A stretch of 60,897 nucleotides of DNA, filler included. It is 4 parts of 4 records of this genome, joined end to end, with 100 filler letters (N's around TTAATTAATTAA, not from the genome) between each part and the next. Parts side by side here need not be neighbours in the genome. Positions count along the whole stretch, not along the records: positions 1 to 19,446 come from DRR378314_2362; 3 more parts are not named here. One strand, 5' to 3'. Within the stretch, counting starts at the first letter, position 1. Each line of letters opens with the position of its first letter. Shown piece by piece: positions 1 to 60,897 of the stretch. The notes beneath the pieces were generated by a model. It was not told the DNA's origin, did no database searches, and saw nothing but the letters and a program-made list of their open reading frames with translations. The position numbers and the translations under genes were made by a program.

Positions 1-71
1 TGGTAGACACAAGAGACTTAAAATCTCTCGGCCTTATGGCTGTGCCGGTTCGAGTCCGGCTACCCGCACCA
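1..71 (+). tRNA. tRNA-Leu (anticodon TAA), 5' end cut off by window start
   Basis: D-loop TGGTAGAC, anticodon arm AGAGA-CT-TAA-AA-TCTCT, long variable arm, T-arm GCCGG-TTCGAGT-CCGGC, 3' ACCA at 68-71. Confidence 0.93.
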
Positions 72-226
72 ACTTCTCCCTTCCGGTTCCTCCCTTCGCC
101 TTTTATTGCCGCCTTGAATCGCTTTCTGGTACTTTAATGCTTTAGTCTTATTCCTGCGGGAAAGCACGAATACCGGGGCAATAGCATAACGCCATAACAA
201 ACCTCGGATTCAGGGGGAAACGGTTA

Positions 227-3200
227 ATGACTGGGTTTCAGCATCTGTCCGTGCGGCTGAAGATTTTGTCCGTGGCGGGCTTGGGGATCTTCCTGTTCCT
301 CGCTTACTTCTTGTACAGCTACTACATCGCGGAAACCAATATTGATCATCTGCGCCAGGTGGAGAGCCACGACTTTCCGGTGCTGGAACTGGTCAACGCC
401 AACAATGTGGAATTCCTGGCGATCAGCGATGCCTTCGACGACGCCATCAGCCAGGCGGACGCCGGGCTGCTGGACGAGGCCCGGGAACGCTCCGACCGTT
501 TCCTGGAACGCCTCGGCGATATCGAGCGTCTCGACCCCACCCTGAGCGCGCCGGTGGACGATTTGCGCTCCGCCTTTATCACCTACATCACCGTCGCCAA
601 CGACACCGCCGCCGGGCTGGTCGAAAATCCCGGCGCGCGGGTCGATAGCTACGAAGCGCTCACCGAGATGCAGCGCCTGGAGCAGCAGTACACCGACGAG
701 CACGGCGCCTTCGAGCAACAGCGATATCAGAGCTTCCGCGATAACCTCAACGCCAGCCGCGAAGACAATAAAAGCACTCAGTTGATCGGCCTGGCCCTGG
801 GCAGCGTGGCGTTCACGCTGCTCGGCTTGATCGCCCTGCGGGTCACCCGTTCCATTACCCGCCCCCTGGAAGACGCCATGGGCGCCGCGGACAGCATCGC
901 CAGCGGCAACTGGGACACCGAGATCCGCAGCGACAGCCGTGACGAAACCGGCCACCTGATCCGCGCCATCCGCAAAATGCGCGACACCCTGAAAGCGCGC
1001 ACCGACGAGGACCGGCGTCAGGAGCAGCTGAAAAACCAGTTGTCCGAACTCAACGCCCTGATGCGCGGTGATCTGAGCATCGAACAGCTGGGCAACAATC
1101 TTCTCTCCTATGTGGTGCCCACCCTGGAAGCCCAGGTCGGCGCCTTCTATACCTTCGACACCGACAGCGAAACCCTGCGCCTTTCCAGCGCCTACGCCAT
1201 GCAGCGGCGCAAGCAGCTGGCCAACGAATTCCGTCTGGGCGAATCCCTGGTCGGGCAGAGCGCGCTGGAAAAGAAAACCATTATTCTCGAGCAGGTGCCC
1301 GAGGAGTACATGCTGGTGGGCTCCGGCACCGGCAACGCGGCACCGCGCAACGTCATGGTGCTGCCGATTCTTCACGACGATGAATTGAAAGGCGTGCTGG
1401 AAGTGGGCGCCTTTCAGTCGTTTTCCGAGTCCGACACCGCCTTCCTGGAGCAGGGTGCCGCCCTGATCGGCGTGGCCCTGCACAGCGCCCAGAACCGGCT
1501 GCGGCTGGCCGGCATGCTGGAGCAGACCCAGCAGCAGGCGCGCGCGCTGGAAGCGCAGAAAGAAGAGATGGCCCAGGTCAATCAGGACCTGGAAGAGCAG
1601 GCCATGGAGCTGTCCGCCTCCGAATCGCGCCTCCAGCAACAGCAGGAAGAACTGAAAGCGATCAACGAGGAACTGGAGTCCCAGACCCAGGCCCTGCGTG
1701 CCTCGGAGGAGTCCCTGCAGGCCCAGCAGGAAGAGCTGCGCGTCACCAACGAGGAACTGGAAGCCCAGGCCAAGGTGCTCGGCGAACAGAAAGCGGAAAT
1801 GGGGCAGAAGAACAAGGAACTGGAGCTGCTGCACCAGGAGCTGGAGGACAAGATCAAGGAGCTGGAGCTGTCCTCGAAGTACAAGTCCGAATTCCTCTCC
1901 ACCATGTCCCACGAGCTGCGCACGCCGCTGAACTCGATTCTGATTCTGTCCAACGCCCTGGGGCAGAACAAAAAAGGCAACCTGGACGACAAGCAGGTGG
2001 AGCACGCCCAGGTGATCCATTCCGCCGGCGCCGACCTGCTGTCGCTGATCAACGATATTCTGGATATTTCCAAGATCGAGGAAGGCAAGATGGACGTGAT
2101 GGTGGACGCCATCGCGCCGTCGGAGCTGTGCGATCACTTCCAGCGCCACTTCAGCCACATCGCCGAGAACCGCAACGTGGCCTTCCACGTGGCCCGCGGC
2201 GAGGGGCTGCCGGCCAGTTTCTATACCGACCGTCAGCGGCTCGAACAGATTCTGAAAAACCTGCTTTCCAACGCGCTCAAATTCACCGACGACGGCTCGG
2301 TGACCTTAAGCATCGAGCGCCCCGGCGAGGACGAGCGCATTCCCGGCCGCATGGACCGTGCCAGCACGCTTAAATTCGCGGTCACCGACACCGGCGTGGG
2401 CATCCCCGAGGACAAGCAAAAGCTGATCTTCGAGGCCTTCCAGCAGGCCGACGGCACCACCAGCCGCAAATACGGCGGCACCGGCCTGGGGCTGACCATC
2501 TCGCGGGAGCTGGCGCGTCTGCTGGGCGGCGAAATCAGCCTGCACAGCGACGGCCCCGGCACCGGCGCCACCTTCATGCTCTACCTGCCCGAAGGCCATG
2601 CCGGGCAGGGCGAGCAGGCGGACGACGGGGCGGCGCCGGCGGAACCAGTGGACATCGGCGCCAACGCCGAGGCGCACACCGCCGCCGATCTGCCGCTGGA
2701 AGGCCAGGACGACGACGGCTTCGTGGTCCGCGAAAAGACCGTGCTGGTGGTCGAGGACGACGGCGAGTTCGCCAACGTACTGGTGGACCTGGCGGCGGAT
2801 TACGGCCTGGAAAGCCACATCTGTCACGACGGTGAAACCGGTCTCGAGTACGCGCGCCGCTACCGGCCCAGCGCCATTATTCTCGATATCGGGCTGCCCG
2901 GCATCGACGGCTGGGAGGTGATGGAGAAGCTCAAGGCGGACGCCCGCACCCAGGATATTCCGGTGCACTTTCTGTCCGGCAAGGACGAGCGCAAGAAGGC
3001 GCTCGATCTGGGCGCCATCGACTTCCTCGCCAAGCCGGTCAGCCAGGAGCAGATGCTCAGCGCCTTCGCCAAGATCGAGACCGCCATCGAGACCAATGTG
3101 CGGCGCCTGCTGGTGGTGGAGGACAGCGCCATCCAGCATGAAAGCATCCGCGAGCTGTTCGACCAGAAGGGCGTGCAGATCACCGCCGTCACCAGCGGCG

Positions 3201-3904
3201 AGGCGGCGTTGAAAGCCCTCGGTGAAACCGTCTACGACTGCATGATTCTGGACCTGACCCTGCCGGACATGAGCGGCTTCGAACTGCTCGAGCGGCTGCA
3301 CGGCAACGACGCCTACGAGGCGGTGCCGGTGGTGATCTACACCGGCAAGGACCTGACCCGCGACGAGGAAGCGCGGCTGCGCAAGTACGCCGACCGCATC
3401 ATCCTCAAGACCGAACGCTCCCACGAACGGCTGCTCAACGAGGCGTCGCTGTTCCTGCACTGGCTGGAGTCCACCTTGCCCGCCCACCGGCGCGGCAACC
3501 CGGAGCTGATCGAACACCGCGACGACATTTTCGAGGGCAAGAAACTGCTGCTGGTGGACGACGACATGCGCAATATCTATGCGCTGTCCGCCCAGCTGGA
3601 AGAGCTGGGCTTCGATATCCACCTCGCCAACAACGGCCGCGAAGCCCTGGAAGCGTTGGACGAAAGCCCGGACTTCGACATTGTCCTAATGGACATCATG
3701 ATGCCGGAAATGGACGGCTACGAAGCGATGGCGCATATCCGCAGCCAGCCGCGCTTCGCGGCGCTGCCGGTGCTGGCGCTCACCGCCAAGGCGATGAAGG
3801 ACGACCGCGCCAAGTGCCTGGACGCCGGCGCCAACGATTACTGCTCCAAACCCATCGACATGAGCAAGCTGACCTCGCTGATGCGGGTCTGGCTGCATAA
3901 ATAG
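227..3904 (+). CDS. Membrane hybrid sensor histidine kinase (2 TM, periplasmic domain, HAMP, GAF, Q/E-rich coiled coil, HisKA, HATPase, three receiver domains)
   Basis: H-box FLSTMSHELRTPLNSIL, N-box QILKNLLSNALKFT, G1 DTGVGI, G2 GGTGLGL; three REC domains (IILDIGLP, MILDLTLP, VLMDIMMP); HAMP SITRPL..DETGHL. Confidence 0.93.
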   Translation: MTGFQHLSVRLKILSVAGLGIFLFLAYFLYSYYIAETNIDHLRQVESHDFPVLELVNANNVEFLAISDAFDDAISQADAGLLDEARERSDRFLERLGDIERLDPTLSAPVDDLRSAFITYITVANDTAAGLVENPGARVDSYEALTEMQRLEQQYTDEHGAFEQQRYQSFRDNLNASREDNKSTQLIGLALGSVAFTLLGLIALRVTRSITRPLEDAMGAADSIASGNWDTEIRSDSRDETGHLIRAIRKMRDTLKARTDEDRRQEQLKNQLSELNALMRGDLSIEQLGNNLLSYVVPTLEAQVGAFYTFDTDSETLRLSSAYAMQRRKQLANEFRLGESLVGQSALEKKTIILEQVPEEYMLVGSGTGNAAPRNVMVLPILHDDELKGVLEVGAFQSFSESDTAFLEQGAALIGVALHSAQNRLRLAGMLEQTQQQARALEAQKEEMAQVNQDLEEQAMELSASESRLQQQQEELKAINEELESQTQALRASEESLQAQQEELRVTNEELEAQAKVLGEQKAEMGQKNKELELLHQELEDKIKELELSSKYKSEFLSTMSHELRTPLNSILILSNALGQNKKGNLDDKQVEHAQVIHSAGADLLSLINDILDISKIEEGKMDVMVDAIAPSELCDHFQRHFSHIAENRNVAFHVARGEGLPASFYTDRQRLEQILKNLLSNALKFTDDGSVTLSIERPGEDERIPGRMDRASTLKFAVTDTGVGIPEDKQKLIFEAFQQADGTTSRKYGGTGLGLTISRELARLLGGEISLHSDGPGTGATFMLYLPEGHAGQGEQADDGAAPAEPVDIGANAEAHTAADLPLEGQDDDGFVVREKTVLVVEDDGEFANVLVDLAADYGLESHICHDGETGLEYARRYRPSAIILDIGLPGIDGWEVMEKLKADARTQDIPVHFLSGKDERKKALDLGAIDFLAKPVSQEQMLSAFAKIETAIETNVRRLLVVEDSAIQHESIRELFDQKGVQITAVTSGEAALKALGETVYDCMILDLTLPDMSGFELLERLHGNDAYEAVPVVIYTGKDLTRDEEARLRKYADRIILKTERSHERLLNEASLFLHWLESTLPAHRRGNPELIEHRDDIFEGKKLLLVDDDMRNIYALSAQLEELGFDIHLANNGREALEALDESPDFDIVLMDIMMPEMDGYEAMAHIRSQPRFAALPVLALTAKAMKDDRAKCLDAGANDYCSKPIDMSKLTSLMRVWLHK

Positions 3905-3906
3905 GA

Positions 3907-4779
3907 GTGCCCGCAGTGGAACCGCAGCCGGCGATCAGCGATGAACAGGTGCAAGTGGAGGATATCGAGATCCGGCTGCTGCTGGAGGCGATCTACCAGC
4001 TCTACGGCTACGATTTCCGCTCCTACAGCCCGGCCTCCATGCGCCGGCGCATCATGCACCGGCTCACCATGTCCGGCTTTTCCACGGTGCTGGAGATGAC
4101 CGACCGGGTGCTGCGCGACCGGCAGTTCTTCGTCACGCTGCTCAACGACCTCACCGTCAACGTCACCGAGATGTTCCGCGACCCGGAATTCTACAAGGCG
4201 TTCCGCGAGGAAGTGGTGCCGGTGCTGAAAACCTTTCCGTTCATCAAGATCTGGCACGCGGGTTGCTCCACCGGCGAGGAAATCTACTCAATGGCCATTC
4301 TTCTTGAGGAAGAGGGGCTCTACGAGCGCGCCATGCTGTACGCCACGGACATCGACAAGAACGTCCTGGCGGCGGCCAAGAAAGGCATCTATCCGATCCA
4401 TGCGTTCAAGCAGTACACGGACAATTACCGCCGCGCCGGCGGCCGTCAGTCGCTCAGTGACTACGCCACCGCCCGCTATGACAGCGTCATCATGGAGCAA
4501 CGCCTGAAACGCAATATCGTGTTCGCCGATCATGATCTGGCCACTGATCAGGTGTTCGGTGAAATGCATGTGATACTCTGCCGCAACGTTTTGATTTACT
4601 TTGACCGGCCCCTGCAACAGCGCGTGTTCAAGCTGTTCGGAGAAAGCCTGGATATGGGCGGCTTTCTGTGCCTGGGTACCAAGGAAAGTCTGCGTTTCAG
4701 CGGCAATGAAGAGTCGTTCGACGTGGTTAACCGATCACTGCGGATTTTCCGTAAAAGACAAATGCGTCCCAACGCATAA
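3907..4779 (+). CDS. cheR: CheR-type protein-glutamate O-methyltransferase (start may be GTG 3916, which has AGGAG 8 nt upstream)
   Basis: YGYDFRSY, TVNVTEMFRD, IWHAGCSTGEEIYS, ATDID, ILCRNVLIYF motifs. Confidence 0.93.
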   Translation: MPAVEPQPAISDEQVQVEDIEIRLLLEAIYQLYGYDFRSYSPASMRRRIMHRLTMSGFSTVLEMTDRVLRDRQFFVTLLNDLTVNVTEMFRDPEFYKAFREEVVPVLKTFPFIKIWHAGCSTGEEIYSMAILLEEEGLYERAMLYATDIDKNVLAAAKKGIYPIHAFKQYTDNYRRAGGRQSLSDYATARYDSVIMEQRLKRNIVFADHDLATDQVFGEMHVILCRNVLIYFDRPLQQRVFKLFGESLDMGGFLCLGTKESLRFSGNEESFDVVNRSLRIFRKRQMRPNA

Positions 4780-4801
4780 CAGACACGCTTAATCGAGAAT
4801 A

Positions 4802-5275
4802 ATGATGATCGAGCAGAAACTGCTGTTGGTTGATGATCAACCCGCCAACCTGGTCTCCCTGGAAGCGATTCTGGAGGATGAGGGGCGCACGCTGTTGAAG
4901 GCCGAGTCCGGCCAGGAAGCGCTCAAAATTCTGCTCAAGGAAGACGTCTCCCTGGTGCTTCTGGATGTGCAGATGCCCGGCATGGACGGCTTCGAGGTGG
5001 CGGAATTGATGCGTCAGCGCAAGGACACCCAGACCATTCCCATTATCTTCGTCACGGCGATCAGCAAAGAGAAGAAATACGTGTTCAAGGGCTATCAGGC
5101 GGGCGCCGTGGACTACCTGTTCAAACCGCTGGACCCGCTGATCCTCAAGAGCAAGGTGAATTTTTTCCTGGAGCTGGACCGGCAGCGCCGCGAGTTGCAG
5201 GTGAAACTCAAGGAGGCCCAGGCGCACCGGGCCGCCTATGAGGCGGAGAAGCGCAATCGCGGCCAGGGGGAGTAA
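4802..5275 (+). CDS. Single-domain response regulator with short C-terminal coiled coil
   Basis: LLVDD, LLDVQMPGMDG, FVTA, YLFKP receiver motifs; no output domain. Confidence 0.9.
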   Translation: MMIEQKLLLVDDQPANLVSLEAILEDEGRTLLKAESGQEALKILLKEDVSLVLLDVQMPGMDGFEVAELMRQRKDTQTIPIIFVTAISKEKKYVFKGYQAGAVDYLFKPLDPLILKSKVNFFLELDRQRRELQVKLKEAQAHRAAYEAEKRNRGQGE

Positions 5276-5890
5276 GTGCCCGGCGCGACGCCCGTTAAAG
5301 CGGTCGTTATGGGGGCATCCTGGGGTGGCTTGAACGCCTATTCCTCGGTGCTCGCCAGCTTGCCTGAAGGCTTTCCCGCGGCCATCATGTTGGTCCAGCA
5401 CCAGAACGCCAGCACCGAGAACAGGCTGGCCTGGCTGCTGGCCCGCTACAGCCGGCTGCCGGTGGTGGCACCGGAAGACAAAGAGCGCATCCGGCCCGGG
5501 CACGTCTATGTGGCGCCGCCCGGCTACCATATGCTGGTGGACGCGGACGAAACCATTGCGTTGTCCATGTACCGGGCGGTGCATTTCTCCCGGCCGTCGA
5601 TTGACGAGTTGTTCTTTTCGGCGGGCCACGTGTATGGCAAAAAGGTGATCGGGGTGATCCTCACCGGCGCCAACGAAGACGGCTCCGAGGGTCTGGACTA
5701 TATACGCCGCCGCGGCGGGCTGACCCTGGCTCAGTCGCCGCAGAGCAGCGAGGCGCCGGCCATGCCGGAAGCCGCGATAACAAAGGGATCGGTGCGGGAA
5801 GTGCTGGATCTGGAACGCATCGGCCCGTATCTGGCGGAATTCTTGATTGGGTTGCAAGATGAAAAAACAGAACATCCTGGTCGTCGATGA
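5276..5890 (+). CDS. cheB: CheB-type methylesterase, catalytic domain only (no receiver)
   Basis: GASWGG (Ser), VQH (His), GVILTGANEDG (Asp), YVAPPGYHML, SRPSID. Confidence 0.9.
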   Translation: MPGATPVKAVVMGASWGGLNAYSSVLASLPEGFPAAIMLVQHQNASTENRLAWLLARYSRLPVVAPEDKERIRPGHVYVAPPGYHMLVDADETIALSMYRAVHFSRPSIDELFFSAGHVYGKKVIGVILTGANEDGSEGLDYIRRRGGLTLAQSPQSSEAPAMPEAAITKGSVREVLDLERIGPYLAEFLIGLQDEKTEHPGRR

Positions 5891-6974
5891 TCACCGGGAG
5901 AACCTGATCGCCATGGAGGCGTTGCTGGAGGCCGAGGACCGCAACCTGGTCATGGCCGGCTCCGGCAACGAGGCCCTGGCGTTGGCGCTCAAGCACGATT
6001 TCGCGCTGGTCCTGCTCGACGTACAGATGCCGGAGATGGACGGCTTCGAGGTGGCGCAGCTGATGCGCCAGAACCGCAAGACCCGGCACATCCCGATTAT
6101 CTTCGTCACCGCCATCTCCAAGGAACAGAAGTACGTGTTCGAGGGCTACCGGCACGGCGCCGTGGACTATTTGTTCAAGCCCGTCGATGAACAGATTCTC
6201 GATGCCAAGGTCAATGTGTTTATGGAGCTGGACCGCCAGCGGCGTAAGCTGCAACAGGCGGTGGTGCAGATGAAGCGCCTCAAGGACGAGAACGAGCGCC
6301 TTCTGCACGCCCTCGGCGAGTCGGTGGTGGGCGCCGACGCCGACGGCCAGGTGACCTTTTGCAATGAATCCGCCTGCGCGCTGCTGAACGTGGAGCGCGA
6401 CACCCTGCTGGGCACACCGGTGACGCCGCTGCTGTTCGGCCAGGGGGAATGGCGGGATTCGCAGGTTCTGGCCCGCTGCGCCGAGGGGCGGCACTGGGAA
6501 GGCGACCTGGATGTGTACCCGTCCGGCGACGATGAGCCGGTGCCGCTGCGGGTGCACGCCAACCCGGTGCTGCGCGAGGGCGGCGAGTTCACCGGGGTGG
6601 TGTTCATGCTGCGGCCGCGGGAAGCGGAGGCCGGCGACGACCGCCGCGAGCGCCGCCGCCACCCGCGCAAGCGCATGTTTCATGAACTGGTGGTGTTCGA
6701 CCGCAGCACCGGTGGTAACGTGGGCCGGCTGACCAACCTGAGCGTCGGCGGCTTCAAGCTGTCGTTGCGGCGGGACGTGGCGCCCAGCGAGCAGCTGCAA
6801 TTGGGGATGGTGCTTCCGGACCAGATCGGTGGCGTCAACACGATGAGCTTCAACGCCAGGGTGGTGTGGAGCGAGGCACTGGACGAGCCGGGGGAATACC
6901 ACGCCGGTTTTCAGTTCCTGGATCTCTCCGACAGCAACGGCGAGATCGTGGAAATACTTATGGAAAGGTATTGA
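5859..6974 (+). CDS. REC-PAS-PilZ domain response regulator
   Basis: N-terminal receiver (LLDVQMPEMDG), PAS-like ESVVGADADGQVTFCN, C-terminal PilZ motifs RRHPR and NLSVGG; ATG at 5859. Confidence 0.85.
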   Translation: MKKQNILVVDDHRENLIAMEALLEAEDRNLVMAGSGNEALALALKHDFALVLLDVQMPEMDGFEVAQLMRQNRKTRHIPIIFVTAISKEQKYVFEGYRHGAVDYLFKPVDEQILDAKVNVFMELDRQRRKLQQAVVQMKRLKDENERLLHALGESVVGADADGQVTFCNESACALLNVERDTLLGTPVTPLLFGQGEWRDSQVLARCAEGRHWEGDLDVYPSGDDEPVPLRVHANPVLREGGEFTGVVFMLRPREAEAGDDRRERRRHPRKRMFHELVVFDRSTGGNVGRLTNLSVGGFKLSLRRDVAPSEQLQLGMVLPDQIGGVNTMSFNARVVWSEALDEPGEYHAGFQFLDLSDSNGEIVEILMERY

Positions 6975-6977
6975 TGT

Positions 6978-8489
6978 ATGAGTGAAGCAGTCATGGAGCA
7001 GTCCGAGCTGCCGGAAGTGGGCGACGGCCCGCTGCTGTTGCCCTACGGCTACGCCCGCCGGTTCGGTGTGCTGCTGCGGGAAAAAGACGGCCGGCGTGAA
7101 CTCTGTTGCCGCGACGACGTGTCGCTGTCGGCGGTGGCCGAGGTGCAGCGCTGGCTGGGTGGGCTGCCCGCCATCGTGCGGCTGGACGACGGCGCCTTCA
7201 GCGCCGCCATGGCGATCACCTACGAGCAGCAGCGCGGCGCCGCCGCCGAGGCCGCCGACAACCTGGAAGGCCTGGACCTGGCCAGCCTGGCGGACTCGCT
7301 GCCGGAGACCTCGGACCTGCTGGAGCAGGAAGACGACGCCCCCATCATCCGGCTGATCAACGCCCTGTTCCAGGAAGCGATCCGCGAGGACGCCTCCGAC
7401 ATTCACATCGAAACCTTCGAACGCCGCCTGGTGGTACGCATGCGGGTGGACGGGGTGCTGCGCGAGGTGCTCACCCCCAAACGCGAGCTGGCGCCGCTGC
7501 TGGTGTCGCGCATCAAGGTCATGGCGCGCCTGGACATCGCCGAGAAGCGGATCCCCCAGGACGGCCGCATCTCCCTGCGCCTGGGCGGCCGGGACGTGGA
7601 CGTGCGGGTCTCCACCATGCCCTCCAGCAACGGCGAGCGGGTGGTGCTGCGTCTGCTCGACAAGCAGGCCGGCCGCCTGCAGGTCTCCCATCTGGGCATG
7701 GGCGACGTCTGCGACCAGCACATGCGCGAGCTGATCCACAAGCCGCACGGCATCATCCTGGTCACCGGCCCCACCGGTTCCGGTAAGACCACCACGTTGT
7801 ATGCCTCGCTCACCGAGCTCAACGACAGCACCCGCAACATCCTCACCGTGGAAGACCCGATCGAATACCAACTGGAGGGCATCGGCCAGACCCAGGTGAA
7901 CACCAAGGTGGACATGACCTTCGCCCGCGGTCTGCGCGCCATTCTCCGCCAGGACCCGGACGTGGTGATGGTGGGCGAGATCCGCGACCTGGAAACCGCC
8001 GAGATCGCGGTGCAGGCGTCCCTCACCGGTCACCTGGTACTGTCCACCCTGCACACCAACACCGCGGTGGGCGCGGTGACCCGGCTGCAGGACATGGGCA
8101 TCGAGTCGTTCCTGCTTTCAAGCTCGCTGCTCGGGGCCCTGGCCCAGCGCCTGGTGCGGGTGCTGTGTCCGGACTGCAAGCGTCCCTACCAGCCCAGTGA
8201 AAGCGAACGCCGCATGCTCGGCCTGGCCCCGGACCAGGACGTGACCCTGTACCACCCGGAGGGCTGCGAGACCTGTAACCACCAGGGCTACCGGGGCCGT
8301 ACCGGCATCTACGAGCTGGTGATCATCGACGACGCCATGCGCGAACTGATCCACGAACGCGCCGGCGAGCTGGAGATCACGCGGCACGCCCGCAAGCTGA
8401 CCCCCAGTATCCGCGAGGACGGCTGGCGCAAGGTGCTGGCCGGCGACACCAGCATCGAAGAAGTACTGCGCGTCACCAAGGAAGACTGA
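6978..8489 (+). CDS. gspE: Type II secretion ATPase GspE
   Basis: ASDIHIE, Walker [32 protein letters not shown] zinc motif. Confidence 0.96.
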
Positions 8490-9712
8490 TGCCCGCTTTT
8501 GAATTCCGCTCCCTGGATCACCGGGGCAAAGTAAAACGTGGCACCCTGGAGGCGGACAGCGCCCGCCATGTGCGCCAGCAGCTGCGCGGCAAGGGCTGGG
8601 TGCCGCTGGAGGTGTCCGAGGCCAAGGACCACCAGTCCGGGGGCGGTCTGTCGGCGCGCCTGTCCGGCACCGGCAAGCTCAAGGGCGGCGAACAGGCGCT
8701 GATCACCCGGCAGATGGCCACTCTGTTGAAATCCGGCCTGCCGGTGGAGCAGGCCCTGGGCGCGGTGGCCAAGCAGGCCGGCAACCCGCGCGTGGAAAAA
8801 ATCGTCATGGCGGTGCGCGGCAAGGTGCTGGAGGGCTTCAGCCTGGCGCGGGCGCTGGCCGAATACCCGCGCGCCTTCCCGGAAATGTACCGCGCCACCG
8901 TGGCGGCCGGGGAGCAGAGTGGCCACCTGGAGCAGGTGCTGGAGCAGCTCGCCGACTACCTGGAAACCCGCGACGACACCGGCCGATCCGTCAGTCAGGC
9001 GATGATCTATCCCGCCTTCATTATGACATTTTCGGTTCTTATCATCGGTTTCCTGATGGCGTTTGTGGTGCCCAAGATGGTGGCCGTGTTCGACAATCGG
9101 GAACAGGCCATGCCTTTTATCACCGTGGCGGTGATCGCGCTCAGCGATTTCGTGCGCGCCTGGGGCTGGCTGCTGGCGCTGGTGGTGGTGGGCGCCGTGG
9201 TGGCGTTCTCCCGTGCCATGCGCGAACCGGCGTTCAAAATGCGTGTTCACCGCCGGCTGGCGGCCCTGCCTATGATCGGCACCATGATGCGTGCCTCCGA
9301 CAGCGCCCGCCTGGCCAGCACGCTCGGGATTCTCGGCCGCTCCGGCGTGCCGCTGGTGGACGCCCTGTTCATCGCCGCCCAGGTGGTCGGCAACCTGGCC
9401 ATCCGCGAAGCGGTGGTGACCGCCGCCGCCCGGGTGCGCGAAGGGGGCAGCCTGAGCCGGGCCCTGGAAACCAGCGGCTACTTCCCGCCCATGCTGGTGC
9501 AGATGATCGCCAGCGGCGAGACCAGCGGCGAGCTCGACAACATGCTCAGCCGGGCCGCCGACTACCAGGAACGGGAACTCACCAGTACGGTCCAAACCAT
9601 GGTGGGGTTGCTGGGCCCGTTGATGCTGTTGACCATGGCCGGGTTCGTGATTCTCATTGTTCTGGCGGTGATGCTGCCTATCATGCAGATGAACAATTTC
9701 ATGGCGGGCTGA
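8489..9712 (+). CDS. gspF: Type II secretion inner-membrane protein GspF
   Basis: TRQMATLLKSGLP, AGEQSGHL, GETSGELDNML, three TM segments. Confidence 0.95.
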   Translation: MPAFEFRSLDHRGKVKRGTLEADSARHVRQQLRGKGWVPLEVSEAKDHQSGGGLSARLSGTGKLKGGEQALITRQMATLLKSGLPVEQALGAVAKQAGNPRVEKIVMAVRGKVLEGFSLARALAEYPRAFPEMYRATVAAGEQSGHLEQVLEQLADYLETRDDTGRSVSQAMIYPAFIMTFSVLIIGFLMAFVVPKMVAVFDNREQAMPFITVAVIALSDFVRAWGWLLALVVVGAVVAFSRAMREPAFKMRVHRRLAALPMIGTMMRASDSARLASTLGILGRSGVPLVDALFIAAQVVGNLAIREAVVTAAARVREGGSLSRALETSGYFPPMLVQMIASGETSGELDNMLSRAADYQERELTSTVQTMVGLLGPLMLLTMAGFVILIVLAVMLPIMQMNNFMAG

Positions 9713-9786
9713 CCCGCCGGCAAGAAGAAAAAGCGCAATCCCCAAAAACAAGGAAGTGACTTCCAGACAACACGAAAAGGTGTCTC

Positions 9787-10218
9787 ATGAAAAAGATGCA
9801 ACGCACCCAGAGCGGTTTCACGCTGCTGGAAATCATGGTGGTAGTGGCCATTATCGGTCTGCTCGCCGCAATGATCGTGCCCAATGTGATCGGGCAGGGG
9901 GAACAGGCCAAGGTGGACATCGCCAAGACCAATATGTCGCGGGTGGTCCAGCAGCTTGATATGTACAAGTTCAACAACGGCACTTACCCGTCCACCGAAG
10001 AGGGCATCAACGCCCTGGTGGAGCGCTCCGCTTCGGCCCGCAAGTGGCCCGAGGGCGGTTACCTGCCGAGCGTGCCGGAAGATCCCTGGGGCAATGAGTA
10101 CGTGTACATCAGCCCCGGCGTGGACGGCCCGTTCGACCTGTATTCGCTGGGCGCCGACGGCGCGGAAGGCGGCGAGGGCACCGACGCGGACATCAGCTGG
10201 CGCGATAGCGACAACTGA
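9787..10218 (+). CDS. gspG: Type II secretion major pseudopilin GspG
   Basis: Prepilin site G/FTLLEIMVV, YPSTEEG, DPWGNEY, SLGADG. Confidence 0.95.
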   Translation: MKKMQRTQSGFTLLEIMVVVAIIGLLAAMIVPNVIGQGEQAKVDIAKTNMSRVVQQLDMYKFNNGTYPSTEEGINALVERSASARKWPEGGYLPSVPEDPWGNEYVYISPGVDGPFDLYSLGADGAEGGEGTDADISWRDSDN

Positions 10219-10952
10219 TGTGGCGGGCCGGGCCTGACGCCAAGCCGCGCGGCCGCCGCCAAAGTGGCTTCACCCTGCTGGAAATCCTGGTGGTGGTGGG
10301 GCTGGTGGCGATGTTGTCCCTGGCGGTGCTGGTGGTGCCGGTGTGGGTCGACGACCAGCGCCAGCTGGACAGCGAGAGCGCCAGCCTCGCCGACACCCTG
10401 ACCATGCTCAACGAGCAGAGCCTGTTCTCCGGGCGTCTGATGGCGCTCAGGGTCACGGAACGGGGCTGGACGCCGTTGACCTACGACGTCGGCGAGCGCG
10501 CCTTCGTGCCCGCCCAGGGCAACGGCCTGCAGGCCAACCGCCTGCCCGAGAGCCTGGAACTGACCTGGCAGTACGACGACCTGCCCGACGACGAGGACGA
10601 AGAGCGGGTGTCCCTGCAGGACGCCGCCAAGCAACTGGTCAGCGACGACCCGTTCGGCGGCGATGACCAGGGCCTGCTCGGTGACGACCGTGACGAACCG
10701 GAAGACGGACGTGACGAGGAGGAAGAGGACCAAGAGCCGCTGCCCCAGGTGTTCTTTTTCCCCAGCGGCGAGACCACGCCGATCACCTTCACGGTGCGCT
10801 CCCGGCAGGACCTGGACCTGGAAGCCCGCCGACAGATGACCGCCCTCGGCAAGGTACGCGACCCGGACCGGGACGAAGAAGAAGAGGCCCTGACCGCGCC
10901 GGATGAAAAGCCGGACGACAGCCTGATCGACGACGACTTTCTGGAGGATTGA
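10218..10952 (+). CDS. gspH: Minor pseudopilin GspH with acidic insertions
   Basis: G/FTLLEILVV, PQVFFFPSGETTP motif, position after gspG. Confidence 0.85.
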   Translation: MWRAGPDAKPRGRRQSGFTLLEILVVVGLVAMLSLAVLVVPVWVDDQRQLDSESASLADTLTMLNEQSLFSGRLMALRVTERGWTPLTYDVGERAFVPAQGNGLQANRLPESLELTWQYDDLPDDEDEERVSLQDAAKQLVSDDPFGGDDQGLLGDDRDEPEDGRDEEEEDQEPLPQVFFFPSGETTPITFTVRSRQDLDLEARRQMTALGKVRDPDRDEEEEALTAPDEKPDDSLIDDDFLED

Positions 10953-10954
10953 CC

Positions 10955-11428
10955 ATGACCTCGCGCGGCCGGCAACACAGCCAGGCGGGCTTCACATTGG
11001 TGGAGGTGGTGCTCGCGGTAGCGGTGCTGGCGCTGGCCATGGTCACCCTGGGCCAGACGCTGGGCGCCAGCGCCGTGGCCTACCGCAATATCGACGACAC
11101 CCGCCAGGCCTATCTGGTCGCCGCCGACAAGCTGGTGGAGATGCAGGTGTACCAGCAATGGCCCAACACCGGCACCAACGACGACCAGGTGACCCGCGGC
11201 GACCGCGAGTGGTGGGTGCGCACCACCATCAGTTCCGGGCCCTATCCGGACACCCGCCGGGTCGACATCGAAGTGGGCGAAATGCGCGACGATGACGAAG
11301 GCGATTTGGTCTACGAGCTGGCCAGCCTGATCGGCAAACCGGCCCAGGAGGGGCAGTCCCTCACCGGTGGCGAGCAGGGCGGCGGTGGTCAGCAGGGCGG
11401 CGGCGGCCAGGATATGACGGGGGGCTGA
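10955..11428 (+). CDS. gspI: Minor pseudopilin GspI
   Basis: G/FTLVEVVLAVAVLA, GGAGG upstream of ATG 10955, gene order. Confidence 0.85.
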   Translation: MTSRGRQHSQAGFTLVEVVLAVAVLALAMVTLGQTLGASAVAYRNIDDTRQAYLVAADKLVEMQVYQQWPNTGTNDDQVTRGDREWWVRTTISSGPYPDTRRVDIEVGEMRDDDEGDLVYELASLIGKPAQEGQSLTGGEQGGGGQQGGGGQDMTGG

Positions 11429-12069
11429 TGCGCGATTCCAGGGCACGGCAGCCGGGGTTCACCCTGCTGGAAATGTTGATCACCATCGCCATCTTCGCGC
11501 TGATGTATGTGGTGGCGGTGGAATTTCTCAGCAGCGCCATGAACAACCGCGACACCCTCAGTGACGGCGCCACCGAGCTGGAGGACGCCCAGCGCGCGGT
11601 CACCTACCTGACCCTGGATTTCGAACAGATGATCGCCCGGCCGGTGCGCGACCCCTACGGTGATCCGCAACCGGCCCTGATCGGCAACGACAACTACGTG
11701 GAATTCACCCGCCTGGGCTGGGCCAACCCCTTCGCGCTGCGCCGCCGCAGCGAAATGCAGCGCGTGGTCTACGCCTTCGAGGACGAAAAGCTCTACCGCC
11801 GCTACTGGCCGGTGCTGGACACCAACGTGGCCACCGAATTCCAGGAAGACGTGCTGCTCGACGGCGTCGCCGACTTTAAGGTCCGTTATCTCGACCAGGC
11901 GCAGACCGGCGAAGTGGGCTGGCTGGAATTCTGGCCCGAGCCGGCCCTCGCCAACACGCCGGTGTGGCAGCAGCGGCTGCCGAAAAGCGTGGAAATCGAC
12001 ATCGAAATGGAAGACGGGCAAACCCTGCACCGCTACTTCCGCACGGTGGTGAATCCATGGGCGTCCTGA
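11428..12069 (+). CDS. gspJ: Minor pseudopilin GspJ
   Basis: G/FTLLEMLI, RPVRDPYG, FTRLGWANP, RSEMQRVVY, LYRRYWPVLD. Confidence 0.92.
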   Translation: MRDSRARQPGFTLLEMLITIAIFALMYVVAVEFLSSAMNNRDTLSDGATELEDAQRAVTYLTLDFEQMIARPVRDPYGDPQPALIGNDNYVEFTRLGWANPFALRRRSEMQRVVYAFEDEKLYRRYWPVLDTNVATEFQEDVLLDGVADFKVRYLDQAQTGEVGWLEFWPEPALANTPVWQQRLPKSVEIDIEMEDGQTLHRYFRTVVNPWAS

Positions 12070-13163
12070 TCGTACACCCGCGCAGCGGCGGGCGGCGCCG
12101 CCAGCAGGGCATGGCGCTGATCATCGTGCTGATGCTGTTCGCGATCCTGGCGGCGGTGACCACCGAGGTGATGTTCCGCCAGGACCGCTTCCGGGTGCGC
12201 ACCGAGAACCTGCTCGAATGGGACAAGCGTTACCAGTACGCCATGGCCGCCGAAGTGGTGGCGGTGCAGGGGCTGATCGACGACCTGGACGAAGACCGCC
12301 GCACCAACCAGCAACTGGACGAATGCATTGAAGAGCAGTGGGCCGTGCAGCTGACGCCCACGCCCTACGAGGACGCCATCCTCAGCGCCAGCGTTCAGGA
12401 CCTGCAGGGGCGCTTTAACCTGAACTGGCTGGTGGAGGCCAACGGCGCCGGCTTCACCCGCGACGACGAGGCCCGGGATATGTTGCAACGGCTGTTGCAG
12501 CAGACCCTGCCGGACCCGGGCAAGGCGAGCATCCTCGCCAACGAGATGACCGACTGGATCGACAGCAACAACATCGTCGACGCCGTGGAAGGCGCGGAAG
12601 ACGCGGAATACCGCCTCAGCCGCACGCCCAACATGCCGGTGGCCCATGAAACGGAACTGCGCGCCCTGCGCAGCTTCACGGTGCAGGATCTGTTTCCGGA
12701 CCCGGCCGTCTGGGGGCTGTTCACCGCCTTGCCCACGGACACCACGCTGAACGTGAACACCGCGCCGTTGCCGGTGCTGGACGCCGTGCTCGGGTCGCTG
12801 GCGGGCTCCGGAGCCGCCGAGGCGGTGGTGTCGCTGCGCCAGGAAGAGCCCATCGAGGACATCGGCACCCTGATGCAGCAGGAGCCGTTCAGCAGCCTGG
12901 ACGCGGATCAAAAGCAGGCCCTGAGCGACCGTCTCGGGGTCGCCAGCGAGTACTTCCAGGTGATGGTGGACGTGGAAGTGGCCGGTAACCTTAGCCGTCT
13001 GGTCAGCCGGGTGCGGCGCTCCGCCGGCGGCGGCGCGGACGGCACCCGGGTGTACAGCCGCCAGGTGAAGCCGCTGCTGTCGCCGCTCGAACCCGCCTGC
13101 AATCCCTTTTACAATGCGGGCGATGACAACAACAATGTGATAGACAGTATTCCAGGGACGTAA
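12057..13163 (+). CDS. gspK: Minor pseudopilin GspK
   Basis: QQG/MALIIVL, DLQGRFNLN, DWIDSN, LNVNTAP, SEYF; likely start ATG 12057. Confidence 0.9.
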   Translation: MGVLIVHPRSGGRRRQQGMALIIVLMLFAILAAVTTEVMFRQDRFRVRTENLLEWDKRYQYAMAAEVVAVQGLIDDLDEDRRTNQQLDECIEEQWAVQLTPTPYEDAILSASVQDLQGRFNLNWLVEANGAGFTRDDEARDMLQRLLQQTLPDPGKASILANEMTDWIDSNNIVDAVEGAEDAEYRLSRTPNMPVAHETELRALRSFTVQDLFPDPAVWGLFTALPTDTTLNVNTAPLPVLDAVLGSLAGSGAAEAVVSLRQEEPIEDIGTLMQQEPFSSLDADQKQALSDRLGVASEYFQVMVDVEVAGNLSRLVSRVRRSAGGGADGTRVYSRQVKPLLSPLEPACNPFYNAGDDNNNVIDSIPGT

Positions 13164-13175
13164 AGGATTCTTATT

Positions 13176-14327
13176 GTGGCCGATTCAGCATTGATCTATC
13201 TGGCCCCGGGGGCATTTCAGGACGCACTGGCCGACGCCAGGGTGTTGTTCCAGGAAAGCCGCGCGGACAGCCCGCGCCAGGGCAGCCTGGGCGAGGCGCT
13301 GGAAGCGCTCTCCGGGCGGGCGGTGAACCTGGTGGTGACCAGCGCCGAAGCGCTGCTCACCGGCGTCACCCTGTCGCGCAAGCAGGCCCGCCATTTGCAG
13401 CGGGTGCTGCCCTATCTGCTTGAGGAGCAGTTGCTGGAAGCGCCGGAGCAGCTCTGGTTCGCGTCCGGCAAGGCCGAGCACGGCCGCTACCCGGTGGCGG
13501 TGATCAACCGGCCCAATCTGGAAGCGCTGATCGACCTGTGCCGCGAGCACCGGGTGCGCCCGCAGAGCCTGAAAGCCGACGCCGACCTGCTGGCCGCCCA
13601 GACCCCGGTGCTGATCACCGTGGAAGGGTGGGGCACGCTGATTCTGGAGCGCGACCAGGCGCTGGTGGCCGACGAAGCCCAGCGCGAAGCGGTGCTGGCG
13701 CTGCACGGCGACGACGAACTGCATTTCACCCGCCTGGAAGACCCGGCCACGCTGTGCGATCAACTGCAGGCCGCGCTGGCCGCCGATCACGGCGTGGAGA
13801 TTCTGCAGGGGGCCTTTTCACAACGGCAGAACCAGGCCAGCGGCCCGTCCCCCTGGCAGCCGTGGAAACCGGTCATGGGGCTGGCCGCGGCGGTGTTCTT
13901 TATTGCCCTGGCGGCGGTCTGGGCCCAGCAGTGGCGCTACCAGAAAGCGGCCGACGAGACCTTCGCCCAGGCCGCCGAGCTGTACCAGTCGCTGTTCCCC
14001 GGCGACCGCGCCACCTCCGGCCTGCGCCGCCAGTTCCAGGCGCGCCTGGCCCGTTTGGGCGGTGACGGGGACGGCGGCGGCGGGACCCTGTTCCGCGTTC
14101 TCCCGGCGGTGGCCTCGACGCTGTCGCAAAGCGAAGTGGAACCCAAGCGGCTGCAGTTCGACCAGCGCGACGGCAGCCTGCTGCTGGATCTGGGCGCCAA
14201 GGAATACAACCAGGTGGAGAAGCTGCAGGGCGCCCTCAACGAGAAAGGCGTACGCGCCACGATTGCCAACTACCGGAACGGCGCCACCGGCGTCACCGCC
14301 CGGGTGAAAGTGGAGCAGGCGGGATGA
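13176..14327 (+). CDS. gspL: Type II secretion protein GspL
   Basis: LPYLLEEQL motif, single TM near residue 235, gene order after gspK. Confidence 0.85.
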   Translation: MADSALIYLAPGAFQDALADARVLFQESRADSPRQGSLGEALEALSGRAVNLVVTSAEALLTGVTLSRKQARHLQRVLPYLLEEQLLEAPEQLWFASGKAEHGRYPVAVINRPNLEALIDLCREHRVRPQSLKADADLLAAQTPVLITVEGWGTLILERDQALVADEAQREAVLALHGDDELHFTRLEDPATLCDQLQAALAADHGVEILQGAFSQRQNQASGPSPWQPWKPVMGLAAAVFFIALAAVWAQQWRYQKAADETFAQAAELYQSLFPGDRATSGLRRQFQARLARLGGDGDGGGGTLFRVLPAVASTLSQSEVEPKRLQFDQRDGSLLLDLGAKEYNQVEKLQGALNEKGVRATIANYRNGATGVTARVKVEQAG

Positions 14328-14848
14328 ATAAGAATCTGCAACAGGCACGGGAAAAACTGGACGCCAAACTGGCGCCGGCCCGCGCCTGGTACGAGCAACG
14401 GGAACCCCGCGAACAGCGCATTCTGCAGGCCCTGGCGCTGCTGGTGGCGGCGGCGCTGGTGTACTGGCTGATCTGGCAGCCGGCCTGGGACGCCCGCGAC
14501 GCGGCCCGCCAGCGCTATCTCGCCAACCAGGAAACCCTGGCCTGGATTGAAAGCAACGCGGACGCGGTGCGCGCGGCCCGTGGTGGCGGCGGCAATACCG
14601 GTGCCGACCTGGGCCCCAACTGGACCAGCAATATCAGCCGTTCGGTGCAGTCCTACGGGCTGACCCTGCGTGGCTTCACGCCGGACGGTAACCGTTCGGT
14701 GCGCATCCAGATGGAAAACCAGCCCGCCAGCGAGATGCTGCTCTGGCTGCAGGCCATGGAGGAAAAGGGCCTGACCCTGGCGACCATGGAAATGAGCGCC
14801 GGCGACAAACCGGGCACCGCCTCCCTGCGTGCCACCCTGGCGCGCTGA
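14324..14848 (+). CDS. gspM: Type II secretion protein GspM
   Basis: W...PREQR then TM ending YWLIWQP; overlaps gspL stop. Confidence 0.87.
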   Translation: MNKNLQQAREKLDAKLAPARAWYEQREPREQRILQALALLVAAALVYWLIWQPAWDARDAARQRYLANQETLAWIESNADAVRAARGGGGNTGADLGPNWTSNISRSVQSYGLTLRGFTPDGNRSVRIQMENQPASEMLLWLQAMEEKGLTLATMEMSAGDKPGTASLRATLAR

Positions 14849-14851
14849 TCC

Positions 14852-15640
14852 GTGGCGAAAAAAGCCACCCGCAAAAAAGCCCCGCGACGGCCCGCCGGCG
14901 CCCCAGGCGCCACCGGCGGGGCCGCGCTCACCGCCTGGTTCTGCTACGCGCTGACCACGGTGGTGCTGGCCCTGGGGGTCACCTGGGCCCTCTACGCCCA
15001 GGCCGATTACGGCTATGCCTTCTGGTATAAAACGCTGGATATCGACCGGCACATCGAGCAGTACGGGCCCCTTAACCGGTTCCAGCGGGCGGATTTCGAG
15101 GCGCTGGACGCCGACCAGCACATCGAGCTGTTTCACCGCATCCGGGTGGCGGTACACGACGGTGGCGAGGGGCTGGCGTCGATCCGCTATCCGGACCGCC
15201 AGGGCACGCCGGTGACCCTGCTGCGGCCCGCCGAAGTGCAACACCTGCGCGACGTCGCCCATCTTATCGACAGTGGCCGCTGGGCCCTGGCGGTGGCCTT
15301 CCTGGTCTGGCTGCCGCTGGCCGCCGGGGTGGCCCGCCGGCCTGCGCCGGATTGGCGGCGGCGGGCGCTGGTCGCTGTGACCCCGTTGCTGGCTATGGTA
15401 GTTTGGCTGCTCGTTTCCGGGCCTGAAGCGGTGTTCTACCAGTTCCATATCTGGCTGTTTCCCGCCGACCATGAGTGGTTCTTCTACTGGCAGGACTCAT
15501 TGATGAGCACGCTGATGAAGGCGCCGGTGCTGTTTGGCGGCATTGCCGTGGTGCTCGTGGGGGGCACCCTGGTTCTCACGCCGTTGTTCTACCGTGGCGG
15601 TCTCTGGCTGATCGGGCGCCTGCGCCGCGGCCCACTCTGA
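14852..15640 (+). CDS. DUF1461 / lipoprotein intramolecular transacylase (Lit)-like membrane protein
   Basis: Four hydrophobic segments; EVQHLRDV and FYQFHIWLF..W.F...SL motifs recalled for DUF1461/Lit. Confidence 0.7.
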   Translation: MAKKATRKKAPRRPAGAPGATGGAALTAWFCYALTTVVLALGVTWALYAQADYGYAFWYKTLDIDRHIEQYGPLNRFQRADFEALDADQHIELFHRIRVAVHDGGEGLASIRYPDRQGTPVTLLRPAEVQHLRDVAHLIDSGRWALAVAFLVWLPLAAGVARRPAPDWRRRALVAVTPLLAMVVWLLVSGPEAVFYQFHIWLFPADHEWFFYWQDSLMSTLMKAPVLFGGIAVVLVGGTLVLTPLFYRGGLWLIGRLRRGPL

Positions 15641-15653
15641 TAATTAGATATTC

Positions 15654-17651
15654 ATGAGCATAGATGTATTGGCCGCCGACGAGCGCGGCGACGAGAACGT
15701 GCAACGCTGGCTGGCTTCCGGCTTGCCGGTGCCGCCGAGCTGGCGTATTTCCCGCCAGGCCGTGCTGGAGCAGGACACCGACGGCCTGGTGCGCCGGCTG
15801 CGCGCCTTGCCGCGCATGTTCAACGGCGAGCGTTACTGGGTGCTGCACCAGGGGGCCATGAACGCGGAGTCCCAGCGCGAGAGCCTGCTCAACCTGGATT
15901 CCGACGAAGCCCTGGCGGCGGCCCTGACCACGGTGTTCGGCCGCGACCCGGCCCCCGAGCAGGTGGTGGTGCAGGCGCTGCCCCGCCAGCGTGCCGCCGG
16001 GGTGCTGTTCACCCGCCACCCGCTGCGTCAGGATCTGCCGCACATGGTGGTGGAAGGCGTGGCCGAAGGCGGCGCCGAACGGCAGCGCCTGATTTTCGAT
16101 GAGTACGGGCGCCTGGTGTATCGCGCCGACAGCGACGCGGTGGCCCTGGATCAGGCGGTGCCCGCGTCCCAGCTACTGGCGCTCGGCGAGCAACTCAAAC
16201 GGGGCTTCGAACGGCCCCAGGCCGGCGAATGGATCCACGACGGCGAGCGGCTGTGGCTGCTGCAGACCCTGCCGGTGGGCTCGTTGCCGGTGCCCAAGGA
16301 AGTCTGGACCCGCCGCGCCACCCCGGCCCTGTTCAACCAAGCGCTGACCCCGCTCTGGTACACCCTGGCCGGGCGCTGGCTGAAGACCCATTTCTGGCGA
16401 CGCCTGGTTGAGAAGCACGGCTGGGACGATCTCGCGCGGATCGAACCCTACCGCCGCCAGCAAAGCCACCTCTACACCAACAGCGAATTTTTCCGCCGCC
16501 TGCGCGAGCACCATCCCGGCGCGGCGGCCAAGGTGCCGCCCGCCTGGCAACCGCTGGAAAGCGTGGCCGGCTACCCGGGCGCCGGCAAACCGGCCGGGCG
16601 GCTGCAGCATTGGCGGCAGAGCGGCGAACTGGCGGTGATCGGCCGGCGGCTCAAGGGCTGGCGGGCGCCGCACCGGGACCGCGAACGCCTGTGGCGCAGC
16701 CTGATGGAACTGGACCGTATCGGCGAGCGTCTGGCCGCCCAGGAGGGTGCGCTGGCCTATCTGTCGCTGCCCGACCGCCTGCTCGCCGAGCGCGACCCGG
16801 TTCCTCTGGCGCTGCTGCTCAGCGAGGTGGAAATGGCCGCCCTGCGGGCGGTGCTGGCCGGCGACCGGAGCGCGCTCGAGGCCAGCCGCCTGCGCACCGG
16901 GGCGGACCCGGTGCACGCCCCGCTGTGCGACCAGCCGGCGCAGTTCCAGAGCCTGCGCACGCCGGCGCGGCCGCCGACACTGCACGAAGAGATTCCGCCG
17001 CACCTGGATCAAAGCCTGTTGCGGCTGGCGCGGCGCGCCCGCGGGCTGCGCTTCGCCGTCGGTAACCGGCTGCGCACCCTGTTGGTGGACGTGGCCGCGC
17101 TGCTGGTGCGCGACAAGTTGCTCGCCCACCCGGACGACGTCTTCTTTCTCTACTTCGACGAGCTCTGGGAACTGTGGATGCAGGGCAGGGTGCCGGCGTC
17201 CGCCTCCGGCGACGTGATCGGCCAGCGCAAGGTGCGCTACCTGGAAGACGCCCACGCCGGCGCCCCGGACTGGAAGATGGACCGCATCGGCTTCGGCTTC
17301 GGCGGCGGTGGCCGGCTCAGCCCGGTACTGCGCGGCGCCACCCTGGTGCCCGGCACCGCCAGCGGCCCGGTGCGCCGCCTGTGCAGCGCCTGGGCCCTGA
17401 ACCGGCTGCAATCCGGCGACATCGTCGTGGTGGATCAGGTCGACCCCAGCTGGGCCCCCTGGCTGGTGCAGGCCGCCGGCCTGGTGATCACCGGCCGCGA
17501 CCCCGCCAACGTCGCCGCCAGCCTCGCGGTCGCCTGCGCCATCCCCGCGGTCTGGGACGTCAGCGACGTCATGCACAGCGTCGTCGACGGAACGCGCGCC
17601 ACGCTCGACGGCGAGCGTGGCGAGTTAATAGTTAACAGCGAGAGCAGTTAA
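15654..17651 (+). CDS. PEP-synthase/rifampin-phosphotransferase-like protein, probably catalytically inactive
   Basis: Degenerate ATP-grasp (AAGVLFTRHP, EW...LWLLQTLPV), DDVFFLYFDEL, C-terminal swivel domain GDIVV..VDPSW..AAGLV..IPAV..LDGERGEL with Val in the His position. Confidence 0.75.
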   Translation: MSIDVLAADERGDENVQRWLASGLPVPPSWRISRQAVLEQDTDGLVRRLRALPRMFNGERYWVLHQGAMNAESQRESLLNLDSDEALAAALTTVFGRDPAPEQVVVQALPRQRAAGVLFTRHPLRQDLPHMVVEGVAEGGAERQRLIFDEYGRLVYRADSDAVALDQAVPASQLLALGEQLKRGFERPQAGEWIHDGERLWLLQTLPVGSLPVPKEVWTRRATPALFNQALTPLWYTLAGRWLKTHFWRRLVEKHGWDDLARIEPYRRQQSHLYTNSEFFRRLREHHPGAAAKVPPAWQPLESVAGYPGAGKPAGRLQHWRQSGELAVIGRRLKGWRAPHRDRERLWRSLMELDRIGERLAAQEGALAYLSLPDRLLAERDPVPLALLLSEVEMAALRAVLAGDRSALEASRLRTGADPVHAPLCDQPAQFQSLRTPARPPTLHEEIPPHLDQSLLRLARRARGLRFAVGNRLRTLLVDVAALLVRDKLLAHPDDVFFLYFDELWELWMQGRVPASASGDVIGQRKVRYLEDAHAGAPDWKMDRIGFGFGGGGRLSPVLRGATLVPGTASGPVRRLCSAWALNRLQSGDIVVVDQVDPSWAPWLVQAAGLVITGRDPANVAASLAVACAIPAVWDVSDVMHSVVDGTRATLDGERGELIVNSESS

Positions 17652-17819
17652 CAGTTAACAGTGAAAAGTTAATAGTGGCGCGGGTGGGGCCGGGGGAGCG
17701 GAAAGGCCGTGCCCGCGCTGCTTGGGCGGCGAGCTTCCCGCCACCCCAGAAGCGCGGGCACGGCCCAGGAATCAGCCCGCGATCCCACCCGCGAACTGTT
17801 CACTGTTAACTCTTAACTA

Positions 17820-17826
<7 letters not shown>
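17623..17826. repeat. ~200 bp nested inverted-repeat element with AGTTAAY-type heptamer arms and a REP-like core
   Basis: Left heptamers 17623-17676 and inverse heptamers 17795-17826; CGCGGGTGGG (17679-17688) pairs with CCCACCCGCG (17784-17793); GGCCGTGCCCGCGCT (17705-17719) pairs with AGCGCGGGCACGGCC (17751-17765). Confidence 0.9.
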
Positions 17827-19446
<1,620 letters not shown>

Positions 19447-19546
19447 NNNNNNNNNNNNNNNNNNNNNNNNNNNNNNNNNNNNNNNNNNNNTTAATTAATT
19501 AANNNNNNNNNNNNNNNNNNNNNNNNNNNNNNNNNNNNNNNNNNNN
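19447..19546. other. Artificial contig spacer
   Basis: N-run, TTAATTAATTAA (19491-19502, stops in all frames), N-run; GC content shifts across it. Confidence 0.98.
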
Positions 19547-19581
19547 TCAATCCCCTGCTCTACCAACTGAGCTATCTGGCC
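19547..19581 (-). tRNA. tRNA-Phe(GAA), 5' half (truncated at contig end)
   Basis: Minus strand GGCCAGA-TA-GCTC-AGTTGGTA-GAGC-A-GGGGA-TTGA, typical of gammaproteobacterial tRNA-Phe; last anticodon base missing. Confidence 0.85.
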
Positions 19582-19597
19582 GCTGCCAACGGTGCGT

Positions 19598-19626
19598 ATT
19601 AAACTAAAAACTCAGCTTTTCGTCAA
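19598..19626 (-). promoter_or_regulatory. Sigma70-type promoter of the tRNA-Phe gene
   Basis: TTGACG-17 nt-TTTAAT on the minus strand, 16 nt upstream of the tRNA 5' end. Confidence 0.7.
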
Positions 19627-19755
19627 CACTTTCGTGAAACTTTCTTTCTAGTCACGTGCTTAGGGCACTTCTTTGCAGGGCTCAAAACGTGCAAAAGCCG
19701 CGCCATCCGTGGGCTGCACCGAGTTTCACTCCTTACAGCCTTGCTTCCTGAACGC

Positions 19756-20031
19756 TTACGCCTGGGTAGGCGGCACGTAACCTTCCGCTTGATCCGTTGC
19801 TTCGTTATTTAGAAAACGCTGCATTTGATCCATCAAATAGGCGCGCGCCTCGGGCTCTAACATGTTGAGGTGCTTTTCATTAATCAAGCGCGTTTGCAAC
19901 GACTGCCACTCTTCCCAGGCCTGCTTAGACACCGTGGCTTGAATCTCTTGGCCCTGCTTACCTGGCAGTGGTGGAAATGGCAGAGCGGGTAGCTCTTGTT
20001 GGTACTTGCGGCAAAAAACGGTGGTGCTCAT
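19756..20031 (-). CDS. yggX: Fe(II)-trafficking / oxidative damage protection protein YggX
   Basis: TVFCRKY, VSKQAWEEW..LQTRLINEKHL, EGYVPP; adjacent to mutY. Confidence 0.93.
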   Translation of the reverse strand: MSTTVFCRKYQQELPALPFPPLPGKQGQEIQATVSKQAWEEWQSLQTRLINEKHLNMLEPEARAYLMDQMQRFLNNEATDQAEGYVPPTQA

Positions 20032-20086
20032 GGTGTACTCCTTTTTGAATAACGCTGCGAATATAAAAGTAATAACGCGAGTGAGG

Positions 20087-21199
20087 TTAGCGCGACGGCC
20101 CCGGCGTTGGATCTAGGGAAAAAGGCGCCAGCTGGCTCAGCAGCGATTTAACCGGCGCAGCCAAGCCAAGCGTGGGCGGTTCGTCAACGTCATACCACAC
20201 GCCATCTTCTCTTACGCCGTTCAGCCTATCGCAACTGACGGGCTGAGGCGTAATCAATAGCCGAAAATGACTAAACGTATGAGTAAAGCTGGGCAGTGGC
20301 GCATGGCGCTCGGGGGACGTCACATGATCAGCCAGCCAATCGTCCAGTTCACTATGTTGCTCAAATTGAGGCAGGCTCCATAGGCCTCCCCACAGGCCGC
20401 TAGGTGGCCGTTGCTCTAACCACACCCGCCCTTGCCTGTCTCGTAGCATCAGCATAATGGTTTCACGCGTCGGCAAGGCTTTTTTAGGCTTGGATTCGGG
20501 AAAGCGTTGCGGCTCACCTTGGGCATAGGCACGGCATACGTCGTTAAACGGACAGATCAGGCAATCAGGTTTGCTGCGTTTACATAGCGTGGCGCCGAAA
20601 TCCATGATGGCTTGGGTATAGTCGGCAAGACGGGTATTGGGCGTAAAATACTCAGCCAGTGTCCATAGTGAACGCTCTACTGCTGGCTTGCCTGGCCAGC
20701 CAGTAATGGCATGCAAGCGAGTCAGCGATCGTTTTACATTGCCATCTAAAATCGCGGCCTGCTGACCAGAGCTTTGTTTATCAGAACTTTGCGCGATGAT
20801 CGCGCCAGCAGTGGAACGGCCGATACCTGGCAGCGCCATTAACGCTTCGACACTGTCCGTTGGCAGTTCTCCCCCATGGGACGCTAACGCCACTTGGGCC
20901 GCTTTATGCAAATTACGGGCACGGGCGTAGTAACCCAGCCCGGTCCAGAGATGCAGCACGTCGTCCTGAGGTGCGTTGGCCAGTGCTTCTAACGTGGGAA
21001 AGCGCGTCATAAAGCGTTTGAAGTAGGGAATAACCGTCGCGACTTGGGTTTGCTGGAGCATAATTTCAGATACCCATACCCGGTAGGCACTTCGGGGCGA
21101 CTGCCAAGGCAGGTCATGCCGGCCATACTGATCGAACCAGGTAAGTAAGCGGCGTTGAAACTCTTCCGCCGCGAGGCACGGTGTAAACATGTCGGCCAT
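20087..21199 (-). CDS. mutY: A/G-specific adenine glycosylase MutY
   Basis: VSEIMLQQTQV, GLGYYARARN, LPGIGRSTA, LDGNVKR, C-x6-C-x2-C-x5-C Fe-S motif. Confidence 0.96.
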   Translation of the reverse strand: MADMFTPCLAAEEFQRRLLTWFDQYGRHDLPWQSPRSAYRVWVSEIMLQQTQVATVIPYFKRFMTRFPTLEALANAPQDDVLHLWTGLGYYARARNLHKAAQVALASHGGELPTDSVEALMALPGIGRSTAGAIIAQSSDKQSSGQQAAILDGNVKRSLTRLHAITGWPGKPAVERSLWTLAEYFTPNTRLADYTQAIMDFGATLCKRSKPDCLICPFNDVCRAYAQGEPQRFPESKPKKALPTRETIMLMLRDRQGRVWLEQRPPSGLWGGLWSLPQFEQHSELDDWLADHVTSPERHAPLPSFTHTFSHFRLLITPQPVSCDRLNGVREDGVWYDVDEPPTLGLAAPVKSLLSQLAPFSLDPTPGPSR

Positions 21200-21278
21200 A
21201 GGATTTCCTTAAACAGTAAAACGGCACCCTGCAATTAGCCGTCAGTTGGCCTTGCTATTATGTGGCTAACTAACACGC

Positions 21279-21306
21279 AAAAAAGCGCCGGCGGTAAGGC
21301 CGGCGC
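21279..21306 (-). terminator. Intrinsic terminator downstream of asmA
   Basis: Minus strand GCGCCGGC-CTTACC-GCCGGCGC-TTTTTT. Confidence 0.7.
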
Positions 21307-21342
21307 ACACTGATTGTATCGCTTCAAAACGTGCATGAATGC

Positions 21343-23676
21343 TCAGTTAAATAGACGACGAATCCCCTCACGAAGTTCCTGACCAGCGCCTTCTCCTAGG
21401 CGTTCGTCAATTTGATCAAGCGAATCTCCCAGCCGTTCCTCAAGCGCTTCTTCAAGACGGCCACCTGCTTCATTGCGTAGCAGGTCTACTACCGCTGCCT
21501 GAAAAGCCGAACGGTCAAATCGGCACCACTGGGTTTTATCGTCGCCCACATGGCCTTCACAACGAACTGGAAGAGGCAGTTGCTCTAAACGCGGGTTCAC
21601 GTTACAGGCGGCATCGGCTGTGTCGACCAACCTAGCATTTGCCTCAGTCGTAAAATTCAGCGTATTGAGACTGAATTCGCCTTCACCCTGTACATCAATG
21701 CCAGGAAGGGTGATAAGCAAATCGTCGCTATTTACTACACCATTACGCACTTGGAAGGTCGCATCAAACCGTTCAAAACGCGTATCAGGCTCCCATTCGC
21801 GCAGGGTGCCTTCGCCCTCTAGCTGCGCCACTATCTCGCACATTTGCTGAGAGATATTCGTTTGCAGAATAGCGCCGTCGTTCAGTTGTGCACTTAGCTC
21901 GCCGTTAAGATTATTGATGAGCACGTCACGGCGGTTACCTTGAGTCGTCAGCGCACCTTCCAAGTTAAAGCGGCCTCGTAACGGTGATGCCTCTTCACTA
22001 AAGGTTTCAATGAGCGGTGCGACCTGAACATCACTGACACGTGGAGAAATCTGCCATTCCAGTATGTTCGCTGTCGCATCTAGACGGCCTGTCGAATTAA
22101 GCTCGCCCTCATAAAAACGTGACTCAAAGGCTGTCAGTTGGTGCACTCCATTCTCGCCGCGCAAGCTTAGCGAAGTGTCATCGAACGTTAGTCCCGCCAG
22201 CACAAGCTGGTCGACGCTTAAGTCCCCCTCTAGCGATAGCGTGCTCAGCCATTCCTGAGGCAATAGTGCCCCATCGGTTTGGGCAAAGGCTTTGCGCAGT
22301 ATACCTCGGCTAGCTTGTTGAGCGGTTTCCGGACCAGGCAGATAATGATCAATATTCAGTTGGTCGCCTTCCAGATTAAAGGCGAGCCGAGTACCGTCCA
22401 GCGCGGCGGAAATATTACCTGTAAAGGTACTGTCGTCCACTACTAAGGAAAGGCGCGGCAGTGCAATACTCGTCATATCTCCTTCAATGGGGCTAGTCAT
22501 CGCCACATCTCTCAGGGCGCTTTCATTGGCCGTATTGAGAGTAATACCTGCGCGAGATAACCAAGGCCGCAATGTAAAAGGCGCTGCGGTGAGTTGGCCG
22601 CTGTACTGAGGAGAGTCTAAAAGCTTTTCGACATTGAGATGGCCGCTGACTCTCAGCCCATCCGGCCCGGTTAACTGAGCATCTTTAAACTGAGCAGTTT
22701 GCGCCGCCCAGTCACTTTCCAAACCAAATGCCAACGAAAGCGCGAGGCTACCCTGCCAATTGTCTGGATGACGTAAGCCTGCGTCAACGACACCCTCGCG
22801 AATCGTAAGTTGCTGCTCACCCATTCGGGCAACTATTTCAGCTGCTTTCAAACTAAGCTGCTGCGGATCACTTTCTCCAGAGCGTCGCGTACGGGTCGTC
22901 AGCTGGATATTTTCAAAAACCAACTGCTCATCTTTCAAACCTAAACGAAGACGAGTTTCGAGATTCACTTCGCTGGTCAGGTCGGGCGTACGCTCCAACA
23001 CCTCTGCATCTAAGCGATTATGCTTAGTGAGTGTGAACATGGTTTTTAAAGGGAAGGAGCGTAACGGATTGACGTTGGCGCCTGAAATATTGAGCGGCTG
23101 CACACGCCAAAGCGCTTGGCTTTGCTCATCACGGAAGCGAATATCAGCATTTTTCACTTCTACGCTGGCAATATTCAGCACCACCGACAAACTTCCAGCA
23201 TCTGCGTTGGGGCCAGCGCTTGCAGGAGCCAGTACCGTTTCCGCTGTTTCGTTACCCTGCTCAGCGAGGCGCTCTAGTAACGGCTGCCAATTACCTTCGC
23301 CCTGCTCATCCTTTTCAAGGTTTAAGCGCATGCCATCCAGGGTTAAGCCATCAACCGCGATTTCGCCGCGTAATAAAGGAGCAAAGGCTACGCTAACTTC
23401 AGCTCGCTCAATGGCGGCAAACGCACTCTCGTTTTGAGCTTGCTCTGGCAGCCACGCTTTTGCCTGCTCAACACTGACCCCTATACGCGGATAAAATGAC
23501 CATGTGATCGGGCCTTCCAAGGCTAGATTCAGGCCTGTTTGTTCTTCTACCACCGCGGTTAGCCGAGGCTTGAAATCTTCTGGGTCAAGAAAAGTGGTGA
23601 CATACACCACTGCGGCAACGGCAACAATCGCTAAAATACCTACCGCAGCCAGCAAAATACGTAGTAGATGATTCAT
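21343..23676 (-). CDS. asmA: AsmA family protein
   Basis: N-terminal TM, LALEGPITWSFYP, APLLRG, TFQVRNGVVNSDDL; usual synteny with mutY and hisB. Confidence 0.87.
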   Translation of the reverse strand: MNHLLRILLAAVGILAIVAVAAVVYVTTFLDPEDFKPRLTAVVEEQTGLNLALEGPITWSFYPRIGVSVEQAKAWLPEQAQNESAFAAIERAEVSVAFAPLLRGEIAVDGLTLDGMRLNLEKDEQGEGNWQPLLERLAEQGNETAETVLAPASAGPNADAGSLSVVLNIASVEVKNADIRFRDEQSQALWRVQPLNISGANVNPLRSFPLKTMFTLTKHNRLDAEVLERTPDLTSEVNLETRLRLGLKDEQLVFENIQLTTRTRRSGESDPQQLSLKAAEIVARMGEQQLTIREGVVDAGLRHPDNWQGSLALSLAFGLESDWAAQTAQFKDAQLTGPDGLRVSGHLNVEKLLDSPQYSGQLTAAPFTLRPWLSRAGITLNTANESALRDVAMTSPIEGDMTSIALPRLSLVVDDSTFTGNISAALDGTRLAFNLEGDQLNIDHYLPGPETAQQASRGILRKAFAQTDGALLPQEWLSTLSLEGDLSVDQLVLAGLTFDDTSLSLRGENGVHQLTAFESRFYEGELNSTGRLDATANILEWQISPRVSDVQVAPLIETFSEEASPLRGRFNLEGALTTQGNRRDVLINNLNGELSAQLNDGAILQTNISQQMCEIVAQLEGEGTLREWEPDTRFERFDATFQVRNGVVNSDDLLITLPGIDVQGEGEFSLNTLNFTTEANARLVDTADAACNVNPRLEQLPLPVRCEGHVGDDKTQWCRFDRSAFQAAVVDLLRNEAGGRLEEALEERLGDSLDQIDERLGEGAGQELREGIRRLFN

Positions 23677-24158
23677 TGCCCTTTTCCTTGTGGGTCTAGC
23701 TCAACAAAATCACTGGTGATGGAATCATCCGACGGCGTGGATGATTCAGGGGCTACGGGGCGATAACCAAGCTTTGAGAGCAGTACTCGATCGGCTAACG
23801 GCAGCGACGACGTTGCGATGCGCAGCACACGTCCTTCTTGTTTTGCCTGCTCTCCTAACAGTGCCATTAGACGCGTGCCTACGCCACGCCGTCGGGTGGG
23901 TTTACGCACGCACAGCTCGGAGAGCCACCAGGCGCGGTCAGCTGCCTCTTTTATCGCCACCGCACCGAGCAGTCGATCATTAAAATGTGCGCAGGCAAAA
24001 AAGTGCTGCCCTTTTAAATGCTGTTCAATAAAAGGGGCGACCGTTGGTGTAGGCATTCGCTCTTGGGGCGCATCTTCATAAATGCGTATTAGGTCAATAC
24101 GCACCTGCTCCTCAGCTTCCCAACGGGCCTGGTCGACGTAATCCAATGTCACCGGCAT
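23673..24158 (-). CDS. PanZ/PanM-family GNAT-fold acetyl-CoA sensor
   Basis: DLIRIYEDAP, HFNDRLLGA, LCVRKPTRRRGVG. Confidence 0.75.
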   Translation of the reverse strand: MPVTLDYVDQARWEAEEQVRIDLIRIYEDAPQERMPTPTVAPFIEQHLKGQHFFACAHFNDRLLGAVAIKEAADRAWWLSELCVRKPTRRRGVGTRLMALLGEQAKQEGRVLRIATSSLPLADRVLLSKLGYRPVAPESSTPSDDSITSDFVELDPQGKGQ

Positions 24159-24364
24159 GGTGAAATCCTCTTTGCCAAAGCAGCAAGGCTGCTATTCTAC
24201 CGCCAGCAAAGGCGGCTACCTTTCGCGCATTGTAGCGGATGGGGGTGCCGATTCACTATAATGGTCGCTTTTGGCACAGGTTATGCTTTGATCTAGCGGT
24301 GTTAACATTACCCGACGATCCACCAATACCCCCTCAGAGTGCGCATCAGCGCAGGAGATGCAAC

Positions 24365-24958
24365 ATGTCAGCGCGTATTGCCACGGTAAGCCGTGACACC
24401 AACGAAACGCAGATTACGGTCAGCGTCAACCTTGATGGCGAAGGCCGTCTCCGCAGCGACACCGGCGTTCCGTTTCTTGACCATATGCTTGATCAAGTAG
24501 CTCGTCATGGGATGGTGGATCTCGACATTGACGCAAAAGGCGATCTGCACATCGATGATCACCACACAGTTGAAGATCTAGGCATTACCCTAGGCCAAGC
24601 ATTTCACCAAGCGATCGGCGATAAACGCGGCATCTACCGCTATGGGCATGCTTACGTTCCTCTTGATGAAGCGTTGTCCCGTGTGGTTATCGACTTCTCC
24701 GGCCGTCCAGGTCTCTATATGAATGTCGACTTCACCCGCGATACCATTGGCCGTATGGATACCCAGCTGTTTTGGGAATTTTTCCAAGGCTTCGTCAACC
24801 ATGCGCGCGTCACCCTGCATATTGACAATATAAAAGGCTTTAATGCTCACCATCAGGCTGAGACTATATTTAAAGCGTTTGGCCGCGCGCTGCGCATGGC
24901 GGTGGCAGAAGACCCGCGTATGGCGGGACAAATGCCGTCTACCAAAGGAAGCCTATAA
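24365..24958 (+). CDS. hisB: Imidazoleglycerol-phosphate dehydratase
   Basis: [34 protein letters not shown] 24365 after AGGAGA. Confidence 0.97.
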
Positions 24959-25010
24959 TGCCGGGTATTGCAGCGAGTGGTAGCTCGCCAACGATAACAA
25001 GGAGCGCTTT

Positions 25011-25652
25011 ATGACCATCGCGGTAATCGATTATGGAATGGGCAACCTGCACTCTGTGGCAAAAGCGCTTGAGCACGTCACCCACGAAAATGTGATTATT
25101 ACTCGCGACCCTCGACGTATTTTAGGTGCAACGCGCCTAGTACTCCCGGGCCAAGGGGCTATTAGGGACTGTGTAGGCGAGCTGGAACGTACCGAGCTAC
25201 GCGGCTTAGTCGATGACATTCTTACCCGTCAAGCTAAACCACTATTGGGTATTTGCGTGGGCCAGCAAATGCTGATGGAACGTAGCGAAGAGAACGGTGG
25301 CGTAGATTGCCTGGGCTTTTTCCATGGCAGCGTTGATCGTTTTCCGGCCAATATGCGCGATGATTACGAACAGCGCTTAAAAGTCCCGCACATGGGCTGG
25401 AACCTTGTGGCGCAACATCACGATCACCCGCTATGGTCAGGCATTGACGATAACGAACACTTCTATTTTGTGCACAGCTACTACGTTAATGCGACTGACG
25501 ATGCGCAAGTGTTTGGTACTACCCAGTACGGCAAGGTTTGCGCCCATGTAGCGATTGGCCGTGATGCCACCTTCGCTGTGCAGTTCCATCCTGAAAAAAG
25601 CTCCCGCGCGGGCCTTCGCCTGCTAGAAAACTTTGTCACCTGGACGCCCTGA
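25011..25652 (+). CDS. hisH: IGP synthase glutaminase subunit
   Basis: [35 protein letters not shown]. Confidence 0.97.
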
Positions 25653-25663
25653 GAGGTTTCACA

Positions 25664-26410
25664 ATGTTGGTAATTCCCGCGATTGATCTCAAAGACGGCC
25701 AGTGTGTGCGCTTGAAGCAAGGCCGCATGGAAGATTCAACGTCCTACGGCGATGACCCTGTTGCCATGGCCGCTCGCTGGGTAGAAGCGGGTGCTCGCCG
25801 CCTGCACTTGGTTGACCTAAACGGCGCTTTTGAAGGCAAGCCGATGAACGGCGAGGCAGTCACCGCAATTGCGCGCGCCTACCCTAAGCTGCCCATCCAA
25901 ATTGGCGGCGGTATCCGCTCAGCGGAAACCATTGAGCATTATTTAAATGCCGGGGTTTCTTACGTCATTATTGGCACTAAAGCAGTTAAAGAGCCGAACT
26001 TCGTGGGCGAAATGTGCCGTGCGTTCCCAGGCCACATTATTGTTGGCCTGGATGCTAAAGATGGCTATGTGGCCACCGATGGCTGGGCGGAAGTATCCAC
26101 TTTAAAGGCGACCGAGCTCGCCAAGCGCTTTGCCAATGACGGCGTTTCCAGCATTGTCTATACCGACATTGCCCGCGATGGCATGATGCAAGGCGTCAAT
26201 GTAGAAGCCACGGCTGCGCTAGCCCGCGAAGGTGGCTTACCGGTGATTGCTTCCGGTGGCGTCACCAATTTAGACGACATTCGTGCGCTGTGTGATGTCG
26301 CTGACAGCGGCATTTTAGGCGCGATTACCGGCCGCGCGATCTATGAAGGCAGCCTCGATGTGGCAGAAGCTCAGCGCTTGAGCGACCAGCTTAGCGGAGG
26401 CGACAAATGA
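25664..26410 (+). CDS. hisA: ProFAR isomerase
   Basis: [26 protein letters not shown]. Confidence 0.97.
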
Positions 26411-27180
26411 GTTTAGCGAAACGTATTATCCCTTGCTTAGATGTCGATGCCGGACGCGTGGTGAAAGGCGTTAACTTTGTTGGCATCCGTGATGCAGGCG
26501 ACCCGGTCGAAATTGCTCAGCGCTATAACCAGCAGGGTGCCGATGAAATCACCTTCCTCGACATTACCGCCAGCCATGAAAACCGTGACACAACGGTCGA
26601 CATGGTAGAGCGCATTGCCGGTGAAGTGTTTATTCCCCTCACCGTGGGGGGAGGCATCCGCAGTTGCGATGATATTCGCACGATGCTGAATGCAGGGGCT
26701 GACAAAGTCTCCATCAATACCGCCGCGGTGACCAACCCCGAGTTTGTTCGCGAAGCCGCCGAGCGCTTTGGCAGCCAATGTATTGTGGTGGCGATTGACG
26801 CTAAGAAGGTGTCTAAAGAAGGCGAGCCTCCTCGCTGGGAAATATTCACTCACGGTGGGCGTCGACCAACGGGACTGGATGCCATCGAGTGGGCCAAAAA
26901 GATGGTAGAGTTTGGTGCTGGCGAGTTATTGCTCACCAGTATGGATCGCGACGGCACTAAAGTGGGTTTTGATCTGGGGGTGACCCATGCTATTTCTGAA
27001 GCCGTCAGCGTGCCGGTGATTGCTTCTGGCGGTGTAGGAAACTTGGATCACCTAGTAGACGGCGTACTCAAAGGTGGTGCCGATGCGGTATTGGCAGCAA
27101 GCATCTTCCACTTTGGTGAATATACGATACCAGAAGCAAAACGTTACATGGCGGAGCACGGCATCGAAATGCGCCTTTAG
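26407..27180 (+). CDS. hisF: IGP synthase cyclase subunit
   Basis: [30 protein letters not shown]. Confidence 0.97.
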
Positions 27181-27222
27181 CGAAACCACTTAGCAAAAAG
27201 CCCTTCTCTCAGGAGCAGTGAC

Positions 27223-27729
27223 ATGCCTCGTTATTATCAATGGGCAGGAGGGATAGCAGGGATTTGGCTGAGCACTACCGTCTCAGCCTTTTCTTTGCCA
27301 GATTGGCCTCCCACCTTAGAACTTGATCACACACTGGTGCAAACCAGTTTGCTAACGCGCCACTTCGATCCTGACCCTGACCATACCAATCAGCAAAAAC
27401 TGGCAAGCATTGAACTACATAACCCAGACCGCTGGTTAACAGGGGCGGCATGGTTTAAAAACTCATTTGATCAACCAACCTGGTATTTTTATGCAGGGCG
27501 TGAATTCCCGCTTTGGCAATTTGCCGAAGAGATCAACGTACGCGCCAAGCTAACTGGCGGGCTACTACACGGCTATAAAGGTGAATATCGCGACAAGATT
27601 CCCTTTAACCATTTAGGCACAGCGCCTGCACTGTTACCCAGCATTGGCGTGCAATGGGGGCGTGTAGAATCAGATCTTATCATCTTCGGCACCGCCGGCA
27701 TGATGGTCACGGCGGGCCTGCGGTTTTAA
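27223..27729 (+). CDS. Outer-membrane beta-barrel, Pseudomonas-type PagP-like lipid A palmitoyltransferase
   Basis: Signal peptide, QTS..TRHF.PDP.H.N, FKNSF.Q, KLTGGLL.GY.GEYRDKIP, C-terminal Phe; matches my recollection of P. aeruginosa PA1343 (PagP). Confidence 0.65.
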   Translation: MPRYYQWAGGIAGIWLSTTVSAFSLPDWPPTLELDHTLVQTSLLTRHFDPDPDHTNQQKLASIELHNPDRWLTGAAWFKNSFDQPTWYFYAGREFPLWQFAEEINVRAKLTGGLLHGYKGEYRDKIPFNHLGTAPALLPSIGVQWGRVESDLIIFGTAGMMVTAGLRF

Positions 27730-27742
27730 CCGGCTTTAACCG

Positions 27743-28345
27743 TTACTCCTCGCCCTCGTCTAAGGTTAAACCAAGATTACTAATGCCGTTATTACGCCCT
27801 AGCTGACGAATTTCTTTTAGGGAGGTTTTATTAATTGGCTCACTCACGGCGTCCAAAACAGCGTCCTGGAAATCATTTTCGTCGGCCATCAAGGGATGGT
27901 CGCGAATGATCAGCGCAAGCGCCTGGGCATCTTCTTCACCTTCCGTTAGCTCGATAAAAGCGCGCACGCCCGCTCGCGAGGTGCGGCTGACATCTAACAC
28001 GGCTTCGGGCGACTCCCCCAGCAGCGTATCCAGCAGCGCGGATACCGACACAACAGCATCTAACGCTCGGCGCGCTCCAAAGCTCTCATCATCTTCCGGA
28101 GGTTCGCACTCAGCCAGTTTTTCCGCTTGCCGAGCAAAGTCTATGCTCGCATTCGAAACGCTCAAACGCTCCCACACCAGGCTCAGCACAGTTCGCAGTG
28201 TATGCTCGTCACCTACCCCCGCGGTTTGTTGATAAAGCGCGTAGTTAGGTAGCAGACGTTCACATAGGGCTGCCATAAACGCTTGCTGAGCGGGCAACGG
28301 CAACTGTTGAAGTCGCTGGTAAAATCCTAGGGGTTTAGCCACCAT
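27743..28345 (-). CDS. YjaG / DUF416 family protein
   Basis: FMAALCERLLPNY..Y, HPLM.DE..FQ, GISNLG; likely start ATG 28345. Confidence 0.85.
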   Translation of the reverse strand: MVAKPLGFYQRLQQLPLPAQQAFMAALCERLLPNYALYQQTAGVGDEHTLRTVLSLVWERLSVSNASIDFARQAEKLAECEPPEDDESFGARRALDAVVSVSALLDTLLGESPEAVLDVSRTSRAGVRAFIELTEGEEDAQALALIIRDHPLMADENDFQDAVLDAVSEPINKTSLKEIRQLGRNNGISNLGLTLDEGEE

Positions 28346-28457
28346 GCTGATTTCCTGGGTCACAATATTGGTGAAATGAACGCGATACGTTATCGTCGCA
28401 CAAACGCGGCAGGAGATCCCTATCGCGTTATTAACATCGGCCGGCGAGGAGATTACC

Positions 28458-29150
28458 ATGCATATCCATCTGCTACAGCACGGCCCTGACCATGGTCCCG
28501 CTCGTCTAACTGACTGGCTTGAGAGTATGGGCCATAGTTACACCGTTTTTCATCTTTATGCGGGCGAGCTAACCCCACGACCAGGTGAGTGCGACGCGCT
28601 AATTATACTGGATGGCCCTGAACGTCTAGTGAATGATCCACCCGATTGGTTTAAAGCCGAACGCAAGCTGATTAACCGCTATCTGGATGGGCAGAAACCA
28701 TTATTGGGTATTGGCTTGGGCGCACTGTGGATAGCGGAGGCGCTGGATGCCGTTATTGCACCAGGCACCTACCCTGAAATTGGCTGGCACCAAATAACAC
28801 TTGCCCCAGAAAGCACCTTTGACCTACCCGAACAATTTGAGGCATTTATGAGGCACCGCCTCGTGTTCAGCTTACCGGAAAGCGCACTACCGCTAGGCGG
28901 CAGTGCAGCAGCACCGCTGCAAGGTTTTTCGTGGGACGCCGGGCGTGTCGTCGGTTTACTGTGTCATTTCGAAGCGACGGCTTCCAGCGTATCACCACTG
29001 CTCAATGCCGATGAGTGGCCACAGCCCAAAACTGCCGCAGCAGGACGCTTTATACAAACCAGTGAACAGATCCTAGAAGATGCTGGACGCTTTCATCAGC
29101 TAGCTCCGCTGTTAGACCGCATGATGACCCAATGGCTGAAAGCGGCATAA
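28458..29150 (+). CDS. Class I glutamine amidotransferase-like protein lacking the nucleophile Cys
   Basis: LQH..GP, KPLLGIGLGA (canonical GICLGAQ), EIGW, CHFE (canonical FHPE). Confidence 0.8.
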   Translation: MHIHLLQHGPDHGPARLTDWLESMGHSYTVFHLYAGELTPRPGECDALIILDGPERLVNDPPDWFKAERKLINRYLDGQKPLLGIGLGALWIAEALDAVIAPGTYPEIGWHQITLAPESTFDLPEQFEAFMRHRLVFSLPESALPLGGSAAAPLQGFSWDAGRVVGLLCHFEATASSVSPLLNADEWPQPKTAAAGRFIQTSEQILEDAGRFHQLAPLLDRMMTQWLKAA

Positions 29151-29172
29151 GCTATAGATGAATACAACGCCG

Positions 29173-30261
29173 CTAAGCGCTCCACTGCCTAGCGGCTTCT
29201 AAGCAGCTTTCCCAATCGCCAACATGCAGTTCCACAGGGCGGTTATCTCGCTGCTTTTCAAGATGATAGCGATAAAGTGGGTCGTAATATTCGGTCAACA
29301 GTGGCGCAAGCCATGCTTCGTGGGCTCGAATATTCCCTAGTGCATGGGCATCAAAAGCCATACCTTGTAATCGCTGTAGACGCTGCAATCGGGCATTGCC
29401 TAAGCGTTTCGCCAAACGCTCCAGGGCATTGGCTAATTGGAGTCGCATACGTTGCCAGCCCTCTTGCTGGCCGTAACGGGCAGTGTAGCGCTGTTCAAGT
29501 GCTTCGATATAGTCACGGCGCAACTGCTCTAAACGCCAATCCAAGGGCATCTCAATGCGTATTCGCGGCGCACGTTGCAGAGCATGCCAAAAGGTAAGCG
29601 GAATATTGGCATTACCGATTTGCCGCGACTCATCTTCTACCACTAAGCTTCCCGTCAGCCCAATTAAGCGCTTGGCTAAGGCATGCTCAAAATCAATTTG
29701 TGTTGTCGGCTCTTCTGGCTGCCTCCCAAACGCCGATCCTTTATGGTTGGCAAACGCCTCCAGATCAATGCCGTTACTCAATTGATTGATTAGCGTCGTT
29801 TTCGCGCAACCCGTCAGCCCCGCCACGACCAGCATCGGCTGGCTGGCAGCCTCATCAATGCGCTGACATAGCCGTTGCCGCATCGCTTTCCAGCCACCGT
29901 CAATGCGCGGCCTGTTGATGCCTGCATCAGCAAGCCATTGCTGTGCAATTTGCGAACGCAGCCCTCCGCGAAAACAGTAGATAATAGCGTCTGGTTGACG
30001 CGCCACGTACCCCAGCCACGCGTCAACGCGTGCTCGTTTAGTGTCACCGCTGACTAAACGTTCACCTAACCCAATTGCTGCCTGCTGTCCGTGCTGTTTA
30101 TAAGCAATACCCACTTGATGGCGCTCATCATCAACCATTAACGGTAAGTTAACCGCGCCAGGCAAACTGCCTTGAACAAATTCAACCGGGGCGCGCACAT
30201 CTATCAGCGGTGTTGTTTGCGCAATTAAGTTCAATGATGCCGGAACAGTGGCTAGCGTCAT
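29173..30261 (-). CDS. selU: tRNA 2-selenouridine synthase
   Basis: Rhodanese IDVRAPVEF, YCFRGGLRS, P-loop GLTGCAKT, ANHKGSAFG, EDESRQIG, YYDPLY. Confidence 0.94.
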   Translation of the reverse strand: MTLATVPASLNLIAQTTPLIDVRAPVEFVQGSLPGAVNLPLMVDDERHQVGIAYKQHGQQAAIGLGERLVSGDTKRARVDAWLGYVARQPDAIIYCFRGGLRSQIAQQWLADAGINRPRIDGGWKAMRQRLCQRIDEAASQPMLVVAGLTGCAKTTLINQLSNGIDLEAFANHKGSAFGRQPEEPTTQIDFEHALAKRLIGLTGSLVVEDESRQIGNANIPLTFWHALQRAPRIRIEMPLDWRLEQLRRDYIEALEQRYTARYGQQEGWQRMRLQLANALERLAKRLGNARLQRLQRLQGMAFDAHALGNIRAHEAWLAPLLTEYYDPLYRYHLEKQRDNRPVELHVGDWESCLEAARQWSA

Positions 30262-31295
30262 CCAATGACCTCAATCAAAACGTCGCCTTGAGCTGCCTTC
30301 ATGGTACCAAACGGCACCAAGGTAAGACTGTGCTCACGACCAATACGCTCTACATCATCTTCCCAGGCAGGGTCGACACTGATCAGCAAACCACCTGACG
30401 TCTGAGGATCACACAGCCATTGCCAGTGAGCATCGTCCATCACAGGCAACGCTTTACCAAGGGCTTCGCGGTTGCGCAGCGAACCTCCAGGGACAGCGCC
30501 CTGCCGACGGTAGGCTTCGGCTTCTGCTAAACGGGGTAAGCGGCGAAAATCGATCTGCGCCATCACACCGCTTGCGCTGCACATTTCAGCTAAGTGCCCA
30601 GCAAGGCCAAACCCGGTGACATCCGTCATAGCGTTAACGCCTTTCACCTTAGCTAACTCAACACCGATATGATTGGGCTTGAGCATCGTTTCACGGGCAA
30701 GGCCGTGATGGCCAGCCTCTAACAAACCACGTTTTTCGGCTGTGGTTAGTAGCCCTACGCCAAGTGGTTTGGTTAGGAATAACAGGTCATTAGGCTTTGC
30801 TTGACTGTTGAGCTTTAAATGCGCTAAATCGACTAACCCGTTGACCGCCAAACCAAACATCGGCTCAGGAGCGTCGATCGAGTGACCGCCCGCTAACGCT
30901 ACCCCTAGCTCACGACAAACAGCCTGGGCACCGGCAACAACATCTCCCGCGATTTCTGCGCTGAGTTTATCCAGCGGCCAACCTAAAATCCCTAATGCCA
31001 TGACCGGCGTGCCACCCATGGCATAGACATCGCTAATCGCGTTAGTGGCAGCAATACGACCAAAATCAAAGGGGTCATCGACAATCGGCATAAAGAAATC
31101 GGTGGTCGCAATCATGCCGCGGCCATCACCCAAATCATACACCGCTGCGTCTTCGCGTCCCTTGTTACCGACAATGAGGCGTTTATGGCCTGCGGCAGGC
31201 CCAGCTTTAGCAAGAATCCCATCCAGTACATCTGGTGCAATTTTGCAGCCGCAACCCGCTCCGTGACTATATTGGGTTAACCGAATTGCACTCAT
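30258..31295 (-). CDS. selD: Selenide, water dikinase (selenophosphate synthetase), Cys form
   Basis: SHGAGCGCKI, TTDFFMPIVDDP, GGHSID, TDVTGFGL, DPQTSGGLL. Confidence 0.96.
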   Translation of the reverse strand: MSAIRLTQYSHGAGCGCKIAPDVLDGILAKAGPAAGHKRLIVGNKGREDAAVYDLGDGRGMIATTDFFMPIVDDPFDFGRIAATNAISDVYAMGGTPVMALGILGWPLDKLSAEIAGDVVAGAQAVCRELGVALAGGHSIDAPEPMFGLAVNGLVDLAHLKLNSQAKPNDLLFLTKPLGVGLLTTAEKRGLLEAGHHGLARETMLKPNHIGVELAKVKGVNAMTDVTGFGLAGHLAEMCSASGVMAQIDFRRLPRLAEAEAYRRQGAVPGGSLRNREALGKALPVMDDAHWQWLCDPQTSGGLLISVDPAWEDDVERIGREHSLTLVPFGTMKAAQGDVLIEVIG

Positions 31296-31340
31296 GGCGC
31301 CTCTCCTTAGTCTTAATGCTTTTCCTTAGCATAGCTTACG

Positions 31341-32717
31341 CTACAACGCTTCCAGGGCATCGCTCAATTTATCGACAGGGATAACCTCCATTCCCTTCGG
31401 AGCCTGCTTGGGTGCGTTGCCGCGCGGAACAATTGCCCTTAGAAAACCGTGCTTAGCCGCTTCAGCAATGCGTTCTTGCCCACTGGGCACTGGTCGAATT
31501 TCTCCTGAAAGCCCCACTTCGCCAAACACCACCAGCTCTTTTGGCAGTGCGCGATTTTGCAGACTGGACACCACGGCTAACAGCACCGCTAAGTCAGCAC
31601 TGGTTTCGAGCACTTTCACCCCACCCACCACGTTAAGGAAGACATCCTGATCACCGGTAAACAGACCACCGTGGCGATTTAATACGGCTAGCAGCATGGC
31701 AAGTCGGTTTTGATCGACGCCAACGGCAACACGGCGAGGATTACCCAGGGCAGACTCATCCACCAATGCCTGCACCTCCACTAGAATTGGCCGAGTGCCT
31801 TCCCACACCACCATGACCAAGCTACCGGGTGCCTGCTCTTCTTGGCGTGAGAGGAAAATCGCACTGGGGTTTTTAACCTCTTTCAAGCCTTGCTCGAGCA
31901 TTGCAAACACACCCAGCTCATTCACCGCGCCGAAGCGGTTTTTCTGGCCGCGGAGCGTTCTAAATCGAGAATCAGCTCCGCCCTCTAATAGCAACGAAGC
32001 ATCAATCATGTGCTCCAGCACTTTAGGACCCGCCAGCGTGCCATCTTTGGTCACATGACCAACCAGCAAAAGAACCGTGTTCGTTTGCTTAGCGAAGCGT
32101 GTCAGCGCTGCCGCAGATTCCCGTACCTGGGCAACGCCTCCCGGCGCAGAGCTGATATCTTCCAGATGCATAGTCTGGATGGAGTCAATCACCAGAATCT
32201 CTGGCTTCTCCCGTTCAGATACCGCCAAGATGGTTTCCACGCTGGTCTCGGCCAACATTTTCAAGCCATTAGTAGGCAGCTGTAAGCGGTGGGCGCGCAT
32301 GGCGACTTGGGAAAGCGACTCCTCCCCAGTGACATATAGAATACGCCGCTGCTGAGCGAGCTTGCAGGCAGTTTGTAGAAGCAGTGTAGATTTACCAGCG
32401 CCTGGATTCCCCCCCAGTAACACAGCGGAACCCGGCACTAAGCCACCACCCAGCACACGGTCAAACTCGGCAAAGGTCGAGGTAAGGCGAGGAACCTCAC
32501 TGAGATCCACATTGCTAAGATCCACTACATCGCGCGACAGGTCTCCAGCATAGCCCGCTCGTCCCGTCGCAGTACCACCTCCAGGTCGCGCACTGGCCAA
32601 ACGAATCTCACTTAGCGTGTTCCACTCCTGGCAGCTGGAGCACTGGCCTTGCCACTTTCGATACTCTGCACCGCACTCGGTACATACAAAGGCACTCTTC
32701 GCTTTCGCCACCGCCAT
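31341..32717 (-). CDS. radA: DNA repair protein RadA/Sms
   Basis: C4 zinc finger, GNPGAGKST, KNRFG, GEVGLSGE; likely start ATG 32717. Confidence 0.96.
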   Translation of the reverse strand: MAVAKAKSAFVCTECGAEYRKWQGQCSSCQEWNTLSEIRLASARPGGGTATGRAGYAGDLSRDVVDLSNVDLSEVPRLTSTFAEFDRVLGGGLVPGSAVLLGGNPGAGKSTLLLQTACKLAQQRRILYVTGEESLSQVAMRAHRLQLPTNGLKMLAETSVETILAVSEREKPEILVIDSIQTMHLEDISSAPGGVAQVRESAAALTRFAKQTNTVLLLVGHVTKDGTLAGPKVLEHMIDASLLLEGGADSRFRTLRGQKNRFGAVNELGVFAMLEQGLKEVKNPSAIFLSRQEEQAPGSLVMVVWEGTRPILVEVQALVDESALGNPRRVAVGVDQNRLAMLLAVLNRHGGLFTGDQDVFLNVVGGVKVLETSADLAVLLAVVSSLQNRALPKELVVFGEVGLSGEIRPVPSGQERIAEAAKHGFLRAIVPRGNAPKQAPKGMEVIPVDKLSDALEAL

Positions 32718-32779
32718 GTTGCTCCTGTTGATATCTTGATGTCGCCACTGAGATTTATGCATCAGATCGCTAGAAATGC

Positions 32780-32803
32780 AAAAGGCGGCCAATGGCCGCC
32801 TTT
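32780..32803 (-). terminator. Intrinsic terminator downstream of the NlpE-like gene
   Basis: AAAGGCGGCCA-T-TGGCCGCCTTTT hairpin with short U-tract. Confidence 0.6.
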
Positions 32804-32820
32804 GAGCGTCGCTTCACACT

Positions 32821-33270
32821 TTATTGACGCTGTAACTGCAGCATTTCGCCATTCTCGAAACGACGACGCTCTGGGTCGATCAGCTCCAGCGTGCGCTCAC
32901 TGATACGCTGGAAGTAGTAAATCTGACCATCGCCATTCGGCGTTAATTCATAGACAGTAGCATCCGGATCAGACGGCGTGCCCGTCAACACTTCCCAGTT
33001 ACCTGCATAGTTTTCGTCTGGTGGTGTTTGTGGATGATTACGATAAGTGGCGTTTAACGTGAACGTCCGCTCTTCAGGAGCACTCATTTCTTCGCCTATC
33101 ATCGTCACATCCAAGTCGATACCATCGCAGTTGCGGCAAGGCAGCGTACCTTGGTAATTGACTTGAGAAGCAGTCATTCCTGCATCTTCACTCTGGCCCG
33201 TCGGGCCAGCTGCACAGCCCGCCAGCAGTGCCAACATAGCCGAGCCGGCTAGCAAACTCCTAAATTGCAT
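32821..33270 (-). CDS. NlpE N-terminal-domain (copper resistance family) lipoprotein
   Basis: Lipobox LLAGC, YQGTLPCRNCDGI motif. Confidence 0.82.
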   Translation of the reverse strand: MQFRSLLAGSAMLALLAGCAAGPTGQSEDAGMTASQVNYQGTLPCRNCDGIDLDVTMIGEEMSAPEERTFTLNATYRNHPQTPPDENYAGNWEVLTGTPSDPDATVYELTPNGDGQIYYFQRISERTLELIDPERRRFENGEMLQLQRQ

Positions 33271-33434
33271 TGAGTGTCTCCTTATCGTGTTGGACATACA
33301 TTTCTTTCGCGCGCTTATGACAGCATAACCGCTACAAGGTGCGACGCCCACCCCCTTGCTTACTTGAATGCTTGCGCTCGGGCAGCCATCGGGTGACCAT
33401 GGGGTATTAACATTAGGATAATCAGGTTACCCGC

Positions 33435-34496
33435 ATGAGCCAATACTGGAGTCCAGCTGTTCGGGCGCTTACCCCCTATGTGCCAGGTGAGCAGCCCCGC
33501 GAACAGGTTATTAAACTCAACACCAATGAAAACCCTTATCCACCCGCGCCAGGGGTGAGCAAGGCGCTGCGCAATTATGCCATCGATCATTTGCGCTTGT
33601 ATCCTGACCCTACCTCTTATGCATTGCGTACAGCGCTGGCTGAAAGCTATGGGGTTAGCGTGGCAGAAACCTTCGTCGGCAATGGGTCAGATGAAGTGCT
33701 CGCGTTTGCGTTTCAGGCCTTCTTCTGCCATGACGCACCGCTGGATGTCCCCTCAATCACCTATAGCTTCTACCCTGTTTACGCCAATCTTTATGGCGTC
33801 ACGCTTCGCAAACACCCACTAAATGCCCAGTGGGAAGTTGATATTGATGCTCTGGCGAGTGCATCAGAGCGCAGCGGCGTTATTTTTGCCAACCCAAACG
33901 CGCCGACTGGACACGCGCACCCCCTCGAAGCCATTGAGGCTCTGCTTAAGCGCGTGACAAACCGGGTTGTATTAATTGATGAGGCTTATGTTGATTTCGG
34001 CGCAGAAAGCGCTGTCGCCTTAGTTGAGCGCTACCCTAACCTACTAGTCACGGGAACGTTCTCTAAATCACGTAGCTTGGCTGGGTTACGCTTGGGCTAT
34101 GCCATTGGCTCCCCAGAACTGATTGATGGACTTCAGCGGGTCAAAGACTCATTTAACTCCTATCCCGTCGATAGTCTAGCGAGCCTCATCGGCATTGAAG
34201 CCCTTAAGGATGAAGAACATTTTAACGCCTGCCGAAATAATGTGATCACGACTCGAGAGCGCACACGTCAGCGTCTTGAGCAGCTAGGCTTTGAAGTGTT
34301 GCCATCAAAAGCCAACTTCGTGCTTGCCCAGCATCCCGATTTTGAAGGCGCTCAGCTGTTTGCAGGCCTCCGCGAGCGAGGAGTTTTGGTACGTCACTTT
34401 AATACTGACGCGCTCAACAACTTCTTGCGCATCACTATCGGTACAGATGATGAAATGGATAGTTTAATAGAGGCATTGGAAGCAATCTGCCGCTAA
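33435..34496 (+). CDS. hisC: Histidinol-phosphate aminotransferase
   Basis: YVPGEQ, KLNTNENPY, GNGSDE, NPNAPTG, DEAYVDF, TFSKSRSLAGLRLG. Confidence 0.95.
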   Translation: MSQYWSPAVRALTPYVPGEQPREQVIKLNTNENPYPPAPGVSKALRNYAIDHLRLYPDPTSYALRTALAESYGVSVAETFVGNGSDEVLAFAFQAFFCHDAPLDVPSITYSFYPVYANLYGVTLRKHPLNAQWEVDIDALASASERSGVIFANPNAPTGHAHPLEAIEALLKRVTNRVVLIDEAYVDFGAESAVALVERYPNLLVTGTFSKSRSLAGLRLGYAIGSPELIDGLQRVKDSFNSYPVDSLASLIGIEALKDEEHFNACRNNVITTRERTRQRLEQLGFEVLPSKANFVLAQHPDFEGAQLFAGLRERGVLVRHFNTDALNNFLRITIGTDDEMDSLIEALEAICR

Positions 34497-34515
34497 TTTC
34501 CACCGTTCCATGCAT

Positions 34516-34551
34516 AAAAATCCCCAGTGCACGAGGCTCTGAGGGATTTTT
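34516..34551 (+). terminator. Probable terminator after hisC
   Basis: AAAAATCCC...GGGATTTTT imperfect hairpin. Confidence 0.5.
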
Positions 34552-34579
34552 CAGACAGTCCATAACCAATAGCACCAAC

Positions 34580-34609
34580 AAAAAACCCCAGCTTCAGTTG
34601 AAGCTGGGG
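34580..34609 (-). terminator. Terminator for a minus-strand transcript starting beyond the contig end
   Basis: CCCCAGCTTCA / TGAAGCTGGGG inverted repeat next to an A6 run (U6 on minus strand). Confidence 0.55.
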
Positions 34610-34709
34610 NNNNNNNNNNNNNNNNNNNNNNNNNNNNNNNNNNNNNNNNNNNNTTAATTAATTAANNNNNNNNNNNNNNNNNNNNNNNNNNNNNNNNNNN
34701 NNNNNNNNN
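34610..34709. other. Artificial contig spacer
   Basis: N-run, TTAATTAATTAA (34654-34665), N-run; sharp drop in GC. Confidence 0.98.
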
Positions 34710-37700
34710 ATAAAAGTGATTAATAAACGCAAGCCATTTTTAGTTTCTTTCTCTTTCATTACACAAATTTTACTATTCTGTTGCACATATTTTAGCATGT
34801 TCGTAAAATCTTCTGTTTGATAAAATGCACTTTGTTGATCAGAAACAAAATAACCAATCATGCGTTTTTTCTTTAAAATAATTTTCTCTAAACCTAGTTT
34901 TTTAGCCAACCATTTTATGCGCACACTATCTAATAAATCGACCACTTGAATAGGTAATTCTCCAAATCGATCCATCAACTTTGTCTCAAATTGTTTAATT
35001 TCTGCTTCTTGAGATAAATTAGCAAGTTCGTTATAAAGATTTAAACGTTCAGAGATAGAGTTTACATAATCATCTGGAAAAAGGATTTCAAAATCAGTAT
35101 CAATTTGAACTTCTTTTACAAACTCTTTTGGTTTTGATTGATCTTGTGGATATAATTCTTTAAACTCATTTTCTTTCAATTCTTCAATAGCTTCGCTTAA
35201 TATTTTTTGATAGGTATCAAATCCAATATCATTGATAAATCCGCTCTGCTCACCACCTAACAAATCTCCAGCACCTCTAATTTCTAAATCTTTCATGGCA
35301 ATATTTAATCCGCTACCTAATTCAGAAAACAATTCTAATGCCTCAATTCTTTTTCTTGCATCATCGGTCATCATATGGTAAGGAGGTGTAATGAAATAAC
35401 AGAATGCTTTTTTATTAGATCTACCAACTCTTCCTCTCATTTGGTGTAAATCTGACAACCCAAAATTATTGGCATTATTGATAAAAATGGTGTTGGCATT
35501 TGGCACATCTAATCCACTTTCAATAATGGTAGTAGAAACCAGTACATCAAACTCATTATTCATAAATCCAAGCATTAACTCTTCTAGTTTTTTTCCTTCC
35601 ATTTGGCCATGTCCAATTCCAATTTTTGCACTGGGTAATAATCGTTGTAATAAACCAGCAACTTCTTTAATATTTTCAATTCTATTATGAATAAAAAATA
35701 CTTGACCACCTCTAGATATTTCATAAGAAACAGCATCTCTTATCGTTTCTTCGCTAAAGCGAATTACATTGGTTTCTATTGGATGCCTATTTGGAGGTGC
35801 AGTATTTATTACTGATAAATCTCTTGCAGCCATTAAACTAAACTGTAACGTTCTTGGAATTGGAGTGGCTGTTAATGTTAAGGTATCTACGTTTTCTTTA
35901 ATAGTCTTTAATTTATCTTTTACAGCAACACCAAACTTTTGTTCTTCATCAATAATTAGCAGGCCTAAATCTTTAAAGTTGATGCGTTTGTTGGTTAGTT
36001 GATGTGTTCCAATAACAATATCTACAGAGCCATCTGAAATTCCATCAATTACGCCATTTTTTTGACTTGTTGTTCTAAACCTGTTTAAATAATCTACAGT
36101 AACGGGAAAGTTTTTTAAACGTTCAGAAAACGTTTTAAAATGTTGAAAGGCCAATACCGTTGTAGGTACTAAAATAGCCACTTGTTTTCCATTGTCTACT
36201 GCTTTAAAAGCAGCTCTAATAGCAACTTCTGTTTTCCCAAAACCAACATCACCACAAACCAGCCTGTCCATGGGTTGTTCTTTTTCCATGTCAATTTTTA
36301 CATCTTGGGTAGCAGTAAATTGATCTGGGGTGTCTTCATATAAAAAACTTGCTTCTAATTCGTGTTGGATATGTGTATCTGGGCCAAATTGAAATCCTTT
36401 CTGAAGTCTTCTTTTGGCGTATAATTTGATTAAATTAAAAGCAATATGTTTAACTCTTGCTTTGGTTTTCTGTTTTACTTTTTTCCAAGCTCCAGAGCCT
36501 AGCTTATAAACTTTAGGAGGTTTGCCATCTTTACCATTAAACTTCGATATTTTGTGTAAAGAGTGTATGCTGATATATAAAATATCTCGATCTCCATAAA
36601 TTAGTTTAATTGCTTCTTGCTTATTTCCTTCTACATCAATTTTTTGTAAACCACCAAATTTCCCAATTCCGTGATCCATATGAGTTACATAATCTCCAAT
36701 TTCTAAACTTGTTAATTCTTTTAAAGTAATGGCTTGCTTTTTAGCGTAGCCATTTTTTAACCGGAATTTATGGTAACGTTCAAATATTTGATGATCTGTA
36801 TAACAAACAATTTTTTCATCTTGATCTATAAACCCTTGGTGTAAAGGAAAAACTACAGTTTGGTAACTTACTTCCTGATCCCCATCATTAAAGATATCAT
36901 GAAATCGTTGTGCTTGTTTTTCATTAGCACAAAAAATGTAATTTGTATAACCTTGTTTAGCGTAGTTATTTAAATTCTTAATTAATAAATCAAATTGTTT
37001 ATTAAAAGAAGGCTGCGGATTGTTATGAAAAGAAACATTAACTTTTGTTTGCGCTTTTTCAGGTTGATTGATCGCTACAGAAGTAAAATCTAAAAGTTGA
37101 TCTTTAATGTGTTTTCCATTACAGAAAAGTTCTTCTGGGGTAGCGTGATTTAGTTCTGTAGAGAGTTCACTAAAAGCAGCTTTAGCTTTTGTAAAAAAGG
37201 CATCCAATTTATCAGTTAATAAATCTATATTTTGATGAAAAACTACCGTTTTTGAAGAGATGTATCTTAGAAAACTTTCACGCTTTTCTTGCAGCGTTTT
37301 GTTTTCTACATTTGGCATAATGCTAACCTTTTTTAGTTTGTCTTTAGACAACTGGGTTTCTACATCAAAAGTTCGTATACTATCAACTTCATCACCAAAA
37401 AATTCAATTCGATAAGGTTCATCATTGGAAAAAGAAAACACATCTATGATTCCACCACGAACAGAAAATTCACCAGGTTCAGTAACAAAATCAACACGAT
37501 TAAAATTGTATTCGAACAACATTTCATTTACAAAATCGAGAGATAAGTTGTCTGAAATACTCACTTTTAATGTGTTTTTATCTAACTCTTTTTTGGTAAC
37601 AACTTTTTCAAATAAAGCATCAGGATAGGTAACTATTATTGCTGGTTTTTTCTGAGAATTAATTCTATTTAAAACTTCAGATCTTAATAATACATTTGCA

Positions 37701-37996
37701 TTATCTACTTCTTCAATTTGATAAGGTCTTCTATAAGAACCAGGGTAAAAAAGAACATTTTTATCTCCTAACAATTGCTCAAAATCATTTAAATAATAAG
37801 CGGCTTCTTCCTTGTCATTAAAGATGATAACATAAGGGTTTTCAGTAGTTTTAAAACATTCTGAAATAACAAAAGACAACGACGATCCAACCAAATTCGA
37901 TATTTGAAAATGGTTTTTATCGTGTTGTAGCTCCTTTAAAATCTGCTTGGTTTTAGCAGAATTTAGGTATTGATTACTGATAATCTCTTTACTCAA
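34710..37996 (-). CDS. mfd: Transcription-repair coupling factor (3' truncated)
   Basis: RGGIIDVF, CGDVGFGKTEVA, IIDEEQKFGV, LTATPIPRTL, QMRGRVGRS. Confidence 0.97.
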
Positions 37997-38012
37997 CTCA
38001 ACTAATTTTTGG

Positions 38013-38020
38013 CAAATGTA
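38013..38020 (-). promoter_or_regulatory. Bacteroidota -7 promoter element for mfd
   Basis: TACATTTG (TAnnTTTG) on the minus strand just upstream of the start. Confidence 0.6.
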
Positions 38021-38108
38021 TTATAAATAGAAGACTTAATATATTGATTAATAAAAAAATACAATAACTTTATAGGAAAATAGTTATAAATAAAAGAAAA
38101 AGAATATT

Positions 38109-38681
38109 ATGGGGGAAATTCTTAAAGCTTTTTTGCTTTTTTTCTTTGTTGGTAGTCAGTTAGTTGCGCAAAACAAAGAAAATCGTTGGGTGGTTGGAGC
38201 AAGTATTGGGTTTGCAAAGTTTAGTTCTGAAAATGCTAAAACTGTAGGTGATCAATTTATTTTTCAAGCACCAAGATTAAATGTATCACGTTATTTTTTT
38301 AACGGATTAACAATTGATGCTGCTTTGTCATTCAACACAATTAATAAAATTGATGGGCTTTTTAACAACAATATTGGATATTTATCCGTTGATTTAGGAG
38401 CAAAATATGATTTTGGTACTTCAAAAGAGAATTTAGTTCCTTATGCAATTGGTGGATTAAGCATTATAAATGCAAATGACGAAATGTCGCCAGCTTTAAA
38501 TTTTGGTGCAGGTGGTACATTTTGGTTAAATTCTAATTATGGAATAAACTTACAATTGACATATAAATCAATTTTTAAAACCACAGAAAAAATGAGTTCT
38601 CACGCTTATTTTTCTCTTGGTGTAGTTTATAGTTTAAAACCAAGGATATTGATTCCTAGATTATGGAGTCACAACAAATAA
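38109..38681 (+). CDS. Outer-membrane beta-barrel protein (OmpA-like transmembrane domain)
   Basis: Signal peptide, alternating beta strands, LNFGAGGTFW, FSLGVVY; resembles the N-domain of the OmpA at 47142. Confidence 0.65.
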   Translation: MGEILKAFLLFFFVGSQLVAQNKENRWVVGASIGFAKFSSENAKTVGDQFIFQAPRLNVSRYFFNGLTIDAALSFNTINKIDGLFNNNIGYLSVDLGAKYDFGTSKENLVPYAIGGLSIINANDEMSPALNFGAGGTFWLNSNYGINLQLTYKSIFKTTEKMSSHAYFSLGVVYSLKPRILIPRLWSHNK

Positions 38682-38682
38682 A

Positions 38683-40992
38683 TTAGTAGTTTGGACTAAA
38701 TTTTATACCTACAAAGAATGTTCTAGGGGATGCAGGTCCGTAGATATAATTACTATCTCTATCTTTTCCAGTATCAAAATCAGATTGATATGCATTAAAT
38801 ACATTTTTGACACCTCCTAAAATTTCTAGATTTGTTTGTAAGCTATTTAAATTAAACTTATAGCTTGATTTTACTCCTACTTCTGCGAATGAAGGTGATG
38901 TGAAATAAATATCGTTATTTAAATTGCCTGGAGAGGCAAGATGCAAAATGTTCATTTTTCCTGTATATACTAAATTTACAGAAGTGTTAAATCTTAGATT
39001 AGGAGTATAGGTTAAGGTAGCATAACCATAATTATTAGGTGTTCTTAAAAATACTCTTTTAGCAGGCAAGACATCTGAATTTTCTATAGGATTATCAAAT
39101 AAACTTGTTTGAATTGTAAAGCCTGCTTCTACTTGAAATACTTGATCGTAATTAAGTCTAGCTTCTAAAGTAATTCCTTTAACAGTAGCTCCAGATCCAT
39201 TTCTTTTTTCAAACAATTCTCCAAATGTATCTGTACCTAAGGGTTGCAAATAAAAAGCATCTTTTAAATGCGTATAAAAACTTTCTAAAGTAAAGCCGTA
39301 TATATAATGCTCAGTTGGTTTATCATAATTCAATGAAACATTATAGCTATTTGATCTTTCTTGTTTTAAATCATTAGCCAAAGAAACTCTTGAAATTCCT
39401 CCACCTGCAAAAGCAATATGTAAATCGGTGTCAAAAGCTTGAGGGGCTCTAAAGCCAGTTCCCCAAGTAGCTCTAAATTGGGTGTTTTCCATAAAGTTAT
39501 ATAAAAAAGACACCCTTGGACTTACAATTGCTTTAGAAACCAAATTGTGCTTGTCTATACGAACTCCAGTAAGAAGGGATACTTTTTGTGAAAATTCCCA
39601 ATCGCTTTGAAAGAAGAATCCCAAATTTTTGGTTAATTGATCTACCTTGTAATTGTAAGCTTTTATCTCATCAAAGACATCATCTTGTACAAATTCTCCA
39701 CCAATAGTAAATACGTTATTTCCTTTAAAAAATTGATCTACTTTGTAATTGAACTGTACTCCACCTTGAAATGTAGTTGTTTTAGAATTACCGTAAGGTG
39801 GGTTTGCTAAATGATTTTGAATATCGGTTGGATCATCTGGAAAAATACCTGTGTAGTGATCTCTTCCAGTGTATTGGCTCGAAAAATAAGTGATTAATGA
39901 GCTTTTTCCTTCATCAAAATTAATTTGATAATCAATATTTCCAGCATATACATCATGTGTTCTTTCTTCTGATTGCAATGTTAAGTGTGGTGCTTTTTTA
40001 ACCATTTCCCCACCATATCTATATTCATTCATTTTACTAAAGTTAATTTCTAACTTTTGATTTTCTGTAGGTAAAAAGAATAAGTTGGTTCCGAATGAAT
40101 TGTTTTTTAATTCGGGTAATTCAGAAAAATTATCACCATTTGCATCGTATAAATTTCTATTCCTGTTGTTTATGAAAAAAGAGATTCCAGCAGTTTTTTT
40201 CTCATTAACTACAGTAGCATTTCCGCTAATAATTTGATCAGACGTACCATCAATATTTTGATACGTATATCCAAAAGAATAATCGTTCTTTTCAGGGATT
40301 TTTGTAATTACATTTACTGTTCCACCAATGGCACTTGAACCATATAAAGCTGAACCTCCTCCTCTAACAACTTCAATTCTATCAATCATGTTTGTTGGAA
40401 TTTGTTCTAATCCATACAAACCTGTTAATGGACTGAAAATTGGGCGCCCGTTGATTAATATTTGAGAATATCCACCACCTAATCCATTCATTCGTAATTG
40501 GGTATAATTACAAGTTTGGCAATCTGTTTCTACTCTTAAACCTGTTTGAAACTTTAATCCTTCAGATAAATTACATGCTTGTACATTGGCAAGCGTGGCG
40601 CTATTTATAACATTAACAATTACCGGGTTTTTCGTGCTTCTCTTATTGGTTCTAGTTCCGGTTACGGTTATTTCATTTAATACTTCAGCAAACTCCTTTA
40701 AAACAAAGTTTTGAGTATAATTATTAGCTCCATTATTAACTGCTATAGTTTTGTTAATAGAAATAAATCCAACTGCAGAAGCTATTAATTTAATGTTTTT
40801 TTTATTGGATGTTTCAATTTTATAATAGCCATCAGCATTAGCAGAAGTTCCTTGAATAGTGTTATCTATTTGAATAGTTGCAAACGGAATAACTTCTCCT
40901 TTTGTATTTGTAATTTTTCCTTCTATTACGATTTGACTGAATGATATTCTGCTAATAAAAAGAAAGAGATATATGTAAAATGAATGCTTCAT
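38683..40992 (-). CDS. TonB-dependent receptor (probable metal uptake)
   Basis: CarboxypepD-like N-domain, EITVTGTRT, plug IDRIEVVRGGGSALYGSSAIGG, C-terminal RTFFVGIKF. Confidence 0.92.
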   Translation of the reverse strand: MKHSFYIYLFLFISRISFSQIVIEGKITNTKGEVIPFATIQIDNTIQGTSANADGYYKIETSNKKNIKLIASAVGFISINKTIAVNNGANNYTQNFVLKEFAEVLNEITVTGTRTNKRSTKNPVIVNVINSATLANVQACNLSEGLKFQTGLRVETDCQTCNYTQLRMNGLGGGYSQILINGRPIFSPLTGLYGLEQIPTNMIDRIEVVRGGGSALYGSSAIGGTVNVITKIPEKNDYSFGYTYQNIDGTSDQIISGNATVVNEKKTAGISFFINNRNRNLYDANGDNFSELPELKNNSFGTNLFFLPTENQKLEINFSKMNEYRYGGEMVKKAPHLTLQSEERTHDVYAGNIDYQINFDEGKSSLITYFSSQYTGRDHYTGIFPDDPTDIQNHLANPPYGNSKTTTFQGGVQFNYKVDQFFKGNNVFTIGGEFVQDDVFDEIKAYNYKVDQLTKNLGFFFQSDWEFSQKVSLLTGVRIDKHNLVSKAIVSPRVSFLYNFMENTQFRATWGTGFRAPQAFDTDLHIAFAGGGISRVSLANDLKQERSNSYNVSLNYDKPTEHYIYGFTLESFYTHLKDAFYLQPLGTDTFGELFEKRNGSGATVKGITLEARLNYDQVFQVEAGFTIQTSLFDNPIENSDVLPAKRVFLRTPNNYGYATLTYTPNLRFNTSVNLVYTGKMNILHLASPGNLNNDIYFTSPSFAEVGVKSSYKFNLNSLQTNLEILGGVKNVFNAYQSDFDTGKDRDSNYIYGPASPRTFFVGIKFSPNY

Positions 40993-41011
40993 TTTTAGTT
41001 TTAAATTTTAG

Positions 41012-41078
41012 CAAATGTAAAATAATTTTTAGACAAGACTAAATTATATTTTAAGTTTTAAAAAAAAGTATATCTTTG
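41012..41078. promoter_or_regulatory. Divergent promoters with a DtxR/MntR-type palindromic operator
   Basis: TACATTTG on minus (41012-41019), TATCTTTG on plus (41071-41078), TTTAG-ACAAGA-CTAAA (41028-41043) between them. Confidence 0.7.
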
Positions 41079-41095
41079 TTGCTTAAAAATCAAGC

Positions 41096-41752
41096 ATGTT
41101 TAGCTCGTCAGAAGAGAATTATTTAAAGGCAATTTATCACTTAAGTCTAACTTCATTAAAAGGTGTAAGTACTAATGCAATTGCAAAAAAGTTAAATACA
41201 AAACCATCTTCTGTTACTGATATGATAAAAAAATTAGCAGATAAAAATGTGCTTGTTTATAAAAAATATCAAGGAGTACAGTTAACTGTTGAAGGGAAAA
41301 AAACAGCAGCAAACATTATTCGTAAACATCGACTTTGGGAAGTTTTTTTAGTAGAGAAGCTAAATTTTTCTTGGGATGAAGTACATGATGTTGCAGAGCA
41401 GTTAGAGCATATAAAATCAGCGAAGTTGATTGATGAAATTGATGCTTTGTTAGGTTTTCCAAAATATGATCCGCATGGAGATCCTATTCCTGATAAAGAA
41501 GGTAATTTAGATCAAATAGAAAAAAGTTTAGTATCTACTTTAAAAGTAAATGAAAAAGGAATTTGTGTTGGTGTTCATGATTCTTCAGCTACTTTTTTAC
41601 AATTTTTAGATAAGCAACAAATTGCATTAGGGCAAGAGATAACTATCTTAGAGAAAGAAGATTTTGATGGTTCAATGACGATTAAAATTAATCAAAAAGA
41701 AATTACCATTTCAAATAAAATCGCAAATAATTTATACGTACAAAAACAATGA
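41096..41752 (+). CDS. DtxR/MntR-family metal-dependent repressor with FeoA domain
   Basis: EENYLKAIY, SSVTDMIKKL, RKHRLWEVFL, AEQLEH, DPHGDPIP. Confidence 0.93.
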   Translation: MFSSSEENYLKAIYHLSLTSLKGVSTNAIAKKLNTKPSSVTDMIKKLADKNVLVYKKYQGVQLTVEGKKTAANIIRKHRLWEVFLVEKLNFSWDEVHDVAEQLEHIKSAKLIDEIDALLGFPKYDPHGDPIPDKEGNLDQIEKSLVSTLKVNEKGICVGVHDSSATFLQFLDKQQIALGQEITILEKEDFDGSMTIKINQKEITISNKIANNLYVQKQ

Positions 41753-42585
41753 GCACATTTGATCAATTAGTAGCATTTGCAAAAGAAAACCCGATTTGGG
41801 CTGCACTTTACGCCTCATTATTTACTTGGGGATTAACAGCTTTAGGAGCAAGTTTAGTCTTCTTTTTTAAGAAAATGAATAGAGCAGTGTTAGATGGAAT
41901 GCTTGGTTTTACTGGAGGTGTAATGGTGGCGGCAAGTTTTTGGAGTTTATTAGCTCCTGCAATAGATAATAGTCCGGGAGAAGGATTTGTAAAAGTAATT
42001 CCATCTGCTATAGGTTTCGCCTTAGGAGCATTAGCATTGTTTGGAATGGATAAATTGTTGCCGCATTTACATATCAATTTTAAAGAGTCTGAAGCAGAAG
42101 GTGTAAAAACCGATTGGCATAAAACAACGTTGTTAACCTTAGCAATTACACTACATAATATTCCGGAAGGATTAGCAGTTGGAGTGTTATTTGGAGCGGC
42201 ATCTACTTTAGTAGGAGTTGAGCAAACAGAAATGATTATTGCAGCAATTTCTTTGGCAATCGGAATTGGTATTCAGAATTTTCCGGAAGGTTTTGCTGTA
42301 GCTATGCCATTAAGAAGGCAAGGTGTTAGTAGGTTTAAGAGCTTTTGGTTTGGACAATTGTCTGCAATAGTAGAACCTGTAGCTGCTGTTTTAGGAGCGG
42401 TTGCAGTATCTTTTTTTACGCCAATTTTACCTTATGCTTTAGCATTTGCAGCAGGAGCAATGATTTTTGTTGTTGTAGAAGAAGTAATTCCAGAAACACA
42501 AAGAGATAAATACACAGATATTGCAACATTAGGATTTATTGGTGGATTTATTGTAATGATGTCTTTAGATGTAGGATTAGGTTAG
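41749..42585 (+). CDS. ZIP (ZupT/GufA) family metal transporter
   Basis: LHNIPEGLAVG, IQNFPEG, AAGAMIFVV; multiple TMs. Confidence 0.93.
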   Translation: MSTFDQLVAFAKENPIWAALYASLFTWGLTALGASLVFFFKKMNRAVLDGMLGFTGGVMVAASFWSLLAPAIDNSPGEGFVKVIPSAIGFALGALALFGMDKLLPHLHINFKESEAEGVKTDWHKTTLLTLAITLHNIPEGLAVGVLFGAASTLVGVEQTEMIIAAISLAIGIGIQNFPEGFAVAMPLRRQGVSRFKSFWFGQLSAIVEPVAAVLGAVAVSFFTPILPYALAFAAGAMIFVVVEEVIPETQRDKYTDIATLGFIGGFIVMMSLDVGLG

Positions 42586-42609
42586 AAAACAATCTTAAAA
42601 TTAGATATT

Positions 42610-42638
42610 AAAGCCAAACATTTTTTGTTTGGCTTTTT
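42610..42638 (+). terminator. Intrinsic terminator after the ZIP gene
   Basis: AAAGCCAAACA / TGTTTGGCTTT hairpin plus U-tract. Confidence 0.65.
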
Positions 42639-42661
42639 GTATTTTGCACTAAAATAAAATT

Positions 42662-45600
42662 TTGCAAAACATTTCAACTTTTCAAGTTTATAATGCCTCA
42701 GCCGGTAGTGGAAAAACATTTACACTTGTAAAAGAATATTTAAAAGTAGTTTTAAGTTCTGATGATCGATTTAAGTTTCAAAGTATCTTAGCTATTACTT
42801 TTACAAATAAGGCCGCTGGCGAAATGAAAGAGAGAATTTTAGAAAATCTATACTCTTTTTCTTCAGGAAAAGGTAATGACTTATTTGAAATATTATTAGA
42901 AGAACTTAAAGAAAGCAGAGAATTAATTCAAAAAAGAAGTGCTATAATTTTAGATGCAATTCTTCAAAATTATAGTGCGTTTAGTATAACAACTATTGAT
43001 AGTTTTACACATAAAATTATTAAGAGTTTTGCATTTGACTTAGGATTGAATGTTAACTTTGAAGTAGAATTAGATTCAGATACTTTATTAAATCAAGCTG
43101 TAGATATTTTAATTTCAAAAATTGGTTTAGAAAATGATATAACTAAAACACTAATCGATTTTTCAATAGAGAAAGCTAAGGAAGATAAGTCTTGGGATAT
43201 TTCTAATGATTTAAATGATTTTGCTAAGATTTTATTAAATGATGAAGATGCAAAACATTTTAAAAAGCTAAGTTCAAAAACTATTGGAGATTTTTTAGCT
43301 TTAAAAACTAAGTTGATTAAAAATCAAAAAGAAATACTTGGGCAATTTAATATTATTTCAGAAGAAGGTTTAAGTATTATTGATTCGATGAACTTAAAGC
43401 ATAATGATTTTTATTATTCTTTAATACCAAAACATTTTATTTCTTTAAAAACACCCGAAAAATCAAGATTTTTTGATGAGTCAAAATTAAAACAACGCAT
43501 CGAAGAAAGAATGTTTTATGCAGCATCTAAATCAGAAGATGTAAAAGCTTCTATTGAAAATATATTGCCAGAATTGTTGAGGTTGTATGATCAGTCAGAA
43601 AAATTATATGAGCATTATACGTTAAATTCTTTGGTGTTAAAAAGCATTATTCCTTTAGCGGTATTAACAAAAATAAATGCAGAGCTTTCTGTGCTTAAAG
43701 AAGAAAATAATATTCGATTAATATCTGAATTTAATCAATTAATTTCAAATAACATTAAAGGGGAGCCTGCGCCATTTATTTATGAGCGAATTGGGCAAAA
43801 ATATATGCATTATTTTATTGATGAAATGCAAGATACTTCTGTATTGCAATGGCAAAATTTAATTCCTTTAATAGATAATGCATTGTCTCAAGAGCAAAGT
43901 AATTTGTTGCTTGTAGGAGATGGAAAACAAGCAATATATCGTTGGCGTGGTGGTAAGGCAGAACAATTTATAAAACTAGGCTCTAACAATCAAAAAGGGG
44001 TAAATTCAAATCCTTTTCAAGTCAATAAAGAAATTAAAGGTTTAGATGTTAACTATAGAAGTTACAGTGAAATAATTCAATTTAATAATAGTTTTTTTCA
44101 ATATGTTTCAGGTAGCTTTCAAAATCCCTTATACCAACAGCTATTTGTTGATGGAAATAAACAAGAGAGCACAAATAAGGTAGGCGGGTTTATTTCTATA
44201 GATTTTTTAGAAAAAGAGTTAGAAAAAGAATATAATGAAATAAAATATGCAAAGAAAGTTTTAGAAATCCTAAACAATTTAGATGTTGGTTTTGCTAGAA
44301 AAGATGTTTGTATATTGGTAAGAAAAAAGAAAGAAGGAGTTGCAATTGCCAATTATTTATCAGAAAACGGAGTGGAGATAGTTTCTTCTGAAACTCTTCT
44401 AATAAGTAACAGTAAGAAAGTTAATTTTATTATTGATTATTTACAGGTAATTCAACATCCTAATGATCAAGAAACCTGGCTAAATGTTATTTGTTTTCTA
44501 CATCAACATTTGAAGCTGAAAACTGAACTACATAGTTTTATTGCATCTTTTGAGATTGATAAAAACAACCTCTTTTTTGAAATGATTAGCAATTACGGAT
44601 TTAGCTTTGATAAAGAAAGATTTTTACAGTTACCTTTTTATGAAAAAGTAGAAGAAATTATTAGAAGCTTTCATTTAGCTAATAATTCTGATGCTTATTT
44701 ACAATTCTTTTTAGATACAGTATTTGAACAACAAAATAAAGGAGCAGATATTCAACTATTTTTAGACTTTTGGGAGCAGAAAAAAGACAAGTTAAGTATA
44801 GTTGCTCCAGAAGCAGAAAATGCTGTCCAAATAATGACAATTCATAAATCAAAAGGACTTGAGTTTCCCGTAGTAGTTTTTCCTTATAATATAGATATTT
44901 ATAATCAGATCAATCCGAAATCTTGGGTTTCAGATTTGTCAACAGATAATTTTAATGGCTTTAACGAGTTTTTAATAAATGCAACAAAGAATATTAAATA
45001 TGCTGGTAAAGCAGGAAGTAAAATATTTAATAACCAGCGAGAAGAGCTAGAGTTAGATAGTTTTAACTTGTTGTATGTTGCGCTAACTAGGTCGGTAGAA
45101 CAATTATATATTGTTACAGATAAAAGCGTATCTTCTAAAGGAGAGGTTAATTCAAATTTAACATCGGGTATTTTAATAAATTATTTAAAAGAAATTGGAG
45201 TTTGGAATGATGATAAATTAAACTATGTATTTGGTAACCATCAAAAAGTAAGTGAAAATAAGAATCACGTTTCAAACACAACAACTCAAAACTTATTTAT
45301 AAGTAATTCTTTACAACAACATAATATTAAAATGCTTGCAAGTTCTTCTTTGCTTTGGGAGACTAAACAGGGTAAAGCTATAGATTACGGAAACTTAATT
45401 CATAAAATGATGTCTTATGTTTTGACTGAAAAAGACGTTGAAACTGTATTGCAAGACGCTGTTAATAGAGGAGATGTTTCAAAATCAGAAATGGAACCGT
45501 TACAGAAAATGATATATAATATTGTTCAGCACCCAGAATTGAAAAGGTATTATAATACAAACATATTAGTATATAATGAAAGAGAAATTGCAACATTAAG

Positions 45601-45802
45601 TAATGAAATAATTATTCCAGATCGATTGGTTTTTATTTCAAAAACAGAAGTTGTAATAATTGATTATAAAACAGGTCTTAGTAATAAAAAGTACCATCAA
45701 CAATTGGAGCATTATAAAAATGTTATAGAATCTATGGGTTTAAAAGTTGTTAAAAAGATGCTTATTTATATAAACGATGAAATAATAATAGAGGAAATTT
45801 AA
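42662..45802 (+). CDS. UvrD-family helicase-nuclease (AddA-like)
   Basis: [54 protein letters not shown]-terminal PDR..IIDYKTG nuclease motif. Confidence 0.88.
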
Positions 45803-45833
45803 ATTATATTTGCCTTTTAAAACAATACAAAAA

Positions 45834-47027
45834 ATGTACGGAAATATAAAAGAACAATTAGATAAAGAACTGCAAGAAATTAAAGATGCCGGACTTTATA
45901 AATCAGAAAGAATAATAACTTCATCTCAAGATGCTGTCATAAAGATTTCTACAGGAGAAGAAGTAATTAATTTTTGTGCAAACAATTACTTGGGATTGTC
46001 AAATGACCCAAAAGTAATTCAAGCTGCAAAAGATACAATGGACACGCATGGTTTTGGAATGTCTTCTGTTCGTTTTATTTGTGGTACACAAGATATTCAT
46101 AAACAACTTGAAGCAATAGTTGCTGAGTTTTATAAAACTGAAGACACCATTTTATATGCTGCTGCATTTGATGCAAATGGAGGGGTTTTTGAGCCTCTAT
46201 TAACCAAAGAAGATGCAATTATTTCTGATAGTTTAAATCATGCATCAATTATTGATGGTGTTCGTTTGTGCAAAGCTGCTCGTTATCGTTATGAAAATAA
46301 TAATATGGAGGCGCTAGAAGAGCAATTAATAGAGGCAAATAAACAAAATCATCGTTTTAAAATTATTGTTACAGACGGGGTTTTCTCAATGGATGGAATT
46401 GTGGCGAAATTAGATGAGATTTGTGATTTAGCAGATAAATATGATGCAATGGTGATGGTAGATGAATGTCACGCTGCAGGATTTATAGGTGAAACTGGAA
46501 GAGGAACCGTTGAATTGAAAAATGTAATGGAACGAGTTGATATTGTTACAGGAACCTTTGGTAAAGCTTTAGGTGGAGCTATGGGAGGTTATACTACAGG
46601 GAAAAAAGAAATTATAGAAATATTACGTCAGCGATCTAGACCTTATTTGTTTTCAAATTCTTTAGCACCCGCAATAGTTGGAGCGTCTCTAAAGGTTTTT
46701 GAAATGATTTCTAATGACACTTCATTAAGAGATAAATTGGAATGGAATACAAACTACTTTAGATCCGAAATGGAAAAAGCAGGTTTTGATTTAGTTGGTG
46801 CAGATGCTGCGATTGTTCCTGTAATGTTGTATGATGCTAAACTTTCTCAAACAATGGCAAATATGTTGTTAGAAGAAGGTATTTATGTAATTGGGTTTTT
46901 CTTTCCTGTTGTTCCTAGAGAAAAGGCAAGAATAAGAGTGCAGCTTTCTGCTGCTCACAATAAAGAGCATTTAGACATGGCTATTAAAGCATTTACAAAG
47001 GTGGGGAAAAGCCTTGGTGTTATTTAA
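45834..47027 (+). CDS. kbl: Glycine C-acetyltransferase (2-amino-3-ketobutyrate CoA ligase)
   Basis: [46 protein letters not shown] promoter element at 45805-45812 supports ATG 45834. Confidence 0.94.
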
Positions 47028-47141
47028 AACAAAGAAATTTCAGTTAAAATAAACACAATTTTTTTTAAAAAATCTTTGTAAATACGTTTTATCCACTTAC
47101 ATTTGTGGTTAATAAAGAACTTTTAATTTAAAAATTTGATA

Positions 47142-48518
47142 ATGAAACGATTAAAAATAGCTGTGATAGCTTTGTTTGCGTTGGTAACAGTTGCTAACGT
47201 TAACGCACAAGATTCAAACAACCCATGGGCTGTAAGTTTTGGTTTAAATACTGTAGACTTTTATGCTAACGGAGCTAGCTTTGGAGACAATGTAAAAGAT
47301 TTATTAGGAAATGGAGACTGGAATGTTTTACCTTCTATTTCTAGAATTTCTGTAGAAAAGTATTTAGAAAAAGGGTTTACCTTACAGTTAGCAGGGTCTT
47401 TAAATAAAATTGAAGATATGAGTAATGGTATGAACGTAGATTATTTTTACTATTCTATTGATGCTGCTGTTAAATATGACTTAAACATTTTGGTAGAAAA
47501 AGTGTTTAATTCTTCAACTCAATACTTTGATCCTTTTGTTTATTTAGGAGGAAGTTATGTTTCTTTAGATGGTAACGGAGAAGGAATGTTAAATGTTGGT
47601 GTTGGTTTTAATACTTGGTTTAATGATAACTTAGGTCTTACTTTCCAAACAGGAACTAAGAAAGGTTTTTCTGATACAGTAAAAGCACACTACCAATCTT
47701 CTTTAGGTTTAGTATTTAAATTTGGAGGAAAAGATACAGATGGAGACGGAGTATATGATAAAGATGATGCTTGTCCAGATGTTGCTGGTTTAGTAGCGTT
47801 TAATGGATGTCCTGATTCTGATGGAGATGGAATCCAAGATTCTAAAGATGCGTGTCCTAATGTTGCTGGTTTAGCTGCATTAAATGGATGTCCTGATGCA
47901 GATGCAGATGGAATTGCTGATAAAGATGATATGTGTCCAAATGAAAAAGGATCTGCTGCAAACAGAGGTTGTCCAGATTCTGACGGAGATGGTGTTGTAA
48001 ATAAAGATGACAAATGTCCAAATGTTGCAGGACCTTCTGCTAACGGTGGATGCCCTTGGCCTGATACTGATGGTGATGGTGTTTTAGATAAAGATGATAA
48101 CTGTGTAAATGAGGCTGGACCTGCATCAAACAATGGATGTCCTGAGCCAGTAATTACTGAAGCAGCTGTTAAAACTATTAACATGGGAGCTAAGTCAATC
48201 TTATTCAACTCAGGAAGATCTTCTTTCAAGGCTGGTGTTACTAAAGATTTAGATGCTATCGTTGCAATCATGAATGAATTCCCAAAAGCAACTTTTGCTA
48301 TTGGAGGTCATACAGATAGTACTGGAAGTGCTAAAGTAAATGCTAAATTATCTCAAAAGAGAGCTGATGCAGTTATGAACTACTTTACTAAAAAAGGAGT
48401 TGATGCTTCAAGATTATCTTCAAAAGGATATGGTTCTGCAAATCCAATCGATTCTAATAAAACTAGAGCTGGAAGAGCAAACAACAGAAGAGTAGAGATC
48501 AAAGTTTCAAATAACTAA
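47142..48518 (+). CDS. OmpA-family protein with five thrombospondin type-3-like repeats
   Basis: Signal peptide, N-terminal barrel, five DxDxDG..DxC repeats, GHTDS..LSQKRA, NRRVEI; TACATTTG promoter element at 47098-47105. Confidence 0.92.
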   Translation: MKRLKIAVIALFALVTVANVNAQDSNNPWAVSFGLNTVDFYANGASFGDNVKDLLGNGDWNVLPSISRISVEKYLEKGFTLQLAGSLNKIEDMSNGMNVDYFYYSIDAAVKYDLNILVEKVFNSSTQYFDPFVYLGGSYVSLDGNGEGMLNVGVGFNTWFNDNLGLTFQTGTKKGFSDTVKAHYQSSLGLVFKFGGKDTDGDGVYDKDDACPDVAGLVAFNGCPDSDGDGIQDSKDACPNVAGLAALNGCPDADADGIADKDDMCPNEKGSAANRGCPDSDGDGVVNKDDKCPNVAGPSANGGCPWPDTDGDGVLDKDDNCVNEAGPASNNGCPEPVITEAAVKTINMGAKSILFNSGRSSFKAGVTKDLDAIVAIMNEFPKATFAIGGHTDSTGSAKVNAKLSQKRADAVMNYFTKKGVDASRLSSKGYGSANPIDSNKTRAGRANNRRVEIKVSNN

Positions 48519-48539
48519 GATTTTTTTCAAATAATATTT

Positions 48540-48571
48540 AAAAGCCTTACACATTGTGTAAGGCTTTTTTT
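48540..48571 (+). terminator. Intrinsic terminator after ompA
   Basis: AAAAGCCTTACACA-T-TGTGTAAGGCTTTTTT. Confidence 0.8.
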
Positions 48572-48674
48572 ATTGAAAAAAAGTCAAAAAGCCTTTTTAA
48601 TTATCATTAAATAAATTACCTTTGCACCCTGAAAAAGCGGGGTAAAACCCACAAAATAAAATAACTAACATTAA

Positions 48675-50104
<1,430 letters not shown>

Positions 50105-50204
50105 NNNNNNNNNNNNNNNNNNNNNNNNNNNNNNNNNNNNNNNNNNNNTTAATTAATTAANNNNNNNNNNNNNNNNNNNNNNNNNNNNNNNNNNNNNNNN
50201 NNNN
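50105..50204. other. Artificial contig spacer
   Basis: N-run, TTAATTAATTAA (50149-50160), N-run. Confidence 0.98.
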
Positions 50205-50230
50205 CTGCATCTTGAGGTGGTTTGGGTATA
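50205..50230. repeat. Terminal fragment of an ERIC-like dispersed repeat
   Basis: Reverse complement TATACCCAAACCACCTCAAGATGCAG resembles ERIC termini (TATACCCAAA...TGCAG); sits exactly at the contig break. Confidence 0.6.
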
Positions 50231-50340
50231 TAAAAGAAACACTCCCCTTTTCTCACTTGCCCGTGATTTATCTCAAATTGTTTTTTTATCGCAGCTCTTC
50301 AGGCATGTTATAAATCAACTAGCCTAAAAATAAAACAATT

Positions 50341-51684
50341 ATGCGCCTTACTAAACAACTCATGCTTTGCGTAAGCTTACTTACCACACTTATGTTAAGT
50401 CCCTTATCTAAGGGGAATGACGTGCCGACTATTTTATCAATGAAAGAACGCGCTGCGTTTATCGATAACATTACCGAGCTCAGGGTTAACACGTTAATGC
50501 CCAGCCTAATGAAGCAACACAACATTGATATGTGGCTGCTTATTAGCCGTGAATACAACGAAGACCCGATACTAAAAACCATGCTGCCTGCAACATGGTT
50601 ATCAGCAAGGCGCACTACCATTTTGCTGTTTGCCCGAAATAAGCAAGGCGGTGTTGATGCCTACGCTATCGCCCCTTATAAAATAGGTAATGTATTTACA
50701 AAGGGCTGGGATAAAAAAACGCAGCCAAACCAGTGGCAAGCACTTAATGACATCATTGAACGCTACAAGCCAAGTAACATCGCACTAAATACCTCTAGCG
50801 ATTGGGGCCATGCGGATGGTTTAGTGCTTGGTGATTACAATACCTTAATGGCCAACTTACCAAGTGCTTATAAAAATAAAATAATATCAGCCGAGCCGCT
50901 GGCTGTTGCTTGGTTAGAGCAGCGTATTCCTCAAGAAGTAGAAATGTACAAACACATAGTCGCGATTGCACATGCGATTATTGCTGAAGGCTTTTCCAAC
51001 AAAGTTATTACGGTAGGCAAAACAACCAGCGACGATTTAGTCTGGTGGTTTAGAGAACGCGTAAAAGACCTTAAACTACAAACATGGTTTCACCCCAGTA
51101 TTGCAATACAACGCGCCGACAGTAAATCATTCGATCACGAAGACAGCTTTACCAATGGCTATGCCGATAATGTGATTCAAGCAGGTGATTTACTGCATGT
51201 CGATTTTGGTATTACGTATTTGCGCTTAAACACCGACACACAACAACATGCCTATGTGTTAAAACCTAACGAAACACAAGCCCCCGACTACCTTGTCGAT
51301 GCGTTAAAAAAAGGCAATAAACTACAAGATATTTTTACCGCTGAATTTAACGAAGGGAGAACAGGTAACCAAGTATTAAAAGCCGCCCGCGAAAAAGCCA
51401 TTGCACAGGGCTTAAAGCCAACTATTTATACGCATCCGCTTGGCTATCATGGCCACGCAGCTGGCACTACATTAGGTATGTGGGATTCACAACAAGGCGT
51501 GCCGGGGGATGGTGATTATCCACTGCATTTAAACACCGCTTATTCAATTGAACTTAACAATGCGGTGTTTATCAAACCGTGGCATAAAGAAATTAGAATT
51601 ATGCTAGAAGAAGACGCTATTTTCGATAAAACCGGCGTGTGGTATTTAAATGGTCGACAAACCGAATTACTGCTTGTCGATTAA
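50341..51684 (+). CDS. Secreted M24 family (Xaa-Pro aminopeptidase-like) metallopeptidase
   Basis: Signal peptide, GDLLHVDFG, NTDTQ, THPLGYHGH, YSIE, MLEED metal ligands. Confidence 0.87.
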   Translation: MRLTKQLMLCVSLLTTLMLSPLSKGNDVPTILSMKERAAFIDNITELRVNTLMPSLMKQHNIDMWLLISREYNEDPILKTMLPATWLSARRTTILLFARNKQGGVDAYAIAPYKIGNVFTKGWDKKTQPNQWQALNDIIERYKPSNIALNTSSDWGHADGLVLGDYNTLMANLPSAYKNKIISAEPLAVAWLEQRIPQEVEMYKHIVAIAHAIIAEGFSNKVITVGKTTSDDLVWWFRERVKDLKLQTWFHPSIAIQRADSKSFDHEDSFTNGYADNVIQAGDLLHVDFGITYLRLNTDTQQHAYVLKPNETQAPDYLVDALKKGNKLQDIFTAEFNEGRTGNQVLKAAREKAIAQGLKPTIYTHPLGYHGHAAGTTLGMWDSQQGVPGDGDYPLHLNTAYSIELNNAVFIKPWHKEIRIMLEEDAIFDKTGVWYLNGRQTELLLVD

Positions 51685-51788
51685 GAACGCTTTTAGCCGT
51701 TGATAGTTAGGTCTTTTTAAAGCAAAAGCTACAAAAAAACCTGACATTCCTTTCACTTAATCTAGTTAATGGAGAGAGAAAACGTACG

Positions 51789-52082
51789 TTATGCGTTAAA
51801 CGTGTACTCACGTTTTATTTCTACCACTTGCACACTGTATGACTCATACCACTTAGAACGGCCAACGCCTTGGGCAAGCGCATGTTCTGGATCACGTTTC
51901 CAATTTTTGATTGCTTCTTCACTTTCCCAGTACGAAATTGCAATTTCTTGATCGCCCTCTGTCACAGCAACAAAATCCAAACAGCCGTACTTTTCAAATG
52001 CAAGCTCTCTCATTTTTGTGACTGTTTTACCGTATTCATCATCTTGAATTCCCGGTTTTGCCCTAAATATGACTGCGAACAT
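51789..52082 (-). CDS. Antibiotic-biosynthesis-monooxygenase (ABM) family protein
   Basis: MFAVIF, ISYWESEEAIKNWK..PEH..AQ..GR.KWY; AAGGAG RBS. Confidence 0.85.
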   Translation of the reverse strand: MFAVIFRAKPGIQDDEYGKTVTKMRELAFEKYGCLDFVAVTEGDQEIAISYWESEEAIKNWKRDPEHALAQGVGRSKWYESYSVQVVEIKREYTFNA

Positions 52083-52141
52083 AGATACTCCTTAGTTGTA
52101 TTCACTGTGACTGGTGTTTGCCTTAACGAGTAGGCTTAAGT

Positions 52142-52179
52142 AAAAAAAGCCAGTGCGCAAATTTTCACGTACTGGCTTT
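52142..52179 (-). terminator. Intrinsic terminator after the S9 peptidase
   Basis: AAAGCCAGT..ACTGGCTTT hairpin followed by a U-tract on the minus strand. Confidence 0.6.
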
Positions 52180-52195
52180 ATTTATCACTGTTTAG

Positions 52196-54097
52196 TTAAA
52201 GGGTCTCATTTAACCACTTAAAGAATTCACGTTGCCATACAATCCCGTTTTGCGGTGTCAGCACCCAGTGGTTTTCTTCAGGGAAGTATAAAAAGCGGCT
52301 CTGCAAACCACGTAATTTTGCAGCCTGAAAAGCGGCAATACCTTGCTCTAGCGGTACGCGGTAATCTTTACCACCGTGAATCACAAACATCGGGGCATCC
52401 CACTTATCTACATAGCTTATTGGGTTAAACTGACCGTATGATTTTTTAGTCGCGGCATTTTCTTCCCAGTAAGCGCCACCTAATTCGTTATTTACAAAAA
52501 ATAACTCTTCAGTTGTGCCGTACATGCTACGTAAATCAAAGATTCCACAGTGGGCAATAAAGGTTTTAAAGCGGCCATCGTGATTACCTGCTAAATAAAA
52601 TGCAGAGTAACCGCCATAACTTGCGCCAATTGCACCAATACGTGAGGTATCAACATAGGATTCTTTTGCTACATCATCAATAGCATCAAGGTAATCTTGC
52701 ATTACCTTACCACCCCAATCTTGGCTTATGTCTTCATTCCATTTAACACCATGACCTGGCATACCACGGCGGTTAGGTGCCACCACAATATAGCCTTGCG
52801 AGGCCATTACTTGGAAGTTCCAACGAAAAGAGTAAAACTGCGACAGTGCAGACTGAGGACCGCCTTGTAAATACAATAAGGTTGGGTACTTTTTGCTTTT
52901 ATCGAAATTAGGCGGGTAGATAACCCACGTTAACATGTCTTGACCGTCTTTAGTTTTTACCATACGTTTTTCAACATTCGGCAAATCAAGGTTGCCATAA
53001 AACGCGTTGTTCTCTTTGGTCAATGCAACCAGTTTTTTGCTCTTTAAATCAAGTCGGTAAATTTCTCTTGCGGCATTCATGCTGTTACGCGTAACCACTA
53101 ATTGATTACCTAACACCGCAACAATGCTGTTTACATCAAACTGGCCATTAGTCAGCTGTTTTATTTTAGGTTTGGCTTTGGTTTTCGTATTTACAGAGAC
53201 TTGAAATAGCTGAATAGTGCCATCAGTTGGCGCCACAAAATAAATATGCTTACCGTCATTGCTCCATTTAAAGCTGTTTACTGTGCCATCCCAGTGCGCT
53301 GTTAAGTTAAATTCACGGTTTTTAACTTTAACAATGATATCGTTCTTATCCGCTTCATTGCCTGGCTCATCCATTTGCAACCACGCTAAATGACCCTTTG
53401 GCGAGAACGCGGGATATTTATCATAGCCTAAATTACTTTGTGTGATGTTAGTGGTCTTTTTGCTCGCAAGGTTATAACGATAAATATCGGTATTGGTGCT
53501 TTTTACATACTCAGTGCCTGCGAACTTTTTGCTCACATAATAAATATTTTCACCTTTTGGGCCCCAGGTATAATCAGCAGCCCCACCAAATGGTGACGTT
53601 GGGCTGTCGAACGCCATACCCTTCATGATGTCGACTTTTTCTTCGCTTTTTAAATCTTGATAAAATACATGCTTAAAGCTGCCGTCTTTCCATGTATCCC
53701 AGTGGCGATAGTTTAAATCATCAAACACATACGCATTTGCCTGACCAAGTTCTTTATATCTATCTGATGCTAATACGTTTTCTAGTTTCACTTTTTCATG
53801 AAACAGTTTTTTACTGCCATCAGGCGAGATACTGCGATCAATCAAAAGGCCTTGGTAGGCTTCTAATAACTGAGATTCACCGCCTTTAAGTGGCACTTGG
53901 TATACTTTGCTATTGAAGTCGTTGTTTTCAACACTTGGCGTGGTTACTTTATAAATCACATGGGTTTTGTCTTGATTTAAACCCAACGCACTGACGCGCT
54001 TTACTTGCCAAAGCTTTTCTGGGGTCATTACATCGCTGGCATATGCGCCCATACTGACCGCTAATCCCAAGCTTACAGATAACACTGTTCGCAACAT
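52196..54097 (-). CDS. Secreted S9 family (prolyl oligopeptidase / dipeptidyl peptidase) serine peptidase
   Basis: Signal peptide, GGPQ, GASYGG nucleophile, DYRVP, ENHW. Confidence 0.92.
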   Translation of the reverse strand: MLRTVLSVSLGLAVSMGAYASDVMTPEKLWQVKRVSALGLNQDKTHVIYKVTTPSVENNDFNSKVYQVPLKGGESQLLEAYQGLLIDRSISPDGSKKLFHEKVKLENVLASDRYKELGQANAYVFDDLNYRHWDTWKDGSFKHVFYQDLKSEEKVDIMKGMAFDSPTSPFGGAADYTWGPKGENIYYVSKKFAGTEYVKSTNTDIYRYNLASKKTTNITQSNLGYDKYPAFSPKGHLAWLQMDEPGNEADKNDIIVKVKNREFNLTAHWDGTVNSFKWSNDGKHIYFVAPTDGTIQLFQVSVNTKTKAKPKIKQLTNGQFDVNSIVAVLGNQLVVTRNSMNAAREIYRLDLKSKKLVALTKENNAFYGNLDLPNVEKRMVKTKDGQDMLTWVIYPPNFDKSKKYPTLLYLQGGPQSALSQFYSFRWNFQVMASQGYIVVAPNRRGMPGHGVKWNEDISQDWGGKVMQDYLDAIDDVAKESYVDTSRIGAIGASYGGYSAFYLAGNHDGRFKTFIAHCGIFDLRSMYGTTEELFFVNNELGGAYWEENAATKKSYGQFNPISYVDKWDAPMFVIHGGKDYRVPLEQGIAAFQAAKLRGLQSRFLYFPEENHWVLTPQNGIVWQREFFKWLNETL

Positions 54098-54186
54098 GGC
54101 GAAACTCCTTTAAAAATTAGACTCGATTATGCTACATAAAATAGGCACAAGTTAAAAGAAAGTAGCGATTAACTGACTCCCTCTTT

Positions 54187-54567
54187 TTATAACCCCCAAA
54201 CTTGGGATGCTGACAGCGCTATAGACAAAACCAGTCCTATAAAAGCCAAGAAATTAAAAAGCTTCCAATGTCCTTTGTGTTTTTTCAAAACTTGATAGAA
54301 AGTAAAAATCAAACCTGCAATAGAAGCCAATACCAGCAATAACGAGTTTTGCATTAACGGTGACCATATAACATTTCCAGCACCGATATGATGATTTAAA
54401 AAAGCGGCAAACCACAATAACAGTAGAGCGATAAATATAAGATAGTACTCTTTCAGCCCAAACCGGCTTTGAGAAGCGCCACAAAACGGGCAAAAATAAG
54501 CGGCAGATTTACCTGAACCGACTAATTTAGGTACGATTTTGCTTTTACACTTTTTACATGTAGTCAT
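54187..54567 (-). CDS. Small membrane protein with N-terminal zinc ribbon
   Basis: CKKC...CPFC followed by three hydrophobic segments; start uncertain (54567 or 54576). Confidence 0.55.
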   Translation of the reverse strand: MTTCKKCKSKIVPKLVGSGKSAAYFCPFCGASQSRFGLKEYYLIFIALLLLWFAAFLNHHIGAGNVIWSPLMQNSLLLVLASIAGLIFTFYQVLKKHKGHWKLFNFLAFIGLVLSIALSASQVWGL

Positions 54568-54700
54568 AATGCACACTATTTTTTGGCGGTATTTGCTAAA
54601 CTAAGCAAAAACTAACCGTTGCCTCGTTAATCTGCGCAATAGGCAAGCCAACTGTTAGTTTTTATTTTTTCCCCAGAAAATAGGCGCCATCTACCTTTAA

Positions 54701-55137
54701 TTAGTTACATGCTAATTTTGCTTGTTGTTTACAAGCCTGTTCAGCCTGCTCAATAGATTCACCACCCATACAAAAATCCAACCTTAAGATTCTCTTTTCT
54801 GGAGCCGTCACTGTTGCTGCAGGTACCCACTCCCATTTTTCAACATTTTGCGAGAATATTTACCTATGTGCTTATTAGGCAATGTATTAATAACCTCAAC
54901 ATTCTCAGTTTTTCCCGAATCAGTGATATCAAAGGCCAAAACAGCGCAGCCTCTTAACCCTGAACGAGCTAGCTCAACTGGATATTTAGGCGTATTTTGA
55001 TTTTCTCGTTGCCAAATAAAGTCACTGGTAGGGTCTACATTTGTAACCTGTATGTCTGCATAAGTAGTTTTATTTTTAGCTACTGCACCTGTACTGGCAA
55101 AGGCTAAGAAAACAGGGATTAATAAAGAAACTTTCAT
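54701..55137 (-). pseudogene. TonB C-terminal-domain protein with a 1-nt frameshift
   Basis: Signal peptide, PKYP..LAR..LRG.AVLAFDI..SGK; one extra A in the A5 run (54836-54840) restores KKWEWVP...LDFC...CN* ending at 54701. Confidence 0.75.
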
Positions 55138-55349
55138 ATACACTCCATTGTTGGAATATCCACATAACAACCTGCCCTATCTCATTTTGACGACTGATAA
55201 CAACACCTTGTGTCAGTTAATAGCGCCATCAGACAACAGCACTGTTTCTAGCACCAAAGACTATGCCGCAGGTAGTTTTAACCTTAAATTCATCACTAAG
55301 AGACAATAATATATAGCAACGCCAAGCCAATGAGGGCCCTCTACGTGCT

Positions 55350-55727
55350 TTACTTAAAAAAGATCGTCTGAGTGAAATACACAGGAATGTTTTGGGTATT
55401 GGATTCAGCAGGAATAAAATCTTGTTTTGACATCGCTTCAACCCCGGCATTATCCCATAGACCTTCAGGTACTGATTCGATGATTTCAGGGTCAAATGTG
55501 TTGCCATTGGAGTCTATGAGAAAACGTAAAGTAACATGCCCTTCTTCAAGTTTTTTTGGTGCTCGTCTTAGAGGTAAATTAACACTAAATTGTTTATTTT
55601 TTAGTACCCAGTATTTACCAACATTGTCATTGGTTACCTCTACTGGCTTTTGGTTTAAAGCCACTTCAGGGGTTGAAGTACAACCTAAAACCAAGATTGA
55701 AAAGAAAATAAGTAAGAGTGTTTTCAT
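55350..55727 (-). CDS. TonB C-terminal-domain lipoprotein
   Basis: Lipobox LVLGC, EGHVTLRFLIDSNG...IIES.P..WD.A..AM....F.PA. Confidence 0.78.
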   Translation of the reverse strand: MKTLLLIFFSILVLGCTSTPEVALNQKPVEVTNDNVGKYWVLKNKQFSVNLPLRRAPKKLEEGHVTLRFLIDSNGNTFDPEIIESVPEGLWDNAGVEAMSKQDFIPAESNTQNIPVYFTQTIFFK

Positions 55728-56049
55728 AAAATATCCCTATATGTTTAATTTAAATGAGTACATAAATTTTTCGTCTGCGACATATACAGTTCTATCAACC
55801 GATAAATATCTATATATGACAACATATTAACATTATCCATTAAATGCATTTTTGTAAACAATTAGTTAATTATGATTCAGCGCTATGGGTTCTAACACTC
55901 GTAACTGAGGGATGGTAACTATCATATTTAATAAAACCAAATGAGCCAAACTGACAGCCTAAATTACAATAATAAGTAACGGTGCTATTATCGCTCATAT
56001 AGCGGGGTAAGATTAACTCAAACTTGTAAAGCTATATGAGCAGATATTA

Positions 56050-56943
56050 TTACGGCACGCTGTGCCCTGTAGAGCCCTGCCAAATTCGGTACCACTGCTC
56101 GCGGGTTAGTTTTAACTGCTTGGCGGCTACTGCCGATTCAATACGTTTAATGTTGCCAGTACCGAGCACTACCGATGGCGCGCTTGGGTGCATTAGTAAC
56201 CATGCGTAAACCACTTGATCAATCGAACTTGCGCCAATTTCACTCGCAACTTGCTCAAGCACATGGCGTAAACGTATTGCTTTTTCATCGCTGTCTGAAA
56301 ACAAACGCCCGCCAGCAAGCGGCGACCAAAACATGGGGTTGATATCCAGGAGCTGACATTGATCAAGCGTACCATCATCAAGGGCTTTCATTTCATAGGG
56401 TGAGCATTCAATCTGGTTAGTCACTAAGTCAAAATCAAGCCGTGACTGCAATAGGCTCAATTGTGAAGGGGTAAAGTTTGACACGCCAAATTCCAACACA
56501 TCACCATTTTGCTTTAAGGTATTAAAGGCGTGTGCCATTTCATCGGCATGCATTAAATAATCAGGACGATGGATTAGCAATACATCTAATCGGTCTGTAT
56601 TAAAGTGCTTAAGTGATTGCTGCGCAGAGGCAATAATGTGTTGTGCACTTGAGTCATAGTGATTGGCTTTCCCCTCAAGACCTAAACCAGGAAACGCGGG
56701 TTTAATACCACACTTAGTAATTATTTTGATGTCATCACGAATACTTGGCTTTAATGCCAAGGCTTTACCAAACTCTGCCTCGCAACCATATTGTCCGTAA
56801 ATATCGGCGTGATCAGTCTCTTTTATACCCGCTTCAATCGCTTGCTCGAGAAAAGTTAAGCATTGCTGCGGTGAAATTTGCCAATCAAGTAATCGCCAAA
56901 ACCCCAGAACTAATTCATCTATTTTTCGCTCAGTGCTGATCAT
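56050..56943 (-). CDS. Aldo/keto reductase (YdhF-like)
   Basis: DHADIYG, TKCGI, LLIHRPD, GVSNF, NQIE, WSPLAGG; likely start ATG 56943. Confidence 0.92.
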   Translation of the reverse strand: MISTERKIDELVLGFWRLLDWQISPQQCLTFLEQAIEAGIKETDHADIYGQYGCEAEFGKALALKPSIRDDIKIITKCGIKPAFPGLGLEGKANHYDSSAQHIIASAQQSLKHFNTDRLDVLLIHRPDYLMHADEMAHAFNTLKQNGDVLEFGVSNFTPSQLSLLQSRLDFDLVTNQIECSPYEMKALDDGTLDQCQLLDINPMFWSPLAGGRLFSDSDEKAIRLRHVLEQVASEIGASSIDQVVYAWLLMHPSAPSVVLGTGNIKRIESAVAAKQLKLTREQWYRIWQGSTGHSVP

Positions 56944-57097
56944 TATTTCTGCCTCATTCCATTTATTATTCAATTAAAACCCGCACGTTAATAGGTTGTT
57001 ACATTATTGTCGTGTGCAGATACTGATTATGCTTTATTCTACCTACATAATAAGGTATTAATAGCCTTAAGATTTGTACCTACAAGGAATAATAATA

Positions 57098-57808
57098 ATG
57101 AAATCAACCAATGCCCTGTCTGCGTGTGTCGATATTTTTATCACACCGACTAAAGCCTTCAATGGCCTAAAAGAAGCCAAAGGCTGGTCTTGGCTTGCGT
57201 TTGCACTGATTGTAACGGCACTTGTTGCCAGTAGTTATTTGTTTTACAGCAAAGCTGATCCGCAATTTCTATTAGAACAACAAGTCGCCGCGGCCACGGT
57301 TGATGCCACCATTGGCGAAAAAAAGATGATTCGTCAAAGTATTGAACAAGGGATTGATCACCAAGTTTGGTTTGCTATTGGTGGGGGGATTTTCGGTATT
57401 ATTTTTATTAACGCACTTATTTCTGGTTATTACTTATTAGTGTCAAAACAAGACCCTGAAGCAAATTACAGCTATGGTGCATGGTATGGGTTTGGTTTTT
57501 GGGCCATGATGCCGATGATTATTTCAAGCTTAGGTGTTATTGCCTTAGTGTTGACGGCAAGCACCAATGAACTTTCAATCAATTTATTTAATTACGCCTC
57601 AGTAAATCAATTACTACTTGGCTTAGAGCTAGGTCACCCGTTTTATACCATGACTGAAAGCTTAAGTATTTTTAGTCTTTGGGGCATTGCTTTAGCGGCT
57701 ATTGGCTTAAAGTGCTGGACTAATTTTAGCTTCAATAAAGCACTTCTGTTTGCAGCTCTGCCAAGCGTTGTAATCTACGGAATATGGACTGTGATAGCCT
57801 TCGTTTAA
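57098..57808 (+). CDS. Yip1-family membrane protein
   Basis: IFITPTKAF..L....W N-terminal motif, five hydrophobic segments. Confidence 0.75.
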   Translation: MKSTNALSACVDIFITPTKAFNGLKEAKGWSWLAFALIVTALVASSYLFYSKADPQFLLEQQVAAATVDATIGEKKMIRQSIEQGIDHQVWFAIGGGIFGIIFINALISGYYLLVSKQDPEANYSYGAWYGFGFWAMMPMIISSLGVIALVLTASTNELSINLFNYASVNQLLLGLELGHPFYTMTESLSIFSLWGIALAAIGLKCWTNFSFNKALLFAALPSVVIYGIWTVIAFV

Positions 57809-57855
57809 AAGTGCGTGGGTAATTAACGTTACCCACAAAACACACGGAAATAACA

Positions 57856-59019
57856 ATGAAAAAAGCCATTATCATCATCCTTGCGATTGCTGCGTTTGTC
57901 GCATTAATTGTGTCAAAGCAAATCACCGGCAATAAAGATGCACCAGAAGTTAATATCGCACTGGTTGAACAAGGCAGTATTGCCGACTCTATTTTAGCCT
58001 CGGGTAACTTAGTGTTTAATACGCAAGTACAACTGCGTTCTGAAGTAACTGGACGCGTTGACAAAGTGTTTGTAGAAGAAGGTCAAAGTGTGAAGCAAGG
58101 CGATATTTTAATGCGCCTAGATACCACCGCATTTGAGTCTGAAGTCAATCGTAATAAAGCGGTTTTACGTGCCAGTGAAATAGAAATTAAGCACAGTAAA
58201 ACAAGGCTACAAAATATTGAGCGCCAGTTAAAACGCCAAAAAGAACTCTATGATGTTGGCCTTGCAGGACAAGAAGTGTATGAAAACCTACAAAATGCCC
58301 GTGACCTTGCCAAAATTGATATAGAAGCACGCGGTGAGGCCTATAACCAAGCTAAGGCGTCACTGTCGATTGCTGAAGACAGGCTCAGTAAAAGCGTTTT
58401 TCGCGCCCCAATGAGTGGTTTATTAGCCTCGGTTAATATTAAAGAAGGCGAAACGGTCATAGCGGGCACCACCAATATTATTGGCTCTGACTTAATGCTG
58501 GTTGCCGATCCAAGCGCTATTTTGGCAGAGCTCAGGGTTGATGAAACCGATATTGCAGGCATCAAACTTGATCAACATACCGATATTTATGCCGCTGCCT
58601 ACCCGAACCAACCTTTCACAGGCAAAGTGATTAACATCGGCACTTCGGCTAAAAATCAGCCTGGCTCTCAGGGCTTATCATTTAGAGTAAAAGTACTACT
58701 TGATAATACCGACAGACAACTTTACGCCGGCATGAGCTGCCGTGCGGAAATTGCGACTAGTATTGCTGTTGATGGTTTAAAACTCCCCATAGAAGCAGTA
58801 CAAAAAGAAGATGATAAATTTTTTGTATGGCGTTTAAACGACGATAACACAGTAAGCAAAGCGTATGTCGAAGTGGGAATTTCATCCGACATAGAGCAAG
58901 CCATAACCAAAGGTTTAACAAAAGGTGAGCGCGTTGTTATTGGCCCTGCTCGTCCAGTCAGTAAGCTAAAAGAAAACGATACCGTAAAAGTAAAACAGCC
59001 TATTGCTGAGGATGCGTAA
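57856..59019 (+). CDS. Efflux membrane-fusion (periplasmic adaptor) protein, MacA/YknX-like
   Basis: N-terminal TM, SEVTGRV..V.V.EGQ.VKQGD, APMSG, VDETDI, GMS. Confidence 0.92.
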
Positions 59020-59021
59020 AA

Positions 59022-59729
59022 ATGTCGGCGGTTATTAGGCTTGAACATATCAACAAACAATACAAAATGGGTGAGCAAATATTTAAAGCACTCGATGATG
59101 TAAACGTTGTTATTGATGAAAATGAATATGTGGCGATCATTGGTCCGTCCGGCTCAGGTAAATCTACTTTAATGAATTTACTCGGCTGTTTAGACACGCC
59201 AACCAGTGGCGATTACTTTTTAAAAGATAAACTTGTAAAAAGCATGACTGAGACGGAGCTAGCGCATCAGCGTAATGAAAGCGTGGGGTTTATATTTCAG
59301 AGCTTTAATTTATTGCCTCGCGCCTCTGCGCTTGAAAATGTGATGCAACCGCTGGTGTATCGCTTTATACCCGCTAAACAACGTAAACAAAAAGCGCTTG
59401 AGGCTCTCAAACGTGTAGGACTCGGTGATAAAGTTGACCATCTATCCAGCCAGTTGTCGGGAGGTCAACGCCAGCGAGTTGCCATTGCACGAGCGCTAGT
59501 GACTAAACCGCACATTTTATTAGGTGATGAACCAACTGGTAATCTCGACAGTAAAACCACCACTGAGATCATGGCGTTGTTTGATGAGCTGCATAACGAA
59601 GGCCACACCATTATTTTAGTAACTCACGAACAAGACATTGCCGATCATTGCCAGCGGGTGATTCGTTTAGTGGACGGAAAAGTTGTCAGTGATGTGCGCA
59701 AAGGCGAAGGAGATAAACAGCATGTTTAA
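59022..59729 (+). CDS. ABC transporter ATP-binding protein (MacB/LolD family)
   Basis: [29 protein letters not shown]. Confidence 0.95.
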
Positions 59730-60897
59730 ATCTGCTATAGCCATTATGGAAGGCACCAAAGCGGCGCTTATGGCTATAAAAGCCAACGCCATGCGAAGTG
59801 CGCTCACCTGCTTAGGCATCATTATTGGTGTGGCGGCAGTGATCACTGTGGTTGCCGTTATGCAAGGTTTTACCAAACAAATAAACGACCAGTTAGCTGA
59901 CATGGCACCTGATGTTACTTCTATAAAACCATTTACCAGTATTGAAAAAGAAATGGTTGGTCAAAACGCAAAGCTCACCTACAGCGATTTTTTAACCTTA
60001 AAAGCCCGAGTAAAAGAAGCCGAAACATTGACCGCCTTAATGTTTACATGGCGTTTTTCTGGTGGCGCTGAGTATGGTAATAAAAGCCATTCATCACGCG
60101 TGATGGGCACTGAACAAGATTACCAAAAAGCATATCGCACATTCCCTGAACTCGGTCGTTTTATTCGCGCTGAAGATGATGAAAAACGCCGCCGCGTTGC
60201 GTTTATCGGCCCTTCAATTATAGAAAAATTAAACCTTCCTAAAAACCCTGTGGGTGAATACATAAAGCTTGGCGGTGAATGGTTTCGAATTATTGGCGTT
60301 GCTGAAAAACAAGGCAGTTTGCTGGGGTTTGATCAAGACGATTATATTAATATTCCTATCAGTACCATGAGCGCACTTGAAGGGGCTAGCAGTAACAGCA
60401 ACGTGCAAATTATGTTTAGGTTAAAAGAAAACAGTGACGAAGAGTTAGTGCTTGCCAAAATTACCCGAATTTTGCGTCAACTGCATAAACTAGAAGACGG
60501 TGAAGAAAACGATTTTGAGTTTGAAACCGCTGAGAAAGCCCGCGCTAACGTGGATAAATTTACCGGCAGTGCTACTGCAATTACAGCTGGTATAGTCGGT
60601 ATTAGTTTAGTCGTAGGTGGTATTGGTGTAATGAACATTATGCTGGTCTCGGTGACCGAACGCACCCGTGTGATAGGCACGCTGAAAGCACTGGGGGCGA
60701 CTCCTGGTTTTATCATGCTACAGTTTTTAGTTGAAGCCGTGGTGTTATCACTCTTTGGCGGGTTAATTGGTCTTGCTATTGGCTATGGCGCCGCTGCGCT
60801 TATTTCACTCTCTGTGCCGAGCATGCCTGATGCGTATATACCTGGTTGGGCGATTATGCTGTCGTTTGGGTTTACATCGTTAATTGGGATAGTATTT
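59722..60897 (+). CDS. MacB-family ABC permease (runs off the window end; absent from the ORF track)
   Basis: Reads MFKSA...[17 protein letters not shown]... and ...[33 protein letters not shown]. Confidence 0.92.

Follow-up and report, generated by a model that had tools for sequence, protein, structure and literature searches.

Gene order suggests that a sensor-kinase cassette may switch type II secretion in marine oil-degrading Alcanivorax-type bacteria

Introduction

Reversible methylation of glutamates by the methyltransferase CheR and the methylesterase CheB operates in the Che, Wsp and Chp pathways, of which Wsp also ends in c-di-GMP signalling. The type of cassette considered here, in which a CheR-type gene accompanies a hybrid histidine kinase gene, has already been published as RsbK/RsbM (PMC4574943) and cfcABCDE (PMC4951495). 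RsbK is described as a CHASE3-HAMP-GAF-S-helix-HK-REC protein with no HPt domain in the published scheme, the S-helix being methylated by RsbM (PMC4574943). In Pseudomonas putida the kinase gene cfcA, which has CheR and CheB genes as neighbours, is reported to be required for the GGDEF/EAL regulator CfcR (PMC4951495). On the side of the secretion and pilus motors, a direct route of c-di-GMP to GspE-family ATPases is described (PMC4624772, PMC5013675; motif table in PMC10333796), and FimX is listed as the c-di-GMP binder of the PilB-PilZ-FimX system (review table, PMC10333796).

Here we analyse a window of 60,897 nucleotides, filler included, in which such a cassette runs on into genes of a type II secretion system (T2SS). 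The original prediction had considered this combination undescribed, and our literature search likewise found no description of it.

Results

The cluster comprises 16 tightly packed plus-strand genes, bounded by a tRNA cluster on one side and a 180-nt palindrome on the other (ORF calls, Pfam, NCBIfam), and all 16 were confirmed as members of the families assigned to them in the original prediction. The close junctions that it had quoted were also read correctly, with 3 nt at 6974/6978, 3 nt at 14848/14852 and 13 nt at 15640/15654, as was the widest gap, of 74 nt, located 5' of gspG; the other intergenic distances range from -32 to +22 nt, and overlapping stop and start codons are found along the whole cluster. 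Terminator-like sites number 13 versus 13.3 expected from shuffles, all five on the plus strand lying within coding sequence, and promoter-like sites number 4 versus 2.6 expected (consensus scan), so that the scan speaks neither for nor against such sites. On the upstream side the cluster is bounded by a tRNA gene of which the 3' part is present (1..68, plus strand; Rfam tRNA match 31.8 bits, 5' end cut), which corresponds to tRNA-Leu in G001, the nearest genome compared (protein identity 99%), where tRNA-Gly, tRNA-Cys and tRNA-Leu lie 155 nt 5' of the kinase start. A nested palindromic element (17640..17830, no strand assigned; dG -112.9 kcal/mol, z -9.6), likely a two-way terminator, stands between the PEP-utilizer-like gene and the convergent metH. 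This region varies between strains, contigs of four runs skipping or replacing 111-182 nt. Contigs from RNA runs span the cluster junctions, but equally run into metH at flat depth, so that they cannot demonstrate a single transcript. Genes gspN, gspC and gspD are absent from the cluster and are located on a different contig in G001.

The first gene (227..3904, plus strand) encodes a hybrid histidine kinase with HAMP, GAF, HisKA, HATPase and three REC domains (Pfam). It is a membrane protein with two transmembrane segments and no HPt domain, carrying a Glu/Gln-rich signalling helix at approximately residues 420-550, between GAF and HisKA. The proposed methylation target, residues 455-520 (1589..1786, plus strand), comprises two copies of the repeat SE..LQ.QQEEL...NEELE.Q..AL. 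In an alignment of 25 kinases these residues are nearly invariant across four families (invariant columns in alignment A3), while the whole kinases are only about 50% identical. The helix motif is common to 993 proteins, the best 120 of which share the kinase architecture; a search seeded with the helix and the start of HisKA retrieved at least 524 relatives, and many Bacillaceae loci with a kinase followed by CheR were returned by the helix-seeded search. Among the 71 judgeable loci with helix-bearing kinases, from several phyla, a CheR gene adjoins the kinase in 68 and a CheB gene in 53.

Downstream of the kinase gene follow, on the same strand, a CheR-type SAM-dependent protein methyltransferase (3907..4779; Pfam CheR 141.9 bits, CheR_N 38.4 bits), a lone REC consisting of a single receiver domain and a C-terminal helix (4802..5275; Pfam), and a CheB methylesterase catalytic domain (5276..5890; Pfam 188.5 bits). 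The lone REC is paralogous to the receiver-linker part of the PilZ regulator described below (61% identity over residues 5-164) and is missing from one Alcanivoracaceae member (locus L013). The CheB lacks the usual receiver domain, this short form being found in 27/27 loci, and its Ser/His/Asp positions align with those of the solved CheB 6ymz. The CheR/CheB module had been described as receptor-less, a view not supported by the conserved kinase helix and the adjacency of CheR; on these two grounds the kinase itself is most likely the methyl acceptor of the pair. By analogy with RsbK (PMC4574943), we infer methylation of its helix.

The cassette ends with a gene for a REC-PAS-PilZ response regulator, hereafter RPZ (5859..6974, plus strand; Pfam). 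Its start is most likely ATG 5859, which results in a 32-nt overlap with cheB; an alternative start is at 5847. Receiver residues D10, D11, D54, T84 and K107 and the PilZ motif RxxxR are invariant, and (D/N)xSxxG is conserved, among 26 aligned sequences (alignment A1). The REC-PAS-PilZ family forms 102 clusters, each of about 380 aa. Judging by its domains and motifs, RPZ is likely the output of the kinase and a c-di-GMP reader. This lineage-restricted regulator, with its intact receiver site and c-di-GMP motifs, is the new element of the cluster. No PilZ-GspE fusion protein was found in our search, which is weak evidence against a link.

The T2SS genes, all on the plus strand, encode the assembly ATPase GspE (6978..8489; TIGR02533 704.6 bits, cut-off 630), the inner-membrane platform protein GspF (8489..9712; TIGR02120 488.1 bits, cut-off 424), the pseudopilins GspG (9787..10218; NCBIfam 160.7, cut-off 88.85), GspH-like (10218..10952; NCBIfam 66, below the cut-off of 80), GspI (10949..11428; NCBIfam 44.8, cut-off 44.35), GspJ (11428..12069; NCBIfam 128, cut-off 64.85) and GspK (about 12060..13163; NCBIfam 206.5, cut-off 130), and the assembly platform proteins GspL (13176..14327; TIGR01709 179.3 bits, cut-off 65) and GspM (14324..14848; Pfam T2SSM 124.4 bits). 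N_methyl motifs are present in GspG, GspH-like, GspI and GspJ (Pfam), and for gspK the most likely start is ATG 12060 rather than GTG 11964. GspE comprises the Pfam domains T2SSE and GSPE_N1E only, with no match to an MshEN-type/T2SSE_N domain at E <= 0.01, so that c-di-GMP input, if any, would have to come in trans. A single GspE match at E <= 1e-150 is found in each of 68 of the 70 Alcanivoracaceae genomes, and only one T2SS was found in the genomes searched.

Two further plus-strand genes complete the cluster, encoding a Lit/DUF1461-family membrane protein (14852..15640; Pfam PF07314 30.2 bits, cut-off 24) and a Rph/PEP-synthase-like protein (15654..17651; Pfam PEP-utilizers 47.4 bits). The PF07314 match covers profile positions 73-164 of 176, and all 30 of the 30 nearest protein clusters belong to the Lit family (Atlas). 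The original prediction of dedicated accessory genes is at odds with the distribution of the Lit-like gene, which is single-copy, widespread (41/201 genomes of the order) and adjoins gspM in Alcanivoracaceae only, neither gspM nor the PEP-like gene being its neighbour in any of 25 loci outside this family. In the PEP-utilizer-like protein, PPDK_N scores 22.4 bits, below the cut-off of 27 (Pfam), and the column of the swivel-domain catalytic His holds Val (alignment to 5hv2/5fbs). This His is missing in 4/4 sequences compared, from the window and three orthologues.

A full-length PilZ regulator is encoded by 63 of the 70 Alcanivoracaceae genomes. In all 63, representing eight genera, the regulator gene is followed immediately, in the same orientation, by the GspE match (rows compared individually), so that the position of the signalling genes directly upstream of gspE, noted in the window, is a family-wide feature. 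The gap between the two genes is 3 nt in the window and, among eight Alcanivoracaceae loci of different genera, 1-4 nt in seven and 44 nt in the remaining one; the distance measured from match to match is as large as about 150-210 nt in some genera. In family f34 the module is followed by a REC-PAS-GGDEF-EAL gene and then by gspE-M (5/5 resolved loci), an insertion at the same place that reinforces the c-di-GMP theme of the original prediction. In family f48 the module lies 1.7-2.0 kb from gspE in 6/9 resolved loci, with two genes of opposite orientation, one for an uncharacterised protein and one for an MscS-like channel, in between; one transcript is therefore not required, and co-transcription is not conserved. 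In one named MAG locus (L099), likewise outside Alcanivoracaceae, the gap is 509 nt.

The linkage is conserved in Alcanivoracaceae and two further families, but it is separable: four genomes (G040, G044, G045 and G048) retain gspE-M without the module, and in five others (two from f57 and three, all of one genus, from f48) the module lies away from gspE, with a GspE gene elsewhere in each. The surroundings are themselves syntenic, with uvrC-pgsA upstream in G001 and G048, and the families involved belong to one order, so that inherited gene order may account for part of the conservation.

Discussion

From what is observed, namely the genes present, their motifs, their conserved order and the association of the helix with CheR, we infer possible phosphotransfer routes, a putative contact of RPZ with GspE and a presumptive single transcript; that the module may control secretion is suggested by gene order. 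There is about an even chance that the two units form one transcription unit, arranged head to tail, in which RPZ bridges signalling and the T2SS motor. Both would most likely be read together, with the promoter in the 156-nt leader that follows the tRNA. Unit 1 (227-6974) would be a "methylatable-helix" two-component cassette of the RsbK/CfcA kind, its membrane hybrid kinase detecting a periplasmic or GAF-bound signal, while CheR and the receiver-less CheB would set the kinase gain by methylating and demethylating the Glu/Gln-rich helix located after GAF and before the phospho-accepting His. In the absence of an HPt domain, phosphate is proposed to pass directly from the kinase to the three receivers that it carries, to the lone receiver, possibly a sink or competitor, and to RPZ. 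Unit 2 (6978-14848) is the gspE-M part of the T2SS of the organism, with gspN, gspC and gspD elsewhere. RPZ could combine inputs from phosphorylation, from a cue sensed through PAS and from c-di-GMP, and would act post-translationally on the T2SS motor, with GspE as the most likely target. The genes for the Lit-like and the His-less PEP-utilizer-like protein would be co-expressed passengers of family-specific synteny rather than general T2SS parts.

It is also possible, if on the doubtful side, that the units are neighbours without a functional link, a common ancestor having gained the cassette before gspE, downstream of a tRNA cluster; the cassette would then control, for example, c-di-GMP-dependent biofilm/polysaccharide or pili, and read-through into gspE would be tolerated. 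Such an origin fits the insertion point after three tRNA genes, the syntenic flanks within Alcanivoracaceae, the four plus five genomes in which module and T2SS operon are apart, and the other outputs of the same cassette type, described as CfcR in P. putida (PMC4951495) and sigma-B in B. cereus (PMC4574943) and represented by REC-GGDEF-EAL in a Bacillus locus. It accords less well with adjacency in 63/63 genomes of eight genera, with the spacing of 1-4 nt in 7/8 sampled loci, with two more families keeping the neighbourhood despite insertions at the junction, and with the confinement of the PilZ-form output to lineages in which the module stands, or formerly stood, beside gspE.

Purely transcriptional coupling, in which gspE-M relies on the module promoter, the level of the T2SS platform tracks the signalling genes and RPZ never touches the machine, appears improbable. 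The 3-nt gap is too small for a promoter, the scan found no promoter-like site near gspE, and stop/start overlaps run throughout the cluster; however, gspE of f48 must have its own promoter, given the opposite-strand genes in between, the distances of about 150-210 nt in some Alcanivoracaceae genera leave room for one, and the consensus scan allows for one within the PilZ coding sequence. We consider it very unlikely that CheR and CheB are a third adaptation pair serving chemoreceptors of chemotaxis or pilus systems encoded elsewhere instead of the kinase. Substrates for such a pair exist, since G001 contains two further CheR/CheB sets and gives 8 MCP-signal hits, but the other two CheR genes adjoin MCP genes on their own contigs, which the pair of the cluster does not, and CheR follows helix-bearing kinases in 68/71 loci across phyla. 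In addition, a chemotaxis role is reported as ruled out for cfcB/cfcC (PMC4951495), and RsbK as methylated by RsbM (PMC4574943).

Unlike the Che, Wsp and Chp pathways, the cluster contains no MCP, CheA or CheW (Pfam), and its kinase is a HisKA-type hybrid rather than CheA. By published domain description, rather than by alignment, this kinase resembles RsbK of the Bacillus cereus RsbK-RsbM(-RsbY) system, a hybrid kinase with the order sensor-HAMP-GAF-helix-HisKA-HATPase-REC, no HPt and a CheR-type gene directly downstream (PMC4574943). In the account given there, RsbK contains a single receiver, is not paired with a CheB and signals to sigma-B through a PP2C phosphatase; in the cluster, by contrast, the kinase contains three receivers, CheB is present in receiver-less form, and a lone REC and the REC-PAS-PilZ output stand ahead of the T2SS genes.

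In the Xanthomonas type IV pilus system PilB-PilZ-FimX, a PilZ protein is described as an adaptor on a GspE/PilB-family ATPase, tied to c-di-GMP (PMC8389850). This system, which drives a type IV pilus and not a T2SS, could be a model for the action of RPZ on GspE. Its PilZ is a single-domain protein, whereas RPZ contains REC and PAS domains in addition and carries canonical binding motifs. The window GspE, with GSPE_N1E only, also differs from the GspE-family ATPases reached directly by c-di-GMP.

In gene content as described, rather than by orthology, the cluster resembles cfcABCDE of P. putida, in which the kinase CfcA is encoded by the first gene, CheR (cfcB) and CheB (cfcC) have no chemotaxis role and a REC paralogue is present (PMC4951495). 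The homologous cluster of f34, with its REC-PAS-GGDEF-EAL gene, recalls the CfcA-dependent receiver-containing c-di-GMP enzyme. In P. putida the output consists in c-di-GMP synthesis by CfcR, whose gene lies outside the cluster, and the published description of the cfc cluster reports no T2SS genes (PMC4951495); in the window, by contrast, the output domain is a predicted c-di-GMP reader, PilZ, and the cluster runs on into gspE-M.

Gene content and boundaries of the cluster

Region 227–17651 of the window is filled by 16 genes, all on the plus strand, as determined from ORF calls and Pfam and NCBIfam searches. The first gene encodes a membrane hybrid histidine kinase with HAMP, GAF, HisKA, HATPase and three receiver domains; it is followed by genes for CheR, a lone receiver (REC) and a CheB esterase domain without a receiver (genes 2–4), and for a REC-PAS-PilZ regulator, hereafter RPZ (gene 5). 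Genes 6–14 encode GspE, F, G, H-like, I, J, K, L and M of a type II secretion system (T2SS), gene 15 a membrane protein of the Lit/DUF1461 family (Lit-like), and gene 16 a PEP-utilizer-like protein of 665 aa (PEP-like). Reading of the sequence confirmed the co-orientation of the 16 genes and the junctions named in the original prediction, the widest gap being 74 nt, 5' of gspG. CheR starts 2 nt past the kinase stop. Two starts were corrected: that of RPZ is most likely ATG 5859, giving a 32-nt overlap with cheB, and that of gspK is most likely ATG 12060.

The 3' part of a tRNA occupies positions 1–68. In G001, the nearest of the genomes compared with the window, with proteins 99–100% identical to those encoded here, the upstream order is GacA-like regulator, uvrC, pgsA, tRNA-Gly, tRNA-Cys, tRNA-Leu, 155 nt and the kinase gene. 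At the other end, a nested palindrome (17640–17830; dG −112.9 kcal/mol, z −9.6) occupies the gap to the convergent metH gene. With the tRNA upstream and the palindrome and metH downstream, the 16 genes thus form a bounded block. The palindrome (region 17623–17830) is single-copy and about 180 nt long, with GC-rich inner arms of 27 nt (89% complementary) and outer arms of 7-nt AGTTAAC-like repeats starting within the 3' end of the last gene. Contigs from four public runs omit or substitute 111–182 nt at this place, indicating that the palindrome is strain-variable, as small mobile or REP-type elements are.

Scanning of the cluster for terminator and promoter consensus sequences revealed no excess over shuffled sequence. 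The tRNA fragment was the sole Rfam match at E ≤ 0.1 over positions 1–19400, hence no riboswitch was found in the leader or before gspG. A sigma-54-like TGGTAC-N5-TGC element seen by eye in the leader has a spacing off by one base and is not claimed. RNA evidence came from four of 23 runs, as contigs. These contigs span the PilZ/gspE, gspE/F, gspF/G, gspM/Lit-like and Lit-like/PEP-like junctions with flat depth, and one of them continues into the convergent metH, which is compatible with DNA carry-over and means that a single transcript is not demonstrable from these data.

Only window positions 1–19446 are certainly contiguous with the cluster, and sequence past 19.5 kb need not adjoin it. 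The filler between parts (19447–19546, 34610–34709 and 50105–50204) consists each time of two 44-N runs flanking 12 letters. Three genes are truncated at part ends: metH (19436), mfd (about 34710) and the ATP synthase beta gene (about 50102). The region 20087–59729 carries ordinary housekeeping genes (mutY, asmA, hisB/H/A/F, selD, radA and mfd), together with genes for a TonB-dependent receptor, a uvrD-like helicase, an OmpA-family protein with thrombospondin repeats and a prolyl oligopeptidase; it contains no gene obviously connected to the T2SS.

Type II secretion genes

GspE, F, G, I, J, K and L scored above their NCBIfam equivalog cut-offs, and GspM matched Pfam T2SSM with 124 bits. The GspH-like protein reached 66 bits against a cut-off of 80, and has the prepilin N_methyl motif and the expected position. 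With E, F, G, the minor pseudopilins H–K, L and M in one block, the cluster is a gspE-M operon by gene content. The genes gspN-gspC-gspD are absent from the cluster and in G001 are grouped on another contig. A single GspE match at E ≤ 1e-150 per genome was found in 68 of 70 genomes of the Alcanivoracaceae, so this is apparently the organism's only T2SS, to which, judging from sequence, gspE-M look to belong. In G040, a genome of the window's genus, the gspE open frame (L022:8746-10725, minus strand) is 156 codons longer 5' of the aligned start, and two unknown proteins and an N-acetyltransferase are encoded upstream.

The Lit-like protein is a member of the Lit/DUF1461 family by profile: it matched PF07314 with 30.2 bits (cut-off 24) over profile positions 73–164 of 176, orthologues from other families scored 28–38.6 bits, and all 30 nearest Atlas clusters belong to the Lit family. 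A search of solved structures returned chance-level matches only (E about 0.04). The closest match to the PEP-like protein is the Rph-type "PEP synthase" of Listeria, confined to the C-terminal 180 residues (E 3e-11); the catalytic His of the Listeria enzyme (5hv2, 5fbs) aligns to Val. Its PPDK_N match is under the cut-off (22.4 bits against 27) and limited to 38 residues, the short conserved stretch AAGVLFTRHP is kept, and PPDK_N is present in 37–99% of the members of neighbouring Atlas clusters. The swivelling PEP-utilizers domain has no His at the catalytic place in the window protein and three orthologues, indicating that the loss is old and maintained.

The original prediction also included dedicated accessory genes of the T2SS, which the distribution of the Lit-like gene does not support. 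A Lit-family gene is present as a single copy in 41 of 201 sampled genomes of the order, and none of 25 Lit-like loci outside the Alcanivoracaceae has gspM or a PEP-like gene within 1.5 kb; the neighbours differ among the eight such loci scanned. Within the Alcanivoracaceae the Lit-like gene directly follows gspM or, in five genera, lies past two extra unknown genes, and it keeps this place also in genomes without the signalling genes. The Lit-like and PEP-like genes look like passengers specific to this family, not components of the T2SS.

In five Alcanivoracaceae genera and in another family of the order, f34, gspM is followed by a gene for a protein of about 440 aa that matched no Pfam family (L014:3334-4656, minus; L019:15273-16580, plus; L023:1027-2421, minus; 42–60% identity among these copies). 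It is absent from the window, and two genomes of the same genus carry only a distant relative (31–37% identity), at another place. As a candidate T2SS-linked accessory or cargo protein it is more convincing than the Lit-like gene product.

Kinase, CheR and CheB

Between its GAF and HisKA domains the kinase carries a Glu/Gln-rich helix, in which residues 455–520 comprise two copies of SE..LQ.QQEEL...NEELE.Q..AL. This stretch is nearly invariant in 25 kinases from four families that are otherwise about 50% identical. The sensor region (residues 1–205) had no Pfam match. The helix stretch is common to 993 proteins at E ≤ 0.001, the best 120 of which all have the architecture HAMP-GAF-HisKA-HATPase-REC. 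Genomes, one per species, were scanned with the helix and the start of HisKA as seed; at least 524 relatives were found and 78 loci kept, of which 71 had at least 1.5 kb past the kinase and could be judged. CheR lies beside the helix-bearing kinase in 68 of these 71 loci and CheB in 53, the sources being Alcanivoracaceae, MAGs labelled Moraxellaceae, Bacillaceae, Paenibacillus, Bacteroidales, Desulfobacteraceae, Calditrichota and an anammox MAG. Since CheR was not part of the search seed, its association with the helix is real.

A precedent is known from Bacillus cereus, where the CheR-type protein RsbM acts as methyltransferase on the signalling helix of RsbK, whose architecture is CHASE3-HAMP-GAF-S-helix-HK-REC with no HPt (PMC4574943). 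A Pseudomonas putida cluster starts with the kinase gene cfcA and includes cfcB (CheR) and cfcC (CheB); the latter two have no chemotaxis role, and the diguanylate cyclase activity of the regulator CfcR requires CfcA (PMC4951495). By its domain order, sensor-HAMP-GAF-helix-HisKA-HATPase-REC with an adjoining CheR, the kinase and its neighbours are a cassette of this RsbK/CfcA type. The Ser/His/Asp positions of CheB are present on alignment to solved CheB. From the conserved helix, the adjoining CheR and the RsbK precedent we infer that the kinase itself is most likely the methyl acceptor, so that the term "receptor-less", applied earlier to this CheR/CheB pair, is misleading.

A Bacillus sp. 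locus (L117:3460-12787) encodes a helix-bearing kinase of 4HB-HAMP-GAF-HisKA-HATPase-2 REC type with CheR downstream. Its neighbours are another hybrid kinase and a REC-GGDEF-EAL-LuxR protein; the cassette is thus tied to c-di-GMP enzymes in Bacillota as well.

The RPZ regulator and the lone receiver

The receiver residues D10, D11, D54, T84 and K107 of RPZ are invariant among 26 aligned sequences. In the PilZ domain (Pfam, 42.3 bits) the same sequences have invariant R266 and R270 of RxxxR and conserved D/N293, S and G298 of (D/N)xSxxG. The two motifs together are what we take to define PilZ c-di-GMP receptors, and RPZ is such a protein by motif, with c-di-GMP binding predicted. At 90% identity the RPZ family comprises 102 clusters in a set of 5.8 billion proteins, every cluster being of about 380 aa and REC-PAS-PilZ architecture; named clusters come from Alcanivorax, Alloalcanivorax, Isoalcanivorax and unclassified Pseudomonadota and carry generic protein names only. 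Among 201 genomes sampled from the order, four families have full-length relatives, and the PAS-PilZ part was found in 2 of 400 sampled genomes of the class, both from those four families. No longer protein fusing PAS-PilZ to other parts was found at E ≤ 0.001 among 1742 candidates, which is weak evidence.

The receiver and linker helix of RPZ have a paralogue in the lone receiver (61% identity over residues 5–164). A reading of this receiver and CheB as a split CheB was dropped, given this paralogy, its PleD-type likeness and its absence from L013. At that Alcanivoracaceae locus (genome G047) the kinase, CheR, CheB, PilZ regulator and gspE are present with no receiver gene between CheR and CheB, so the lone receiver is dispensable.

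Linkage of the signalling genes to gspE

All 70 Alcanivoracaceae genomes, from nine genera, were compared. Full-length RPZ is encoded in 63, and in every one of these the GspE match adjoins it on the same strand; of eight loci from different genera, seven have a gap of 1–4 nt and the eighth one of 44 nt. Four genomes (G040, G044, G045, G048) contain gspE-M with unrelated genes upstream and no kinase-CheR-REC-CheB-RPZ gene set (module), and three (G037, G019, G046) were left uncounted owing to a contig edge or incomplete assembly. In f34 the module, a REC-PAS-GGDEF-EAL gene and gspE-M follow each other on one strand in all five resolved loci, one further locus stopping at a contig edge. In family f48 the module lies 1.7–2.0 kb from gspE in six of nine resolved loci, with two opposite-strand genes, for an unknown protein and an MscS-like channel, in between; in three genomes of one f48 genus no gsp gene occurs within about 9.7–12 kb downstream of the module. 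Neither of the two resolved loci in family f57 is linked. A GspE orthologue is encoded elsewhere in all five genomes with an unlinked module. At L099, a named MAG locus grouped with f48, module and gspE are separated by 509 nt with no intervening gene.

The main rival explanation is that this is an inherited neighbourhood with no functional link between module and T2SS. It has to be weighed against the adjacency in 63 of 63 genomes and the linkage in f34 and f48; on the other side stand the four module-less and five unlinked genomes. The neighbourhood is kept well beyond the Alcanivoracaceae, yet is not obligatory and not always operonic. We regard mere inheritance as a serious possibility that falls short of an even chance.

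Proposed mechanism

The functional reading, a methylation-tuned kinase acting through RPZ on the T2SS motor, appears to us about evenly balanced; beyond gene order, every step is one that we infer. The kinase would sense a signal, its gain being set by CheR and CheB through the helix. In the absence of an HPt, phosphate would pass straight to the receivers, which is also the proposal for RsbK. RPZ would combine phosphorylation, a PAS cue and c-di-GMP and then act on the T2SS motor, by analogy with the action of PilZ on PilB reported for Xanthomonas (PMC8389850). In its most specific form, which we offer tentatively and consider rather doubtful, RPZ would be a clutch that docks on GspE (or GspL/GspF), and switches T2SS assembly on or off, only once it is both c-di-GMP-bound and phosphorylated by the methylation-tuned kinase.

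Alcanivoracaceae include dominant marine alkane degraders, whose life at the oil-water interface depends on a switch between free and attached states. If the clutch exists, their secretion would be tied to the surface-attached, high-c-di-GMP state, and protein secretion would gain the adaptation or "memory" hitherto known from chemotaxis. In Alcanivorax borkumensis c-di-GMP rises on hexadecane, in work that concerns ABO_2691, a gene other than those of the cluster (PMC6440734).

Comparison with known systems

The cassette belongs to a type already published. Neither its PilZ-type output nor its joining to a T2SS operon is described as far as we searched: none of the papers found, in literature mostly outside subscription journals, connects T2SS operons with this cassette or with a PilZ-bearing response regulator. 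With CheR as well as CheB, the cluster gives workable access in a Gram-negative bacterium to the "methylated kinase" cassettes, which have barely been studied.

Unlike chemosensory pathways of the Che/Wsp/Chp type, the cluster has no MCP, CheA or CheW: none of its 16 proteins matched MCPsignal, CheW or CheA-type domains in Pfam, and the two further CheR/CheB sets and eight MCP-signal matches of G001 are all on other contigs. The Halomonas chemosensory paper deals with CheA-based clusters, not with this cassette (PMC5907407).

MshEN-type c-di-GMP-binding secretion ATPases are characterized by an N-terminal T2SSE_N/MshEN domain with the motif RLGxx...LxxxLxxQ (motif from PMC10333796). GspE of the window differs from them in having GSPE_N1E and T2SSE as its only Pfam matches at E ≤ 0.01, with no T2SSE_N/MshEN. 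To our knowledge, T2SS regulation is mostly transcriptional, with the addition of a few ATPases that bind c-di-GMP themselves; if RPZ acts on the machine, a dedicated PilZ regulator encoded a few bases from gspE family-wide would provide a new post-translational route into the T2SS.
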